In this document: one piece after another, positions 1 through 64,000 of the stretch
How positions within the stretch are numbered: the first letter of the stretch is position 1
Layout: the number at the start of each line of letters is the position of its first letter
NCBI GenBank assembly: GCA_965248265.1
Contig: CBDFJF010000002.1
Span: 2,368,001 to 2,432,000, forward strand
Origin: Candidatus Latescibacterota bacterium
GTDB lineage: Bacteria > Latescibacterota > UBA2968 > UBA8231
Length of the DNA: 64,000 bases
Direction: 5' to 3'
Translations under genes and position numbers: made by a program
The notes under the pieces: model-generated
The model's database searches: none
Told to the model about the DNA's origin: nothing
The model's input: only the letters and a program-made list of their open reading frames with translations

Positions 1-6
1 ACAGCC

Positions 7-885
7 ATGAATGTCCACGTGGTAGATGGCACGTATGAGTTGTTCCGCCATTTTTTCGCCATGCCGCCGCGTCGCGACAACGATGGCAATGAGGTCGGCG
101 CACTCCTTGGCGTCGCCAGCTCTATCGTTTCACTGCTGCGTGAGGGGGTGACCCATGTCGGTGTGGCCACGGATCATGTGATCGAGTCATTTCGCAATGA
201 TCTGTACGCGGGGTATAAGAGTGGAGAGGGGATCGATCCAGATCTCTGGCGTCAGTTTCATCCGCTCGAGGATGTCTTGCGAGCTATGGGTGTGGTGGTT
301 TGGCCGATGGTGGATCAGGAAGCGGATGACGGGTTGGCGGCTGCGGCCATCCGTGCGAGTGAGGATCCCGAAGTCAGGCGCGTCTTCATCTGCACGCCTG
401 ACAAGGATCTTGCCCAGTGTGTGCGCGGAGATTCCATCGTGCAGTTCGATCGTCGCCAGGGCATCATGAGAGACGAGCAAGGCATCGTGGAGAAGTTCGG
501 CGTGTTGCCCAAATCCATTCCCGATTTCCTCGCGCTTGTCGGAGACTCAGCGGATGGTTTTCCAGGGGTTCCGCGCTGGGGTGAGAAGAGTTCTGCCGGT
601 GTGCTTTCTCGTTACCATCACCTCGAAGCCATTCCGAAAGAAGTGGCGCAATGGGACCTCCAGATGCGCGGCGCGGCCGGTCTGGCCACATCACTGCACG
701 AGCACTGGGACGATGCGCTGCTGTTCCGCGATCTGGCCACCCTGCGCACGGATGCGGAGCTGTTCAACGATGTGGAGGAGTTGCGGTGGAAAGGGCCGAC
801 AGCCGAACTCCCGGCTATCTGTGAAGATCTGCGTGCACCGGACCTCGTGGAGGAAGTGGCCAAGCTTGCCTCGGCGGCTGCGTGA
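7..885 (+). CDS. Stand-alone 5'-3' exonuclease / flap endonuclease (PolI N-terminal-like)
   Basis: VVDGTYELFR, FRNDLYAGYK, EADD, TPDKDLAQ and LALVGDSADGFPGVPRWGEKS (H3TH) motifs; no polymerase domain. Confidence 0.9.
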   Translation: MNVHVVDGTYELFRHFFAMPPRRDNDGNEVGALLGVASSIVSLLREGVTHVGVATDHVIESFRNDLYAGYKSGEGIDPDLWRQFHPLEDVLRAMGVVVWPMVDQEADDGLAAAAIRASEDPEVRRVFICTPDKDLAQCVRGDSIVQFDRRQGIMRDEQGIVEKFGVLPKSIPDFLALVGDSADGFPGVPRWGEKSSAGVLSRYHHLEAIPKEVAQWDLQMRGAAGLATSLHEHWDDALLFRDLATLRTDAELFNDVEELRWKGPTAELPAICEDLRAPDLVEEVAKLASAAA

Positions 886-906
886 TCCGGACGCCAGACC
901 CTGTCC

Positions 907-1302
907 TTACTGCGAAAGACTCACATCGATCTTCGTATCGGGGTATTTGCTCAGTATGAACTGAAGCGCGAGCGCCGTGTGACAGCGCTGGGCGTCCGGA
1001 TTCTTTTTCGTCGGGCAGCTGCAACCAAGAAATACGTTGTCGTCGCGACTGAGTTGTGCCAGTTTGTCGAAAGGCGTTTGGTCTTCGGCAAAGCGGTTCT
1101 CGACCAGCTGGCAGTAGGCCGCGGCGAATCGCTTCCACCCAGGATCGCTCGGGTCCCGCAGGTAGTCCTCTACCATTTCCGTGCCGGGTCGCAGGCAGTG
1201 CCTTGTGTGTTTGCGCGCATCCTGACGGATGCCGTCAGGCCAGGCATGACCCTCCGGCCTCTTTCCGCGGTAAATCTTGTAGCGTCCCAGCATGCTCTTC
1301 AA
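907..1302 (-). CDS. Hypothetical protein, possibly DUF488/YeaO-like
   Basis: 131-aa ORF; WKRFAAAY and FLGCSC...RCH resemble the DUF488 C-terminal pattern. Confidence 0.55.
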   Translation of the reverse strand: MKSMLGRYKIYRGKRPEGHAWPDGIRQDARKHTRHCLRPGTEMVEDYLRDPSDPGWKRFAAAYCQLVENRFAEDQTPFDKLAQLSRDDNVFLGCSCPTKKNPDAQRCHTALALQFILSKYPDTKIDVSLSQ

Positions 1303-1367
1303 TCTGCACGGTTACGCGCTGGTTCTTTCCAGCGCACTGGTAGCTGGGCTGCAAACCCCGCTCATCG

Positions 1368-2468
1368 TCAAGAAGACTTCTCCACGAATTGAATCCAAGC
1401 GGGCGATTTGCCCACTTCGATGCGCTCCAGCTGGTTCAGTTGTCCGCTGTCGTGGTCGATCCGGTAGGTGACAATATGCCCGGTTCTCTGCCCCGCGGAG
1501 ATCACGAAATTGCCACCCGGGTCGAGGGCAAAAAAGCGGGGGGTTGGATCGGTCGGCTGATGTCCCCTGGCCGTCAGGGTACCGTCATCGGCCACCTCGA
1601 AGATGGCAAGGCTGTCATGGCCGCGGTTCGATGCGTACAGGTGCCGGCCGTCCGGCGTAATGCGGATCTCAGCCGTTGTTTTGCTCTCACCATCCCAACC
1701 CTCGGGCAGCGTTGATATTACCTGGAAGGAGGAGAGGGTTCCCTTTTCGGGATCGAAGTGATGGGCACTGATCGTGCAGCCGTTTTCGTTGACGGAGTAG
1801 AGAATGTCCTTGTCCGGGTGGAAGACGAAATGCCGGGGCCCCTCCTCGGTCTCAGGCTGGATCTTGGGAGGATCGTTCGCTGAGAGTTCGCCGGTCGCTT
1901 CGTCAAAGCGGAATTGGTAGATGGCGTTGGCCGGACAGGTGTGCGGCACGAAGGCGAAGCGGTTGGAGCGGTCGAGCTGAACGCTGTGGGCGTGTTCCTC
2001 GGTGACGATCCATTGCAGCGGCTCTTTACTGAGTGAGCCGTCCGCGCCAATCCCGTGGACGCTGACGGCGCCCGCGCTGTAGTAGGCTGCAAGCAGGAAG
2101 CGGCCGGTGTTGTCGGTCCTGATGTAGGGGGGGCCGGACTCAATGTTCACCCTGCCGATCGGGGTCAGTACTCCGGAAGACTTATCCACGCGCATGCTCA
2201 GGAACTGTTTGGCTGAACGCAGACAGATGAACATGATGGAGCCGTCGGGACTGATGTCCATGGCTCCTGCGCCCCCGATGGCGATGTCCGCTTCCTGGGT
2301 CAGCTTACCCGTCTGTGCATCCATCACGAATTTTGATAGATGCTCTTTGCCTCCGTTCACGTACACGTGATAACTCATGCTTTCTCCCTCTTCCAGGTCA
2401 TACCGGTCAATGGCACAGGCGGTAGTCGAGACAAGCCAGACAGCTGTCAATAATAGGATTCTGATCAT
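1368..2468 (-). CDS. Lactonase family 7-bladed beta-propeller (6-phosphogluconolactonase-like)
   Basis: HAHSVQLD, GPRHFVFHP, AEIRITPDGRHLYASNRGHDS and PRFFALDP motifs; the true start may be MSYHVY at 2378 behind GAGGGAG. Confidence 0.88.
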   Translation of the reverse strand: MIRILLLTAVWLVSTTACAIDRYDLEEGESMSYHVYVNGGKEHLSKFVMDAQTGKLTQEADIAIGGAGAMDISPDGSIMFICLRSAKQFLSMRVDKSSGVLTPIGRVNIESGPPYIRTDNTGRFLLAAYYSAGAVSVHGIGADGSLSKEPLQWIVTEEHAHSVQLDRSNRFAFVPHTCPANAIYQFRFDEATGELSANDPPKIQPETEEGPRHFVFHPDKDILYSVNENGCTISAHHFDPEKGTLSSFQVISTLPEGWDGESKTTAEIRITPDGRHLYASNRGHDSLAIFEVADDGTLTARGHQPTDPTPRFFALDPGGNFVISAGQRTGHIVTYRIDHDSGQLNQLERIEVGKSPAWIQFVEKSS

Positions 2469-2533
2469 GGCCGTGCTTCTACTTTAGGGCTGGCCCCGGG
2501 TTTCGGTTCCAGTTCAGCGGCTCTGCGGCACCG

Positions 2534-3002
2534 TCATATATATACCGGTAAAAGGTCGCGAACACGCTCCTGCGCAGCTTCCGGCCACTCGGTTACCCGT
2601 TGATTGGCGTTCCCTTCGCGCTGACCAAGAACCGCTTGCATGGGCTCGGGCAGTTGATGGAACAACGGATGAAACCACAGCGTGATCACGGTGCGGCGCA
2701 AGTCTGTGTTGTTGGCCCAGACCGAGTGCAGCAGTCGGCTATCACCGAGATCGCCGGCTTTGACGCAGACATCAACCTCCCCGGGCTGATTCAGGTAGAG
2801 AGGGTGGGTGAGATCCCCGGCTTTGTGGATTTCCTCCGTATGCGCTTCCGGCAGGTCGTGCATAGGATGCCGTTTGAGATGGCTGCCCGGGATGAGCCGC
2901 AAGCAACCGTTTGCCGGTATCGTGTCGATGAGGTAGTACATGAAGAAGATCTGCTGCTTTGTCGAGTAAGCGATCGGACGCGTCGGTGACCCGTTTTACC
3001 AT
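2534..3002 (-). pseudogene. Degraded phytanoyl-CoA dioxygenase (PhyH) family gene
   Basis: QQIFFMYYLID..NGCLRLIPGSH..KAGDL-GDSRLLH..RRTVITLW retained; the HxD region is missing and an N-terminal piece (VTDASDRLLD) is in another frame. Confidence 0.75.
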
Positions 3003-3305
3003 ATCCGGGTCGAGGATCGACAGTCAGGCTCATAGTGAATCTCTGGAGACTAAGGGAGAAGTCCGCATCATAGCGTATCGATGGCGTACCTGCAACCGGT
3101 TGTTATGCCCGCATTGGCGACCGCACACGATCATTCATTGTCTGGCCCTTTCGAGATCGCCTCGGAGTAGAATGTCACGGTGCGAGGTCGGGGCGGAGTG
3201 TCGCTGTGAGGAGAAGTTTCGTACCATGCGAATGTCAACACCAGACCCGGAGACGGACCTAGGCTTCGTCTCAACCGGATCGGTCCGCCGTACTGGACCT
3301 GATTA

Positions 3306-3328
3306 AGGATCAAGACGATTTTGATCCT
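3306..3328. promoter_or_regulatory. Palindrome, candidate operator upstream of the TIM-barrel triplet
   Basis: AGGATCAA-N7-TTGATCCT, about 95 bp before the ATG at 3422. Confidence 0.35.
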
Positions 3329-3421
3329 GCCAAGTATGAGGGCATGATCATCCGCGTCTGGCAATCCTCCTGATCGGCGAGGTCGTGGAGTGATCAGGCA
3401 ACTGCAACCACGGAGAGAGGC

Positions 3422-4258
3422 ATGATCAAACTGAGCTGGCTGGCACGGGCCACCGACGCCAAGGTTTTCGACGAGCACGTCAACTTCGCCGTCGATGCCG
3501 GGTTGGATGTCATAGACTTCCATCTGAGTGGGATGCCCCGGGATCCCAAGTTCCTCACTCGGATCAAGGCGATGTGCGTCAGGGGCGGTCTGCCGGTCGG
3601 TTACATGGGGGGCGGCAGTTTCGTCGGTCCACAGGAAGCACGAGCGGAGCGCCTGGAAAAGAGCCGCGGCGATGTCGACATGGCCGCCTTCATGGGGGCG
3701 CAGATGCTGCGGGTGTTCGCCCGCCACAAGTGGCCGGATACCGAAGAGGAGCAAGAGAAGTTCTGGGGTCCGATGATCGAGGATTTCCAGGAATGTGCTG
3801 ACTATGCCGCCGGGAAGGGTGTGGTCATGGCGTTGCAGAATCACAATCACGGCAGCTTCGCCATGAACGCGGACCAGGTCCTGCGCATCCTGCGGGAGGT
3901 CGACAAACCCAATTTCACTTACATCATGGATACCGGTCAGTGGGAGGGCTCCATTGGTGGCTCTCCGCGTGGCTGGCGCGATTTCACCGTGGATATCTAC
4001 CGCGACCACATGGAACGTGTCGCCGAGCATACGACGCTGGTGCGAGCCAAGATCTACAAGATCGACAATGGCTGGGATGAGTGGCTGGACTATCCCCGCA
4101 TCTTTCGGATTCTGCGCCGGCACGGCTTCAACGGCAATGTCTCCCTCGTCTTCGAGGGTGGGGCGCCGCCACGAAATCGCTTCGACATGTACGAATGCAT
4201 CCGCCTGGGAGCCCGGCACCTGCGGCAGGTCATCGATCTCGCGTACCTGTATCACTGA
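3422..4258 (+). CDS. Sugar phosphate isomerase/epimerase (xylose isomerase-like TIM barrel), paralog 1
   Basis: LQNHNH, MDTGQW, RAKIYKID..WLDY, FNGNVSLVFEG; RBS GGAGAGAGG. Confidence 0.88.
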   Translation: MIKLSWLARATDAKVFDEHVNFAVDAGLDVIDFHLSGMPRDPKFLTRIKAMCVRGGLPVGYMGGGSFVGPQEARAERLEKSRGDVDMAAFMGAQMLRVFARHKWPDTEEEQEKFWGPMIEDFQECADYAAGKGVVMALQNHNHGSFAMNADQVLRILREVDKPNFTYIMDTGQWEGSIGGSPRGWRDFTVDIYRDHMERVAEHTTLVRAKIYKIDNGWDEWLDYPRIFRILRRHGFNGNVSLVFEGGAPPRNRFDMYECIRLGARHLRQVIDLAYLYH

Positions 4259-4270
4259 GGGAGAAACGTT

Positions 4271-5104
4271 ATGCTGAAGATCTCATACATGGCGCGCGCT
4301 CAGGATCATGACTCCTATGACGGCCTGGTCGCCTACGCCAAGGATATTCGTCTCGACGCCATCGATTTCCACGTCATGGGCGAACTCCAGACCACTGATT
4401 TTCTACGCAAACTCAAGTTTCAGTGTCTGCGCGCCGGATTGCCCATCGGCTACTTCGCTTCTGGTGTGAGTCTGGTTGGTCCGCACGATCGGCGCGGTGA
4501 CCGACTGGCCCGCGCCAAGGCAGACACGGACTCCGCGTCGTTGGTCGGGGCCCAGGTCGTCCACACCTTTGCGCGTCACAGATGGCCGGAGACCGAGGAA
4601 GAGCAAGAGGAATTCTGGCAGCCGATGATAGAGGATTTCCAGGAGTTGTGTGACTATGCGGCCGCCAAGGGCGTCATCGTCAGTCTGCAGAACCACAACC
4701 ACGGCAGCTTCGCCATGAACGCCAACCAGGTGCTGCGTACGCTGCGAGAGGTGAAGCGCCGCAATTTCACCTACATCCTGGACTCCGGTCAGTGGGAGGG
4801 CTCGAGAGGGGGCTCGCCGCGCGGCTGGCACAACACCGAATTGGACATCTACCGCGAGTACCACGCACGGGTCGCGCACTATGCCACCGGGGTCCGCGCC
4901 AAGATCTACAAGATCGACAACGGCTACGAGGAGTGGTTGGATTACCCGCGCTTCTTCAAGATTCTGCGCGATGCTGACTACAATGGCACCGTCTCCGTCG
5001 TTTTCGAGGGAGGGGCCCCGCCGCGCAATCGCTTTGACAGGGAGAAGTGCATCGAGATGGGGGCAACCTACCTGCGCGAGTGTATCGCGAGGGCGTACGC
5101 GTAG
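4271..5104 (+). CDS. Sugar phosphate isomerase/epimerase TIM barrel, paralog 2
   Basis: Same motifs (LQNHNH, LDSGQW, RAKIYKID); RBS GAGGGAG. Confidence 0.88.
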   Translation: MLKISYMARAQDHDSYDGLVAYAKDIRLDAIDFHVMGELQTTDFLRKLKFQCLRAGLPIGYFASGVSLVGPHDRRGDRLARAKADTDSASLVGAQVVHTFARHRWPETEEEQEEFWQPMIEDFQELCDYAAAKGVIVSLQNHNHGSFAMNANQVLRTLREVKRRNFTYILDSGQWEGSRGGSPRGWHNTELDIYREYHARVAHYATGVRAKIYKIDNGYEEWLDYPRFFKILRDADYNGTVSVVFEGGAPPRNRFDREKCIEMGATYLRECIARAYA

Positions 5105-5146
5105 ACGGCTGAGCAGATAAAAACCGCAACTTCCCGGAGGGATAGA

Positions 5147-5968
5147 ATGATCAAGCTGGGCTGGATGGCGCGTGCGACCGACGCCGAGGTTTTCGAGGAG
5201 CAGGTGAAGTTCGCCAGCGACCTGGACCTGGATGTCATCGACTTTCATCTGGGGGGAATGCCCCGGGAGATGGACTTCATCATGGAGATCAAGATGAAGT
5301 GCGTCCGCGCCGGGCTACCGATCGGTTACCTGGGTGGTGGCAGTTTGGTCGGGCAACCGGAGGAGCGCGAGGATCGTATGGTGAAAGGGCGTGCCGACGT
5401 GGACATGGCGTCCGTCATGGGGGCGCAGATGCTGCGGGTGTTCGCCCGTCACAAGTGGCCGGATACGGTGGAGGAGCAGGAGGCGTTGTGGCGTCCCATG
5501 ATCGCAGACTTCAAGTCGCTGGCGGACTACGCCAGCGAAAAGGGGGTCATTCTGGGCTTGCAGAACCACGACAACGGCAGCTTCTGCATGACCGGTGAGC
5601 AGGCCCTGCGCATCCTGAGCGAGGTGAACAAAGACAACTTCACATTCCTATGGGATACCGGCCAATGGCTCGGTTCCATCGGCTCCCACCCGCGCGGCGA
5701 GTTCGATCCCAAGGTCGATATCTATGAGGACTACCTGATACCGACCGCGTTCTGTGCCAGTTCTGTGCGCGCCAAGATCTACCAGATCGACACCGGTGTT
5801 GAGACCTATCTCGATTACCCGCGCATCTTCAACATCCTGAAGGACGTCAACTACAACGGCAACATCTCGATTGTCTACGAAGGGGCGGAGGGGCGCAACA
5901 CCTGCACGCCGGAGGAGGGGATCACGCTGGCGGCGAAGTACCTGCGCAAAGTGATTGGGGAGGTGTAA
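5147..5968 (+). CDS. Sugar phosphate isomerase/epimerase TIM barrel, paralog 3
   Basis: LQNHDN, WDTGQW, RAKIYQID; RBS GGAGGG. Confidence 0.88.
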   Translation: MIKLGWMARATDAEVFEEQVKFASDLDLDVIDFHLGGMPREMDFIMEIKMKCVRAGLPIGYLGGGSLVGQPEEREDRMVKGRADVDMASVMGAQMLRVFARHKWPDTVEEQEALWRPMIADFKSLADYASEKGVILGLQNHDNGSFCMTGEQALRILSEVNKDNFTFLWDTGQWLGSIGSHPRGEFDPKVDIYEDYLIPTAFCASSVRAKIYQIDTGVETYLDYPRIFNILKDVNYNGNISIVYEGAEGRNTCTPEEGITLAAKYLRKVIGEV

Positions 5969-6247
5969 TCATTCCGCCTCAGCTACCGCCAGCGGGATCT
6001 CGACTCTCGTTTTCCACTGAATCTCGTATCGAGCCCCTTCGGAGTATTTACTCGTGATAAAAGCGTGGGCAAGCTGTGCTCCGTGCTTGCGAGCTTCGTC
6101 TTTGGTGGGGAATTGCGGCTGCTCGTCGAGCGGCACCTTGGAAATATCTACGCGGTCCCCGTGGTCGTCACACACCTTTATTTTGTCCACTCTGTACTTT
6201 CCACCTTGCATGCGGAGGATCCGGATACGTGCGGTTAATGCGGACAT
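5969..6247 (-). CDS. Small hypothetical protein (92 aa)
   Basis: Strong RBS AAAGGAG before the ATG, AT-rich upstream region, normal amino-acid composition. Confidence 0.65.
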   Translation of the reverse strand: MSALTARIRILRMQGGKYRVDKIKVCDDHGDRVDISKVPLDEQPQFPTKDEARKHGAQLAHAFITSKYSEGARYEIQWKTRVEIPLAVAEAE

Positions 6248-6340
6248 CTCACTCCTTTCACATCACGAGTGACCCTAAACAGAAGACGCATAGTATAAGC
6301 AATCGCAGGCAATTTTTTGTCCTGTGTAAAAAAAATGTTT

Positions 6341-7885
6341 TCACTCATTCTGTTCTGCCGGAGGTGGCAACACGATGAAGTCCTCACCCGCTTCCCGTCG
6401 TGCGTAGCGCCCGATGTAGCCCATCAGCGAGTCCCACATGTCTCCAAGTGACCGCGCCTCGTCTTTGATCTTCAAATACTTCTCTTTGTGGCTGACCGGG
6501 TGCAGGCCGATACGGTAGGTGCCGGCGAGCCCTACAGCAAAATCATCGAGCGTCCTGTCCTCGGCCGGAACAGTCAGGTCTCCCGCTTCGATCCAGAAAC
6601 TTCCGGACCCTGAGCCAGATCGTATCTTCTCCACGCGGCCGTAAATCACATCGTCAAAGCCTCCGACCTCCTCATCGAGCATGAAGTTCACTGGCGAGCC
6701 GATCTCGACCCCCACCATCTTTGAGCGTGGGAGCTCCAGCCCGATGCGCTTGCGCTGGGCGCCGACCCAGATTTCGGCGACAAGCTCACCGCGGCGCACA
6801 TGAGTGGTCGAACGGGACCCGGCCAAATGTATCAGTTTTCCACGGCTCCACCCGGGTTCGGCCTTCAATGCGATCCCACCGCCGGCGGGGAGCAGGTCCC
6901 GTTCCGGCCCGGACTGGTCCGGGGAGCGGCCAGGGGCTGCCACGTAGGCCAGGTTAGTCAACCATTGCCGCTGCGACTCGGTGCGGAATTTGAGAAAGTC
7001 CGTCTGTGCCTTTTCGTAGCGGTACTCCTGCTCCAGGACATCCGAAGGCTTGTCACCGCCAAGCGCTGCGGACAATTGTCGCTCGTTCAGAGCCAGCTGT
7101 TCGTGGGACGTCTTCAGGCGCTCGTAGTTCCGTTCGATATCGCCAAACTCTCGTTGTGAAATCAGTCCCTGATCCAGCAAGTCGCGGTACTTCTCCAACA
7201 GGGATTCGCCGCTGGCAGCCTGGCGTTCGAATTGTTCCTTCTCGAATTCCAGCTGCTTGCGCTCCAACGTCTGAACTTCGAGCTGTGTACGGGTTTGCTG
7301 GCGTTCGCGCAAGTGTTGGGAGAGCAGCAAGTCCACGTACGCCTCACGCGGGCGTACCTGCTCCTGCAGCTGTGCCAGTTCCATGGCTTCTTTGGAGAAG
7401 TCGGCAATCAAGAGACGCTCTCCCGGGTAGACGGTGCTCCCTACCGACTTCAGGCGCGCGCCGATGAAGAAATCGTCCTGGGCATAGAGCCGTACGACAT
7501 CGCCCGAATGGGGTATGATGAGGGCTCCGTCACCGGAAATGAACTTGTAGGTCGTGCCTTCCAGAAAGCGACTGATCTTCGGCACGACGGCCACGACCTG
7601 GTACACGGCAAAGGCGACCACCGCCGCCAGCAACAGCAGCCCGTAGGCAGACTTCAGCAAACGTCCAAGGAGTCTGAACGTCAGTGGCACGATAAGCAGA
7701 ATGAACGCGAGACCGGGTTGGCCGGCCGCAACAGCCAGGCCCAGGCAGACGAAGATCCAGACCACCCACCAGAAATAGCGCCGCACCTGGAGGTAGCGAC
7801 TGCCGTGCTCGGTGAGGGACGCGCGTTGGCGGATCCTGACGATGGCCTCTTCCGCCGATTTGGCCAGCACTCGGATCTCGTTCAC
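6341..7885 (-). CDS. HlyD-like membrane fusion / secretion adaptor protein
   Basis: N-terminal hydrophobic segments, long coiled coil with LLDQGLISQREF, C-terminal beta region; start overlaps the ABC gene stop (GTGA). Confidence 0.7.
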   Translation of the reverse strand: MNEIRVLAKSAEEAIVRIRQRASLTEHGSRYLQVRRYFWWVVWIFVCLGLAVAAGQPGLAFILLIVPLTFRLLGRLLKSAYGLLLLAAVVAFAVYQVVAVVPKISRFLEGTTYKFISGDGALIIPHSGDVVRLYAQDDFFIGARLKSVGSTVYPGERLLIADFSKEAMELAQLQEQVRPREAYVDLLLSQHLRERQQTRTQLEVQTLERKQLEFEKEQFERQAASGESLLEKYRDLLDQGLISQREFGDIERNYERLKTSHEQLALNERQLSAALGGDKPSDVLEQEYRYEKAQTDFLKFRTESQRQWLTNLAYVAAPGRSPDQSGPERDLLPAGGGIALKAEPGWSRGKLIHLAGSRSTTHVRRGELVAEIWVGAQRKRIGLELPRSKMVGVEIGSPVNFMLDEEVGGFDDVIYGRVEKIRSGSGSGSFWIEAGDLTVPAEDRTLDDFAVGLAGTYRIGLHPVSHKEKYLKIKDEARSLGDMWDSLMGYIGRYARREAGEDFIVLPPPAEQNE

Positions 7886-9882
7886 GAGGCATCCTCCACG
7901 GCGCGCATGAGTTCCAGATCAATCGTTGGCAGTGACAGGACGTGACGGATGTTTTCGCGGGCGAGCGCTCTGAATTCGGGACATGTGCCCAGCAGTTCAC
8001 GCCGTTGTCCGGAGCCGACGAGGCGGCCGTTGTGCAGGAAAACGAAAAACACCCGGTCGTCGGGCAGGGCAAAGTAGGGTGCCAGGGTGTGCGCGACGAC
8101 GACGACGGTGCGGTCCTGTGAAGCCAGACCGCATATGGTATCCACCAGTTCGTTTTCTTTGAACTTGTCCAGGCCGCTGGTCGGTTCGTCGAAGAGCAAT
8201 ATCGGGCACTGGGTCAGGAGCGAGAACCCGATGCTGACTCGCTGTTGCTGTCCACCGGACAGATTGCCCGATAGACCGGCCATGCGGTCCAGCCCTTCGC
8301 GACGCTCCATGAGCTCTGCCCGCTTCGGCTCGAAGCCGAACAGCACCCGGCCCAAGTTTTGTATGGGACCGTAGCCCACGTCGTCGGTGGATACCCGGAC
8401 CTCCTGCTCCATGGCCTCGATCTCGTCCAGCACCTTTGCCATGCGAAGAGCGTGCTCAAGATCTTCGGCACTCGAGTCGGGGGAGAGCAGCTCGGCATTC
8501 TGCAGGATGGACATGGATAGCAGAGAGATTTTCTGGGATAGATAGGCCATCAGCATGGACAGGTTGCTGCGATCGATTTCACGGACGTCGGTGCCCCCAA
8601 CCAGAACCTGACCCTGGCGCGCTTCCACGGAGCCCCTCAGTAGCTTCAGCATCGTCGATTTGCCGCAACCGCTGGCTCCGCACAGTACCGTCATTTTTTC
8701 GCTGGGCACGCGGAAGGATATGTCTTCAAGAGCCGGCCGGGCTGACTCGGGCGTATCCGGGTACCTGAAGGTGATGTCTTTGAACTCGATCTCGTGTCTG
8801 GTCAGCGGAAGTCGCTTGGAGCGCAGCTCCTGTTTCTCGCTATCCGCCATGTCGAAAAATTCTTCGCACCATTGCACGCTCACCAATAACGGGATGATAC
8901 GCTGCCACGATCTGATCACTGCCAGTATGGGGCCGAGCACCCGCTGAGCATAGGCGTTGATGACGATGTAGAACGTCAGGGAGATGGCCCCTTCAATCAC
9001 CTGCAGGCCGGCGATGAGGGCGATGCCGATGGTGAAGATGACGGAGACGGCGCTGCTGCAGGCCTCCCATACGTTTCGCTGGTTCCGGGTTCTGCGATCC
9101 TGACTGATCATTCCCTCGACCTTGCTCAGCGTTCGTCCGCTCATGCGCTCGACGGCGTCGAATGATTTGATCAGGTCCGAATTGGCCAGGGAGTCACTGA
9201 ACATGGACATGGCTTCGTCCCGCAATCGACTGTGCTTCCTCTTAACTCGGCGCATGCGGGACTTGAAGAAGGACATCACCACCACCTGCAATGGAATGAC
9301 CAGGAGCAGCAGGGCAAATACGGCCTCCGACAGGAAATAAACCACCACGAATGTAGCGATGATATTGATCAGGTTGGTGATGAGACTTGGCAGGAAGTCG
9401 CTGTAGAACTGGCTATAGGCAGGCAGGTCGCTGTTATAGGTCGAGTAGAGCCGGCCGAGCCCCAACCGCTCCTTCGACTCTTCCTTCATCCCCTCCATGT
9501 CGCCCAGAAATCGCCGCCGCAGATCGTAGATCAGGTTGAAAGACCCCTCGGTAGACAGATAGCGGTACAGCAACGAGGTGGCTACGCGAATGACCTCCAA
9601 CAGCGCCCAGACCAGACATAAGGTGATCAGGGCATAGCTGCTCTCCTGCAGATCCACTACCAGCGGCAGGATGCTGCCGACGATGATGGCGGCGGGAAGG
9701 GGACGCAGAAACTCCATGCCGACATCCATGAAGGCGACGACGATAGAGCTGACGTACCAATGCGCGCTGACCGCACCCCGTTTCAGCATGAACCAGACCA
9801 ATTGATGGCCCTTCAGCTTCTTCTTCTTTTTGCTTGCCAGGCGGTACTCCAGCACTCTGTCCGCAGCGGCTATTCCCGTCAT
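7882..9882 (-). CDS. ABC exporter, fused permease + ATPase
   Basis: Transmembrane domain, then GASGCGKST, LSGGQQQR, LLFDEPTSGLD, VVAH. Confidence 0.92.
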   Translation of the reverse strand: MTGIAAADRVLEYRLASKKKKKLKGHQLVWFMLKRGAVSAHWYVSSIVVAFMDVGMEFLRPLPAAIIVGSILPLVVDLQESSYALITLCLVWALLEVIRVATSLLYRYLSTEGSFNLIYDLRRRFLGDMEGMKEESKERLGLGRLYSTYNSDLPAYSQFYSDFLPSLITNLINIIATFVVVYFLSEAVFALLLLVIPLQVVVMSFFKSRMRRVKRKHSRLRDEAMSMFSDSLANSDLIKSFDAVERMSGRTLSKVEGMISQDRRTRNQRNVWEACSSAVSVIFTIGIALIAGLQVIEGAISLTFYIVINAYAQRVLGPILAVIRSWQRIIPLLVSVQWCEEFFDMADSEKQELRSKRLPLTRHEIEFKDITFRYPDTPESARPALEDISFRVPSEKMTVLCGASGCGKSTMLKLLRGSVEARQGQVLVGGTDVREIDRSNLSMLMAYLSQKISLLSMSILQNAELLSPDSSAEDLEHALRMAKVLDEIEAMEQEVRVSTDDVGYGPIQNLGRVLFGFEPKRAELMERREGLDRMAGLSGNLSGGQQQRVSIGFSLLTQCPILLFDEPTSGLDKFKENELVDTICGLASQDRTVVVVAHTLAPYFALPDDRVFFVFLHNGRLVGSGQRRELLGTCPEFRALARENIRHVLSLPTIDLELMRAVEDAS

Positions 9883-10088
9883 GACGGTATCCTCTCACGC
9901 CGCGGGGCAGTATACAATCGGGTTGGGCCGTTGGCAGGGGGTAAGACCAGGCGGATAACTTGCACGCTCGTCATTACTCGGGCCTCCTCTGGCTCTGGCG
10001 AAACCGGGCTGGCTTCGCATCGCCACCTGGAGATACGATAGAGAACCTGTTGGTCCGTGCCTAATTGACGCGTGGACGGGGCACAAGC

Positions 10089-10528
10089 TCAGTCCTCTTG
10101 GATTTGAACCTCAAAATCGTGAAACCGGTTCACTCCTTCGCAGGCGGTGATTCCCGCCTGCACATCCGAATCAAAGTCCGGGAGAGCACCCGAATTGGTG
10201 GTCGTTCACGCGGACTGTCAATTGGTGACCGGCTCTTTCTACCTCGAGTGCGTGCGGTTTACCCGCCTCGAGAGCGAATCCACACCAGCCGGCCCTTACC
10301 CAAGTGGGACGCTCTTCAACCCAGGTGTGGTGCCAGACGTTTGCGCCCAGGTCGTAGATGACCACCTCTCATTTCCTCGGCCGTGGCATCGGCGGGCACA
10401 CAGTTGCTGATGTGGTCTGGCTGTTGCTCCCAGCCGCCGGGATGGTCCCACCGTGGGCCTCTTACCTGAATCCAGTCGTCAGGTTGCCAGCCTTCGGGTG
10501 TGAAGGTGCATTGGTACATTGGAGCCAT
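10089..10528 (-). pseudogene. Frameshifted hypothetical gene (beta-sandwich-like)
   Basis: Three consecutive protein-like segments in different frames (MAPMYQCTF.., VIYDLGANVW.., LPDFDSDVQAGITACEGVNRFHDFEV) directly downstream of 10543..11547. Confidence 0.55.
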
Positions 10529-10542
10529 TCCATCCCTGCCGA

Positions 10543-11547
10543 CTAGGCCGCCAGTACCTCTTTGGCCGCCTTCGTAGTCTCACGTACCTGGTCCAGAGTA
10601 CCCATCCCATACAGGGCCGAAGCAACACCGACCTCGTCGAAGACGAACTCGAAGGCTTTGTGTCCCAGGTAGCGGCCACCCGCCATGGCTTTGATGGCGA
10701 TCACCGGTTTACGCGCCTGACGCATGGCGTCTAGTGCCAGGTCCCGAGTCGGGAACATGTACATCCCAGGGTAGTTAACGGGCGTCAGATAGCCGTCGAC
10801 GGGGATGCCCTCCTGTTCCAGCAGTGGTATGGTGATGCCGGCGTGGTGGACGCTGGTGATCACTGTCGGAAATCGCTGTCTGAGGAAACCGATGTACTCT
10901 CGTATCAAGTCGAAGCGACCCAGCATCGCCAACAAGTCGATCTCGGCCCCCGGATCGGCGACCAGGATGTCGCAGCCGGCAAAGAAACCGAGGTACTGTT
11001 CGAGCGTGGCATAGTCGATTTCCAGGCGCGCTGCCTCATCTGGTGTGTAGGGCGCCACCTGGTCCGGAGTTACCAGGTTTTCCCATGATCCGTTAAGGGT
11101 GTAACGGAGGATTTCGTCGCGCTCCAGCTCATCGCGAAAGGCTGGCCCGCCGACGCGGTCGTTGTGGGCGTAGAAGGTAGCATGGGCTCGTTGCGAATAG
11201 CTCATGGCCTCGCCGTCCAGCGTGATCGGTATCAGGATGTAGGCCAGCAGGCCGATGTGCGTGTCCGCATGCCGCTCCGTTTCCCAGATCGCCTGCAGGT
11301 GCAACCGGTCCAGGCTGGGCAGCATATGGTCGACCTGTGCTGCAGTCACACCTTCCTCCTCGACGGCGTAACGCAGCACCTCTACTACCTGCTGCACCTG
11401 TCCGAAAGCGCGCAGGTTGTCGGCGTCCCGCTCGGCGCTCTGGTAGGAACATCCGTCGTATGGGTGAGTACCCATGATCAGTCGCGGGACTTCCACTTCG
11501 CCGACAGGGGTCGTAGGTACGCCGCAGCCTTCCAGATAGCTCTTCAT
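10543..11547 (-). CDS. Hypothetical protein with aldo/keto-reductase-like fold
   Basis: EVPRLIMGTHP at the N-terminus and KPVIAIKAMAGGR at the C-terminus; RBS AAAGGAG. Confidence 0.7.
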   Translation of the reverse strand: MKSYLEGCGVPTTPVGEVEVPRLIMGTHPYDGCSYQSAERDADNLRAFGQVQQVVEVLRYAVEEEGVTAAQVDHMLPSLDRLHLQAIWETERHADTHIGLLAYILIPITLDGEAMSYSQRAHATFYAHNDRVGGPAFRDELERDEILRYTLNGSWENLVTPDQVAPYTPDEAARLEIDYATLEQYLGFFAGCDILVADPGAEIDLLAMLGRFDLIREYIGFLRQRFPTVITSVHHAGITIPLLEQEGIPVDGYLTPVNYPGMYMFPTRDLALDAMRQARKPVIAIKAMAGGRYLGHKAFEFVFDEVGVASALYGMGTLDQVRETTKAAKEVLAA

Positions 11548-11687
11548 CAGGCGGATCTCCTTTGGGTTCCTTGTCGCATATACGATAGCGAACCTGCCGG
11601 TCTATGCCCAATTGACTCTACGGTTGGCTGTGATACCTTCCCCCCGATTATCAAGTCAGACCCATCAGCCATGCCGGGAGTGCACGA

Positions 11688-13007
11688 ATGTCCGACAAAC
11701 TAGCCTTGCTCGGTGGTTCCCCCGTCATCACGATGGAGCAGGACCACTTCACCCAGTGGCCCATCTACGGTGAGGAGGAGGCCGAGGTGGCAGCCGATCT
11801 CATCCGCAACCACAAGCTGTCCAGCTCGCAGGAAGACGGTCCGATCGTCGAGTTGGAACGGGTGGTGGCGCAACGATGGGGCGTCCAGTTCGCCATCGCT
11901 CACTCCAGCGGTACCGCTGCCCTTCGGGCAGCCCTGTACGGCGCGGGAGTTCTACCCGGCGATGAGGTCATCGTGCAGTCGGCAGTCCATCCGTACGCCT
12001 GTCTTCCCATCATCGGTTGTGGCGCCATACCGGTGTTCGCCGACCTGGACCGCGAGTTGACGACGCTGGATCCGGCGGACGTAGAGCGGCGGATCACGTC
12101 GAAAACGACAGCCGTCATCGTCGTGCACTGGAACGGCATGCCCGTCGACATGGATGCCATGCTGGACGTGGGCCGGCGACACAACATCAGGGTTATAGAA
12201 GACAACTGTGTTTCACAGGGCACGAAGTATCGCGGTACAATGTGCGGCAGTATGGGGGATGCAGGCGCGATCAGTTTTCAGGATGGCAAGCTGACGTCGG
12301 CCGGGGAAGGGGGTGTGCTCATCACCAGCGACGAGGAGATCTACCAGCGGGCGACGACACTCGGTCACTACGAGAGGTTGAAGGAAATGCCCGATCCGAA
12401 GTACCGGGGAGTATCCGGGTTCTGTTTCGGCGAGAAATACCGGATGGCGACGCTGACGGCTGCCATCGGTTGCGAGCAGATGAAGAAATGGGATCAACGC
12501 GTCACGGATCGCCGGGCGAACAGTCGTAAGCTGGGCGCAGCGCTCGCACAGATCAACGGTTTTTCGTTCCCCGAAGTACCAGACTATGTGGCCTCGCCAT
12601 ATGACCGGGGCCATATCTGTTTCGATCCGGCTCAGCTGGGTGGGGTGGACAGGGAAGCGCTGGTGAAGGCGCTGCAGGCAGAGGGGGGAAGGGTGACATC
12701 GGCGGCCCGCAAGGATACGCGGATCCCGCACACCGATCTGCCGCGCGCCCTCCACATGCATCCGGTGTTCGCCGGCAACGATGCCGGAACGGGAGAGCTT
12801 CTCCCCGAGTTACTGGGGCCGGCAGCCAGGAATATTACCAGTGGCCCAGGTAAACTGCCGGTGACGGAAGATCCTGAATCGCCATCCAATACGCTGATGT
12901 TGCCGTCGTTCTCGCGGCCAGCCGATGAGCTGATCGCTCAGTACGTGCACGCCTTCAAGAAGGTCTCGGCCCAGGCAGACCAGCTTGCGGCCAGTGGAGG
13001 CGAGTAG
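11688..13007 (+). CDS. DegT/DnrJ/EryC1/StrS family PLP aminotransferase
   Basis: SSGTAAL, PGDEVI, VIEDNC, SFQDGKLTSAGEGG. Confidence 0.92.
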   Translation: MSDKLALLGGSPVITMEQDHFTQWPIYGEEEAEVAADLIRNHKLSSSQEDGPIVELERVVAQRWGVQFAIAHSSGTAALRAALYGAGVLPGDEVIVQSAVHPYACLPIIGCGAIPVFADLDRELTTLDPADVERRITSKTTAVIVVHWNGMPVDMDAMLDVGRRHNIRVIEDNCVSQGTKYRGTMCGSMGDAGAISFQDGKLTSAGEGGVLITSDEEIYQRATTLGHYERLKEMPDPKYRGVSGFCFGEKYRMATLTAAIGCEQMKKWDQRVTDRRANSRKLGAALAQINGFSFPEVPDYVASPYDRGHICFDPAQLGGVDREALVKALQAEGGRVTSAARKDTRIPHTDLPRALHMHPVFAGNDAGTGELLPELLGPAARNITSGPGKLPVTEDPESPSNTLMLPSFSRPADELIAQYVHAFKKVSAQADQLAASGGE

Positions 13008-13867
13008 TGCTCCTCGACTCCCACACCCATCTCACCACACAGCGGTCTCTCGAAAACGTGTTCGCCCACCTGGAACACTACGGTGAGGGCAGGTCAGTGG
13101 TGTTGCCGATCGAAGCTGGCGACTGTACTGGTGTGGGACCCGGCAACGCCGATTGGCGTACAGAACTGACGGTCGAGGCCTTCGAACAGCACCCCGACAA
13201 GGTCATCCCGTTCTGCCACGTCAATCCGCTGGCGCGGGATGCCATGGATCAGCTGCGGGCACATCACGCAACCGGGATTTTTCGCGGGTTCGGGGAGCAC
13301 AAGGTCCGCATCGCTTGCGACCATCCGGCGTCGATGCAGATCTACCGGTTCTGTGGCGAGGTCGGGTGGCCGGTGCTCATGCACTTCGACTACCAGGATT
13401 TCCACAACTACAACATCGAGGCCTTCGACAAGGTGCTCGAGGCGTGTCCGGACACCAGGTTCATCGGTCACGCTCAATCATGGTGGGCGAACATCAGCTG
13501 CGAGGTCGCCCGCGACTATACCGCGCCCGAATTCACGGAGTACCCAAAGGGTCCGATCGTGCCCGGCGGGTTGATCGACCTGTGGCTGGAAAAGTACCCC
13601 AATCTCTACACCGACCTTTCGGCTAAATCGGCTTATTTCGCTCTGACTCGGGAGCCCGAGTTTACGAAGGACTTTCTAACGCGGCACAGGGCCAAGCTTA
13701 TCTGGGGGAGTGACTGTCCCTGCCTCAACGGCAAGGGGGACCTGGTGAATGGTGGTCATCGTGACTGTCTGTCGGGTTTGACGCTGCCGCTGTTGCGCGA
13801 GCACTGCGACGACGACCACTACGAGGATCTCGTACATCGCAATGCAGAGCGCCTGCTCGGGCTGTGA
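13007..13867 (+). CDS. Amidohydrolase_2 family protein
   Basis: DSHTH, GFGEHK, FIGH, LYTDLS, WGSD. Confidence 0.88.
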   Translation: MLLDSHTHLTTQRSLENVFAHLEHYGEGRSVVLPIEAGDCTGVGPGNADWRTELTVEAFEQHPDKVIPFCHVNPLARDAMDQLRAHHATGIFRGFGEHKVRIACDHPASMQIYRFCGEVGWPVLMHFDYQDFHNYNIEAFDKVLEACPDTRFIGHAQSWWANISCEVARDYTAPEFTEYPKGPIVPGGLIDLWLEKYPNLYTDLSAKSAYFALTREPEFTKDFLTRHRAKLIWGSDCPCLNGKGDLVNGGHRDCLSGLTLPLLREHCDDDHYEDLVHRNAERLLGL

Positions 13868-13900
13868 TCAAGTTTCTGCCACAGGGACTAAGGAGAAGGT

Positions 13901-14317
13901 ATGAGTAATCTTGAGCGCTCAGTTTTGATACCCGACGGTGTCGCACCGCCGGGAGGCAAGTACACGCACGCCATCAGGGTCCGGGGTGGGGAGTTGCTCT
14001 TTATCTCCGGTCAGGTTGCCATCGACGCGACAGGGGAGTTCGTCGGCAAGGGAGATGTGGCGACCCAGACACGCCAGGTTTTCGAGAACCTGGGTAATGT
14101 CCTCAAGACGGCCGGCGGCAGCTTCGCCGATGTCGTCGAGTTGATGTACTACATCGTCGGTAGGAGTTCGGTGGCCGGTTTCATGGAAGCACGAACGGCC
14201 ATCTTCGACGAGATCTTTGCTGATGGCAATTATCCGACGGCTACCCTGCTGGTGGTCGAAGGTCTGGCGAGTGAGGACTTCCTGGTGGAGGTCTCGGCGG
14301 TAGCGGCACTGCCATGA
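13901..14317 (+). CDS. RidA/YjgF/YER057c family protein
   Basis: LLFISGQV, QTRQVFENL, YPTATL..VEVSAVA. Confidence 0.9.
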   Translation: MSNLERSVLIPDGVAPPGGKYTHAIRVRGGELLFISGQVAIDATGEFVGKGDVATQTRQVFENLGNVLKTAGGSFADVVELMYYIVGRSSVAGFMEARTAIFDEIFADGNYPTATLLVVEGLASEDFLVEVSAVAALP

Positions 14318-15210
14318 GAGTGACCCACGATACGGAAGGAGACAGGGTGGTCATCCGGGTGGAGGGCCTGCGCCAATCGGTCACGGCGCTGCATCTGGGG
14401 GATCTGCACATGGCCGTCGTCGACGAGCGCGACTCCGACAGGCTCGAAGTCTGTGTTGGAATAGGTGAGCGCTTCCACCACCGCCATGACAACAACGACG
14501 CCGACGGCAATACCATTCCTCAGGAGACAGCCTTCGTTCACATCCTGGAGGTGGCGAAGCAGGAGCAGGTGGATGTGCTGGCCCTGATCGGCGACATCGT
14601 CGACTTCCCGGCTGCCGCCAATGTCGAGTACGCCAAGGGCCTCATCGACGAGTCAGGGATACCATCCGTGTACACAGCGGGCAACCACGACTGGTGCTTC
14701 TTCGGCGAAGAGCCGACGTCGCAGGTACGCCGGTCATTCTGGCCTCGGTTGGATCCGCTGACAGGAGGCGAGCCGGCCTTTTCGAGCCGCGAGATTGGCG
14801 GGATCCTGTTCGTCACCGTCGACAACTCCATTTACCAGGTCGAAGAGGACCAGTTGGAGTCGATGCGCCAGGCACTGGCGGCGGGCCTGCCGACAGTGCT
14901 GCTTTGCCACATTCCGATCAGTCTGCCGACGCTGCGCCCCGCGGTCATGGAGGCGATGAACGGCAGCCCGATCATGATGGCTGATCCGGACTGGGCACCG
15001 GAGTCTCGCAAGGAAAACCTGGTCGAGGACACCACGCCTGCGACGCTGGAGTTCGTCCGGCTCGTCAGTCAGGCGCAGAACCTGGTGGCGATTTTGACCG
15101 GCCACTGCCACATCCCGCACGCTGATGCCATCAACCCGTGGGCAGTGCAGTACCTGGCGCCTCCGGGTTATGCCGGGGAGTATGGTCTTTTCGAGTTTGA
15201 GCCCCTGTGA
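14314..15210 (+). CDS. Metallophosphoesterase
   Basis: GDLH, GDIVD, GNHD, GHCH. Confidence 0.9.
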   Translation: MRVTHDTEGDRVVIRVEGLRQSVTALHLGDLHMAVVDERDSDRLEVCVGIGERFHHRHDNNDADGNTIPQETAFVHILEVAKQEQVDVLALIGDIVDFPAAANVEYAKGLIDESGIPSVYTAGNHDWCFFGEEPTSQVRRSFWPRLDPLTGGEPAFSSREIGGILFVTVDNSIYQVEEDQLESMRQALAAGLPTVLLCHIPISLPTLRPAVMEAMNGSPIMMADPDWAPESRKENLVEDTTPATLEFVRLVSQAQNLVAILTGHCHIPHADAINPWAVQYLAPPGYAGEYGLFEFEPL

Positions 15211-15217
15211 GGTCGGC

Positions 15218-16297
15218 ATGAAACCGTCGACATCACAAATCCGCACCTACACAATTCAAGAGTGGCTCTTCGAAGAAGCTCAAGGAGCCTTCGAGATCGA
15301 TCTGGGCGAGAGCGGCATTCAACACCACTACCTCAGCGACCTCGAGCCGGATCCGGCGTTCGATCTCAATTATTCGCAGGATCGCGGAGATGAGAAACTG
15401 CGCCGCCTGATCGGCGAGATGTACGGCGCCGGACCGGAGAACGTCATCATCACGCACGGCAGCCAGGAGGCATTGTACCTTTTTTACGGCTGCCATATCG
15501 GCTCCGACGATCATGTCATCACCTTTACTCCTGGTTGGCAGCAGTCATGGGAAGTGCCCGAGCACCTGGGTGCTCAGGTCACGAAAATCGCCCTGACCCA
15601 GGATTCGGGGTACGCCATCGATTGGGGTATGGTTTCAAAGAGCCTACAGGACAACACGCGGCTGCTGATCCTGTGCTCTCCCAACAATCCCCTCGGGACG
15701 GCTCTTTCAGAGGCCGACTGGACACAGCTCGAGCGGCTACGCGCTGAGCGGCAGATCCCGGTACTCGTCGACGAGGAGTACCTGACGGACTACAAGGGGT
15801 CTGTGTTCAACCGCGCTTCCGGTTACGCAGTCAGCAGCCTATCCAAGATCTACGGCTTTCCCGGATTGCGTCTCGGGTGGATGGTGGGGGACAGCGAGGC
15901 CATCGACCGGATGGTGAATCTGAAGCGCTACACGACGGTATGTAACTCTTCGCTGTGCGAACAGCTGGCGCTGCAGGTGCTGGGGGAGAAGCGGACACAT
16001 TATCTCGAGCGTTTTGCGCGTCTCTGTCACGGTGGACTGGAGATGCTGCGGGACTGGGCGCATGGCCAGCCAGCTCTGTCGCTGATTGAGCCACAGGGCA
16101 CGCCCTTCGCCTACCTGGCCTACGGCGGCCCCGGCACATCGGCCGAATTTTGCAGGAGGCTGCTACGCGAAAATAGTGTCCTGTTGATGCCGGCTGAAGT
16201 GTTCGAAGATCGTCAGGCCGTGCGATTGAGTTTCGGAAGGGAGCCCGAGGTTCTGCGAGCCGGACTGGATCGCATCGGCACTGTGCTCACACCATAG
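15218..16297 (+). CDS. Class I/II PLP-dependent aminotransferase-like enzyme
   Basis: THGSQEAL, SPNNPLG, DEEY, SSLSKIYGFPGLRLGW; start set to the ATG at 15218. Confidence 0.88.
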   Translation: MKPSTSQIRTYTIQEWLFEEAQGAFEIDLGESGIQHHYLSDLEPDPAFDLNYSQDRGDEKLRRLIGEMYGAGPENVIITHGSQEALYLFYGCHIGSDDHVITFTPGWQQSWEVPEHLGAQVTKIALTQDSGYAIDWGMVSKSLQDNTRLLILCSPNNPLGTALSEADWTQLERLRAERQIPVLVDEEYLTDYKGSVFNRASGYAVSSLSKIYGFPGLRLGWMVGDSEAIDRMVNLKRYTTVCNSSLCEQLALQVLGEKRTHYLERFARLCHGGLEMLRDWAHGQPALSLIEPQGTPFAYLAYGGPGTSAEFCRRLLRENSVLLMPAEVFEDRQAVRLSFGREPEVLRAGLDRIGTVLTP

Positions 16298-16326
16298 CGT
16301 CACGATGCACATGACGCCTGGATCGA

Positions 16327-17388
16327 TCACGAATGGCGCGCCCGCAACAGTAGCGCCGCGTCGCACATCACCCTGAGTTTGGCGTAGGCCTCATCCAGAT
16401 CCATGGGGTTTTGCACCGATGGTGAGAAGCCGCAATCGGGATGCAGCGCGATACGCTTCAAGTCGACGAATCGCATTGCCTCTTCAACCCGCGTAACCAC
16501 GACCTCCTCCGTTTCGATTGCACGGTCGCAGTGATCGATGCATCCCAGGCCCAACATCATGTGCTCGGGGAACTGCGCCAGACAACCCATGCCGCCGGAG
16601 ACTGGCGTGGCCAACTCCAGTGACAGGGTATCGACTTTAAGTCGGGCAAGGCCAGGCATCAGTACATCGTATGCCCCTTCGCTGCCGTGTTGGTGATCGA
16701 AGTGCGCATGACACAGGTGCATGCCGATGTCGATGCCGGCGTCGGCAACCGTGTCATTGACCAGGTCAACACAAAGCGAGACTTCACTGTCGATGTCCGC
16801 GATTCCATCCTGCCGTCGGACCTCCGGGTCGACGAGGCGATTGAGCCACGGCTCGTCCAGCTGCACGGTGTCGGCGCCGGCGTTCTTGAGTTCCTGGATT
16901 TCCCGTCGTAGGACTTCGACGCAAGCCCGCATGAGCAGCTCTGGTGTGGGGTAGGCCTTGGCCGAGTGCTCCGGGTGCCACATCCTGCGGCCAATCGTGT
17001 ACGGCCCGGGCAAGGTTGCCTTCACCCGCCGTTCCGTCCGAGATCGCAAAAAACGGATCTCCTGTCCCGCGATCGGGCGGTAGTACTCGAGCGGCGCGAC
17101 GACGGCAGGATACGGCAGACCGCTGATGACCAGGTCAGGTTCGAAGCCGCGAACGCGCTCGGCAAACACCTTTACGTAGCTCTCTCGCCGCCACTCGCCG
17201 TCGGTGATCTCGTCCAGACCCGCCCGTTCCTGCATCAGAATGGCCGACTCGATGGCGCGATCCAGGATGCGATCCGCATCCTCCTCGGAGATCACCTCGT
17301 CTTTGCGCTCGAGTATCAATTCGCGAACCCATTCGGGGCGCGGGAGACTGCCGATTACGGTGGTCGGAAAAAGCTGTGTATCGGTCAT
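16327..17388 (-). CDS. Cobalamin-independent methionine synthase II family protein (single barrel)
   Basis: IGSLPRP, TDGEWRR, QLDEP, HLCH, HPDCGF. Confidence 0.9.
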   Translation of the reverse strand: MTDTQLFPTTVIGSLPRPEWVRELILERKDEVISEEDADRILDRAIESAILMQERAGLDEITDGEWRRESYVKVFAERVRGFEPDLVISGLPYPAVVAPLEYYRPIAGQEIRFLRSRTERRVKATLPGPYTIGRRMWHPEHSAKAYPTPELLMRACVEVLRREIQELKNAGADTVQLDEPWLNRLVDPEVRRQDGIADIDSEVSLCVDLVNDTVADAGIDIGMHLCHAHFDHQHGSEGAYDVLMPGLARLKVDTLSLELATPVSGGMGCLAQFPEHMMLGLGCIDHCDRAIETEEVVVTRVEEAMRFVDLKRIALHPDCGFSPSVQNPMDLDEAYAKLRVMCDAALLLRARHS

Positions 17389-17561
17389 AGCACTGGACCT
17401 CGAAAATGGTGAGGGAGCATCGCAGGCCCATTACGGTAACACAACCGGTGAGGTGGCAACAGTTATGGCCCTTCACCCACAACTCCACGCTCGATGACAG
17501 GGCACACAATGCCTATGCTTTTCGAGTTCCCGTCGACGGCGGCCAACATCTGGAGATTCGA

Positions 17562-18380
17562 ATGAAGGATCATACCGCACCTCCCATCTCGATGACCGAA
17601 GAGCAGAAGTTCTTCTTCGATCTGCGGGGCTGGATCCTTCTGCCTTCCGCGCTGACCGAACAAGAGGTCGTAGATATGAAGGCCGAGTGTTACGCCGGCG
17701 CTGCTCGAAGCTTCGATGGGGCTCTGTGCGGACTACTCGATCATCCATCTATCGCGGGAATCCTCACCGAGGTGCTGACGGAGAAGCCGTTCGAGCGTGA
17801 TGAGTGCTACGGTTTTCGTTGCGAGGGCTCCCACATCACGGTGCGTCCCGCGGGGTGGAGCAAGCCCGAAGAGGGCACCGGCACTCCACATGTAGTGCGC
17901 CCGCCCCAGCAGGCCAACGCCATGCGCTACCAGGTGGCGGGGAAGAAAATCTTCTCTGGTCTCACTCGAGTAGTCTGGGAGCTGGAAGAGGTAAAAGCAG
18001 GCCACGGCGGCACCACCTTTCTCAGTGGCTCTCACAAGGCCCATTTCAACTACGGCGGTCCCGACCCGTACCAGCCCAACATCAGTGAGTCCCCGTGGGA
18101 GGACAACCTGCGGGCGGCGATGGAGGATTACAGCTGTCCAGCGGGTTCGGCAATCATTTTCACGGAGAGTCTGGCGCACGCGTCCAATGACTGGACCAAT
18201 CCCGACAACCCGCGTTGCGCCGTGTTCAACTGCTACAACTCCATCTGGTCACAGTGGCACCGGCTCAACGTGGCGCACGAAGTGATCGAGGCGATGCCGC
18301 CAAAGCGGAGGACGCTTTTCAGGGGCGTGTGGGAGCTGGGGGGCAATACGGAATACTCGATGGAGAATCGGGCGTTGTAA
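17562..18380 (+). CDS. Phytanoyl-CoA dioxygenase (PhyH) family protein
   Basis: EQKFFFDLRGW, GGTTFLSGSHK, PAGSAIIFTESLAH; RBS GGAG before 17562. Confidence 0.85.
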   Translation: MKDHTAPPISMTEEQKFFFDLRGWILLPSALTEQEVVDMKAECYAGAARSFDGALCGLLDHPSIAGILTEVLTEKPFERDECYGFRCEGSHITVRPAGWSKPEEGTGTPHVVRPPQQANAMRYQVAGKKIFSGLTRVVWELEEVKAGHGGTTFLSGSHKAHFNYGGPDPYQPNISESPWEDNLRAAMEDYSCPAGSAIIFTESLAHASNDWTNPDNPRCAVFNCYNSIWSQWHRLNVAHEVIEAMPPKRRTLFRGVWELGGNTEYSMENRAL

Positions 18381-18414
18381 GGCTCTGACTCAGCCGCGGT
18401 GCGCGATAGGTACC

Positions 18415-18565
18415 CCGACGTGTGACGCGACGTGGGCCAACCGCCCAGGTACACGGCACTAAGACCAGCCTGTCAGATTAGTCTGGCCGAGGTCATGTCA
18501 TAGCAGCAGGGAGCGACCAGGATCTGGTCTCGCGCCAGCAGTTGTTTCAATGTCATCTGGTTGTC
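18415..18565 (-). pseudogene. 5' fragment of an isocitrate lyase/PEP mutase gene (diverged copy of 27321-27472)
   Basis: DNA aligns by eye with 27321-27472 (DNQMTLKQLLARDQILVAPCCYDM..VYLGG). Confidence 0.85.
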
Positions 18566-18629
18566 GGTACGTCCGGATGGCAAGTGATGATGTGGAGGCC
18601 CGAACCATCACTGTCCGCCACGGCAAGAT

Positions 18630-19197
18630 GGGCTGGCCTGGGACTCAGCTGGCGCATGCTCCTGCGCTACGCCGGACTCAATATCCAGATGCGCCAGTCC
18701 GGCCAGTATCGAGGGCAAAACAGGATTTCCAAGAAGGGACGACCGCTACTGCGAAAAATTCTCGGCCAGGTTATTCTACCCCTGGTACGGCGAACGGGTT
18801 TATACGGCGACTACTACCAGCGCAAGCGCCTCTCCATGCCGGGACGGAAAGCCATGATCGCGGTGATGAGACATTTCCTGCGTAAACTTCATGGCTGGTA
18901 CCGCTCTGGACAGGCATTCAATGCCGAACGCTATTTCAGCTCATCCGTAGCTTGCTCTCAAAGGCAGGCTGCCTGAGAAGATCCCGACAAGAGGAACTGG
19001 CCAGAGATGACCGTTATCGATTCGTGACTCCCTCGGGAGATCACCCAGATTACAATCCTGTCACTCTGGCCACTACTTCTTCAACATGGCCAGAAAAGTA
19101 TGACGGTCTCTTTTGAAGACCGAAATGAGATTATTGCCAGTTGAAGAAATCCTCCGATTTGCAGAGAAAAGCCTTGACTCCTTTCGTCTAAAGAGAT
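18630..19197 (+). mobile_element. Truncated IS110-family element: transposase C-terminus plus 3' non-coding end
   Basis: LLRYAGLNIQMRQSGQYRGQNRISKKGRPLLRKIL..KAMIAVMRH (Transposase_20-like, stop 18976); DEDD domain absent; TTGACT at 19174 near the inferred end AAAGAG-AT. Confidence 0.85.
18991..19154 (+). ncRNA. Putative IS110/IS1111-type bridge (seek) RNA with two guide loops
   Basis: Stem 18998-19011/19060-19072 with inner hairpin 19024-19044; stem 19077-19090/19136-19148 with inner hairpin 19104-19122; closing GAGGA/TCCTC; loop sequences match the element end and flank. Confidence 0.75.
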
Positions 19198-19368
19198 CGA
19201 TAATGGGCGTTATTTTTCCTATCCTCAGGACGCTTCTCCGCGCGCGGGCGATCTTGACTACCCATAGCGGGCCCTTATCGTTCTTATCCGTCCATTTCAT
19301 TGTTCAAGCGAGACGATCCTTGTCACAAAGAGAGCGCGATCAGCCGTCCCCTTCTGGTAGGGCACCTG

Positions 19369-22300
19369 ATGCAGCATCGTAAGAGCCAATTCATCCGACG
19401 ATGCCACATCGTCCTCTGCCTGAGCCTGCTACGGCTCGGACCAGCAGCCGCGCAGACCCTATTCACAGACGTGACAGACCAGGTTGGTTTGGACATCTGG
19501 AGCGCTCGAAACGTGGCGTTTTGCGACTACGATAACGATGGATTCCAGGACGTGTTTCTTACTGAGAACAACCCAACCGGCGTGAGACATGTGGCCCTGT
19601 TCCACAATACGGGGAATGGCCTCTTCGTGGACCAAACCTTTCTCATCCCCGCAGATCTCCATGCTCGGAGGGGAGCCGCCGGGGCGATTTTTGGGGATTA
19701 CGACAACGACGGCGATCAGGACCTGTTCCTGCCCATTTTTCCCCACAATGCTTTGTTGCGCAACGAACAGGGCCGGTTTGTACAGGCTGAAGCCGGAACC
19801 GACCTGGCAGATAATTTGAACATAGACAATGCCATCTGGCTGGACTACGACCGGGATGGGAATCTGGATCTCTACGCCTCCTCATTTGTGTTTCGAAACT
19901 CGACTCCCAGTTCGAACCGCCTTTTCGGCAACAACGGCGATAACACCTTTACTGACCAAACGGCCGCCGCGGGTCTGGACATATTTTTCGACCCGATAGG
20001 TGGTGGATCCCGCGGAGGGATGGCGGCCGGTGATTTCAACGACGATGGATGTCCTGACCTCTACCTGGGTGTCGCCCAACACGCGAACCGCCTGTTCTTC
20101 AACGACTGTCAGGGAAGTTTTGAGGATGTCACCACCAGTGAGATTGGCGATGAGGGAGATGCGTTCACCATCACCATTGGCGACATCGATAACGATCTGG
20201 ACCTCGACATTTTCCAGGGAGCGGGAGGGTTTGACGTGGAAAGCGGATTTCGCTCTCTGTTGTTGATGAACATCGGCGACGGGCAGTTCCTGGACGTCAC
20301 CGAAAGTCTGGGCCTGGCGGGGTTGGGGATCGCTGTAGCGGGTACTGCCCTGGCAGATATCGACAATGACGGTGATCTGGATCTGTTCGTTGGATATTCG
20401 GTTGACGAGTCGGGTGCGTTCAGCTTTCTCTTTCTCAACGACGGCAAGGGCCAATTCACAGATGAGACCGCCTCTTCAGGCATTGATGCCTTCGGGGCGT
20501 ACGCCGCCTTTGGCGACTACGACGAGGATGGCTTCGTCGATCTACTGTTTGCTGAATTCGCGCCGATATCGAGGACGTCATTCTACCGCAACACCGGCAA
20601 TGACAATCACTGGCTGCGTGTAGAGGTCGTGGGCCAGACGAGCAACAGCAACGGCATCGGTGCGCGGCTCATCGCTTCCTCTGGAGACCTGGTTCAGATG
20701 CGAGAGATCTTTGGCGGCCTGGGTCGCCATCAGAACGAACCGATCGCGCACTTCGGCCTGGGATCCCGCACGCTGGTCGATCGCCTGGAAATCCGCTGGC
20801 CCTCGGGTCAGGTCGATGTGCTCACTGACATCCCCGCCGACCAGAAAATCCGCGTCATCGAAGGCGGGGACGACTACCACGTCGTCCACCCCACGGTCTG
20901 GGAGCGTCCGCCCCCTGCTCTGGCAGTGGGATCGACGGGCGAGCTGACCGCAGTGGTGCGCCCGGCCCTGTTTGAGGAGGAGGCCGAGATCACCCGAGTC
21001 ACTGCCGATCTGGGCAATGTGGGCGGCTCGATGGATGTCGCCCTCACCCCTGGAGATGATGGGACCTATCGACTGAAATCGACCTATGATGTCAGTGGTC
21101 CCAATCGGGTGGAGAGTATGTCGGTCACCATTGAACAGGCCACCTCACTCGGGCCGTATTGGACGAACCTCTCCAGCTCGATTGACCTGTGGCCGGCTGA
21201 GGACGTGGCGGTCTTCACCGATGCGGAAGCGGACAATTGGACCTCCGTCGACTGGCCGCCGGTGATCAATCTCACCAACCACCCAGCGGAGGACGGTAGT
21301 TATCCCACGTGGTCCCCGGACGGCACCCGAATCGCTTTTCGGTCGGACCGTGACGGTAATTTTGAGATCTATGTGATGGATGCGGACGGCAGCAACCCGG
21401 TCAATCTGACCGACCACTCAGCGAGTGAAAGATCCCCCGCATGGTCGCCGGACGGCACGAAGATCCTCTTCACCTCGAATCGGGATGGCAATGAGGAGGT
21501 GTATGTGATGGATGCTGATGGATCCAGTCCGACCAATTTGACGAACAACCCAGCCCTGGATGCTGGTAGACCCGCGTGGTCTCCTGACGGAACGCGCATC
21601 GCCTTTGCGTCTACACGGGATGACGATTTTGAGATCTATTCGATGGCGGCGGACGGGACGGACCAGATCAGACTGACTGACGAACCCGCGTTCGATTTGT
21701 TGCCTTCCTGGTCACCCAACGGCACCCGCATCGCTTTTCGGTCGGCTCGTGACGGTAATTCTGAGATCTACGTGATGGATGCGGACGGCAGCAACCCGGT
21801 CAATCTGACCGACCATTCAGCGAGTGATAGTGAACCTTCCTGGTCTCCGGACGGCAGCCGGATCGCCTTCAGGTCGAACCGGGATGGCAATTTGGAGATC
21901 CACGTGATGGATGCGGACGGCAGCAGCCCGGTCAGGCTGACCGATCATTCAGCGTTTGACGGCCAATCTTCCTGGTCTCCTGACGGCACCCGCATCGTGT
22001 TTCAGTCGAGTCGGGATGGCAATCGGGAGGTGTCTGTGATGGATCTCGCAGCGAAGGTCGAAATGAATCCTGCACAGCACTCCATCGTCTATCAGGGTCA
22101 AACCGCATTCGAACTGAAGACCGATGGCTTGTGGAATGTGACCTGCGTGACGGATGCGCCGCTGAGTACCGTTGGCTACGAGACCCTGCACTTTGCCTTC
22201 CATCCCGGCGATACGCACGTCTCAGATGAGAACTCGTTTCGCGTCGAGATCGGCGAGTTCACGCTCGGCGGGGTTACCATTGACGTGCTCGGGGAGGCGG

Positions 22301-22785
22301 TGGTGAGCCCCGGCATAGATCTCGAGGTACGGGACTGGCAGGTGGTCGAGCTACCGCTGGAGTCGTCCGAGCTGCTGGCGTCGATCGATCGGGTCATCTT
22401 CAGCGGCAACCTCACCGGCACATTCTATCTCGATGATATCCGACTCGTGACCGCATTTGAGCCAGCGACGGTCGTCGAGGAGGACCTATCATCTGCTCTA
22501 CCCGAAGAATTCGCTCTCCATCAGAACTTCCCCAACCCCTTCAACAGTGGCACGGTGATTCGCTACGCCCTCCCGCAACATGGTGATGTTGAGCTAACTG
22601 TCTACAACCTCCTCGGGCAGAGGGTGATGAGCCTCGTGCAAGGATCCCGGCAAGCCGGCTCCTACACCCTGCGCTGGGACGGCCGCGACTCTGGAGGCCG
22701 CGAACTGGCCAGCGGTGTATACCTGTATCGGCTACAGGGAGGAGGAGGTCTGGTGGAAACCCGGAAGATGCTGTTGGTACGCTGA
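19369..22785 (+). CDS. Secreted FG-GAP/ASPIC-UnbV protein with TolB-like PD40 propeller and C-terminal FlgD-Ig-like domain
   Basis: Signal peptide (..PAAAQ), repeated DYDNDGDxDL, NHWLRV..HFGLG..IRWPSG, six WSPDG repeats, QNFPNPFN..WDGRD..ASGVYLY. Confidence 0.9.
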   Translation: MQHRKSQFIRRCHIVLCLSLLRLGPAAAQTLFTDVTDQVGLDIWSARNVAFCDYDNDGFQDVFLTENNPTGVRHVALFHNTGNGLFVDQTFLIPADLHARRGAAGAIFGDYDNDGDQDLFLPIFPHNALLRNEQGRFVQAEAGTDLADNLNIDNAIWLDYDRDGNLDLYASSFVFRNSTPSSNRLFGNNGDNTFTDQTAAAGLDIFFDPIGGGSRGGMAAGDFNDDGCPDLYLGVAQHANRLFFNDCQGSFEDVTTSEIGDEGDAFTITIGDIDNDLDLDIFQGAGGFDVESGFRSLLLMNIGDGQFLDVTESLGLAGLGIAVAGTALADIDNDGDLDLFVGYSVDESGAFSFLFLNDGKGQFTDETASSGIDAFGAYAAFGDYDEDGFVDLLFAEFAPISRTSFYRNTGNDNHWLRVEVVGQTSNSNGIGARLIASSGDLVQMREIFGGLGRHQNEPIAHFGLGSRTLVDRLEIRWPSGQVDVLTDIPADQKIRVIEGGDDYHVVHPTVWERPPPALAVGSTGELTAVVRPALFEEEAEITRVTADLGNVGGSMDVALTPGDDGTYRLKSTYDVSGPNRVESMSVTIEQATSLGPYWTNLSSSIDLWPAEDVAVFTDAEADNWTSVDWPPVINLTNHPAEDGSYPTWSPDGTRIAFRSDRDGNFEIYVMDADGSNPVNLTDHSASERSPAWSPDGTKILFTSNRDGNEEVYVMDADGSSPTNLTNNPALDAGRPAWSPDGTRIAFASTRDDDFEIYSMAADGTDQIRLTDEPAFDLLPSWSPNGTRIAFRSARDGNSEIYVMDADGSNPVNLTDHSASDSEPSWSPDGSRIAFRSNRDGNLEIHVMDADGSSPVRLTDHSAFDGQSSWSPDGTRIVFQSSRDGNREVSVMDLAAKVEMNPAQHSIVYQGQTAFELKTDGLWNVTCVTDAPLSTVGYETLHFAFHPGDTHVSDENSFRVEIGEFTLGGVTIDVLGEAVVSPGIDLEVRDWQVVELPLESSELLASIDRVIFSGNLTGTFYLDDIRLVTAFEPATVVEEDLSSALPEEFALHQNFPNPFNSGTVIRYALPQHGDVELTVYNLLGQRVMSLVQGSRQAGSYTLRWDGRDSGGRELASGVYLYRLQGGGGLVETRKMLLVR
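21268..22047 (+). repeat. Six ~132-bp intragenic PD40 repeats
   Basis: NLTxH..WSPDGTRIAFRSxRDGNxEIYVMDADGS; repeats 1, 4 and 5 are near-identical at DNA level. Confidence 0.9.
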
Positions 22786-23160
22786 CGCCCCATGAGTTGC
22801 TAGAAACTGGCCGCCCTCGTACCGCCGCCACGGCTCAACCTGATACGCTACCACGGAATCCTGGCATCCAGCGCCCGAGATCGCGCCAAGATCGTGCCCG
22901 GACGCGCAAACGAGCCAGCACAGTCCGAGTCGACCCATCAGCCCTGTCCTGGTGCCAATTGCTGGCGCGGGTGTTTTCGATTGACGTTACCGAGTGCCCG
23001 GACTGCGGTGGGCAAATGAGAAGGAAGTTTGCCTTCGGCAAACTTTGAGAGACCGGTCATCAGACCGGTCTCCATCATCGCTGCCCTGACGGACCGCGCC
23101 TCGATTCGAACTTACCTTGAGGGCGTCGGCCTGCCCGCTCGGCCACCACCCATCGCACCG
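22782..23160 (+). mobile_element. IS91-family (Y2 HUH) transposase C-terminal remnant, frameshifted
   Basis: LTPHELLE/KLAALVPPPRLNLIRYHGILA, WCQLLARVFSIDVTECPDCGGQM and IIAALTDRASIRTYLEGVGLPARPPPIAP in successive frames. Confidence 0.8.
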
Positions 23161-23202
23161 GACATTTTCACGGAAGTAGTATCTCATCGCCCACTGACGA
23201 CA

Positions 23203-24153
23203 TTACGAACGCCCGCCGAGGTGACGGTGAAACCAGTCTCGTGTGCGGCGCCACATCTCATCCGACAGCACGTGGCCGGTGTCCGCTTCTATGAAATGAC
23301 TGAAACGGTCCTTGGCACCCGCCTTGGCATAGGCTCGGCGGATTGTCTCGACTCCAGAGCGCACTTCGTCAATCGGGCTGCCCCCGTCCCGATCGCCGAA
23401 ATTCAGGTGTAAGGCTCGTGGGGCGATCAGGCCGACCAGGTCCGGCGTGTCCCCATATCGAGACAGACCGGGGATGAAGTTGGGGAAACAGTGTAGCAGG
23501 TGCATGCGTTGGATGGCGGCGTAAGCGGGCAGACAGCAGTTGCCGACCAGGCACTTGAGCCGCGGCTCCCAGGGACCCACGAGCCAGGTGTGGGTCGATC
23601 CCATGGAATGGCCGTAGCACCCCAATCGCTCCGGGTTGACTTCGGGCCTGCCCGACAAGTAGTCTACGGCTCGCCGCATATCGAGAATGTTCTTCCAAGC
23701 CATGGACTTGCCGGCCACGACGTATCGCAGGAATTCGAACTGTTCATAGCTGCCCCCTTCGAGATGTTCGCTCTGCCGTTCCTCAAAGCAAAGGGCGTCG
23801 GGACAAAGGACCACATAACCTTCTCGTGCCAACGCCACACCGGTGTGGTGCATCGGGTTGCCGGACAAACCCGCAGGTTCGCTTTTTCCCAGATGCCACT
23901 GGCCGTTGTGTTGGTGCCAGATACAGATCCCCGCTGCCGGTCGATCGGCAGTCGCGCGGTCGGGAACCAGCAACAAAGCGGGCACGCGGTCGCCCGGTTC
24001 GACCTCGTACGTCAGCGACTCGATGCGATAACCGTCTTTCGTCGTCGTCGCTTTCAACTGAGGTTTCAAGTCACACGGTTCGGGCCAGGAGCCGCCCAGG
24101 CATTGAAGCGCCCTGTCGCGAAAGTCCGTATCCTGAGTGCTTCTTGCGGTGAT
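23203..24153 (-). CDS. Dienelactone hydrolase-like alpha/beta hydrolase
   Basis: GHSMG nucleophile, LIAPR, GH; the frame is open upstream of the TTG at 24069 up to an RBS-preceded ATC at 24153 (start uncertain). Confidence 0.85.
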   Translation of the reverse strand: MTARSTQDTDFRDRALQCLGGSWPEPCDLKPQLKATTTKDGYRIESLTYEVEPGDRVPALLLVPDRATADRPAAGICIWHQHNGQWHLGKSEPAGLSGNPMHHTGVALAREGYVVLCPDALCFEERQSEHLEGGSYEQFEFLRYVVAGKSMAWKNILDMRRAVDYLSGRPEVNPERLGCYGHSMGSTHTWLVGPWEPRLKCLVGNCCLPAYAAIQRMHLLHCFPNFIPGLSRYGDTPDLVGLIAPRALHLNFGDRDGGSPIDEVRSGVETIRRAYAKAGAKDRFSHFIEADTGHVLSDEMWRRTRDWFHRHLGGRS

Positions 24154-24217
24154 GGCAATTGTCCTTTCGAAGCCGATCGCGAAAGATGCGGCCGCATGGC
24201 CCGGGCAGCCAGAGCGA

Positions 24218-25081
24218 TCAGCGGCGCGCTAGGCAGTACTCGTACAACCCGCTGCAGTTCAAAATGGGGACACCGTTAGCCTTGGCAACTTCGATCAACC
24301 CGTCCAGGTGTACCATCTCCGGGTCGAAGCGGTATATCGACCACGGGTGATAGGCGGGCGCATAGACGAGCTCGTTGTCTATCGCATACTGGAATTCTCG
24401 TGCACGCGCGGCATAACCCTCCTCGATCGTCTCGGGGATCTTTTCGAGCAAGGTGCCGTCCGGGAAACCGACCTGCGGCTCGAAGTCGTCGCTCTGACCG
24501 CCCGTGTTGAACAGCATATTACAGTGCCAGCCGGTGATCGGCTCTTCCAGCAGGTCGGGGAAGCCGTCGTCGGCGTACCAGTACGGCTGCGTGAATGGCG
24601 CCGGCATGGGTTGTTCCGGCGGACCCACGCCGTCGGTGCCGATGAAGCGGTATCCCTCCTCCGACATTACCTGCAGGAGGTCGGGGCGGCCTTTCAGTCC
24701 TCGATGGAAATTGCCCGGCGCGCACATGCCGATCGGTTTCTCACCGAAGAATTCCACGATGCGGTCGGATGCCGTCCGCAGCTCCCTGCGCAGCGTATCG
24801 GGTGCCTCCGGTCCATCGTTTTTTAGACATACGTGGTGGTAGGAGTGGGACTGCACCTCGACGAGCGGCGAGCGCCTGAGGATGGAGGCGAGGCGGTCGC
24901 CCGCTTTTTCGAGCAGCAAACCCACGACGAAGAACGTCGCCGGCACGTTGTGTCTCTCGACAGCTCTGCATATCGCCGTGACCGCGGCGACGGCTTCGTC
25001 GATCCACTTGCTCCAGTTCACCTCGGTCTGCTCGCCGCCCAGTGCGTAACCGCTCTCCAGATCGAATCTCAGAATGAACAT
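24218..25081 (-). CDS. Polysaccharide deacetylase (NodB-like) family protein
   Basis: RFDLE, ATFFVVG, SHSYHH, YHPW; RBS GGAGG before 25081. Confidence 0.85.
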   Translation of the reverse strand: MFILRFDLESGYALGGEQTEVNWSKWIDEAVAAVTAICRAVERHNVPATFFVVGLLLEKAGDRLASILRRSPLVEVQSHSYHHVCLKNDGPEAPDTLRRELRTASDRIVEFFGEKPIGMCAPGNFHRGLKGRPDLLQVMSEEGYRFIGTDGVGPPEQPMPAPFTQPYWYADDGFPDLLEEPITGWHCNMLFNTGGQSDDFEPQVGFPDGTLLEKIPETIEEGYAARAREFQYAIDNELVYAPAYHPWSIYRFDPEMVHLDGLIEVAKANGVPILNCSGLYEYCLARR

Positions 25082-25345
25082 GCGGCCTCCTGACTCAAGC
25101 TTCGAAGGCGTACTCTCAAGTTCAGAGGGATGTGATCGGGAAATCGTCGCTCGTGGAAGCATGAAAACAGCTCACTCCGCAATTCGTCGACCCTGGTCAT
25201 TTCTCTTCCGCTGCTCAATGGTAGTTTCTTCAGGCTGCTAGCGTTCATCAAACACCTGGAACAGCGCAATGTCAAGAGCAAAAGAGCCAGCAGTAGTCGG
25301 ATTCGGCCTCTGACGGTCAGCGGCCAGCGCCTATACTCCCCGAAC

Positions 25346-25420
25346 ATGAACGGCCTCTCCTTCACTGCCCGCGTCCCCGTCTTCGACGCGAATGTGGGCG
25401 TCGGCCACTTGGACGACTGA
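25346..25420 (+). pseudogene. Short N-terminal fragment, amidohydrolase-like
   Basis: MNGLSFTARVPVFDANVGVGHLDD then stop. Confidence 0.35.
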
Positions 25421-25506
25421 CGCTACCTGAGCAAGTTGTCATGCTGTTCGGCGATATTAAACGGTCACTGCACAGTGCCGGCATACGAGGAAGGCACCAG
25501 CATTCT

Positions 25507-25712
25507 GCACGCATCCAACGACTGGACCAATCCCGACAACCCGCGCTGTGCGGTGTTCAACTGCTACAAACTCCATCTGGTCTCAGCGGCGCCGGCTCAA
25601 CGGGGCACACGAGGTCATCGAGGCGATGCCGCCAAAGCGAAGAACCCTTTTCAGGGGGACGTGGGAGTTGGGCGGTAACACGGAATACTCGTCAGAGAAT
25701 CGGGCGTTGTAA
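25507..25712 (+). pseudogene. 3' fragment duplicating the end of the PhyH gene (18176-18380)
   Basis: High DNA similarity up to the same TAA stop; an extra A near 25570 shifts the frame. Confidence 0.9.
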
Positions 25713-25757
25713 GACTGGCGTGAGACCGTAAACGACAGCGAGAGAGAGTGAGACAGG

Positions 25758-26555
25758 ATGAAAATAGGAGTGTACGCGTCCATGTTCGGTGGTGACGATC
25801 CCCCCACCCTGGAATCGGTAGAGAGCTACATCGACTACGCCGGGGAGCTGAAGGTGGAGGTCATCGACATGCGCGGTAAACGGGGCTTCGAATCCCACGA
25901 CCATGACTACCTGCTCGGGATCAAGATGCGCTGTCTGCGCGCCGGCCTTGCCGTCGGTTACGTGGCCTCGGGTGGTCCCCTGTTAGGCACCGACGAGGAA
26001 GTCGAGGCGAAGATAGCACAGACACGGGCGGATGCGGAGGTCGCCTCCTTCCTGGGTGCTCCAATGATCCGCGTGTTCTGTGGCAAGGCGCCCGAGGACG
26101 ATGAGGAGAAGGAGCGCGAGATTCGGCATCTGCAGCGGGCTTGTGACCTGGCTGTGGAAGTGGGGATTGCCGTCGGTCTGCAGAACCATCCGTCAACTGG
26201 TGACGACATCCTGCGCATGTGCGAGCAGACGGACCGGGACAACTTCACCGTGATCATGGATACAGGGCAGTGGGAGGGTTCTCCGGGTCGCAACAAGGGT
26301 ATTGGCGATCCCGCTCATGACATCTATAAATACATGGAACAGACTGCCGCGCTCACCTCACATGTGCGGGCAAAGTTCTACAAGATCGACAGCGGCAGAG
26401 AAGAATGGCTCGATTACGAACGCATCATAGGCATCCTGAAAGACGCGGACTTCAATGGCACGGTGGGTGTGGTGTACGAGGGCAAAGACATCAACAACTG
26501 TGATGACAAGGAAGTAATCCGGTTAGCGGTCCAGCACCTGCGCGATCTGATATAG
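25758..26555 (+). CDS. Sugar phosphate isomerase/epimerase TIM barrel, paralog 4
   Basis: LQNHP, MDTGQW, RAKFYKID..WLDY. Confidence 0.88.
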   Translation: MKIGVYASMFGGDDPPTLESVESYIDYAGELKVEVIDMRGKRGFESHDHDYLLGIKMRCLRAGLAVGYVASGGPLLGTDEEVEAKIAQTRADAEVASFLGAPMIRVFCGKAPEDDEEKEREIRHLQRACDLAVEVGIAVGLQNHPSTGDDILRMCEQTDRDNFTVIMDTGQWEGSPGRNKGIGDPAHDIYKYMEQTAALTSHVRAKFYKIDSGREEWLDYERIIGILKDADFNGTVGVVYEGKDINNCDDKEVIRLAVQHLRDLI

Positions 26556-26599
26556 CGCCGGCTACTCAGACGAGGTGCTTGTGGTGCGGCCATTGTCGG

Positions 26600-27475
26600 T
26601 CATGATGCCTCCGGCGCGGAGTACCTGGCCTCCCAGGCTCTGGCCTCGGGGAAGCCGATGAGTTCGTCCAGTTCATTGAAATCCGCCATCTCGTGGGGGG
26701 CCGCCTGCGTGGTACCCGTCTCTTTCAAGGCAGTCAGGGTTTTCTGAATAGTCCGGATGCACCGCAGGATGAGGGAGTGGGGGTAGGCGGCAATGCTGAA
26801 ACCCATACCTTCGAGCTCGCCGGTTGTATGGAACGGCGTTTTTCCACCTTCGATCATGTTGGCCATGGTCGGAACTCCGAATGAGTCGGCCGCTGCCTTG
26901 AGCTCCTCGTCCGTGGTCGGGGCTTCGAGAAAAACGACGTCGGCCCCGGCTTTCTCGTAGAGCTTGCCCCGTCGCACCGCTTCCTCAAAACCCAGAACCG
27001 CAATGGCATCGGTGCGTGCGACAATCAAGAAATCGTCGCTACGCCGAGAGGCGACAGCGGCTTCAATTTTCAGCGCCATTTCTTGTGCTGTGACGAGGCG
27101 CTTGCCAGGTGTGTGGCCACATTTTTTCGGCATTTCCTGATCTTCGACCTGAATGGCCTGGGCCCCAGCCTGCTCGTACTCCTGCACCGTCCGCCGCATG
27201 TTGAGCGCGTTTCCGTACCCGGTGTCGCCATCGGCCAGGATCGGCAGGCTGACGCAACGAACCAGATTGTGAACCCGCTCCAGCATCTCGGAGAACGTGG
27301 CCAGTCCGGCGTCGGGCACACCGACGTGGGAAGCCACGTGGGCGTAACCGCCCAGGTACACGGCATCAAAACCGGCCTGCTCGATGAGTTTGGCTGAAAT
27401 CATGTCATAACAGCAGGGTGCGACCAGGATTTGATCTCGCGCCAGCAGTTGCTTCAGTGTCATCTGATTGTCCAT
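26600..27475 (-). CDS. Isocitrate lyase/PEP mutase family enzyme (methylisocitrate lyase/oxaloacetate decarboxylase-like)
   Basis: DGDTGYG, EDQEMPKKCGH, VARTDA, ANMIEGGKTP. Confidence 0.92.
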   Translation of the reverse strand: MDNQMTLKQLLARDQILVAPCCYDMISAKLIEQAGFDAVYLGGYAHVASHVGVPDAGLATFSEMLERVHNLVRCVSLPILADGDTGYGNALNMRRTVQEYEQAGAQAIQVEDQEMPKKCGHTPGKRLVTAQEMALKIEAAVASRRSDDFLIVARTDAIAVLGFEEAVRRGKLYEKAGADVVFLEAPTTDEELKAAADSFGVPTMANMIEGGKTPFHTTGELEGMGFSIAAYPHSLILRCIRTIQKTLTALKETGTTQAAPHEMADFNELDELIGFPEARAWEARYSAPEAS

Positions 27476-27569
27476 AGCGTTGGTGTAGCTTTTCAATAGT
27501 CGGCTGTGCAGACGGGGAACAAGGATAAACGGCATCGTCGGTAGTGTCACGGGCTCGCAGGCCCGCCGG

Positions 27570-28769
27570 CTAAACGATGTCCGGCGCCAGCGGATCGATA
27601 CTGGCACCCGTAGGTCGTTCGCCTCGCGGACGGAAGGGCATCAGGTCATACGATTGGTAGCGGATCTCTCCCAACTCGGCGCTGGTGTCGATGATGCGGT
27701 GACCTTCGTGCCGCGAGTTCATGACCGCATCGATAACGCCGGTCGTCAACAGGGTCCTTTCGGGCGGGTAGGGGGCGACGCCGGTTTTCAGGAACTGTTC
27801 GACGTTCTGGCACAGATAGCCGAAGTGGGCGAATGGACCCTCGTTCTGCAGGTAGAACTCGACGGCGTCCACATGCCCATCGCGACGGCGGGCGGCGTAG
27901 GCGAACTCCTGGACCATCCCGTCGAGATGCAGCACGGTACCCTGCAGTCCGTCCGCGTAGCGCACGAGAAAGACGGCCGGTTTCTCGCAGTCAGCAGGAT
28001 CGTCCGAGCTCTTGTGCTCGCAAAGCCCCAGGGCGGCGGCGGCCAGGTCGCCAGGCCATTCGCCCCGGTCACGGGCGTGCCATACGTCGTCACCTTCCAG
28101 ACACTGCACTGACACGACACCGGATTCACCCCCCTTCCGTCGCTCCACCATGCACTGCATCGTCTCCAACGCGTGGAAACCGTAGGCCTCGATACTTCCG
28201 TAACTGATCGCCAATGCCTCATCTAATTCGATGGAGTCCTTGTCGTAGTCCAACCAGGGATGCCGCCAGCACAAGGGCAGTGAGGATCCGGCCATCAGCG
28301 GGATCTTCAGCTCGGCGGCGCGATCCCACATCCAGCGGGCATCGGCGAAGCTGTAGGCCAGGTGCTTGTCATTGAAGACCGGCACGTTGCGGCCGCTCTC
28401 GGCGAACACGCCGGCGATCTGCTCGAAGAAATAGCGCCGCGGGTACATATGGCGCTGCCGTTCGTTCCAGGGATAGTCACCGTGTTCACCGATGAGGAGG
28501 ACGCCATCGACATTGAGCTGGTTGCTGCCCGCGTGCAGGGCGCGGCGGATGCTGGGGTAGACAGGCACGTCAAATTGCTCGGCAATGTCCAGACCGATGT
28601 CATTCTCCAGGGCGTGATCCAGGTAGATGGAGACGACCTCGAGATCGTCGAACGCGTACCGGCCTTCGTCAATCGATGCGCCCTTGAGGAACTTGGTGAC
28701 GATGACGTCGGCGTGAGACTTGGGATGGTAGATGGTGATGATGGCGGCGACGCGCAGGCGATCGGTCAT
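27570..28769 (-). CDS. Conserved hypothetical oxidoreductase-like protein (Gfo/Idh/MocA-related)
   Basis: VDGVLLIGEHGDYP, VFNDKHL, MAGSSLP, YGFHALE; RBS AGGAG. Confidence 0.75.
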   Translation of the reverse strand: MTDRLRVAAIITIYHPKSHADVIVTKFLKGASIDEGRYAFDDLEVVSIYLDHALENDIGLDIAEQFDVPVYPSIRRALHAGSNQLNVDGVLLIGEHGDYPWNERQRHMYPRRYFFEQIAGVFAESGRNVPVFNDKHLAYSFADARWMWDRAAELKIPLMAGSSLPLCWRHPWLDYDKDSIELDEALAISYGSIEAYGFHALETMQCMVERRKGGESGVVSVQCLEGDDVWHARDRGEWPGDLAAAALGLCEHKSSDDPADCEKPAVFLVRYADGLQGTVLHLDGMVQEFAYAARRRDGHVDAVEFYLQNEGPFAHFGYLCQNVEQFLKTGVAPYPPERTLLTTGVIDAVMNSRHEGHRIIDTSAELGEIRYQSYDLMPFRPRGERPTGASIDPLAPDIV

Positions 28770-28907
28770 GGGTGGACTCCTGATATCTATGGCGCCGGGC
28801 CCTTCAACTCAATCGGTATGACTCTTGATCCTTACTGGTGACCACGGTAGACTGCAAACGCCGCCCCGAAGTGTCAATCATGTCAACGGCAACCGGAGGA
28901 GCCAGCA

Positions 28908-30135
28908 ATGTCCGAAGCCGAATACGCCGAATTCGACAAGTCAGAATACCAGGAGCGCTATCGACAGCTGCGCCTGGAGATGGAGGAGGAAGGGCTGGAT
29001 GCCATCCTGGTAACCAACGAGCTCAACAATCGCTACTTTGCCGGCTTTCTGGGCAAGGTCTTCGCCCTCGACCACTACTACTTTTTCACGCTCCTTCCCC
29101 GCGACGAATCCCTGGAGCCGACTTTTCTGTGTGCTAACGGGTTCTCCGTGGCCGCGACCAGCTGGATCGACGACAGGCGATGCTGGGACTGGCCTGAAAA
29201 TTTCTATGCGAGCAAAGAGTCTCCCGGGGTGGCCGCTGTGGCCAACTTGATTCGCGAGAAGGGACTTTCACAGGCGACCATCGGCGTGGAGTTGGCGAAC
29301 GACATGCACCCGCACATCGGAATAAGCCACGTGCAGGAGCTGTATCAGAGTGTTCCAGACGTCTCATTCGTCGACGGGTCGGACGCCATCATGAAGGTGA
29401 GAGCGATCAAGTCCGCTGGGGAGGTTGAGCGACTTCGCCGCGCCGCCCGGATCAGCGCCAAGGGGGTCAGGTTCGGGTTCGAATCGCTGCACTCTGGGAT
29501 GACGGAGATGAGGTTGACGCAGATAATGTCGGCTCACATGCTGGAAATGGGCGCTACCGACATCCGTCCTCGTCAACTATGCCGGGCCCCGGCGAATGTG
29601 GGCGGACGCCATGCCGTCGTACTACGAGATCCAGAAAGGAGACCTGGTCCAGTTCGACGGGGGATGCATCGTCGACGGCTACTGGTGCGACTTCAAGCGC
29701 ATGTGCAGCCTGGGGCCGCCGAACGAGAAAGACCAGGCCTACTACGACATTGCCCGGGAGGCAATCGAAGTCTCGACGGCGCTGCTCGGCGCGGGCACCC
29801 TACCGAGTGACGTGGTCAAAACGGCTTTCGAAATCAATCGAAAACATGGATGCGGAGACTTCGTCGACTGGTGCCACCGGGGTGGCTGGGAGGCGATCGG
29901 GCATGGGGTAGGGCTCGACGTCCACGAGCGACCGGGGTTGGCCATGCACAACCACGAGCCTCTTCAGGCCAACATGGTCGTGAGTATCGAGCCGTTCATC
30001 ACGCTGGATGGGGTGTATCCCTTCTGGGAAGCAAAGGGCAAGTTCGGGCTTGAGAACTCGGTCCTGATCACGGATGATGGTCACGAGATTCTCACCAGCG
30101 AGTCCATCATCTCCCACGACTTGATGGTGGTATAG
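28908..30135 (+). pseudogene. Xaa-Pro peptidase (M24) family gene split by a frameshift near 29566
   Basis: Creatinase-like N-domain in 28908..29810; FDGG..DFKR, GHGVGLDVHE, SIEP and GLEN in 29596..30135; may be a sequencing indel. Confidence 0.85.
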
Positions 30136-30159
30136 CAGGATGTAATCGCATGGTCCTGG

Positions 30160-31104
30160 TCAGCGCTCTCCTGTCAGGGCGCGGCGAGGGTTGTCCACCA
30201 TCATGCGGTGTAGTTGCTCGTCGCTGAGGCCCCGCTCTTTTAGCAGTGGCAACCATGTAGTAGAGATGCAGTCATAGCCGCCGCCGCCGTTAGCCGCGTA
30301 CATGAACTGCATGCAGACATCGTGGGAAAGCATCATGTGATCGATGTAGCCCTGTTCGATGACGTACAGGATGCGCTCGATCACCTTCTCCTGATACCGG
30401 GGCCGGAAGCTGCCGATGCCTTCGATCGAAAAGAAGGCACCTCGCTTGGCCAGGGCGACGGGGTACTGATGATTGGGCCCACTGGCGATGTGGCTGCAGA
30501 TGACGCGCCGAAGGTCGACGCCTTCGTGCTCGAGGATGTCGAGCTGATCGAGGGCGACGTCACCCTCTGATTGATGGGTTGTAAGGGAGAGCCCGGTCTT
30601 CATTTGCGCTCGCGCTGCTGCCCGGAACACACGCTCCTCGACGGCGGAGATGTAGTTGCTGTGGGAGCCGATCTCGCCGATGAAGCCGGCGCGCACGTCG
30701 GTGCCCTCGATGCCGACCTCGACCTCCTGGACGATCTCCTCGGCGATCTGGTCGGTTTTGGCGCGGTGCAGGTATTCTTCATAGTACGGTTCGCGGTACC
30801 AGCCGCACCCCAAGATGATCTGCAAGCCCGTGCGCTCGGCCATCTCGCGGATGGCGAGGGGGTGCTTGATGGGCAGGATCCGGTTTTTGTTGCCGCGCAG
30901 GCCGCCGGAGGTCTGATCGACGAGGGTAACGCCGCCGGCGCTCTTGTAGCGCATCAGTTCCTCGTAGGCCAGCTCGGTGTCGTTCAGCATCCGGTCACCG
31001 AGCCAGACGTCGTTGCGCAGGTCGAGGAAGATGTGCTCGTGGATGAGGGTGAAGCCCAGTTTGTCGGCCTCGATAGGACCGGTTACGGATATGACGGAAG
31101 ACAC
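30160..31104 (-). CDS. Phosphotriesterase-like (PHP/PTE) protein
   Basis: GFTLIHEHI, GEIG, TTH, LSHD, DNPRRAL. Confidence 0.92.
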   Translation of the reverse strand: MSSVISVTGPIEADKLGFTLIHEHIFLDLRNDVWLGDRMLNDTELAYEELMRYKSAGGVTLVDQTSGGLRGNKNRILPIKHPLAIREMAERTGLQIILGCGWYREPYYEEYLHRAKTDQIAEEIVQEVEVGIEGTDVRAGFIGEIGSHSNYISAVEERVFRAAARAQMKTGLSLTTHQSEGDVALDQLDILEHEGVDLRRVICSHIASGPNHQYPVALAKRGAFFSIEGIGSFRPRYQEKVIERILYVIEQGYIDHMMLSHDVCMQFMYAANGGGGYDCISTTWLPLLKERGLSDEQLHRMMVDNPRRALTGER

Positions 31105-31126
31105 GGACTTGCCTTCTGGTTGGGGG

Positions 31127-32041
31127 TTACTTCAACCACCGCGTGTACTGGTCGACGACGTCCATGCCGACCAAATCGCTGTATGCCCTCTGGAGCTTAT
31201 TCGTTATGACACCGGGCACGGTGCCGCCCTGAATGAGCGTGCCGTTGAGTTTCGATACGGGACAGACGCACAGGCTGGTCGACGTAATGAAGATCTCGTC
31301 AGCGGTGAGAGCGTCGAAGAGGTCGATGTCGGCCTCCCGGATGTCGATGTCGAGCCCCCGGGCAAGCTCCAGCGCCGTGGCGCGACTGATGCCGCCGAGG
31401 ACGTACTGCCCTTTCGGCGTCCGCACAGAGCCGTCCTTGACCACGAAGATGTTGCTGCCGTCACCCTCGCACAGATTACCGTTGATGTCCAGTAACACGG
31501 CGAAGGCATCCGGGTTGTTCGTCTTGACCTCGAGATCGGCCAACACCAGGTTGAGATAGTTGTGTGATTTCACCCGTGGACTGATCGACTCCGGCGGGGT
31601 ACGCCGCACTGACGGGGTGACGACTTCGATGCCATCGCGAAACATCCAGGCGCGGGACTCGAAGGGTATCGGCATGCACTCGATGAGGACGGTGGGCACT
31701 TCGCTGCCTCCGGGGAGGCCGAACACATGCGATCCCCGGGTGACCCGTTGGGTCACCCACAATTCCCCATCGTCACCGACCAGCGGCAGATTCTGTTCCA
31801 GCACCTGCATCGAAAGGTCTGACATCTCTATTGGAGACAGTCCGGGGTCGATTCGGAGGTACGCCAGCGAGTCGTACAGCCGGTCGAGGTGTTCCTGCAG
31901 CTTGAACGGTTTGTGGGAGAAGGTCCGGGTGGTGTCGAAGACGGCGTCCCCCAGCAGGAATCCGCGGTCCCGGATTGATATACCAGCCTGGCTCTCCGGC
32001 TTGATCTCGCCATTGAGATAGACGACTTGCTCTTGTGACAT
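31127..32041 (-). CDS. Class IV aminotransferase (branched-chain/D-amino acid type)
   Basis: DRGFLLGDAVFD, HLDRL, KSHNYL, EGDGSN, LGGISR; RBS GGAG before 32041. Confidence 0.92.
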   Translation of the reverse strand: MSQEQVVYLNGEIKPESQAGISIRDRGFLLGDAVFDTTRTFSHKPFKLQEHLDRLYDSLAYLRIDPGLSPIEMSDLSMQVLEQNLPLVGDDGELWVTQRVTRGSHVFGLPGGSEVPTVLIECMPIPFESRAWMFRDGIEVVTPSVRRTPPESISPRVKSHNYLNLVLADLEVKTNNPDAFAVLLDINGNLCEGDGSNIFVVKDGSVRTPKGQYVLGGISRATALELARGLDIDIREADIDLFDALTADEIFITSTSLCVCPVSKLNGTLIQGGTVPGVITNKLQRAYSDLVGMDVVDQYTRWLK

Positions 32042-32075
32042 TGCTGTCTCCAGACTAGTAGAAAGCGGAAGAGCC

Positions 32076-32576
32076 GTGAAGAATATCCTCCAGGCTGATG
32101 ACCTGGACCAGTCGATGAGCAAACTCCCTGACACGGAATGGCACGTGGCCTGTTCCAGCAGCGGCGTGCTGACGCCACAGAATGAGCACGGCGACTCGCT
32201 GCATACCTTTCCCATCGTCGGCTTCATGCAGCACGAGCCAGGCGGCGGCTGTATCGCTCACTCCCATCCGGGTCCCCAATGTTTCTATGTGACCGAAGGC
32301 GAGGCGCTCTTCCAGGTCGGTGACGAAGAGTCCGTCGTTGGCGCGGGGGCGCTGATTCTGGTGCCGCCGGATGTACCGCATCAGTACAAAACGGTTGGCC
32401 AGGGCCGCTTCACCTGCATGATCATCGAGACGTCGCTAGAAGGATTGACTCAGCACACGAACTATCCCGGCATTTCTTATCCGGAGATTCTCGAGAAGAC
32501 GGTGGGCAAAGGCAAGGTGGACAAGGACAAGATCAAGCGGGAACTGGGCTGGGATGTGACCGTGATCGAGGAGTAA
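32076..32576 (+). CDS. Cupin domain protein
   Basis: HSHP..FYVTEG, VPPDVPH. Confidence 0.8.
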   Translation: MKNILQADDLDQSMSKLPDTEWHVACSSSGVLTPQNEHGDSLHTFPIVGFMQHEPGGGCIAHSHPGPQCFYVTEGEALFQVGDEESVVGAGALILVPPDVPHQYKTVGQGRFTCMIIETSLEGLTQHTNYPGISYPEILEKTVGKGKVDKDKIKRELGWDVTVIEE

Positions 32577-32583
32577 ACCGTCA

Positions 32584-33492
32584 TCAGGTTGATTCAAGCA
32601 CGCTCTCAGGCGAAAGGGTTTCATACACCAGGCGGCTCATGTCGCCGATGGCATCCATGCCCTGTTGCGATTCCTCGCGGGTGTCGGTGGTGGCGAGGGA
32701 GCCGATGACAACGGGACCGGAGGGCAGGTAGACGACGCCGGTGTCGGCCTTGATGCGTCCGCTGCCACCCGTCTTGCGCGCGGCCTCGATCTCCGGTTTG
32801 AGAAACTGGCGGATGCGATTAGGGTTTTTCACCACCTTCATCATCTCCAGCATCTGTGCCGACACATCAGCGCTGATCATCTCTCCCAGGTGGATCATCT
32901 CCATGATCCGGCCCAGGTCGCGGGCTGAGGCCACGTTGTTGTCGAGGGAGCTGGCAAAGGGCAGGTCCCTGTCGCCATCACCGGTCAACTTGCCGGACCG
33001 CTTCAGTTCATCGTTCTCGCGCGACGGTGCTTCCGTAATCCCCTCCATCAGGTAGTGCCAGACGCCGATCGGCATCGGCATGCGGGTGTTGTGGAAGCCC
33101 ATCCTTTCCATCGTGGCGCCGATGGAATCAGGGGTCACCAGTCCGACCAGGGTGTCCGTGGCCATGTTGTCGCTGACGGCCATCATCAGCCGGCAGTAGT
33201 CGCGTACGGTCAGTTCCGGATCGTCCTGCAACATGCGCAGCACCCCCGTTCCGTGGGATGAGACGTTCCTCGGGAGTCGGTACCTATCGTCGAAGGAGAG
33301 CTCTCCGCTGTCGGCCTGGCGAAACAACTCGATCAGGGCGGCCACCTTGATGACGCTGGCGGTAGGCAGGGGCTCATCGGCATTGTATTCGTAGCCGAGG
33401 CCGGTGTTGAGGTCTTTGACGTAGAATCCGATACGCCCGGGGACCGTTTGGGCGATGGCATCCATTTTGGCTGCGGGAAACGTGGGCATCAT
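32584..33492 (-). CDS. Serine hydrolase, class A beta-lactamase-like fold
   Basis: SVIK, SDN and KTG motifs; no signal peptide. Confidence 0.88.
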   Translation of the reverse strand: MMPTFPAAKMDAIAQTVPGRIGFYVKDLNTGLGYEYNADEPLPTASVIKVAALIELFRQADSGELSFDDRYRLPRNVSSHGTGVLRMLQDDPELTVRDYCRLMMAVSDNMATDTLVGLVTPDSIGATMERMGFHNTRMPMPIGVWHYLMEGITEAPSRENDELKRSGKLTGDGDRDLPFASSLDNNVASARDLGRIMEMIHLGEMISADVSAQMLEMMKVVKNPNRIRQFLKPEIEAARKTGGSGRIKADTGVVYLPSGPVVIGSLATTDTREESQQGMDAIGDMSRLVYETLSPESVLEST

Positions 33493-33606
33493 GATCTCCA
33501 GTCGGTGAGGCAACTCTGCTGGTGCGCCGGCGAAAATAACGCAGAGCGGTCCTGCATACCACGCACCGTGCAATCACTCAGATGTGCACATCGAGAGACG
33601 AGAGCG

Positions 33607-35490
33607 TCAGGCCGGGTTACCAGCATCTGAAACCAGGCGGGCGAAGCCGGCGCGGCTCAGCGAGCCGTCGGTTGGGACGGTACGAGTTTCGGGAAACGGA
33701 TGTTGTAACCAGGTTGACCGATCAGTCACTGATATGGGCTCATCGGGGTGAAACTGCAGACTGTTATCGCGTCCGCCATAGCCGCGCTCGACGACCAGGC
33801 GCTGGACGGCGACAAAGTCGGGATGCCCAACTGGCACATCGGTCAACCAGCAAAGCGGCATGCCGCTGTCGATGAGGACTGTCTGGAACTCGCGCAACAG
33901 CGCTCCATCCGCGTGGATGGCGGCCGGTTTACGCTCCTGCTTCAGGGCAAAAGCGGCCAGCATACCCGCCGCCTCGCCGATATTCCACTCCACCGGATGC
34001 AGCCGGTAGCAGCCGTTGGTGATGTGGGTGGTACCGATGTTCTTGTTGGCGGCAATCAGGTTTTCTACCCGCTCCGGGATCAGGGCACCAAGAGGGATCT
34101 GAAATGGCCGGGTTCGGGTGCTGGTGCCGACTTCGTCCTGGCTGATCTGGTGGATGTCGATGGGGTACCAGCCAATTCCCACGGCATCATCAAAGTGAGC
34201 AGCACGCGGTCCTGGTTGGGAGGCAACGGCGACTTCCTGCTCGAGGATGGTTTTTCGAGCTGCGATTCGCCGGCATTCACGGATGTAGGGGTATTTACTG
34301 AGTCCGTCGGCACTGCCCATGACGTCAGGTCGCAAGCGCAGTTGCGGAAAGCCCGGTGTTCCGTGGGCATTGGGTGCCTGGGTCTGCAGCCAGTAGGCAA
34401 ATCCAAGGCTTACCCGCTTGGCATTCTGCAATGCCTGCGCCAGGGCTTGGGGTGGTTGGTCAACGAGCGGCAGGTCCCGGTAGTCGTTTCCGGGCCAGTT
34501 GAACATGGTGATGTCGTGCTGGTGGTCGCCGGGAAACTGCGCCGCCTCCACCAGCCGGCGGTAACGCCATAACGGACCTTTGGTGCCGGGTGTGTCGTCG
34601 AAGAGGTCATAATCCAGCCACCCGGTGGTGTCGCCGTAGATTTCGCCACCGTGCACGTGGATGCGCAAGCTGTAGGGTTGACGGTCGCGATAATCCTCGT
34701 AAAGCGTCGGTTTGGCAATGCGATGGTCCTCACCTTTCGGTCTGCGCTCGAGCGCAAAGGGGTAGGTGCAGCTTTGCACGCAGTGTGGCCGTGGGCCATC
34801 AGGCTGCGCGTGGGGTTCTGAGGTTTGCGAAGCCGACTCGGCGCCGACGATGTCCTCCGTTCCGGTCAGTGGCAGGAGATCCCCGAGTTCGGTCGCGTCC
34901 AGGACATAGTGGAACTCGAAGTGAGTGTGGTCGCCATCATCGAGGTTGATCGCGCGGATGCCGGTGACGCGGTCGCCATCCGTAGCAGCGGCGACGGCCA
35001 TGGTGCGCAGGAAAATCCGCAATTTTCCAGCGGCCAGGTACTGCGACAGCATGCTCTGGATGGCGCTGACCGCGACCGATGGTTCGAAGGCCAGACGGCT
35101 TACCCAGCAGGTTCCCGGGTTCAGATGATGATCGGCCTGCTGTGGTGGGAGGAGCGCGCGATAGTGGTCGCGAATAGCCTCACACAACTGGTAATACGAG
35201 CGCGTGCCGCCGAACTGCTCGATGTGCTCGTGTTCGTCGAGGGCGGCGATCCCCTGACTGGTCATCTGGCCTCCGAGCCAGTCGGTCTCCTCGAGCAGAC
35301 AAACATCGTGGCCGCGACGCACCAGCGCCCAGGCGGCAGCGACGCCCCCCATGCCGCCGCCGACGATGAGGACGTCGCATGACAGCTTCCGGGACTTGGC
35401 TCGGTGATCGATTGCGATCACGGCCGAGAGGGGATCTCCCTCCACGGGCACCCGCATCACGTCCACTATTGTATGAACTCGCCGGTCCAT
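33607..35490 (-). CDS. FAD-dependent oxidoreductase
   Basis: DVLIVGGGMGG, DATELGDL, YIRECRR, RLHPVEWNIGEAAG. Confidence 0.9.
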   Translation of the reverse strand: MDRRVHTIVDVMRVPVEGDPLSAVIAIDHRAKSRKLSCDVLIVGGGMGGVAAAWALVRRGHDVCLLEETDWLGGQMTSQGIAALDEHEHIEQFGGTRSYYQLCEAIRDHYRALLPPQQADHHLNPGTCWVSRLAFEPSVAVSAIQSMLSQYLAAGKLRIFLRTMAVAAATDGDRVTGIRAINLDDGDHTHFEFHYVLDATELGDLLPLTGTEDIVGAESASQTSEPHAQPDGPRPHCVQSCTYPFALERRPKGEDHRIAKPTLYEDYRDRQPYSLRIHVHGGEIYGDTTGWLDYDLFDDTPGTKGPLWRYRRLVEAAQFPGDHQHDITMFNWPGNDYRDLPLVDQPPQALAQALQNAKRVSLGFAYWLQTQAPNAHGTPGFPQLRLRPDVMGSADGLSKYPYIRECRRIAARKTILEQEVAVASQPGPRAAHFDDAVGIGWYPIDIHQISQDEVGTSTRTRPFQIPLGALIPERVENLIAANKNIGTTHITNGCYRLHPVEWNIGEAAGMLAAFALKQERKPAAIHADGALLREFQTVLIDSGMPLCWLTDVPVGHPDFVAVQRLVVERGYGGRDNSLQFHPDEPISVTDRSTWLQHPFPETRTVPTDGSLSRAGFARLVSDAGNPA

Positions 35491-35612
35491 TACCGCTGTT
35501 TCTCTATCATGACTTGCCCCAACGTCTTGTGCCCGCTTAATCTATGCCTCGCAGCAGGACAATTGTACTTAAAACCGCATCCTTCCCCCAGGCACATCTG
35601 GAGATCGTGTTC

Positions 35613-36614
35613 ATGTCAAAGGTCCTCGTCACCGGTGCGTCAGGTTTCGAAGGCCACTATGTCGTGCACGATCTGCTCGATCACGGCTACGAGGTGAGGG
35701 CGATGGTCAGGTCGCCGCAGCGTGCCGCCGAACTGGACGGTCTGGATGTAGAAATCGTGTGTGCGGATCTGGCCGATCACGACTCGCTGAGGAAGGCTGT
35801 CCGGGGGGTCGATCACGTCGCCCATCCCGCCTACTCGGTGCAGGGGCGCGATGCGGGCGATCCGCTGCAGGAGTTCATGATCAATGAAGGCGGCAGCCTG
35901 GTGTTGCTCGAGGAGGCGCGTCAACAGGGAGTCGAGAAGTTCGTGTTCACGAGTTCGGGGGCTTCGGTCGGCTATCGGTCTCCGACCAAGTGGTTTCCGA
36001 CCTACCCGATCACGGAAACCAGTCCCTGCTTTCCAACGGACATCTATGGCGCCGGCAAGGCGGGGGTTGAGAAGTGGTGCCTGGCCTATTACCACGAATA
36101 CGGCGTACAGACGGTGACCCTGCGAACGATGTGGGTGTACGGAAGCTATCGTATTGACACCCCCGAACTCATTGCACTGGGATCCGCTACTAAATGTCCA
36201 GACGGCATGGAGCGGATCGACTTCATCCGGGGCCACGATTTCCTCGGGACGTTTTATCGCTACACGGAAAAGGCCTTGGCTGGTGAAGCGATAACCGTTC
36301 CAGGCGGTGCCTTTCAGATGACGCACGTGCGCGACCTGGCCACGGCGAACAGACTCGCCATCGAAAGCAGCGAGGGCGGAGAGGTTTACAGTGCCAATGA
36401 TGACCTGATGACATGGAAGGCATTCATCGAACGCGTGCTGGAGCTGACCGGTTCCAGCAGCGCCCTATCATTTGAGCCGACGCCGGAGAACGAAGTCTTC
36501 ATCAGCAACGCGAGAATCAAGGAAAAACTCGGCATCCAATTTGCCGGCATGGCCGGTCTGGATGCCTGCATCGATGGATGTATCAGGGAATTGAATCGGG
36601 AGACAGAGAAATGA
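35613..36614 (+). CDS. NAD-dependent epimerase/dehydratase (extended SDR)
   Basis: TGASGFEG, FTSS, YGAGK, HVRD. Confidence 0.9.
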   Translation: MSKVLVTGASGFEGHYVVHDLLDHGYEVRAMVRSPQRAAELDGLDVEIVCADLADHDSLRKAVRGVDHVAHPAYSVQGRDAGDPLQEFMINEGGSLVLLEEARQQGVEKFVFTSSGASVGYRSPTKWFPTYPITETSPCFPTDIYGAGKAGVEKWCLAYYHEYGVQTVTLRTMWVYGSYRIDTPELIALGSATKCPDGMERIDFIRGHDFLGTFYRYTEKALAGEAITVPGGAFQMTHVRDLATANRLAIESSEGGEVYSANDDLMTWKAFIERVLELTGSSSALSFEPTPENEVFISNARIKEKLGIQFAGMAGLDACIDGCIRELNRETEK

Positions 36615-37597
36615 TCAGGGAGTTCACCTATATCGATCACGACAGAGATATCTGGGAGAAGGAGCTGGAGGAGTTTGTTCCTTCCGTCATCTACGACATG
36701 CACGTGCACATGTGGTCGGATGAGCATCGAGGGACTGCTCCGGAGCATTCGTTGATGCTGCCGATCACGTATCAGGACCACGTGGACTGGGCGGCGAAAC
36801 TGTACCCGGGCCGGGAGGTTCACTTTCTGGTCCTGGCCACTCCGATCGTCGGTATGGATGCCGAAGGGCACAACGACTACATGGCGACACAAATGGCGGC
36901 AGATCCGGATTCGGTCGTCAACATGATGGTGACGCCGGATATGACGGCCGAATACATCGCCGAACAGGTCAAGAAACACGATTTCTTCGGACTCAAGTGT
37001 TATCGGACCTTTGCGCCGGACAAGGATGACGCCCGCATACAGGATTTCTTACCGGAGCATCAGATCGAGCTGGCCCATGACATGGGATTGGCGATCACGA
37101 TGCATCTGTCCAAGCGCACCGGAGCGGCGGACTCGGACAATCAAAAGGATCTGGAGCGCTACACCAGGGAGTACCCGAGGGCCCAGTGGATTCTGGCTCA
37201 TTGCGCACGGGCCTTCAACGCCTTCATGATGCAGGATGCGATCGAATTCCTGACCGGGCTGCCGAATATCTGGTACGATACGTCGGCGGTGAATGACATG
37301 TACAGCCACTTCCTGCTGATGAAGCACGAAGACCGCTCACGGGTCATGTTCGGGACCGACAACGTGGTGGCTGGTTGCACGCGCGGCAAGTACGTCACCT
37401 GGGGCAGGGCATGGGAGTATTTTCCCGGCAATCCGACCGTCACTCACTGCGACCCGACGCCAACTCTGGTATGCTACGAGCAGCTGCGCCAGGAGTGCCA
37501 GGTGGCCGACATGCTGGGGTTGACCAAGCAGGAGATCGAGGATCACTTCTCCGGCAACGCCAAACGCTTCATCGCGCAAATGCGGACGGGGAAATAG
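36611..37597 (+). CDS. Amidohydrolase_2 family protein
   Basis: DMHVH, LAH, YDTS, MFGTD; ATGA overlap with the upstream gene. Confidence 0.88.
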   Translation: MIREFTYIDHDRDIWEKELEEFVPSVIYDMHVHMWSDEHRGTAPEHSLMLPITYQDHVDWAAKLYPGREVHFLVLATPIVGMDAEGHNDYMATQMAADPDSVVNMMVTPDMTAEYIAEQVKKHDFFGLKCYRTFAPDKDDARIQDFLPEHQIELAHDMGLAITMHLSKRTGAADSDNQKDLERYTREYPRAQWILAHCARAFNAFMMQDAIEFLTGLPNIWYDTSAVNDMYSHFLLMKHEDRSRVMFGTDNVVAGCTRGKYVTWGRAWEYFPGNPTVTHCDPTPTLVCYEQLRQECQVADMLGLTKQEIEDHFSGNAKRFIAQMRTGK

Positions 37598-37604
37598 TCC
37601 ACTC

Positions 37605-37952
37605 ATGAATCCGGTCCATGATATCAGCCCGATTCTGAATGTATCCGACATGAAGCAGAGTCTGCACTTCTACGTCGACCTTCTCGGTTTTACTAACGCG
37701 GACTGGGGCGACGACGGGTTTACCGCCGTTTCACGGGAGGGACGGACCATCCTGCTGTGCCGGAACGGTCAAGGCCATCCCGGCACCTGGATCTACATCT
37801 CCGTTGACGACGCCAGAGAGGTATACGAGGACCTGTCGTCAAAGGGAGTAACCATTCAGATGGAACCGACTGCTCAGCCGTGGGGGCTCGAAGTCAACGT
37901 CGAAGATCCGGATGGCCATGTGTTGCGCTTCGGGTCTGAACCAGAAGAGTAG
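37605..37952 (+). CDS. VOC/glyoxalase/bleomycin-resistance family protein
   Basis: FYVDLLGF, QPWG, EDPDGHVLRF. Confidence 0.88.
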   Translation: MNPVHDISPILNVSDMKQSLHFYVDLLGFTNADWGDDGFTAVSREGRTILLCRNGQGHPGTWIYISVDDAREVYEDLSSKGVTIQMEPTAQPWGLEVNVEDPDGHVLRFGSEPEE

Positions 37953-37963
37953 GTCCAGACTCG

Positions 37964-39205
37964 ATGGACAAAGCAAAGAGCAGCTATCTGAGAAAGATCG
38001 GTCCGGGCATTCTGGTGGCCGCTACCGGTGTGGGAGCCGGCGATCTGGCGACGGCTGCTTTTACCGGAACCAAGCTCGGTGTGGCTATCCTGTGGGCGGT
38101 GGTGCTGGGTGCCTTTATCAAGTTTGTGCTGAATGAAGGGTTGACGCGATGGCAACTGGCAACCGGCAGCACACTGCTTGAAGGAGCTATGGGGCTGGGT
38201 CGTGTTGCCCAGTACGGTTTTCTCCTATACCTGCTGGCCTGGACCTTCATGGTGGCAGCCGCGCTGATGAGTGCCTGCGGCGTCGCCGCGCAAGCCATCT
38301 TCCCTCTGATTCAGGATCCGGCCACCGGTAAGATCGTTTACGGCATTGTCCTCAGCGTGGTGGGCGTGATCCTGGTACGCCTTGGTGGTTTCCGCCTGTT
38401 CGAAAAAGTGATGAGCGTCTGCATCGGTCTGATGTTCATCACCGTGGTCGTGACAGCCATTCTGTTGAAACCAGCTTTGGGCGAACTGATACGGGGACTG
38501 GTGTGGCCGACCATTCCCGACCTCGACGGTGCCGGTCTATCCTGGACCATCGCTTTGATGGGTGGGGTGGGAGGCACGGTGACCATTCTGTGTTACGGCT
38601 ACTGGATCCGTGAAGAGGGTCGCTTCGGCCACGAGCACTTGAGGGTGTGTCGCATTGACCTGGGCATCGCCTATGCCATGACGGCTCTGTTCGGTGTGGC
38701 CATGGTCGTCATCGGCAGCACGGTGCAGGTGGAGGGCGGTGGTGCCAAGCTGGTTATCACCCTGGCAGACAAACTGGGTGAGGAATTGGGACTGATCGGC
38801 AAGTGGGCTTTTTTATTGGGGGCTTTCGGGGCGATTTTCAGCAGCTTGCTGGGGGTGTGGCAAAGCGTTCCGTACCTGTTCACCGACCTATGGGGGATGA
38901 TCAGGCAGGGTGAGACGGCCGAGGTCTCGTCCGTCAGCACGGAGTCGGTCTCCTACCGATGGTATCTCTACGGAATGGCGGTCGTTCCCATGATAGGGCT
39001 GTGGGTCGGGTTCGCCGCCATGCAGAAAACGTATGCCATCGTCGGAGCCCTGTTCATGCCCATGTTGGCGGTCGTGTTGCTGCTGTTGAACGGCCGTGTG
39101 ACGCTGATCGGCGAGCGCTATCGCAATCATCCCATCACGTCCGTAATCCTGATCGCTGTCCTGATTTTCTTCGTGATGGCGGGCTGGTCAAAGGTATCTG
39201 GCTGA
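37964..39205 (+). CDS. Nramp-like divalent metal transporter family protein
   Basis: GPGILVAATGVGAGD, about 11 hydrophobic segments. Confidence 0.85.
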   Translation: MDKAKSSYLRKIGPGILVAATGVGAGDLATAAFTGTKLGVAILWAVVLGAFIKFVLNEGLTRWQLATGSTLLEGAMGLGRVAQYGFLLYLLAWTFMVAAALMSACGVAAQAIFPLIQDPATGKIVYGIVLSVVGVILVRLGGFRLFEKVMSVCIGLMFITVVVTAILLKPALGELIRGLVWPTIPDLDGAGLSWTIALMGGVGGTVTILCYGYWIREEGRFGHEHLRVCRIDLGIAYAMTALFGVAMVVIGSTVQVEGGGAKLVITLADKLGEELGLIGKWAFLLGAFGAIFSSLLGVWQSVPYLFTDLWGMIRQGETAEVSSVSTESVSYRWYLYGMAVVPMIGLWVGFAAMQKTYAIVGALFMPMLAVVLLLLNGRVTLIGERYRNHPITSVILIAVLIFFVMAGWSKVSG

Positions 39206-39460
39206 GCCCGGACCTAGCCGCTGCCAGCGGTGGTCGATTGATGTAGCGGCACAGTCCTTCCAGGCGCAGGAGGCGTCAAGCACGGATTGGCCGGCGCGCT
39301 CGCCGGTGGCCACCTGGGAGACATTCTCGGGTCAAAATTGTCATGCCGCCGGCGGACCTAAATCCTTTCCGGCAAGCGCCAGATCCGTATACTCCCAAGC
39401 GGTGGTCATGAGCCAGCGAAGTCACGGAAGTCACGTCGGAGATGAATTCGGAGGTGATAT

Positions 39461-40258
39461 ATGGAATACAAAGAGCTGGGCAACACGGGATACAAGATTT
39501 CCGAAATTGGACTGGGCACCTCAAAATACACGGGAGGATCGGAGCCTCTCAGGAAGGGGATTGCGCTGGGCGTAAATCATATCGATACGGCCGAGGACTA
39601 TGAGACGGAAGACCAGGTTGGCGAGGCCGTTGCCGGGATGCGAGACCGCGCCTTTATCGCGACGAAGGTGTTTCCCAACCACTTCCGCTACGCTGATGTG
39701 CTCGAAGCGGCGGCGAACAGCCTCAGGCTGCTGTCCACCGACTACATCGACCTGTACCAGCTGCACAAGCCGAACTTCGACATCCCCATCGAAGAGACGA
39801 TGCGCGCGATGGACAAGCTGGTCGACGAAGGAAAGGTGCGCTATGTCGGCGTGAGCAACTTTTCCGTGGCCCAGCTCGAAGCAGCTCAGTCGGCGTCGCG
39901 CAATAGGATCGTCTCAAACCAGGTCCGCTACAGCCTGGGCGACAGGAGGATCGAGGACGAAGTGTTGCCCTACTGCCAGGAGAACAAAGTAACTGTAATC
40001 GCCTTCAGCCCGTTGAGGGCCATCTTGGGTTCCTCCGATCCCAAGACCAGTCCACAAAGTGCTGTCGAAGCCATCGCGGTGGCAACCAACAAGACCAAGG
40101 CACAGGTGGCCCTCAACTGGTGCACCTCGAAGCAGGGCGTCGTCGCGATTCCAAAGTCCAACTCGGTCGAGCGCACCGTCGAGAATTGCGGGGCTTCCGG
40201 ATGGCGACTCACCGCGGACCAGGTGAGCATGCTCGACGACGCTAGTCCCAGCGAATGA
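39461..40258 (+). CDS. Aldo/keto reductase
   Basis: IDTAEDY, IATK, DLYQLH, GVSNF, AIPKS. Confidence 0.92.
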   Translation: MEYKELGNTGYKISEIGLGTSKYTGGSEPLRKGIALGVNHIDTAEDYETEDQVGEAVAGMRDRAFIATKVFPNHFRYADVLEAAANSLRLLSTDYIDLYQLHKPNFDIPIEETMRAMDKLVDEGKVRYVGVSNFSVAQLEAAQSASRNRIVSNQVRYSLGDRRIEDEVLPYCQENKVTVIAFSPLRAILGSSDPKTSPQSAVEAIAVATNKTKAQVALNWCTSKQGVVAIPKSNSVERTVENCGASGWRLTADQVSMLDDASPSE

Positions 40259-42030
40259 TCGCCCGAGCCATCATTGCTCTGCAAACGTGCCTGCTGCTGT
40301 GCGCCTATGTTTCGTCGGTTCCGGTGGAGCTTGCCGCCAAAGAGCTGGACCTTCCGGTCTCAAAAAAGAAGATCATCTCCTTCCGCGGGCCCACCGCCAG
40401 GGGATTGGCCCGGGACATCGAAGAGATGGAGAGGCAGCTGCCGGGAATCGACGGCGTCGCCCTTTACCCGACCACGTATGGGAACGGGACGTCCACCGAG
40501 GCCAGCGGGCGCATGTTCCGCACGGACTGGCACCGGATCGAGCAGTTCGAGGAAGCCATCGAAGACCTGCAGGTGGCGAAGGCCAAGGCCACGCGCTACA
40601 AGCACAATTTCGTGCTGGGATACCTCACCACCGGCGACAAGACCAAGGAAGTGCCCGACTGGTTCGATGACGAGTTCGAAGCGGTCGTCAATAACTGGCA
40701 GGTGACCGCCGAGTACTGCAAACGGGGCGGGCTCGATGGGATCCTATTCGATGACGAGGCCTACTACGGCCTCAACCTGTGGTCCTACAGGCATGCCAAA
40801 TACAAAGAAACCAGATCGGCGAAGGAATACGCAGATCAGGCGTTCACACGCGGCGCCCAGATCATGCGTGCGATCAACCGCATCTATCCCGACATCCACA
40901 TCATTTCACTGCACGGTCCGAGCCAGACGGCCGGGGACTCCGACCCGGCTGCGAATTACGGTCTCATGCGCGCGTTCTTCGACGGACTGCTGTCTGAATG
41001 CACCGGCGGAGCCCGGATCGTCGACGGGCACGAAATGGCCTATGGCTATCGCGCACCCGTGACATTCGCCAACGCCCGACGGGTGATGAAGCAGACGATG
41101 CGAGACCTCAGCCGGGTGCCCCGAAAGTATGACGAGCACTGCCAGGCCGGATTCGCGTTCTTGATCGGTGTCTACGGCGAGCTGGGATTCAGCGAAAACT
41201 TCGTGAGCAATTACTACACACCAGACGAAATGACGTGGTCGCTGCATCAGGCACTCAAGTACAGCGACGAGTACGTCTGGCTGTACCCGCCCGGCTGCGA
41301 TCTATGGGAAAAAACCCGTAAACCCGGAATCGTGATGCCCCAGGCATACAGAGACGCGATCAGCGCGGCGCGCCAGGACCAACCTGAAATGCCCGTGCTG
41401 CGCAACCTCGACGCGCACGTCGCCGCGCACCCCGGCAGCGCCAAGCCCCCCCGGAAATTCGCCGCCCCGGTGCCAGGATACCCCGAAGACAGCGACGGAC
41501 GCGGCGGCCTAGGCACGGTGCTCGGATATGACGAACAGCAGACGTTTGGTGATCTGTGGGAGGACTACGTCGAGCTTGCGGAGCTGTCGCACCGATGGCG
41601 ATTCCGCATCGATCCGCTCAACGTGGGTTTGGAGGAGGGGTGGCACCAACCCGATGTCGGGGAGCTGGATTGGTTCTGGATCACCGACCTTCTGCCGTGG
41701 GACAACCACGGGTACCGGACGTACGACGGCTACGGCTGGTACCGCCAGACAATCGAGGTTCCGGTGTTGGCCGAAGGCAAGAAGGTCTATCTCGCCTTCG
41801 GAGCCGTCGCCCACGGCGCCGAAGTGTTCGTGAATGGCGCCAAATCCGGAAGCCACAACATGGACAGCTGGGCGTATGCCCACGGCAATCCGTGGAAACG
41901 GCGTTTTCTCATCGACGTGACCCCTCAGCTGCTGGGAGGCAGGCCAAACGTCATCACGGTCCGCGTCGTCGATTATGGACCATGGGGCGGGGGCATCTGG
42001 AAGCCGGTCAAGCTGATCGCGGAGCCGTAG
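40255..42030 (+). CDS. Secreted hypothetical protein with C-terminal GH2-type sugar-binding domain
   Basis: Signal-like N-terminus, GILFDDE, then WRFRID..YDGYGWYR..FGAV..VFVNG..GGIWKPV. Confidence 0.75.
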   Translation: MIARAIIALQTCLLLCAYVSSVPVELAAKELDLPVSKKKIISFRGPTARGLARDIEEMERQLPGIDGVALYPTTYGNGTSTEASGRMFRTDWHRIEQFEEAIEDLQVAKAKATRYKHNFVLGYLTTGDKTKEVPDWFDDEFEAVVNNWQVTAEYCKRGGLDGILFDDEAYYGLNLWSYRHAKYKETRSAKEYADQAFTRGAQIMRAINRIYPDIHIISLHGPSQTAGDSDPAANYGLMRAFFDGLLSECTGGARIVDGHEMAYGYRAPVTFANARRVMKQTMRDLSRVPRKYDEHCQAGFAFLIGVYGELGFSENFVSNYYTPDEMTWSLHQALKYSDEYVWLYPPGCDLWEKTRKPGIVMPQAYRDAISAARQDQPEMPVLRNLDAHVAAHPGSAKPPRKFAAPVPGYPEDSDGRGGLGTVLGYDEQQTFGDLWEDYVELAELSHRWRFRIDPLNVGLEEGWHQPDVGELDWFWITDLLPWDNHGYRTYDGYGWYRQTIEVPVLAEGKKVYLAFGAVAHGAEVFVNGAKSGSHNMDSWAYAHGNPWKRRFLIDVTPQLLGGRPNVITVRVVDYGPWGGGIWKPVKLIAEP

Positions 42031-42172
42031 GAGGAAGTCAGACACGTTCCCGTTCTACTGTGCGGTTTCACGGAGGTAGCCGGTCCCGACACGCCCTACG
42101 AGACAGAAACCTTCAACTGGCAGGCCAGGGAAAAAGACGAACGGTTTCCCCCGGACGACTACTGAGTGGGGC

Positions 42173-43603
42173 TCACTGCACGCCGGAGCTGCGGAAACTG
42201 TACAGGTGCGAGTCCCTCATCAAGAAGACCAGGCGGACATCGCGGCCCGCGAGTTCGCTCATGCTCCTGTCGCCGGGCCATCGGATCGTGGCGGCGTCCG
42301 TGTCGCCTCTGGCGGGATGGTTGCCCTCGAAGGGCGTTCGCCTGTCTCCCGAGAACCCCTCAATCGCCTGGCCATCCGCGTCCCATACCTCAACGAACAT
42401 CTCGCCGCCTTTGAGCCGTGGATCGGCGTCGAGCTCGCGCGTGGTCGAGGCGTTCAGCATCAGATCACCGCCTGGCCACTTCATCGGTTTCGTGACCAGC
42501 CTTCCGTCCATGTAGCCGGCGGAGACCGACACGAAGCGATCGACGGTGATCTCGGCGAGGCCAATGTTGCCGACTTTGTGGGGCCCTTTCTTCACATGGA
42601 TGTGGGAGCCGCTCTTGCCGCCGAAGTAGATCCTGAGCTGGTTGCCGTCCTGAACGGGACCACCCGACGCGCAGGTGGTCCAGCCGGCATTCCAGGGGAA
42701 GGTCGGGCCGATGAAGGCCTCCCGTCGCGGCGGCATGTGCCAGGTGTCGAGGTCATGACTCCAGACCAGCATGATCTCGAAGTGAGTGGGGGCCCCGAAC
42801 CAGCGCTCCGCCAGGCCGAGGTACATGTCGCCGTAGGGAAAGCCGACCATGCCGTGATATTGGACATCCGGCGGATCGAGCAGGTCTGACCTGAGGATGA
42901 TTTTTGTGTCGGAGAAGCTCTTGAGGTCGGCGCCCCGGGACATCCCGACGCTGCGCCGGGCGGGGCTCTGGTCCTCCTTGTAGGTGACGACGAATTCTCC
43001 GTTGACCTTGCGGGCCCACAGATAGTAGACGTCACTCCCGGCCAGGGCCCGGGTACCCTCGCGACCGGCCGTGAACTCGTGCATGTGCTCGGCGGGCGGA
43101 TAGGGCACGACGACATCGAGCTCGGTCCAGTGGTAACCGTCCTTGCTGACGGCTTCGTACATGCCGTAGACGGGGTGGCCCGTCTTGCTGGGACCGCGGT
43201 GCACCATCGTGCGAAAAGGGTACTCCTCGTCGTCGGGGTCGTAGTAGACGGACACGCAACGGCAGTGCGTGATGGCGATGTTGTTCTTCTTGCTGCCGCG
43301 GAATTCGTGAATGCCCAGCTCAGGTCGCGTCCAATGGAAGCCGTCGGTGCTGTCGGCGACGCACATGGCGGCGCGAAAGTCCGGTGAAGCCGTGGTGTAG
43401 TACATCCTCCAGGCGTCGCCGATTTTGAGCACCGTGCCGTAGAACGCGAGCGTCGTGCCCTCCCACGGCATCTCGGGGCGCATGACCGGCTCCGGATAGA
43501 GGTTCGGCTTGTGCCAGATGCGCGTGAGCATCGACTGCTCGTCGATCCAGGTGTCGTCGAGGAACAGCTGGCTCTTCGTGAGGTCGGGTTCGAGATGCGG
43601 CAT
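42173..43603 (-). CDS. GH32/GH130-like beta-propeller hypothetical protein, paralog 1
   Basis: QLFLDD, WRMYY, STDGFHW, DRFVSV..LYSF; RBS GGAG before 43603. Confidence 0.72.
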   Translation of the reverse strand: MPHLEPDLTKSQLFLDDTWIDEQSMLTRIWHKPNLYPEPVMRPEMPWEGTTLAFYGTVLKIGDAWRMYYTTASPDFRAAMCVADSTDGFHWTRPELGIHEFRGSKKNNIAITHCRCVSVYYDPDDEEYPFRTMVHRGPSKTGHPVYGMYEAVSKDGYHWTELDVVVPYPPAEHMHEFTAGREGTRALAGSDVYYLWARKVNGEFVVTYKEDQSPARRSVGMSRGADLKSFSDTKIILRSDLLDPPDVQYHGMVGFPYGDMYLGLAERWFGAPTHFEIMLVWSHDLDTWHMPPRREAFIGPTFPWNAGWTTCASGGPVQDGNQLRIYFGGKSGSHIHVKKGPHKVGNIGLAEITVDRFVSVSAGYMDGRLVTKPMKWPGGDLMLNASTTRELDADPRLKGGEMFVEVWDADGQAIEGFSGDRRTPFEGNHPARGDTDAATIRWPGDRSMSELAGRDVRLVFLMRDSHLYSFRSSGVQ

Positions 43604-43729
43604 CGAATGTTCTCCGGTAGTCTGTGTTTGCGTGGATGAGCTACACGAAATTCCGGCAGCTGTCAATCCCAGAGCTGGTCGGTACGGGGCGAAAACCGTG
43701 ATCCCCCCCTGGTCTTGCGAAATAGAGCC

Positions 43730-43981
43730 AACCGTTGAGAATGGCGACTTCTACGTGTCAGATGGGTATGGTCAACACCGGGTGCATCGGTTTTCCGCCG
43801 CAGGGGATCTGCTGCAGTCGTGGGGACAGGAAGGGCCGGAACCCGGCAATTTCACGCTGCCGCACAACATCGCCATGGCCCCGGACGGCACCATCGCGGT
43901 TGCTGACCGCGAGCCGAATCAGCGCATCCAGTTCTTTGATCTCGAGGGGAACTTCAAGAATGAGTGGCGGGGCCGGCTGGC
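43730..43981 (+). pseudogene. NHL-repeat (PAL-like) gene fragment cut at the repeat unit
   Basis: GDFYVSDGYGQHRVHRF..GNFTLPHNI..VADRE.NQRIQFFD; no N-terminus; ends at GCTTAG. Confidence 0.8.
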
Positions 43982-44563
43982 GCTTAGTGAGGATAAAATA
44001 GGTTGGGGGTATCCATTTAACCGGACTATACACTGAGTGTTGTAGTATCAACGCGGATTCCCGCATTTTCAGGAGGCAGAAAGTATAGATCGGATGCTCC
44101 TCGGAGCGTCGCTGGTAGTTGCTGAAAATGCGCTCGACAAACCGGCCCATAGCCACGGCGTGAGAAAGAACGGCTCCGAAGCGAGCGAAGAGGATGTTGT
44201 CTCGTAGGAGTTCCAGCTTGCCGAACGCCTCTACCCCTGCCGTATTGAGTTGCCATCTTCGGGGCGGATTTCCCCTTGGGGCTCGTTGGAATTGTCGAGC
44301 CGCCCTCAATGCTACACACGACGAAAGTACCGGCCCCGTTGATAAACGTCGACAGAATCGCCACGGGCGGGCATCTCATCCACTTTTGGGTCATCTTCTT
44401 ACTATTTTTCCGAGGGGTCATGGCAAAGAAAGACCACGAAGGGACGCAGGGGCCGGGTTCGACCTCAAGATCTGGTATCCAGTCCGATTAAATGGATACC
44501 CCCAAAATAGGTTATCGTTACTCAGTCAGTTATTTTGGCAATTTGCCAGCGTTGATGGCGGTT
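43982..44563 (+). repeat. dif-like repeat unit copy 1 (interrupted by the MITE)
   Basis: GCTTAGTGAGGATAAAATAGGTT at 43982-44004, resuming AAAATAGGTTATCGTTACTCAGTCAG..GATGGCGGTT at 44504-44563. Confidence 0.9.
44005..44503. mobile_element. MITE / internally deleted IS, 499 bp
   Basis: Inverted repeats GGGGGTATCCATTTAACCGGACT (44005-44027) and AGTCCGATTAAATGGATACCCCC (44481-44503), 1 mismatch; 10-bp duplication AAAATAGGTT at 43995-44004 and 44504-44513. Confidence 0.92.
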
Positions 44564-44564
44564 T

Positions 44565-44789
44565 GAGGAACCTCATCTCGGTCGCTACTGGGAATCGGAC
44601 GAACAGAATCAGGAGCGCTGGGACACGATTGTCGTCGACGATGACTTCCTGGATCTGTTGGACATCGGTATCGAGACCGGGACGCTGTCGCCCCAGGGTG
44701 GGAGACTGATGGATGGCGACACCTGTCTGCTCAACGAGGAGGCGGTTAGGCCTCAAGGTGAGGAAGGTGAACAGCTCGGCAGCGGCTGA
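44565..44789 (+). pseudogene. Internal fragment of a MacB-like ABC permease periplasmic domain
   Basis: Manual translation gives VVDDDFLDLLDIGIETG..DTCLLNEEAVR; it begins immediately after the repeat unit with no start codon. Confidence 0.55.
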
Positions 44790-44846
44790 ACGCCCGGAGG
44801 TGAAGGGGAGGTCTTCTCAGAAAGCCCTAAACCGCGGGAACCGCCA

Positions 44847-44895
44847 AATGTTACATAGGGTTTACAATGTTACATAGAGTTTAGAGTTTACATAG
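44847..44895. promoter_or_regulatory. Tandem AT-rich direct repeats upstream of the secreted protein gene
   Basis: AATGTTACATAGGGTTTAC / AATGTTACATAGAGTTTAG / AGTTTACATAG. Confidence 0.55.
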
Positions 44896-44959
44896 TCTGT
44901 CCGGTGCCAGTCCTATTTTCTCGACTGACCTTTGCACGCCAAGACCTGCGGAGTTGCCC

Positions 44960-47900
44960 ATGAGAAAGTGGTGGTCGGGGAGGTGCGTAGTCGCCGTGCT
45001 TGTGCTGGGAGCCTCCACCCCTCTACAGGCACAGAACCGGGAGGGGTACTCCCTGCGGGGCAATCGGATTTTCGTCGATCGGTCGCGGCACTGGGAGGAC
45101 TGGAACTTCCCCTCCTATCTGGTGCGCGTCGACTCCGACGGCTCCGTGCGTGCGCGCAACTTCCGCGGGATAACGGATCTCCTGCAAGATTCGACCGGCT
45201 TCGCTCGCCAGGTCACCGTGAACTCGCCCACTCCCCGCATCCTCAACATGGACAGCACCCGGGTGGTCGGCTCCACGGGAGAGTTCCTCAAGGACTTCAA
45301 TGACAACTTCGTCTACAGCTACCTCGTCAGACCGGGGGTGAGCCGCGCCGGCTCCAACATCCACCTGGCCGGTAACATCATCGACGGCGACCCGAACACC
45401 TACTGGGAGCCCGACCCGAACGACCCCATCGAGGACTGGTGGGTCGAGGTGGACGTGGGCCGGGTCGCCTACGTGGAACGGCTGCGCTTCTTCTTCGCCG
45501 AGAAGGGGATGGGCGACCCCTTCTACCAGTTCATCCTGTACCTGGGAAAAAGGCAGAGCAATCACCTGACGGACGATCCCACTCCTTCCTACACCGTCCT
45601 CAACCCGATCGAGCATGGGGGAAACGTCGATCAGCGGGCCTTCGTCTACGAGGCGGATCGCGTCAATGACGAGCTCCCCGAGGACCGGCGGGCTGACCCA
45701 GACCTGATTCTGGGGCGGTCTCCGACCGACTGGACCGGCACCTTGCTCGAGGTCGTCCGCTTCCAGATCACGGGTACGCGAGGCATACGGGCCGAGCTGG
45801 TCAGCCGGGAGGAATGGGAGGCCCTGCCTCCCGGCGAGCGGGGCGAGGTCATCTACTGGCTGCAGGATGGGACCTTCGAGGAACCGGTCGAGCCGGCAGT
45901 ATATGCGACTCTTGCGCCGGAACGGCAGGGCCGCATCGACCACTACCGCCGGGAGCTGCCCCGGCTGAGCGAGGTCGAGGCCTGGGGTTGGGGAGACGAA
46001 ATCGGCCAGGCGGCGCAAAGCGGCGGCGGGGTGGTTGAGCTGACCTCTCCCGGAAACCCCAGCCGGATCTTCGACGGCGACTACAATACCCACGTCCAGT
46101 TGAGGACCTTGGATCGCTTGCTTCCGGGGGGCAACACCCTGGATGTGGATCTGGGATCCGCCGTCTGGCTGGACCGGATGATCGTCATCGGCGGCCCCCG
46201 CGGTTTCATCGTCCGCGGATCCACCGGCGCCCGGGGGCTGGGCGGCTACTTCCAGTGGGAGCAGCTCAATCCGGACGAGTGGGAGGATCACCGCTTGAGC
46301 TACGAGCAGGTCGCCATCTTCGATCCGCCCCGCCAGGTCCGCCACCTGCAGATGATCGCCCTGGCCAACGCCGCCGACCGGAACGAGATCAGCAGCAAGT
46401 TCTGGCCGCGGATTCGGGCCATCATGCTCTTCTCCGCGGGCACTCCGGCCCAGACCATCCTCGAGTCCCCCGTGATCGAGCTGCCCCGCCTCTACAACAT
46501 CGGCACCGTGCGCTGGGTGGCGGACGAGCCCCCGGGGTCCGAAGTGACGATCCGCACCCGCACCGGCACCGAGCTGGTAGAGGAAATCCACTACTACGAC
46601 AGGAACGGCGTCGAGAAGACGGAGAAGGAGCACAAGCGCTTGCCCCGTTCCCTCAAGGGACTGATCGACACCGCCATCGTCGCCGGCCCCGGCTGGAGTC
46701 CGTGGAGCGAAGAGATCGAGGTGTCTGGGGGTCAGGCCAAGTCGCCGGGACCGCGCCGCTTCCTGATGATCCAGGCCCGCCTGCTCAGTCACGACCGCCA
46801 GGCCGTGCCCTCCATCGAGTCGCTCACCGTGGAGCTGCTGGCGCCGGTGGCGCAGCAGCTGGGGGCAGAGGTCTGGCCCGAGGTGGCGACGGCCGGCGTT
46901 CTGGACACCTTCGAGGTCTACGTGCAGCCGCAGTTTCTCGAGCAGCCGGACACGGACCGCAGTCCCGGCCTCGACGAGGTCTTGCTGCACGGCGACCCGC
47001 CCCTCGACCTGTACCTGGTCGACGCCGCACTCGGCACCGAGTCCGAGCTCGTCCGGGGCGGGCCCCACGTGCTCTTCGAGCGGAGGGCTGATGGAGGCCT
47101 ACGGAGCGCGGACGGCCAGACCCTGCGCGTGATCAGCGAGGGGGACTCCCTGTGGTTCCGCCTGCCGTCCCCCGTGGGCAGCGCCTCCTCCGAGCTGGTA
47201 GGCCGGAGCTACTACCGACGTCTCGAAGTCGGGGCGCAAGTGCCGGCCAACCTGGCCGACAATCTGTTGAGCGTCAATGGCTACCTCGGATTGCCCGAAG
47301 AAGAGCGTGGCGCGATACGGTACTACCGCCGGGTCGCTGGGGCGCTTGTCGAAGTGGACAACGAGGCATACTACGAGCTGCCCGAAGAAGAGCGGGTGCC
47401 GATCCGGTATTACCGCATCGTCACCAGTCTCGGACAACAGACCGTCTTCGACGCGCGCGGAGACACTCTGGACCGCATCGGCCACGCCCGGCTGGGCGCG
47501 GACGAGCGCGGCTGGGTAGTCGGCCCGGGACGGCTCCTGCGCCTGCGCTTTGCCACCGTGGCCTACCTTCAGAGCACCCGGTTGCGGCTGTCCGTGCGCG
47601 AGAGCAGCGCGGCGCCGGACTGGCAGACCGCCGACGGGCAGGACGTGACCGGCCTGCGGCCGGCGAGCACCCTCGTCATCGCGACCCCGCCCAAAGCCAA
47701 CGTCCTCGGCGACCTGGCCATCGCTGCCAATCCCCTCACCCCCAACGGCGACGGCATCAACGACGAGGCCCAGATCGCTTTCTCCCTGTTCCAGGTCGCC
47801 GCGGCCCGTCCGGTGGTCCTGCGCATCTTCACCTTGGGGGGTGACGCCGTGCGCAGGCTGGAACAGCAGTTGACGGGAGGACCGCAGAGCTTCGCCTGGG

Positions 47901-48022
47901 ACGGCCGCGACGACGGCGGCGATCTCGTGCCTCCCGGCCTCTACCTGTGCCAGATCGAGGCATCGACGGATGCCTTGGACAAGAAGCATAGGGAGACTCG
48001 CGTAATCGGTGTCGTCTATTGA
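44960..48022 (+). CDS. Large secreted protein with discoidin-like segments and C-terminal FlgD-Ig-like domain
   Basis: Signal peptide (..PLQAQ), IIDGDPNTYW, IFDGDYNT, NPLTPNGDGIND..WDGRDD.G..VPPGLY. Confidence 0.85.
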   Translation: MRKWWSGRCVVAVLVLGASTPLQAQNREGYSLRGNRIFVDRSRHWEDWNFPSYLVRVDSDGSVRARNFRGITDLLQDSTGFARQVTVNSPTPRILNMDSTRVVGSTGEFLKDFNDNFVYSYLVRPGVSRAGSNIHLAGNIIDGDPNTYWEPDPNDPIEDWWVEVDVGRVAYVERLRFFFAEKGMGDPFYQFILYLGKRQSNHLTDDPTPSYTVLNPIEHGGNVDQRAFVYEADRVNDELPEDRRADPDLILGRSPTDWTGTLLEVVRFQITGTRGIRAELVSREEWEALPPGERGEVIYWLQDGTFEEPVEPAVYATLAPERQGRIDHYRRELPRLSEVEAWGWGDEIGQAAQSGGGVVELTSPGNPSRIFDGDYNTHVQLRTLDRLLPGGNTLDVDLGSAVWLDRMIVIGGPRGFIVRGSTGARGLGGYFQWEQLNPDEWEDHRLSYEQVAIFDPPRQVRHLQMIALANAADRNEISSKFWPRIRAIMLFSAGTPAQTILESPVIELPRLYNIGTVRWVADEPPGSEVTIRTRTGTELVEEIHYYDRNGVEKTEKEHKRLPRSLKGLIDTAIVAGPGWSPWSEEIEVSGGQAKSPGPRRFLMIQARLLSHDRQAVPSIESLTVELLAPVAQQLGAEVWPEVATAGVLDTFEVYVQPQFLEQPDTDRSPGLDEVLLHGDPPLDLYLVDAALGTESELVRGGPHVLFERRADGGLRSADGQTLRVISEGDSLWFRLPSPVGSASSELVGRSYYRRLEVGAQVPANLADNLLSVNGYLGLPEEERGAIRYYRRVAGALVEVDNEAYYELPEEERVPIRYYRIVTSLGQQTVFDARGDTLDRIGHARLGADERGWVVGPGRLLRLRFATVAYLQSTRLRLSVRESSAAPDWQTADGQDVTGLRPASTLVIATPPKANVLGDLAIAANPLTPNGDGINDEAQIAFSLFQVAAARPVVLRIFTLGGDAVRRLEQQLTGGPQSFAWDGRDDGGDLVPPGLYLCQIEASTDALDKKHRETRVIGVVY

Positions 48023-48069
48023 GAAAAGCCCCGTCTTCACCCTTGTCCGTATCCCGCCGACGAGGGCGC

Positions 48070-48150
48070 CCTGCTACGACTTCGTCGACGGGCCAGTAGA
48101 GCTTCCTCAGGCTCAACGGGGGATCGACCCTTTTGCCGTGGCTTTCGCAT
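48070..48150 (-). pseudogene. N-terminal remnant of a glycoside-hydrolase-like gene (same family as 63281..63532)
   Basis: RBS AGGAGG + MRKPR, then HGKRVDPPLSLRKLYWPVDEVV in another frame. Confidence 0.7.
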
Positions 48151-48205
48151 AGTGATCCTCCTGTGGGCATTGGTTAACCTTTGACCGGCCGTGTCTGCAA
48201 GCTTC

Positions 48206-49933
48206 CTACTCGATCCAGAAGGAATACAGCTTGGCATCTTTCAGATGAAACGCGAGGCGGATGTAGCGGTCATTCAGACTTCCCAGTTTCTTCTCGTTGC
48301 TCCAGCCGACGCGTTGGCGGGTCGAGTCGCCACGGACCGCCTGGCAATTTTCCTCACCAAAGCCGTCGATCCGACTGCCGTCTTCCGCCACGACCGAGGC
48401 ACGAACGTAGCCGTTGGGACAAACGTCGGCGTTGACGAACAGCTTGCCTTCCCCCTCAAACACCAGTGGGCGCGTTATCACGACGCCGGCCTCTTCGGCG
48501 GCATTGAGCGAAGCGAAGCCGTCGCGGCGGAGGATCGCCAATCCAGTTTTTTGCGCCCAAGAGTTCTTGGGGCCGTCTCCATTCGAGCCCATGTAGTAGA
48601 ACCACAGCTCGTCGTCCTTCAACAGTGGGCCGCTGACGGTGGGCGCATGGGCCATCTGTAGATAGTGCGGTTTCCAACTGCCCTCCGGCCCCATCGGAAT
48701 GAACGGCTTCCGGTCGCCGAGGTAGTAGAAGTGTCGTCCGTCCCGGCTCCCGGCCAGACGAAGCCAGTTGCGCTTCATCCAGGGCCGGGTTGGCATCAGG
48801 TTGCGCTCCCGGCTGTCTTCGCGGCTGGCCGGATGGTAGCAAGTCATCGAGAAGCAGTTCAGCCACATGCTTTCGTAGCAGAAGCCGTCGGCCTTGTAGA
48901 CGCCTTGCATGCCGGGGGTCTTGGCATCTTCGCCATCGGGATAGGCATAGATCCGCGGACTGGACCAGTGGATCAAGTCGTCGCTCTCGCACATGGCCAT
49001 GGCGCGGGCCGAATGCCACACGGGGGTCACCTGGTGGTCGGGTCCGATGACGTGCTTGGTGTTGGCGACATATTTTTGGAGCTTTTTATCCCACCTCACG
49101 TGCAACACGTCGCCGACCCCGACCGGCTGATGATCCGGCGCCTGAAAGACGCAGGCGCCCTTCGGCAGGGAGACGTGGGTCTTGACGGTCCATCGGATCC
49201 CGTCCGGCGAGACGGAGAGAGCGTGCATAGAGCCCTGAGCCGGTTGGGACTCGTCATATCTGTGCCCGGTCGGCCAGATCAGTTCGCCCACGCCCGGCGC
49301 TTGAACGAGAAGATTCGTGGTCGGGTCGCGCCGATGCGCCCAGGTCACCTTCTTCATCGGAGCGCCGCCAATCGCCTTCCACCGCTGCGAGGGGTCCGGA
49401 TCATCGGGCTCGTAGAACAGCCCGGCCGAAAAACCGCGTCCAAGGATCACGTTGTTCGGGCCGCCGACAAAGCGCTGCGGTTCGGCGGAGTGGTCGTAGA
49501 TATCCAGATCGGGTTTTTCCCAGTTCACGCCGTCGGTGGAATAGGCCATGTACATCAAACCGCCGGGCCCGCCGTAGTACATGCGATAGCCATGCTCATC
49601 GTCCGGGCACACGAAATGCCCGTAGGCGCTACTGAGGCCGTCGCCGCGAATATGGGTCAAAACCGGGTTGGCGGGATGATCCCGCGGACTGTGAAACCGG
49701 CGCTTCAGCCCCCGCTGGTGCGCTATAAGAAAATCATCGACGAAAAGCTGTCGTGTCGTGTCGATCTTCATGCGCCAGAGGCACAGATCCTCGGGGAACA
49801 TTAAACGCTCGTTGAGCATGATGCCGTACCCGCGAGGAAACACCGACCAGTCGGTCACCAGGTCGGATTCGTCCCACGGGGGCTGAATGTTCCGGTCGTC
49901 CACCTCTACGGCGAGTGTCTTTGTCTGGGCCAT
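48206..49933 (-). CDS. GH32-like beta-propeller hypothetical protein, paralog 2
   Basis: QLFVDD, YSTDGVNW, ESDDLIHW, LRRDGFASL..KLYSFWIE. Confidence 0.78.
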   Translation of the reverse strand: MAQTKTLAVEVDDRNIQPPWDESDLVTDWSVFPRGYGIMLNERLMFPEDLCLWRMKIDTTRQLFVDDFLIAHQRGLKRRFHSPRDHPANPVLTHIRGDGLSSAYGHFVCPDDEHGYRMYYGGPGGLMYMAYSTDGVNWEKPDLDIYDHSAEPQRFVGGPNNVILGRGFSAGLFYEPDDPDPSQRWKAIGGAPMKKVTWAHRRDPTTNLLVQAPGVGELIWPTGHRYDESQPAQGSMHALSVSPDGIRWTVKTHVSLPKGACVFQAPDHQPVGVGDVLHVRWDKKLQKYVANTKHVIGPDHQVTPVWHSARAMAMCESDDLIHWSSPRIYAYPDGEDAKTPGMQGVYKADGFCYESMWLNCFSMTCYHPASREDSRERNLMPTRPWMKRNWLRLAGSRDGRHFYYLGDRKPFIPMGPEGSWKPHYLQMAHAPTVSGPLLKDDELWFYYMGSNGDGPKNSWAQKTGLAILRRDGFASLNAAEEAGVVITRPLVFEGEGKLFVNADVCPNGYVRASVVAEDGSRIDGFGEENCQAVRGDSTRQRVGWSNEKKLGSLNDRYIRLAFHLKDAKLYSFWIE

Positions 49934-50438
49934 ATCGGGCAACTCCGTGCTCGGCGTTTGAAGCGGTTCTCTGTCCTGCTGACCGGGATGTACCGCGACA
50001 GCGAAGAGCAACTCATGCCGGGCATCTTCGCGTACTCACCGTCGGGGCAAGACGGATAGTGGTTATAAACACGCTATCGGGAGTCGGTCAAGTGGATTCT
50101 TGGGCTTTGCGACCGCCGTCGCGGGTTTTCGGGGGTGACCATCGGCGAGTGGCTCGACTGCGCAGCCTGATTCGGGCCGCCGCGCCTGATCGATCCCCAA
50201 GGCCCTCTCGACATGACGCCCCAACCGATCTAGACTACTGATAATGCCCTCTTATCCTTCCTCCTGATTCGGCCGCTGGTCTGATCAGGCGCGCCCCTAC
50301 AGGCCTTGGCGGCGCTCGACGAAGGCCGCATGCTGAGCGTGGCCGACAATACCAGACGCCGATTCAAGGAAAAATGACCTTCAAAAGTGTCCGACAAAGA
50401 TTCGGTTAAGCACATGTGACCTACCAAGGGAGGCCAAT

Positions 50439-52154
50439 ATGAGCGCCACAAAGCGAACCTGGAACGAATCGGCCGCCACGATGGACTGGACGCCGTTTCC
50501 CGTCGGCTACGGCATCCTGCTCAACGAGCGCTACCAGTTCCCCATGGACATGGCCCTGGTGCGTATGAAGCTGGACAACAGCCGGCAGCTATTCGTCGAC
50601 AACCACGTCATAGCCCATATGGAAGGGCTCACCCGCGAAACCCACTCGACGCGAAGCCACCCGGCAAATCCCGTCTTCGCGCCTTACGATGATTTCAACA
50701 AGGGTCACGCCTTCACTCGCAACCCCGGTTTTGGAAACTCGGCGTACATCTGCCCGGACCCCGAGCACGGGTTTCGGCTCTACTACAACGGACCTGGAGG
50801 GGGAAGCGGTAGCGGATGGGCGCTGCACGTGGCTTACTCCAGCGACGGCGTCAACTGGGATCTGCCTGAGCTCAACGTCTTCGACGACCTCGACCGCAGC
50901 AGCTTCCCGGGCGGCCCGAACAACGTCGTCAGCGCCGTAGGAGAGCTGAACGGGCTCTTCTTCGAACCGGATGACCCCAACCCTGAGCGGCGATGGAAGG
51001 CCATCCACCGGCCCAAACGGCGTCCACTCAGGCACACACCCTGGCCGTACTTAAGGTTGCCTCCGGGGAACCCCGGTACCGGAGCGCCCTACGAGCTGCA
51101 CGTCTCCCCCGACGGACTTCGGTGGACCTTCGAGGCCGAGACCAATCAATGGAAAACCATTGACGCCTGGGACTCCGGTGGTGTTCACGGGCTGTATAGT
51201 CAGCTCACCGTTCATGGTGACGTCCCCCAGTATCCTCTTCTTGGCGGCGGCGACGTCTTCCGGGCCCGCTGGGACCCCATTCTGGGGAAGTACGTTGGCA
51301 ACACCAAGCATTACATTGGACCCGACCGCCGCATGTCGCCTGTCTACCACGCCGCCCGTGTCGTGGGCCAGATCGAGAGCGACGACCTGGTCCACTGGTC
51401 GGCCCCGCGCATCTACGCCTACCCCGACGGCGAGGATGCCAAGGAGCCTTTCAGCGCAATGCAGGGCATATACGAGGCGGACGGCTATCCCTACGAGAGC
51501 ATGTGGCTCAACAACTTCTCCATGTCCACTGTGACCCCGGCATCGAAAGAGGAGATTCGCGATAGGGACATGACACGGCAGTACAGCAAGAACAACTGGA
51601 TACGGCTGGCGGCCAGCCGCGACGGCCGGCACTGGTACTACTTCGGGGACCGCAAGCCGTTTATCCCGCTGCGTCCGGAGGGACGCTGGAAGGAGAAAGC
51701 CGGGGTGCCGAACAAGCCGCAGTACCTACGCGCCGTCAATCTCGCTACGACGGGCGGGCCGATCATCAAGGACGACGAGCTCTGGTTCTACTACCGCGGT
51801 GGCGGTTCCACGGGGATCGCCGTCCTGCGCCGCGACGGCTTTGCGTCCCTCAACGCCGACGAGGACGGCGGGCTGGTGTTCACGCGGCCGTTCATATTCG
51901 AAGGCGAGGGCAGGCTGCACGTCAACGCCGAGGTTTCAGCCGGCGGATACGTGCGCGCCGCGGTGGTGGATGAAGACACCGCAGAGGAACTTGGAGGCTT
52001 TACCGAACACGACAGCGTCGGGGTCACCGAGGGCTCGACGAGGGCGCCACTGTGCTGGGGAGAGCACGAATCGCTGGGCCAGTTCAAGGACCGCTACGTG
52101 AGGCTGGCCTTCCATCTCAAGAGCGCCAAGCTCTACTCCTTCTGGGTCGAGTAG
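50439..52154 (+). CDS. GH32-like beta-propeller hypothetical protein, paralog 3
   Basis: Closely similar to 48206..49933 throughout; RBS GGGAGG. Confidence 0.8.
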   Translation: MSATKRTWNESAATMDWTPFPVGYGILLNERYQFPMDMALVRMKLDNSRQLFVDNHVIAHMEGLTRETHSTRSHPANPVFAPYDDFNKGHAFTRNPGFGNSAYICPDPEHGFRLYYNGPGGGSGSGWALHVAYSSDGVNWDLPELNVFDDLDRSSFPGGPNNVVSAVGELNGLFFEPDDPNPERRWKAIHRPKRRPLRHTPWPYLRLPPGNPGTGAPYELHVSPDGLRWTFEAETNQWKTIDAWDSGGVHGLYSQLTVHGDVPQYPLLGGGDVFRARWDPILGKYVGNTKHYIGPDRRMSPVYHAARVVGQIESDDLVHWSAPRIYAYPDGEDAKEPFSAMQGIYEADGYPYESMWLNNFSMSTVTPASKEEIRDRDMTRQYSKNNWIRLAASRDGRHWYYFGDRKPFIPLRPEGRWKEKAGVPNKPQYLRAVNLATTGGPIIKDDELWFYYRGGGSTGIAVLRRDGFASLNADEDGGLVFTRPFIFEGEGRLHVNAEVSAGGYVRAAVVDEDTAEELGGFTEHDSVGVTEGSTRAPLCWGEHESLGQFKDRYVRLAFHLKSAKLYSFWVE

Positions 52155-52259
52155 CTTGGACTGAAAGCCGGGAACCGAGCGGACCGATGTGGCCCTACGC
52201 GGCGACATGGGAGTATTATCCCGGCGGGCCGTTGGGTCACACATGAGAGGCGCGGATAT

Positions 52260-52994
52260 ATGACTTCGCCGACCAAATCTGCAACCCTGAAGAAGCGAAT
52301 ACACAGCGGAGAGACGGTAATTGGGGTCTCTGCGCCGCTGACCCTGGAGCGCGGCAGCCTCGAGACCCTGATGGAGAAGGGGCCCTATGACTTCGTCTCG
52401 GTCGACAGCCAGCACAACCCGCACAACGAGGAGCGCCTGGTCGCTTTCTGCGAGATGGCTGCTGAGATTGGGGTCCATGTCCAGTTCCGCATCAAGCACA
52501 CCCGACACACGTACCTGGTGGGGAACTATCTCGACCTTGGGCCAGCGGGGGTCGAGATACCGCAGGTGGAGTCCGAGGAGACGGCCGCAGAGGCCGTCGC
52601 CAACTTCTACTACCCTGAGACTGGCGTGCGGAGCTGGGGCGGGAGTAAGCGCCTGGGAATCGGGGGCTGGGCCGAGCCCCGCGAGTATGCGAGGTGGTGG
52701 GCCGAGACCGGGGTCCTGTGGTTACAGGTGGAGTCGGTGGAGTCGGTCACAAAGGTACGCAAGCTGGCCATGCCCGGGGTCGACTGCATCTCCTTCGGCC
52801 CAAGGGACCTGATCTTCAGCCTGGATGCCCACCCCAATCATCCGTTCAAGACCGTAGACGACTGCGTTCGCCACGTCGCTCAGGAGCTTGAAGGCAGCGA
52901 CGTCGCCGTTTGCTACAGGAACAACAGACCCGACACCCGGCAACAATACATCGACATGGGCGTCACCGTCTTGCTGGAAGTCGGCCGAATCTAA
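52260..52994 (+). CDS. HpcH/HpaI aldolase/citrate lyase family protein
   Basis: DFVSVDSQH, LDLG..IPQVE, QVES, FGPRDL. Confidence 0.85.
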   Translation: MTSPTKSATLKKRIHSGETVIGVSAPLTLERGSLETLMEKGPYDFVSVDSQHNPHNEERLVAFCEMAAEIGVHVQFRIKHTRHTYLVGNYLDLGPAGVEIPQVESEETAAEAVANFYYPETGVRSWGGSKRLGIGGWAEPREYARWWAETGVLWLQVESVESVTKVRKLAMPGVDCISFGPRDLIFSLDAHPNHPFKTVDDCVRHVAQELEGSDVAVCYRNNRPDTRQQYIDMGVTVLLEVGRI

Positions 52995-53071
52995 GACCGG
53001 GGCTGGAGCGGCCGGCGCACTGGTGATCTCAAGCGTCATACTATCGGAACAACCTAAGGAGGTGACTGACC

Positions 53072-54295
53072 GTGAACGATGATTTCAGAAAAAGGGTAGC
53101 CTTGACGTTGCCAGATGAGACGCTCTTTCTCCATACCGGCACCGATGCGGCGAGTATCAAGGAGCTCAAGGACGGGCGGCTCCTGAACATTACGGGGGGA
53201 TTGGAGAAGCAGGTGTCCGAAGACGGGGGCGACGTGTGGAGCGGACCTGAGGCGTTGACCGACGACTCGGGAAAGCAGATCGAGGGTAGCTCGGCCAACC
53301 TGGTGATCTTGAAGTCAGGTGCCCTGGGTGTGCTGTACGGCTTTACCCCAAAGGACGAGGTAGGCAGACCCGTCTGGTTCATCCGCTCTGAAGACGAAGG
53401 GGAAAGCTGGTCCGATCCGGTGAGGGTATCTGAGCCCTTGGTGAAGGCAGCCGCGTGGAACGACACCGCTATCGTCACAAGCACGGGACGCATAGTTCTC
53501 CCTGTCTACTACTTCATAGGACAGAGGCACATTATTCCGGAAGGTGTGTCAAGAGCGATAGGCCTTTTTGGCGATGAATGGGCTACGGTAGGTGGCCACG
53601 GGTACGAAAACATCATAGATGTGACCTGGGTGTACTATTCGGACGATGAGGGGCAGACGTGGCGCAGAAACGAGGACGGGGAAATGATAGTGACGATTGA
53701 CTACAGCGAGGGAGGCCACTTTTCTTGCGAGGAGTCCGTCGTCGCCGAGGTGAGCCCCGAACATCTGCTGATGGTCCACAGGACCCACCTGGGGCGGCTG
53801 TATCAGAGCTGGTCCGATAATGACGGGACCACGTGGACTCATCCCGAACCTACAACCCTGGCCTCCTCGAGATCACCTGCCTGTTTGAACCGCATTCCCG
53901 GAACGGATGATCTCTTGATCCTATGGAACCAGGCGTCCGCAGACGAAATCCAGCGCGGGAGGCAGAGGCACCGATTGACGTCGGCCATCAGCCAGAACGG
54001 AGGCGCCACGTGGAAACTCAGGAAGAACGTCGGAGCCCTCGACGGCGATGACACCACCTATATTGAGCCGCCTCCGATCAAATCGTACAGAGCCGCGAAT
54101 TATGTGTCGAGGTTGCCCCCTGATGACAGAGTCATGGACTACCCCTCCGTGTCCTTTTGGAAAGACAGGGTAATCATCAACACAAAATTCAAGGAGAGGG
54201 GACCGGATATCGACATCCAGCCACGGGGAAAGGGCGTGCGAACGATGATTACCCTGGGCTTGCCCCTTCAGTGGTTCTACGAAGCAAAAGGCTGA
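53072..54295 (+). CDS. Sialidase-like BNR-repeat protein
   Basis: Asp boxes SEDGGDVW, SEDEGESW, SDDEGQTW, SDNDGTTW, SQNGGATW; RBS AAGGAGG. Confidence 0.85.
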   Translation: MNDDFRKRVALTLPDETLFLHTGTDAASIKELKDGRLLNITGGLEKQVSEDGGDVWSGPEALTDDSGKQIEGSSANLVILKSGALGVLYGFTPKDEVGRPVWFIRSEDEGESWSDPVRVSEPLVKAAAWNDTAIVTSTGRIVLPVYYFIGQRHIIPEGVSRAIGLFGDEWATVGGHGYENIIDVTWVYYSDDEGQTWRRNEDGEMIVTIDYSEGGHFSCEESVVAEVSPEHLLMVHRTHLGRLYQSWSDNDGTTWTHPEPTTLASSRSPACLNRIPGTDDLLILWNQASADEIQRGRQRHRLTSAISQNGGATWKLRKNVGALDGDDTTYIEPPPIKSYRAANYVSRLPPDDRVMDYPSVSFWKDRVIINTKFKERGPDIDIQPRGKGVRTMITLGLPLQWFYEAKG

Positions 54296-54351
54296 CTTCC
54301 TATCGCCGATTCAATCGAATCTCGGGCGCAGGACCTGTTCGGAGACCGGGC

Positions 54352-54542
54352 ATGGATCCTTCACTTCGTCATGTTAGCAGAGAGAGACGAATCAAAGGAG
54401 CCATCACGTTCGGTTTATCGGACTAAGGGCCTGCATGGTTCGACGAATACACGCTGGAATCCGCCAGGCGAATTCCGCTCTTGCTGCTGCATGGAGAGCA
54501 CGACGAATGGGCTCCAGTCGCTCTCTCGGAGCGAGCCCGCGC
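54352..54542 (+). pseudogene. Alpha/beta hydrolase (esterase-like) fragment cut at the repeat unit
   Basis: RIKGAITFG, in-frame stop at 54424, then RIPLLLLHGEHDEWAPVALSERAR running into GCTTAG. Confidence 0.6.
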
Positions 54543-54618
54543 GCTTAGTGAGGATAAAATAGGTTATCGTTACTCAGTCAGGCGTTATTTTGGCAATTTG
54601 CCAGCGTTGATGGCGGTT
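54543..54618 (+). repeat. dif-like repeat unit copy 2 (intact)
   Basis: Arms AGTGAGGATAA 54547-54557 and TTATCGTTACT 54564-54574, spacer AATAGG, followed by the conserved tail. Confidence 0.9.
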
Positions 54619-55072
54619 GCTGAGGCTACGAACAGTGTCCTCGGGAGCCGCTCTGAGCGAAACGGGCGTTTTCAGCGACAATGGTGGTGGGAAGCATTCC
54701 CAGGCAACGAACACGGAGAACCATACGGTGCCGGTCAGCCACCCGGAGCCGATGAACCCCAGCGGATGGATGCGCCACAGTCCCTGATGGAAATCACCAA
54801 CAAGGGCCTTTGTACACCCTCCGTAAATCTTGTCTTGGTGAGTCCCCAACTTACGAAACCCCGTATTCCCGCTGGAGCGATGCCGCAGGCTCACCGTGCC
54901 TCTGTCGGTGCGATTCTCCACAACCTGACCATACCTCCCGATGTCGGGGCGGTTTCCGACCGTCATCCTACGTGGTATATTGCCAGTGTTGACACCGTTG
55001 GCGGGGCATTTCGCCTCGCTTTTGAGCAGTGTCTTCGCAAACCGGCCCTCTGGCACCTCAAGGAGAATCGCC

Positions 55073-56092
55073 ATGATAGATGGGATCTTCGTATTCGACA
55101 ACGTTGTGCACATGTTCAACGCCGACGAGGAGCAGATCGTCGAGCCGCATGGGCCCGACGCCCAGGAGCATTGGTTGGCGTTGACAAGTGCGGGGCGGCC
55201 GAGTGGAGACAACGAACGCTACGGCGGAGAAACGTCGAAGTATGCGTTTGCCAAGGAGTGGACGATTGAGAAGGCGTGGCAGATGGTATTCCGAGATTCC
55301 GGCACCGACATCGCCATGGCGCAGACGGTAACGCTGTGGGACTTCTGGAGGGATGGACTTTCGTCGGTGGAAACACAGTACGAGCTGCACAAGGCCTATC
55401 CCGACCGGGTGCTCTTCTGCGGCGGTGTCGACCCTGGATATCAAAGCCTCGAGGACTGCCTGAAACAGACCGAGTTTCAGATCGAGGAGTGGGGCGCGAC
55501 GTCTATGAAGTTCTATAACGCACACATGGACGGCAAGACGTGGCCTTGCGACGACCACAAGCTGGCCTACCCGATATACGAGAAGTCGATGGAGCTGGGC
55601 GTGAACCTACTCCAGTTCCATAAGGGTGTCCCCCTCGGTCCCGCGAAGGTCGAGGATACGAGGCCGAATGATCTGCAAACGGTGGCGGCCGACTTCAGGG
55701 AAGCCAACATTGTCATCCATCATCTCTCGATGCCTTACTTCGACGAGACTGTCTCGATAGCTGCCCGCTTCCCCAACATCTACCTCGCCCTCTCTGGGAA
55801 TCTACATGAGCTGCTGTTCGCGCCCCGCGCCGCGCAGGAGTTCATGGGGCGTCTTCTAAGAGATGTCGGAGCTCACAAGCTGCTGTGGGGCTCTGAGGCT
55901 CCCGTGATGGGATGTCCGCAGCCCGTGCTCGAGCACTTTATGGCTCTCGAGATTCCTGAAGACCTGCGCCGCGGTTACGGTTATCCCCAGATCACGAGAG
56001 AGGACAAGGAGATGATCCTGGGAGCGAACATGGCGCGGCTCACAGGTCTTGACATCGAGGCGAAGAAAAAGGAGCTAGGGCTAGCGGCATGA
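55073..56092 (+). CDS. Amidohydrolase_2 family protein
   Basis: DNVVH, MKFY, FHKG, IHH, LWGSE; RBS AAGGAG. Confidence 0.88.
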   Translation: MIDGIFVFDNVVHMFNADEEQIVEPHGPDAQEHWLALTSAGRPSGDNERYGGETSKYAFAKEWTIEKAWQMVFRDSGTDIAMAQTVTLWDFWRDGLSSVETQYELHKAYPDRVLFCGGVDPGYQSLEDCLKQTEFQIEEWGATSMKFYNAHMDGKTWPCDDHKLAYPIYEKSMELGVNLLQFHKGVPLGPAKVEDTRPNDLQTVAADFREANIVIHHLSMPYFDETVSIAARFPNIYLALSGNLHELLFAPRAAQEFMGRLLRDVGAHKLLWGSEAPVMGCPQPVLEHFMALEIPEDLRRGYGYPQITREDKEMILGANMARLTGLDIEAKKKELGLAA

Positions 56093-56147
56093 CGTCGTTC
56101 CACTCGCCAGCTTTTCTCCTCAGGTGGGGTCCTGAGAACGTGAGCAC

Positions 56148-56471
56148 GTGACGTCCGGTATGAACCAGGAAGACATCGTCAGCGCCGTGGAGCGCAAGCT
56201 TGACGCCGAGATCCGTCCTCTCCTTCAGTTCCATGGTGGGGACGCTCGTGCGGAGAAGATCACACACGAAGGCGTGGTCCATCTCGAATACTTCGGCGCT
56301 TGTCATGGTTGTTTCTTGCAGCCTGCGACACACTTCGCGACAGTACGCCTGCGCCTGCTTCAAGTGCCCGGTGTCACCGACGTCGTGACCCGGGGGGTTC
56401 GTCTGTCAGAGGAGGCGGTTCACCGAATCGCAAAGGCGTACGCAGGCGTTCCTGGTTCGGCATGCCTTTGA
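56148..56471 (+). CDS. NifU-like (Nfu) domain protein
   Basis: IRPLLQFHGGD..GACHGC. Confidence 0.85.
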   Translation: MTSGMNQEDIVSAVERKLDAEIRPLLQFHGGDARAEKITHEGVVHLEYFGACHGCFLQPATHFATVRLRLLQVPGVTDVVTRGVRLSEEAVHRIAKAYAGVPGSACL

Positions 56472-56525
56472 TGCGCCCCCGCTTCTCGACTGCGAATATG
56501 CGGTCGGTCCATCTCCGGGTGCACA

Positions 56526-57302
56526 TCACGCCGTCAACCCGTCCAGCTCGATCATCTCCTCTTGAGTCAGCTCCCAATTGAACAGATCCAGATTCTCCCG
56601 GAGGTGATCTTCCGAGCTCGCCTTGGGGATGACGATGACCTCTTTCTGGACCAGCCATCTCAGCGCCACCTGAATCGGCGTCTTGCCGTGATATTGGGCG
56701 ATCGCTCGAATTGCGCTAGAGTCCGCGACGCGGCCCCTTTCCAGCGGGGTGTACGCTGTCACCACCACGCCCCTCTCCTGGCAGTGCTCTCGCAGCTTTT
56801 CTTCTTGGCTGTGAAGGTTGTATCTGATCTGATTGACGGTGATCTGGACCCGACTGATACGTCGGGCCTCGTCGACCAAGCTCTCGGAGAAGTTGCTCAC
56901 GCCGATTACGCGAGTCTTTCCCTCTTCTTGCAGCTGGGCAAAAACGTCTAGCGTCTCCTCGAGCGACACGGTCGCGGGGGGCCAGTGGATGAGAAGCAGG
57001 TCGACGTACTCGAAGCCGAGCTGATCGAGATTTTCCTGGTGTTGAGTCAGAGCAGCGGTCTTGCTCAGTTGATCGCGCCAGATCTTACTGGTCAAAAAAA
57101 TCTCGTCATACGGGACACCGCTCGCCCGGATCCCCTCCCCAACCTCGCGCTGATTCTCGTATCGCCAGGCTGTGTCGATGTGACGGTACCCCATCGTGAG
57201 TGCCGCCTCGACCGACGCCACGCAACGAGGGCCGCGCAACTGAAAGGTGCCGAGGCCGAGCATCGGCATGTCGTGGCCAGTGCTTAGTTGGACTGCGTGC
57301 AC
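56526..57302 (-). CDS. Aldo/keto reductase (2,5-diketo-D-gluconate reductase-like)
   Basis: GLGTF, IDTAWRY, TSK, DLLLIHWP, GVSNF, IPKAS. Confidence 0.92.
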   Translation of the reverse strand: MHAVQLSTGHDMPMLGLGTFQLRGPRCVASVEAALTMGYRHIDTAWRYENQREVGEGIRASGVPYDEIFLTSKIWRDQLSKTAALTQHQENLDQLGFEYVDLLLIHWPPATVSLEETLDVFAQLQEEGKTRVIGVSNFSESLVDEARRISRVQITVNQIRYNLHSQEEKLREHCQERGVVVTAYTPLERGRVADSSAIRAIAQYHGKTPIQVALRWLVQKEVIVIPKASSEDHLRENLDLFNWELTQEEMIELDGLTA

Positions 57303-57319
57303 AACGCCGCCTTATAGAA

Positions 57320-57371
57320 GATCAGCGACCAAAATCGATACTTTGTCAAGATGCTGGCGCGGGTGTGTAGG
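57320..57371 (-). repeat. ~50-bp imperfect repeat, copy A (promoter/operator-like)
   Basis: Aligns with 59699-59748; TTGACA on the minus strand next to an ATCGAT-centred palindrome. Confidence 0.6.
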
Positions 57372-58329
57372 TACTGACCCTGGTGACAGCCTGAATCAGC
57401 GCGGTGATGTAGCCGTACTGAAAGGCGAACTTCTGGCTCACCCGGTTGGATACGCCCTCCGGCGCCACGTCGTCGGGATGGCTCGGCGCGTGGTCGGGCA
57501 TCAACATGTAGGGATAGCCCGTGGCGTGAAAAATTCGCGCGAGGCCGTACATGTCGACGTCGCCTTCGTCCGGCCACACTTCGACGAAGTCGTGCAAGCC
57601 ACCGCGAATATTGCGGAAGTGGACATTGAAGATTTTCTTGCGCTCCGAGAAGTACTGGACGATCTCTGGCAGCTCCTGCGCGGGATTCTCCAGTCCTTCA
57701 GACGCCACGCCGCAGCAGAAGTTGAACCCGTGGTATGGGCTGTCGACGAGCTCGCTGAACCGCTTCAAACCCTCGAACACGGGCCAGTTCCAGCGTTCGA
57801 CGCCGTTGAGGACGGGAGCCGGCGGGTCGGGCAGGTGACAAGCCATCTGCACTTCGTATTCCTCGGCGACGGGAATCACTCTCTCCAACCAATAGGCCGC
57901 TCGTTCGAAGGCCTCGTCCCTGCTGACGACGCCCGCTTCTGACAGTGTGTCGTTGTCGAATTTGTCCAACTCGAACGAGCTGTACGACGACCCTCCGCGT
58001 CCCGGCCGGCGCTCCGTGCGTTGATGGCCCAGGATGCAGAAGTTGTAGTTCAGGCCACGCAAGCCCGCTCTGCCCGCGTTCTCGATCAAGCCGCATACCG
58101 TGTCCAGATCCCGGTCGCGCTGCGGATCCTGGGCGAGGGTGATGCTCCTGGGCAAATCGATATGGATCGTCTCCAACTCCACGCCCTCGGCCGCAGCTTC
58201 TTCTCGGTGCCGCGTCAGCGTCTCGACATCCGTGCCGTCGACTACCGCGTCCATGTGTGTGACGCCGTGGCGAACCAGAAACTCCAGCTCCATCTTCGAC
58301 GTTCCTATGCCCTGTGTACCTACGTACAT
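57346..58329 (-). CDS. uxuA: Mannonate dehydratase family protein
   Basis: YNF, HLPDPP, NFCCG, VHFRN, DEGDVDM, MPDHAP. Confidence 0.8.
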   Translation of the reverse strand: MYVGTQGIGTSKMELEFLVRHGVTHMDAVVDGTDVETLTRHREEAAAEGVELETIHIDLPRSITLAQDPQRDRDLDTVCGLIENAGRAGLRGLNYNFCILGHQRTERRPGRGGSSYSSFELDKFDNDTLSEAGVVSRDEAFERAAYWLERVIPVAEEYEVQMACHLPDPPAPVLNGVERWNWPVFEGLKRFSELVDSPYHGFNFCCGVASEGLENPAQELPEIVQYFSERKKIFNVHFRNIRGGLHDFVEVWPDEGDVDMYGLARIFHATGYPYMLMPDHAPSHPDDVAPEGVSNRVSQKFAFQYGYITALIQAVTRVSTYTPAPAS

Positions 58330-58369
58330 CGTTCATTCCTTTCACTCTTGCGGCTTGTGTTAACCGCGG

Positions 58370-59473
58370 TCACTGCCCCGCCGCCCTCAACCGGTCGCGA
58401 ATCGACTCACCCGTCATGCCGACCCTGGCGATGTCGATGCTCAGCGCGACGTCGTGTCTCGCGTCCTGCAGCGTGGAGCGGCACTCCGTGCCATTCACAA
58501 TGCAGTCGTGAAAGTGTCTGAGCTCCGCAATGAATGCGCTCTCCCAGGGAATCGTCGGCTCCTTGCGAAAACTCATGCCGTTCTCTTCGTCGATCCCCTG
58601 GACGACCAGCTCGGACAGCACTCGTCGTGAGAATCCGGTGCAGTAGGACAGCAGGACGCGCTTGCTGTCGCCATACACTTCCAGCGTCTCCCTGAAGTCC
58701 CACAGGTCCACCAAATCCACGTGTGACAGGACACAACGAGCGCCGTTGGGAAACTCCAGCACCGTGTTGATGTCGCGATTTCCGTGCCAGATCTCAGTGC
58801 TGATGACGGCGCTCGGCACTCCCAGCATCGTGCGCAGGCTGTAGAGATCGTGGATCAAGCCGAAGGCGACGCCGTAGCGCTGTGCTTCCTCGGCCAGCGC
58901 GCCGAAGGCCTCCTCCCTGCGCGCCGACGACGCTTCTTGGCGCGCTTCGACAGCCGACGTCGGCACGTCGTCGAAGTAGCGCAGCCGGAACTGCGCCAGA
59001 TGCAGCTTGTTGTGGGGGTGCAGGTGATTGATCTGGACGAAGTGGTAGTCGTCCATGGCGTCGATCTCTTGTGCCGCCATCAGAAAGGCCGGATCGTAGA
59101 TCTTCATATACGCCGCCTGCCCCACTTTCCCCGCCATCTCCTGCGCCGCGACCATGCGGTCGATCTCCTGCAGCGAGCGAGCGACGGGCTTTTCCACCAG
59201 GACGTGCTTTCCTGCCGCGAACGCCGCGACCACGGTCTCTTGATTGCCGCCGCTGTGGCACAGCAGCACGGCGTCGATATCCTCGTCCAACAACGCGTGA
59301 AAATCGCTGACGTGGTTAGGGACCTTGAAGCGCCTCGCCGCATACCCGGCCAATGCGGCCGAAATATCGCAGACGACGACCACTTCGAACTCCTCGTCGA
59401 GCTCGAGCAGATTGGGCAGGTGCTGCACTTGCGCGACAGCACCGCAGCCTACGACTCCAATTCGCACTGCCAT
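58370..59473 (-). CDS. Gfo/Idh/MocA family oxidoreductase
   Basis: IGVVGCG, AGKHVLVEKP. Confidence 0.9.
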   Translation of the reverse strand: MAVRIGVVGCGAVAQVQHLPNLLELDEEFEVVVVCDISAALAGYAARRFKVPNHVSDFHALLDEDIDAVLLCHSGGNQETVVAAFAAGKHVLVEKPVARSLQEIDRMVAAQEMAGKVGQAAYMKIYDPAFLMAAQEIDAMDDYHFVQINHLHPHNKLHLAQFRLRYFDDVPTSAVEARQEASSARREEAFGALAEEAQRYGVAFGLIHDLYSLRTMLGVPSAVISTEIWHGNRDINTVLEFPNGARCVLSHVDLVDLWDFRETLEVYGDSKRVLLSYCTGFSRRVLSELVVQGIDEENGMSFRKEPTIPWESAFIAELRHFHDCIVNGTECRSTLQDARHDVALSIDIARVGMTGESIRDRLRAAGQ

Positions 59474-59698
59474 TCTGTCGTTCCTCTGCTACTTTCGGTG
59501 AACGTTGAGGACACCGATGCGCGGCACGAGCGCGTTCCCTTCGTCTGTCAGATCGAACGAGCGCCCGTACGTCTCGAGCAACGGCTCCCACATGTTTTCG
59601 CGGTCAAGGACAGATAATAGTGCGTCTCGGCATCTTATCGAAATGAATCCCTCGGCGTAGACGCAGTTGCCGTATGCCGTAGGCAAACGGATAGACAC

Positions 59699-59748
59699 GA
59701 TAAGCGGCCATTATCGATATTTTGTCAACGTGCTGGCGTGTGTGTAGG
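59699..59748 (-). repeat. ~50-bp imperfect repeat, copy B
   Basis: GATAAGCGGCCATTATCGATATTTTGTCAACGTGCTGGCG..GTGTAGG aligns with 57320-57371. Confidence 0.6.
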
Positions 59749-59919
59749 GGTGACTGCTCGGCAGACCTGGCCAAAGGATAGTTTGGAGTGCGTGACGAAC
59801 TCTACGCGTTTCAATTCGGCTACCCACCCATGCAGTATCGGTCTGTTGCTGCGCAGCGGATCCGGGTCGGCTATCCGTTTTGCGCCTCTGTCAGGACCTC
59901 TTCGATGATTTTCAGAGTG

Positions 59920-60069
59920 CCGGCGACGTTGGGCTGACTCCTGCGAGATGTCCATGGCCGCCACGACTTCGGCGTCGTCTGTTGGCTCCAGCTTCTGGCG
60001 TGCGAACGGTCCATGGCGCCGCAGCCGATGAGGCGACAACGTAGCGGATATCCCCAGTCGAGGAGACAT
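59920..60069 (-). pseudogene. Degenerate N-terminus of a Gfo/Idh/MocA gene
   Basis: LIGCGAMDRSHARSW and DDAEVVAAMDIS in shifted frames. Confidence 0.5.
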
Positions 60070-60509
60070 TGACGGAGAAGCCGATGTTCAGGGTCACCGC
60101 CCAGCAGCACGTGACGACCAACAAACAATCCGGCAATAGCTGGAGTCGATTGAGCGTTGGCCAGGGCAAAACCGTGATGGCCCTGCCGCCCTCACCGAAC
60201 CCCGCTCGATCCAGCGCCACCTGCAGGGCGTTGGCCTGCCCGCACGGGCACCACCAATCGCACAGGCACGGCCATCCCAGCAGTCCGAGTTCGAATACGC
60301 CGCCTGATTCGAGCGGGTACCGTCCTGATCCGACGGGATCGATGCGCCTGAATCGACCCTGCGGGTCTGCAAAACCGCCGAAAATCTATCCTTAGCCCCG
60401 AAGCCAAGTTCGTCATACCAGCCGGCTCCGCGAAACACGCATTCCGTCCCTCACAAAATCCCCAGATTCCATTCGACACCAAGGTCCTGAGGGTTCTAAA
60501 CTATCTATA

Positions 60510-62786
60510 ATGCTGCTTATCGTGCCTAACCGTGAGGCACAAAAACTTATGACCGCGCTCATCGCGTCGGTGACCGGCGCCCTCCTGCTGGCTCTCACCC
60601 CCAGCACCCTGTGGGCCCGTGCCGAGTTCCACCTGGGCTCCGCAGATAACACATGGGAACTCTTTGGCATTCCCTACGAACGGTTCGTCCTCAGTGAGGA
60701 CGGGACCAGTCTGACCAGGCAGAGTACGGGAGAGGAGGTGACGACCGGTTTCTACATCATAGTCGATGAGGACGGAAACGAGCTGGACCGGCGCGACGTG
60801 AGCGGCCTTCTCGAGGTCGGCGGAGGGACCATGCTGGAGGAATACAACTACCGCGGCCCCGACCAGCCCTCCATGGAAGGGGATGTGCTGCAGGCGGTCC
60901 GGGTCGATCCCACGGAGAATCTGGCGCTGCTCGACAACCTCTACCCCCGCGGTGGGGGCATCTTTCACGGTCACAACACCGGCGCCTACGCGGGCCCCGA
61001 GTTCCGCTCCCACATCGACGGGGATCCCACGACCACGCGCCTGGTGCTGTTCAGGGGGAACCCGCTGGAGCAGGAGCCGTTGATCGCCGGCGGCGTCTAC
61101 CTGGGAGCCCAGGCCACGGCCGTTATCATCAACCTGGGTCTCCAGATGCCGATCAACCGCGTCCGCATCTATCCCCGCCTCGGCAGGCTCGACGATGCCG
61201 CCGCCATCGCCGGCATGGCCGAGCCCAAGCCGGACCCGGAGTCGTTCGGGGAGACCAGCTTTGCCGGCAATTACCTGGAGTGGTACGAGATCGCCGTCAC
61301 CGACAACGACGCCCTCATCAACGAGCTCGTCGGGGCCGGTGGGACCAGTCGTCCCGGCCGCCACGGGTTCAAGAACTTCTCCGAGACCTCCGGGTACGTC
61401 GATTCCGCCGCCACGGACCCGAGCTTCGAAGCGCTGATCCAGACCAGGGACAACCTGGATTCGGTCATCGACTTCCGCTTCCCCACGCGCGATGTGCGGA
61501 TGGTCTCCGTCCGCCCGTATATCCCGACCCGCACGTGGGAGGTGGCGGAGATCGAGGTATACGGCGAAGGTTACGTCCGCCGCTCCGTTTACCGCTCGCG
61601 GATCCTCGACTTCGGCCGCCCCGTCACCTGGAGCAAAATCCGCTGGTCCGGGGAACAGCCGCCCGGCACCAGGATATCGATCCGTTCCCGCACCGGGAAG
61701 ACCCGGGAGACCGATCTGTGGCTGCTGCGCACGGTGACCGGGAAATTCGTGGAGACCGACTTCGACACCTGGCTCCGTGAATACCCTTCCAGCGATGCCC
61801 AACGCACCCTGGACCGGGACAACTGGAGCTTCTGGTCCGCCACCTACAGCTTCGCCGCTGGCCTGCGCGACGAGAGCGCGCCGGCCGCCGCCTGGACGGA
61901 CGGCACCCGGTTCCTCTCCCCGGGACCCACCCGCTACCTGCAGCTCGAGATCGTGCTGGAGGCCACCGCCGACCAGACGCCGCGATTGGACGATTTGTCC
62001 CTGTTGTTCTCCGAGGCGTCGGCCGCCGAAGAGGTAGTCGGCGAAATCTGGCCGATCGAGGTGGACAGCTTCGAGCCCCAATCCTTCACATACGTCGTCA
62101 AGCCGGTGCTGAGGGATGGCAATGCGGGATTCGACCGTCTGGAGATCTTCACCTACGGCCCGGCCGAGGTCTCGTCGCTGCGCGTGGGCGGCCAGGAAGT
62201 CGACCTCGGCGATGACCGCTACAAGCCGGACATCCGGGAAGACCGCGTCATCCTCTCCTTCGACCGGCTGGTGGACCCCCGGCAGGACAACGAAAAGCGG
62301 ATCGAAGTGGAATTCAGCGCCCGGGTCCTCCGTTTCGGCGCCGAATTCAGCGGCTGGGTCTACGACAGCCGGGAGCCGGAGCTGAAGCAGACGATCAGGC
62401 CGGGCAATGCCACCATCCGCTTCATCGGCGACGTCCTCTCCGTGCGCACCCCGGCCGGTGGCGACCTGGTGCAGCAGCTGGAGATCCTGCCTCGCGCCTT
62501 TACCCCCAACGGCGACGGGGTCAACGACGAAGCCTCCATCTCCTTCAACCTGCGCGATCTGACGGACCAACGCCCCGTCGACGTGCGCATCTGGACCCTC
62601 GACGGCCGCTCCGTGCGGCGCCTGATCGCGGCCGCCCCCACGGCCAGCGGCCACTTCACCCGTCGCTGGGACGGCCGCGACGATGCCGGCCTGTTGGCCC
62701 CCCCGGGAGTCTACATCGTCCAGGTCGAGCTCCACAGCGACGAGGGCCGGAAAACCGCCGCGGGGACCCTCTCCCTGGCCTACTGA
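60510..62786 (+). CDS. Large secreted protein with C-terminal FlgD-Ig-like domain (related to 44960..48022)
   Basis: Signal peptide (start may be 60549), IDGDP, IRSRTG..NWSFWS..SPGPTRYLQ, GEIWP, FTPNGDGVND..WDGRDD..PPGVY. Confidence 0.87.
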   Translation: MLLIVPNREAQKLMTALIASVTGALLLALTPSTLWARAEFHLGSADNTWELFGIPYERFVLSEDGTSLTRQSTGEEVTTGFYIIVDEDGNELDRRDVSGLLEVGGGTMLEEYNYRGPDQPSMEGDVLQAVRVDPTENLALLDNLYPRGGGIFHGHNTGAYAGPEFRSHIDGDPTTTRLVLFRGNPLEQEPLIAGGVYLGAQATAVIINLGLQMPINRVRIYPRLGRLDDAAAIAGMAEPKPDPESFGETSFAGNYLEWYEIAVTDNDALINELVGAGGTSRPGRHGFKNFSETSGYVDSAATDPSFEALIQTRDNLDSVIDFRFPTRDVRMVSVRPYIPTRTWEVAEIEVYGEGYVRRSVYRSRILDFGRPVTWSKIRWSGEQPPGTRISIRSRTGKTRETDLWLLRTVTGKFVETDFDTWLREYPSSDAQRTLDRDNWSFWSATYSFAAGLRDESAPAAAWTDGTRFLSPGPTRYLQLEIVLEATADQTPRLDDLSLLFSEASAAEEVVGEIWPIEVDSFEPQSFTYVVKPVLRDGNAGFDRLEIFTYGPAEVSSLRVGGQEVDLGDDRYKPDIREDRVILSFDRLVDPRQDNEKRIEVEFSARVLRFGAEFSGWVYDSREPELKQTIRPGNATIRFIGDVLSVRTPAGGDLVQQLEILPRAFTPNGDGVNDEASISFNLRDLTDQRPVDVRIWTLDGRSVRRLIAAAPTASGHFTRRWDGRDDAGLLAPPGVYIVQVELHSDEGRKTAAGTLSLAY

Positions 62787-62860
62787 AGGGCCGGAGAGGG
62801 GCATTTTTTTCTTGCTTGATGCTCTATCTTGTTCTGCAGTTCACGCAACCCGGGCGTGTC

Positions 62861-62930
62861 GATCAGCTCGATCGCGGCCAAGATCGGCTGTACGCCGGAG
62901 ACCCTGCGCTCGTGGGTACATCGGAGTGAG
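62861..62930 (+). mobile_element. IS3-family OrfA helix-turn-helix remnant
   Basis: ISSIAAKIGCTPETLRSWV, fused in frame to an unrelated fragment (ORF 62829..63365). Confidence 0.65.
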
Positions 62931-63280
62931 TACACCGTTGTGTTCCGGATCCTCCTCCCGCCTGATCGGGTTCTCGCCAGACTCGACTGGCCCGACATCA
63001 CCGGCGCTGCCGCACTGATTGAAGCGTTGAACGACCATTGGCAGTGTGACGTGGTTTCCGAGTTGGCTGAATGCTGCCTTGACTCGGAGATCCCCTGGAT
63101 ACACAAGAGTCGCATCGCAGAGATATTGTGGAGCCTGGCACCAGACCGGTACTTTGACTCTGGCGTTCTATGTCACATGCTGACCGCCGAGGTCCCCGAA
63201 CTTGGTCGGACCGAGGCTGAAGGAATGGTGTCGCTGCTCCGAGAGGATGCCCCTCGGTTCCTGAATGAACTGCTTCGACT

Positions 63281-63532
63281 CTACCACCGAACCTTCCTGA
63301 CCCCTCGCTTTGCTCGCGCTACCATGGTCGCTGCCGCACGTCCTACCTTGCTGTCATGGAAGTAGACATCACCGTAGCCGAGCCCAAATGCCAGCAAATC
63401 CACACCCGTGCCCAGCAGTTCGTCCACCGGCCATCGCAGTTTGTGAAGGCTCACGGGTGGATCGAGCCTCTTTGCATGGTAGTGGTGCGCGTCTTGATAG
63501 TAGATCAGTCTCGGCTTGTTCATCAGCTTCAC
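63281..63532 (-). pseudogene. N-terminal fragment of a glycoside-hydrolase-like (DUF187/GHL-type) gene
   Basis: MNKPRLIYYQDAHH..WPVDELLGTGVD..YFHDSKVG, then truncated; RBS GAGGGGAG; family name tentative. Confidence 0.65.
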
Positions 63533-63627
63533 TCCCCTCTAATGTCGTGTCCCAGGAATTCCTTGCGTTTTCTGACGCCGATCCAGTATGTGCTGGGACT
63601 ATAGTGTCCAATTTCGGAAGGGTGTGT

Positions 63628-63704
63628 GCTTAGTGAGGATAAAATGGGTTATCGTTACTCAGTCAGTCGTTATTTTTGGCATTTTGCCAGCGTTGATGGC
63701 GGTT
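63628..63704 (+). repeat. dif-like repeat unit copy 3 (intact, spacer AATGGG)
   Basis: Arms 63632-63642 and 63649-63659 identical to copy 2; tail differs at a few positions. Confidence 0.9.
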
Positions 63705-64000
63705 TTTGTGGTGTGACGGTCGATCGACAAGAGGCTGGGCCTTTCCTTGGTGGCCCTGGAGCGCTGACCCCGCAGCCTCGAAGGATTCGATCCCCAAGGC
63801 GGCCAAATCATCCACGTCGTTTACCGACAGATGTGTCGCGTGTGGGAGTGCTCAATGTCCCTCAGACTCACAGACGGGCAAACAGTGTCAACCGAGAGCA
63901 GCACGTCGCTCTCCGCGGGTCTGAGTCGCCCATCGGTTTGGTCAGGTGATTACCGGCTGCTCTCTTAGTTGACTTCCGCAGCATCGACTCGTCGCACGGC

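Follow-up and report, generated by a model that had tools for sequence, protein, structure and literature searches.

The AT-rich unit that recurs in the window (the whole 64,000-nt stretch of DNA analyzed here, at 2.37-2.43 Mb of the contig C2) is very probably the outer, oriIS-type end of an ISCR/IS91-like rolling-circle insertion sequence of the HUH nuclease kind, with the copies in the window being relics of such elements (Table 1). An earlier note on this DNA had interpreted the same unit as a dif/Xer-like site bounding blocks of captured cargo; if the unit is an IS end, these "cargo blocks" become merely the DNA lying between decayed transposon ends.

Three copies of the unit, all on the + strand and with unrelated flanks, are indeed present where the earlier note had placed them, and the core-to-core distances it gave (10,561, or 10,052 without the insert, and 9,085 bp) are recovered as the spacings of two repeat families (10561 and 9085 for D7; 10052 and 9085 for D14). 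The two arms of the core are also, as claimed, complementary at 9 of 11 positions when read from the sequence. A search for the 28-bp core allowing ≤3 mismatches found two intact instances in the window (at 54547 and 63632) and none in 100 shuffles, while in a third core, at 43984, a 499-bp element interrupts the sequence after 44004. The repeat described as a unit of ~76 bp is real, but it starts 2 nt earlier, with a GCGC/GTGC at 43980, 54541 and 63626, and two of its copies are longer, copy 2 extending to about 54680 and copy 3 to 63743-63815. Apart from an internal gap of 28 bp, copy 2 aligns to element positions 1-179, and copy 3 aligns to positions 1-128 by BLAST and up to about 199 by profile; neither is followed by a transposase. 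The window units are about 5% divergent from each other, and neither profile searches nor alignments recovered an intact element of their subtype in the genome. Their flanks are short gene pieces, as had been noted, and the NHL label is borne out by Pfam; the 77-aa "MacB-like" and 38-aa "esterase" frames flanking the units gave no Pfam match, and these two labels are hence by-eye readings only. The 499-bp insert is foreign to the unit and inactivates copy 1: its 23-bp terminal inverted repeats are complementary at 22 of 23 positions, and a 10-bp direct duplication flanks it (43995-44004 = 44504-44513).

Table 1. Ends, relics and the insert in the window (window coordinates unless marked C2)
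Feature	Position	Strand	Remarks
Copy 1, first 25 nt of ISCR-like outer (oriIS-type) end	43980..44004	+	ends where the 499-bp element breaks the palindrome spacer
499-bp insert	44005..44503	.	23-bp terminal inverted repeats, 10-bp target duplication
Copy 1, rest of end (unit positions about 16-76/89)	44504..44563	+	then abrupt switch to an unrelated 77-aa open frame
Fourth, diverged end of the same type, about 60 nt	50050..50112	+	profile match C2:2418056-2418146, E 7.6e-4
Copy 2, outer end	54541..54680	+	intact 28-bp palindrome 54547-54574
Second-subfamily (F-type) relic	60185..60533	+	last ~39 codons of transposase and 226 bp to the outer end
Copy 3, outer end	63626..63815	+	intact palindrome 63632-63659
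Internal ISCR-like fragment	22782..23161	-	inner end region and 3' end of transposase gene, without outer end
Two short internal transposase-gene pieces	39218..39317	+	49 and 35-38 nt, 86-96% identical

Further relics are scattered through the window. The fourth end, absent from the earlier list, sits between two divergent genes within the supposed first block, and the 9-10 kb spacing is thus no regular period. In the F-type relic the transposase stop is at 60307 and the outer end at 60533, and at the boundary between 60533 and 60534 begins a 2.3-kb segment that is 93% identical to C2:2109824-2112150. The earlier statement that no recombinase gene is visible in the window holds for tyrosine recombinases; ISCR-type transposase gene fragments are nevertheless present, at 22782-23161, 39218-39317 and 60185-60307.

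Searching the 7.3-Mb genome (2 contigs) with a profile of the first 214 bp of the repeat recovered the end at 44 places, 29 on the + and 15 on the - strand, in both contigs, and remnants of transposases lie on the inner side of many of these copies. Arrays of units in one orientation recur: one comprises seven units and one complete element within 24 kb (C2:1134270-1158167), and further pairs of units occur at C2:2705452/2707346 and 2775528/2777393. Spacing between units ranges from 1.3 to 10.5 kb, and each interval holds several genes and pieces of genes. The DNA of the unit was found in none of the 40 relatives searched. Related loci come from marine Latescibacterota-like MAGs and the matching sequencing runs are from seawater, which suggests that a marine bacterium of this kind is the host.

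The complete copy (C2:1156228-1158167) supplies the link to a transposase. Here the unit lies 241 bp past the stop of a gene for a 471-aa protein, encoded on the - strand directly inside the copy designated U7 (C2:1156469-1157884), which contains the Pfam domains Y2_Tnp (PF04986, E 1.1e-28) and Zn_Tnp_IS91 (PF14319, E 3e-17) and an HVH motif visible in the tblastn alignment. Its best NCBIfam match is ISCR_clade_Ia (E 1.4e-111, residues 2-460), albeit below the curated cut-off (373.6 versus 925 bits), as is its score with the IS91 model (103.1 versus 125 bits), indicating a distant relative rather than any named ISCR. On the + strand, an abrupt boundary is followed by GCGC, then by the imperfect palindrome of 28 bp, a non-coding stretch of ~210 bp, the antisense transposase gene and a different end; BLAST of the sequence past the start of the transposase gene (C2:1157885-1158200) finds no likeness to the unit, so that the two ends are unlike. 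This is the single complete copy of the A-subtype in the genome, and it is nested within an array that is flanked by a 162-bp repeat of 96% identity. The association is not confined to this copy: tblastn recovered 40 transposase pieces genome-wide, six of them near full length, and in five of these six an ATAA-N6/7-TTAT site occurs in the same orientation at a distance of 210-297 nt beyond the final aligned codon. Features typical of IS91/ISCR elements, namely an HUH transposase with both domains beside the end, a palindrome in fixed orientation downstream and unlike ends without terminal inverted repeats, are found together. The earlier note had listed a match to a known IS end among the outcomes that would refute its model, and such a match is seen here in kind, with the IS residing in the same genome.

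All 11 unit copies that were aligned or read begin at a sharp left edge and vary in how far they extend to the right. The bases before TTAGTG are GCGC in 10 of the 11 and GTGC in the remaining one, preceded by a random base, and this tetranucleotide may be part of either the element or the target; the tetranucleotides CTTG/GTTC that IS91 targets were not found beside the unit end in any of the 11. Joints to unrelated DNA lie 6 nt outside the core, where the edge is sharp, or at points 18-507 nt within the element, and the inner junctions have no common motif. A crossover in the 6-bp spacer, as at Xer sites, would place new junctions inside the core, which is not the pattern seen. Folded as single-stranded DNA, the palindrome of the complete copy reaches -6.1 kcal/mol, a value equalled or bettered by 1 of 200 shuffles. 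The hairpins of the window copies are weak (-2.9 and -3.3 kcal/mol, equalled by 25 and 6 of 200 shuffles), the F-type relic forms no hairpin in the same folding, and the arm changes between subfamilies in the profile alignment are non-compensatory.

The position and shape of the unit are those of an IS91/ISCR oriIS with a subterminal palindrome, as they match the descriptions in the excerpted text of PMC13181058 and PMC13393415. According to the former excerpt, the oriIS and terIS ends of IS91-family elements are distinct and bear imperfect palindromes in subterminal position, the last 82 bp are enough for oriIS function, no target duplication is made, and adjacent DNA is moved by one-ended transposition; an excerpt of PMC5737581 describes one IS91 oriIS as 167 bp downstream of the coding sequence, and that of PMC13393415 mentions secondary structures forming at ISCR ends. 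By analogy with IS91, the transposase would nick the strand starting at the boundary and peel it toward the transposase gene, the palindrome might act as the subterminal recognition structure of the origin, and the peeled strand would then insert elsewhere without inverted repeats. The three window copies and the fourth, diverged one would be old relics that retain only the first 60-190 nt and no transposase, each joined precisely on its outer side, often in a gene, and raggedly to unrelated DNA on its inner side. The inner part may have been lost by deletion once the element had inserted, or in rolling-circle events that were abortive or one-ended, and the blocks probably lie in a heavily rearranged, IS-riddled stretch. 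The part of the earlier reading in which the unit is a boundary of mobile DNA, joining unrelated sequence with broken genes, is in fact supported. This family of elements is known to move adjacent DNA.

Several observations count against the IS-end reading, namely the transposase scores below cut-off, the weak or missing hairpins outside the complete copy, the uncompensated arm changes and the departure from CTTG/GTTC. In addition, at C2:1134270-1156443 seven ends, 98-99.5% identical and in one orientation, lie within 22 kb, each with a different inner cut; a plain relic model does not readily account for these.

A more active role for the remnants is conceivable. Direct oriIS remnants lacking transposases could serve as origins and terminators for a transposase supplied in trans, so that boundary-to-boundary segments move as rolling-circle cassettes via single-strand circles, re-insert beside another unit and let arrays accrete; such joints would be exact on the side held by the nuclease and ragged on the opposite side, like those of T-DNA. 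This reading is consistent with the recurrence of same-orientation arrays (the 24-kb array, the three or four window units and the two pairs), with cargo that has broken genes at both ends, and with two units that share an inner breakpoint at 214 nt and enter different DNA beyond it. There are also precedents: oriIS alone suffices for one-ended transposition in the excerpts of PMC5737581 and PMC13181058, and an ISCR28 "sandwich", in which two sequential oriIS enclose a captured gene, is described second-hand in that of PMC12772301. Inverted-repeat ISCR ends, remnant-oriIS sandwiches and tandem structures likewise figure in the excerpts of PMC13393415, PMC12772301 and PMC7722449, with the first cautioning that the clinical ISCR mechanism "has not been experimentally proven". 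However, a search of the flanks of 33 units found no second copy of any unit-cargo junction in the genome, the matches of ≥85% being parts of transposons, further IS copies, segmental duplications or paralogs. The inner junctions share no motif; the internal transposase fragments without ends point instead to general decay; and the divergence of the window units, with no intact element of their subtype, also speaks against capture. The composition of the blocks is mostly native-like, block B falling within the 5-95% background, block A slightly above it in GC, and the 3-kb C above it in both GC and tetranucleotide distance. A single joint that "goes back" (63732 to 54619) among short contigs is accounted for by other copies of the unit. 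We regard capture by such transfer as unlikely, and it seems rather doubtful that trans-acting oriIS remnants make cassettes of the inter-unit DNA, with 1-10 kb blocks of ordinary metabolic genes accreting in the chromosome of an uncultured marine bacterium. If true, it would make ISCR-type capture a form of general genome shuffling beyond antibiotic-resistance contexts.

The interpretation offered in the earlier note, of serial integration of blocks (in the manner of pdif, IMEX or integrons) by XerC/D or another tyrosine recombinase at a dif-like core, is highly improbable. It draws on the 11-6-11 layout with inner ATAA/TTAT, on identity at 15 of 22 arm positions to the E. coli dif as quoted in that note (a count made from the quotation), and on the direct orientation of the window and near-identical copies. 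Against this, the site is found in physical linkage with HUH transposase genes and in 44 copies on both strands and contigs; its sharp boundary is outside the core and not in the spacer, the sole break in a spacer being that made by the element with terminal inverted repeats and its own 10-bp duplication. The window is also remote from the cumulative GC-skew maximum (C2 ~3.48 Mb, about 1.05 Mb away), and of the 18 tyrosine-recombinase (PF00589) matches none lies within about 600 kb of the window, nor within about 360 kb of the C2:1.13-1.16 Mb array. An integron, which has an intI tyrosine recombinase and attI beside an array of attC-bounded cassettes, is likewise not supported: these recombinase matches are remote and the spacing of 1.3-10.5 kb does not give regular ~10-kb cassettes. 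Assembly artifacts, through repeat collapse or mis-joining, are comparably improbable: although such repeats fragment short-read graphs and Logan contigs stop inside units, the genome is in just 2 contigs, each unit has its own inner cut point and substitutions, and a contig from the run X10 spans 62876-63676 with zero differences while others cover 54652-57739 and 57717-60353, the X10 support not being independent as this run may be the source sample.

A false lead is removed, in that the evidence supports no new capture system of a Xer-based or integron-like kind, and an abundant, multi-subfamily ISCR/IS91-like population is recorded in a phylum that is known chiefly through metagenomes. In annotation, these ends can be recognized by the 28-bp palindrome beside GCGC, and the many natural end-only remnants joined to unrelated DNA make this genome usable for questions of truncation and neighbor-gene mobility.

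Among known systems, the element can be compared with the ISCRs (ISCR1, ISCR2, ISCR8, ISCR28). It resembles them in the best match of its transposase (ISCR clade Ia), in a single orientation-specific end that bears a small palindrome and lies ~240 bp downstream of its gene, in the many truncated copies of which nothing but the oriIS side is left, and in direct repeats enclosing unrelated genes; it differs in a transposase score far below the family cut-off, in its apparently marine Latescibacterota-like host, and in neighbors that function in sugar and amino-acid metabolism or are secreted proteins, rather than resistance genes. With IS91, IS801 and IS1294 it shares the Y2_Tnp and Zn_Tnp_IS91 domains, unlike ends and an imperfect palindrome downstream of tnpA, whereas its IS91 model score is below cut-off and its flanking GCGC/GTGC departs from the CTTG/GTTC of IS91; where IS91 presumably has two tyrosines (YxxxY), the 471-aa protein shows one (CRYVNRPP). 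The dif, pdif and IMEX sites have the same 28-bp 11-6-11 imperfect palindrome with inner ATAA/TTAT, in contrast to which the present unit is many-copy, off-terminus, HUH-linked and distant from recombinases, with its junction outside the core; moreover, pdif modules alternate in site orientation while the units here are direct. The Helitrons and the Agrobacterium T-DNA, HUH-led systems of eukaryotic or inter-kingdom setting with one precise and one ragged end, are reminiscent by analogy of the present element, with its precise end on the side where the nuclease would be expected to sit, its variable other end, adjacent gene fragments and multi-copy arrays.

The AT-rich repeat with the 28-bp core (11-6-11, inner ATAA/TTAT) is present at all three places in the window where the earlier note reported it. 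The repeat finder recovered the core-to-core distances given there (10561 and 9085 for family D7; 10052 and 9085 for D14, made up of the inner parts), and the arms are indeed near-inverted repeats, complementary at 9/11 positions. The core is intact at 54547 and 63632, with a match in 0/100 shuffles. While the copies are real, their boundary had been drawn slightly too far in: the true left start lies 2 nt earlier in each case (see the table), with GCGC or GTGC as the first bases and a different preceding base in every copy. The three copies are ~95% identical among themselves and 80-90% identical to other subfamilies, and all of them stop short of where a transposase gene would begin; the genome has no complete element with an end of their subtype. 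They are flanked by short, unrelated gene pieces, as had been claimed, though a Pfam search of the 77-aa and 38-aa flanking frames gave zero matches and the earlier labels "MacB-like" and "esterase" are unconfirmed. A 499-bp element (44005-44503) bounded by 23-bp terminal inverted repeats splits copy 1 after 44004; it is placed exactly in the spacer and accompanied by a 10-bp target duplication (43995-44004, repeated at 44504-44513). This element encodes a 131-aa ORF on the minus strand (44026-44421) with only a weak match to DUF6011; since it has just two relatives in the genome, both partial (C1:1038716-1038883 and C1:1237238-1237269), it is no typical multi-copy MITE.

A search of the 7.32-Mb genome (2 contigs, C1 and C2, with the window at C2:2368001-2432000) for the core at up to 3 mismatches recovered 10 sites, all on the + strand of C2 and seven of them within 22 kb (C2:1134276-1156261). 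Alignment of the core-bearing copies revealed a sharp, common left edge from which homology extends rightwards; the first 214 nt are common to the aligned copies at 98-99.5% identity, and the inner stop points fall at 18, 71, 214, 214, 320, 353, 401 and ~507 nt. A profile of the 214-nt end recovered 44 places belonging to several diverged subfamilies, 4 on C1 and 40 on C2 (29 + and 15 - overall). Given the strand bias on C2 (27 + vs 13 -), the transferred strand would be the template for lagging-strand synthesis in that replichore, but this is only a hint because the copies are clustered and not independent. Seven end copies and one complete ISCR-like element form a 24-kb array (C2:1134108-1158328), with an 18-nt stub of the end directly preceding the complete copy; on either side of the array stands a 162-bp direct repeat (96% identity), in which a 568-aa beta-propeller-like gene has its 3' end. 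Both contigs also carry a different, highly active-looking IS type of ~1.3 kb, with a 399-aa ORF having an HTH N-terminus (e.g. C2:2777850-2779163); at least 9 copies of it exist, 99.8-100% identical.

In the complete copy, U7 (C2:1156228-1158167), a minus-strand ORF of 471 aa comes after the end, with its stop codon 241 bp from the edge. The protein contains the Pfam domains Y2_Tnp and Zn_Tnp_IS91 and a readable HVH motif. Its residues 2-460 match the NCBIfam model "ISCR element clade Ia family transposase" with E 1.4e-111, at 373.6 bits against a cut-off of 925; the match to "IS91 family transposase" reaches 103.1 bits against a cut-off of 125. Where IS91 has two tyrosines (YxxxY), this protein appears to have one (CRYVNRPP). 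A tblastn search with this protein recovered 40 pieces in the genome, 6 of them near full length. In 5/6 of the latter an ATAA-N6/7-TTAT site is found in the same orientation 210-297 nt past the last aligned codon, and the sixth retains only the inner part of the end. The region past the transposase start shows no likeness to the unit, and hence the two ends of the element are unlike each other. As this anatomy matches that described for IS91/ISCR, the 28-bp "dif-like" core is read as the subterminal palindrome of an oriIS-type end. The first 40 nt of the master copy fold as single-stranded DNA at -6.1 kcal/mol (1/200 shuffles equal or better). However, the folds of the window copies are weak (-2.9 and -3.3 kcal/mol), the second-subfamily relic gives no fold at all, and arm differences across subfamilies include no compensatory changes; a hairpin at the end is therefore plausible rather than demonstrated.

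Further debris of such elements lies between and around the three copies, and four more fragments are present within the 26 kb that follow the window. The ~10-kb cassette spacing proposed earlier does not survive these additional ends and pieces: 9-10 kb is no period, and "block 1" is itself subdivided by debris.

Element-derived features in the window and sequences flanking the copies
Feature	Position	Strand	Content
Further end-like sites	near 19190-19291		
Internal element piece	22782-23161	-	
Internal element pieces	39218-39317		
Left of copy 1			~90 aa of an NHL-repeat protein (Pfam NHL)
Copy 1	left edge 43980		element positions 1 to ~76
Right of copy 1			77-aa open frame
Fourth, diverged end	50050-50112	+	same type of end
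Left of copy 2			38-aa frame, wedged between the unit and an intact BNR-repeat gene
Copy 2	left edge 54541		element positions 1 to ~179 (28-bp gap)
Second-subfamily relic	60185-60533		last ~39 transposase codons, stop at 60307, 226 bp to the outer end
Copy 3	left edge 63626		element positions 1 to ~128-199

The fourth end lies between divergent 601-aa (48206-50011, -) and 571-aa (50439-52154, +) paralogues without a Pfam match, which form the inverted repeats I1 and I2 (73-74% complementary); additional paralogues are found at C1:808-818 kb and C2:2442.8-2444.4 kb. A 2.3-kb segment with 93% identity to C2:2109824-2112150 begins exactly at the outer edge of the second-subfamily relic (60533/60534) and runs to 62832; at the C2:2109824-2112150 locus, the stop codon of a neighbouring gene directly precedes the start of homology. 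This segment encodes a 758-aa secreted protein with a FlgD_ig/CHU_C type IX secretion C-terminal domain. Its C2:2109824-2112150 counterpart comes immediately after a homologue (67% identity) of the 1022-aa gene at 44954-48022. In the window, 12.5 kb of DNA containing transposon relics separates the two genes. Between the duplicated segment and copy 3, a 178-aa ORF (62829-63365) with weak, below cut-off matches to HTH_28 and HTH_23 may be what remains of a different type of transposase.

In every relic the outer junction is precise, often within a gene, and the inner junction is ragged and leads to unrelated DNA; for instance, a gene of ~980 aa is reduced to its last ~348 codons at C2:1150256. 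The plain explanation would be that elements inserted and later lost their inner part along with neighbouring DNA, wherever rearrangement was tolerated, and the internal fragments without ends favor it. Alternatively, the block pattern might have been made by ISCR-type one-ended transfer, or by a "sandwich" of two sequential oriIS. Consistent with such transfer, and awkward for the plain explanation, are the seven near-identical, like-oriented ends that share a 22-kb stretch yet have different cut points, the two ends that have the same 214-nt breakpoint and continue into different DNA, and the direct pairs with ~1.9 kb between them that recur elsewhere in the genome. Against it, in addition to the end-less fragments, a genome search with the flanks of 33 units found no donor copy of any block with the same unit-cargo junction, and the inner breakpoints have no motif in common. 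The composition of the blocks is also mostly native-like: block B is inside the 5-95% background range, the GC of block A is slightly above it (0.625 vs 0.621), and only the 3-kb block C exceeds it in both GC and tetranucleotide distance; foreign origin is neither supported nor excluded by these values. On balance we regard one-ended transfer or the sandwich as an unlikely source of the pattern.

The proposal of the earlier note, that the units are dif/Xer-like or integron-like sites, fares far worse. The GC skew of C2 is positive from 0 to ~3.45 Mb with a cumulative maximum at ~3.48 Mb, which places the window ~1.05 Mb away from it. The 18 matches to the tyrosine recombinase domain (PF00589) in the genome include none in the window (the nearest are at C2:3.03 Mb) and none near the 1.13-Mb array. 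The host has two Xer-like recombinases, encoded in the regions C1:1754279-1754761 and C2:769754-770266. No junction to foreign DNA falls in the spacer: such junctions lie either 6 nt beyond the core or deep within the element, and the sole spacer event is the insertion of the TIR element, which has a duplication of its own. Combined with the link to an HUH transposase, these results leave very little room for a Xer or integron model. Separately, at the cumulative skew maximum, the region C2:3483146-3484780 contains three 11-6-11 sites with inner ATAA/TTAT adjoining a tyrosine-recombinase gene (C2:3483398-3483937); the site at 3483149 has a right arm nearer to the quoted dif arm (8/11) and that at 3484647 is a perfect 11-bp palindrome, and this region could hold the real dif of the genome. 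Of other readings, a known RNA is not indicated (zero window matches to Rfam at gathering thresholds), a promoter or leader conserved across a gene family was rejected as the adjoining genes differ and lie on either strand, and a guide-RNA scaffold of a TnpB/IscB/IS110-type element was dropped given that the adjoining gene is an IS91/ISCR transposase.

The genus has no other genome for a strain comparison, and relatives align at 65-85% DNA identity in scattered places only. The unit was not found in the relatives searched (0/40), many of which are fragmented MAGs, a kind of assembly from which repeats are often missing. A search of genome contigs recovered five related loci, in four Candidatus Latescibacterota MAGs and one Acidobacteria MAG, which consist of transposase fragments only (76-160 of 471 residues aligned) and lack the end; this group may commonly carry fragmentary relics, or its repeats may assemble poorly. 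Metagenome contigs yielded 19 loci at no more than 73% protein identity and without useful synteny. Parts of the stretch are present in 15 public runs, comprising seawater metagenomes and two organism runs; runs X10, X1, X3 and X14 offer only short contigs ending at repeats, and uncovered parts carry no meaning. The joint 63732 -> 54619 arises from the chimeric placing of unit copies from elsewhere that lack the deletion, and it does not reveal a circle junction.

The element is a distant member of the ISCR/IS91 family, and its one precise and one ragged end are reminiscent of Helitrons and T-DNA. In the IS91 family, according to PMC13181058, oriIS and terIS are distinct and their subterminal palindromes imperfect, the last 82 bp suffice for oriIS function, there is no target duplication, the functional intermediate is a single-stranded circle of the bottom strand, and one-ended transposition makes up 1-10% of events and carries adjacent DNA along. 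One IS91 oriIS sits 167 bp downstream of the CDS (PMC5737581), and ISCR ends are described in PMC13393415 as inverted repeats that form secondary structures. In resistance contexts, ISCRs have already been described as leaving end-only remnants, forming tandem structures and capturing genes next to them (PMC7722449, PMC12772301, PMC13393415), and the "sandwich" of two sequential oriIS is reported second-hand via PMC12772301. The element accordingly belongs to the known ISCR/IS91 kind and is not a new recombination system.
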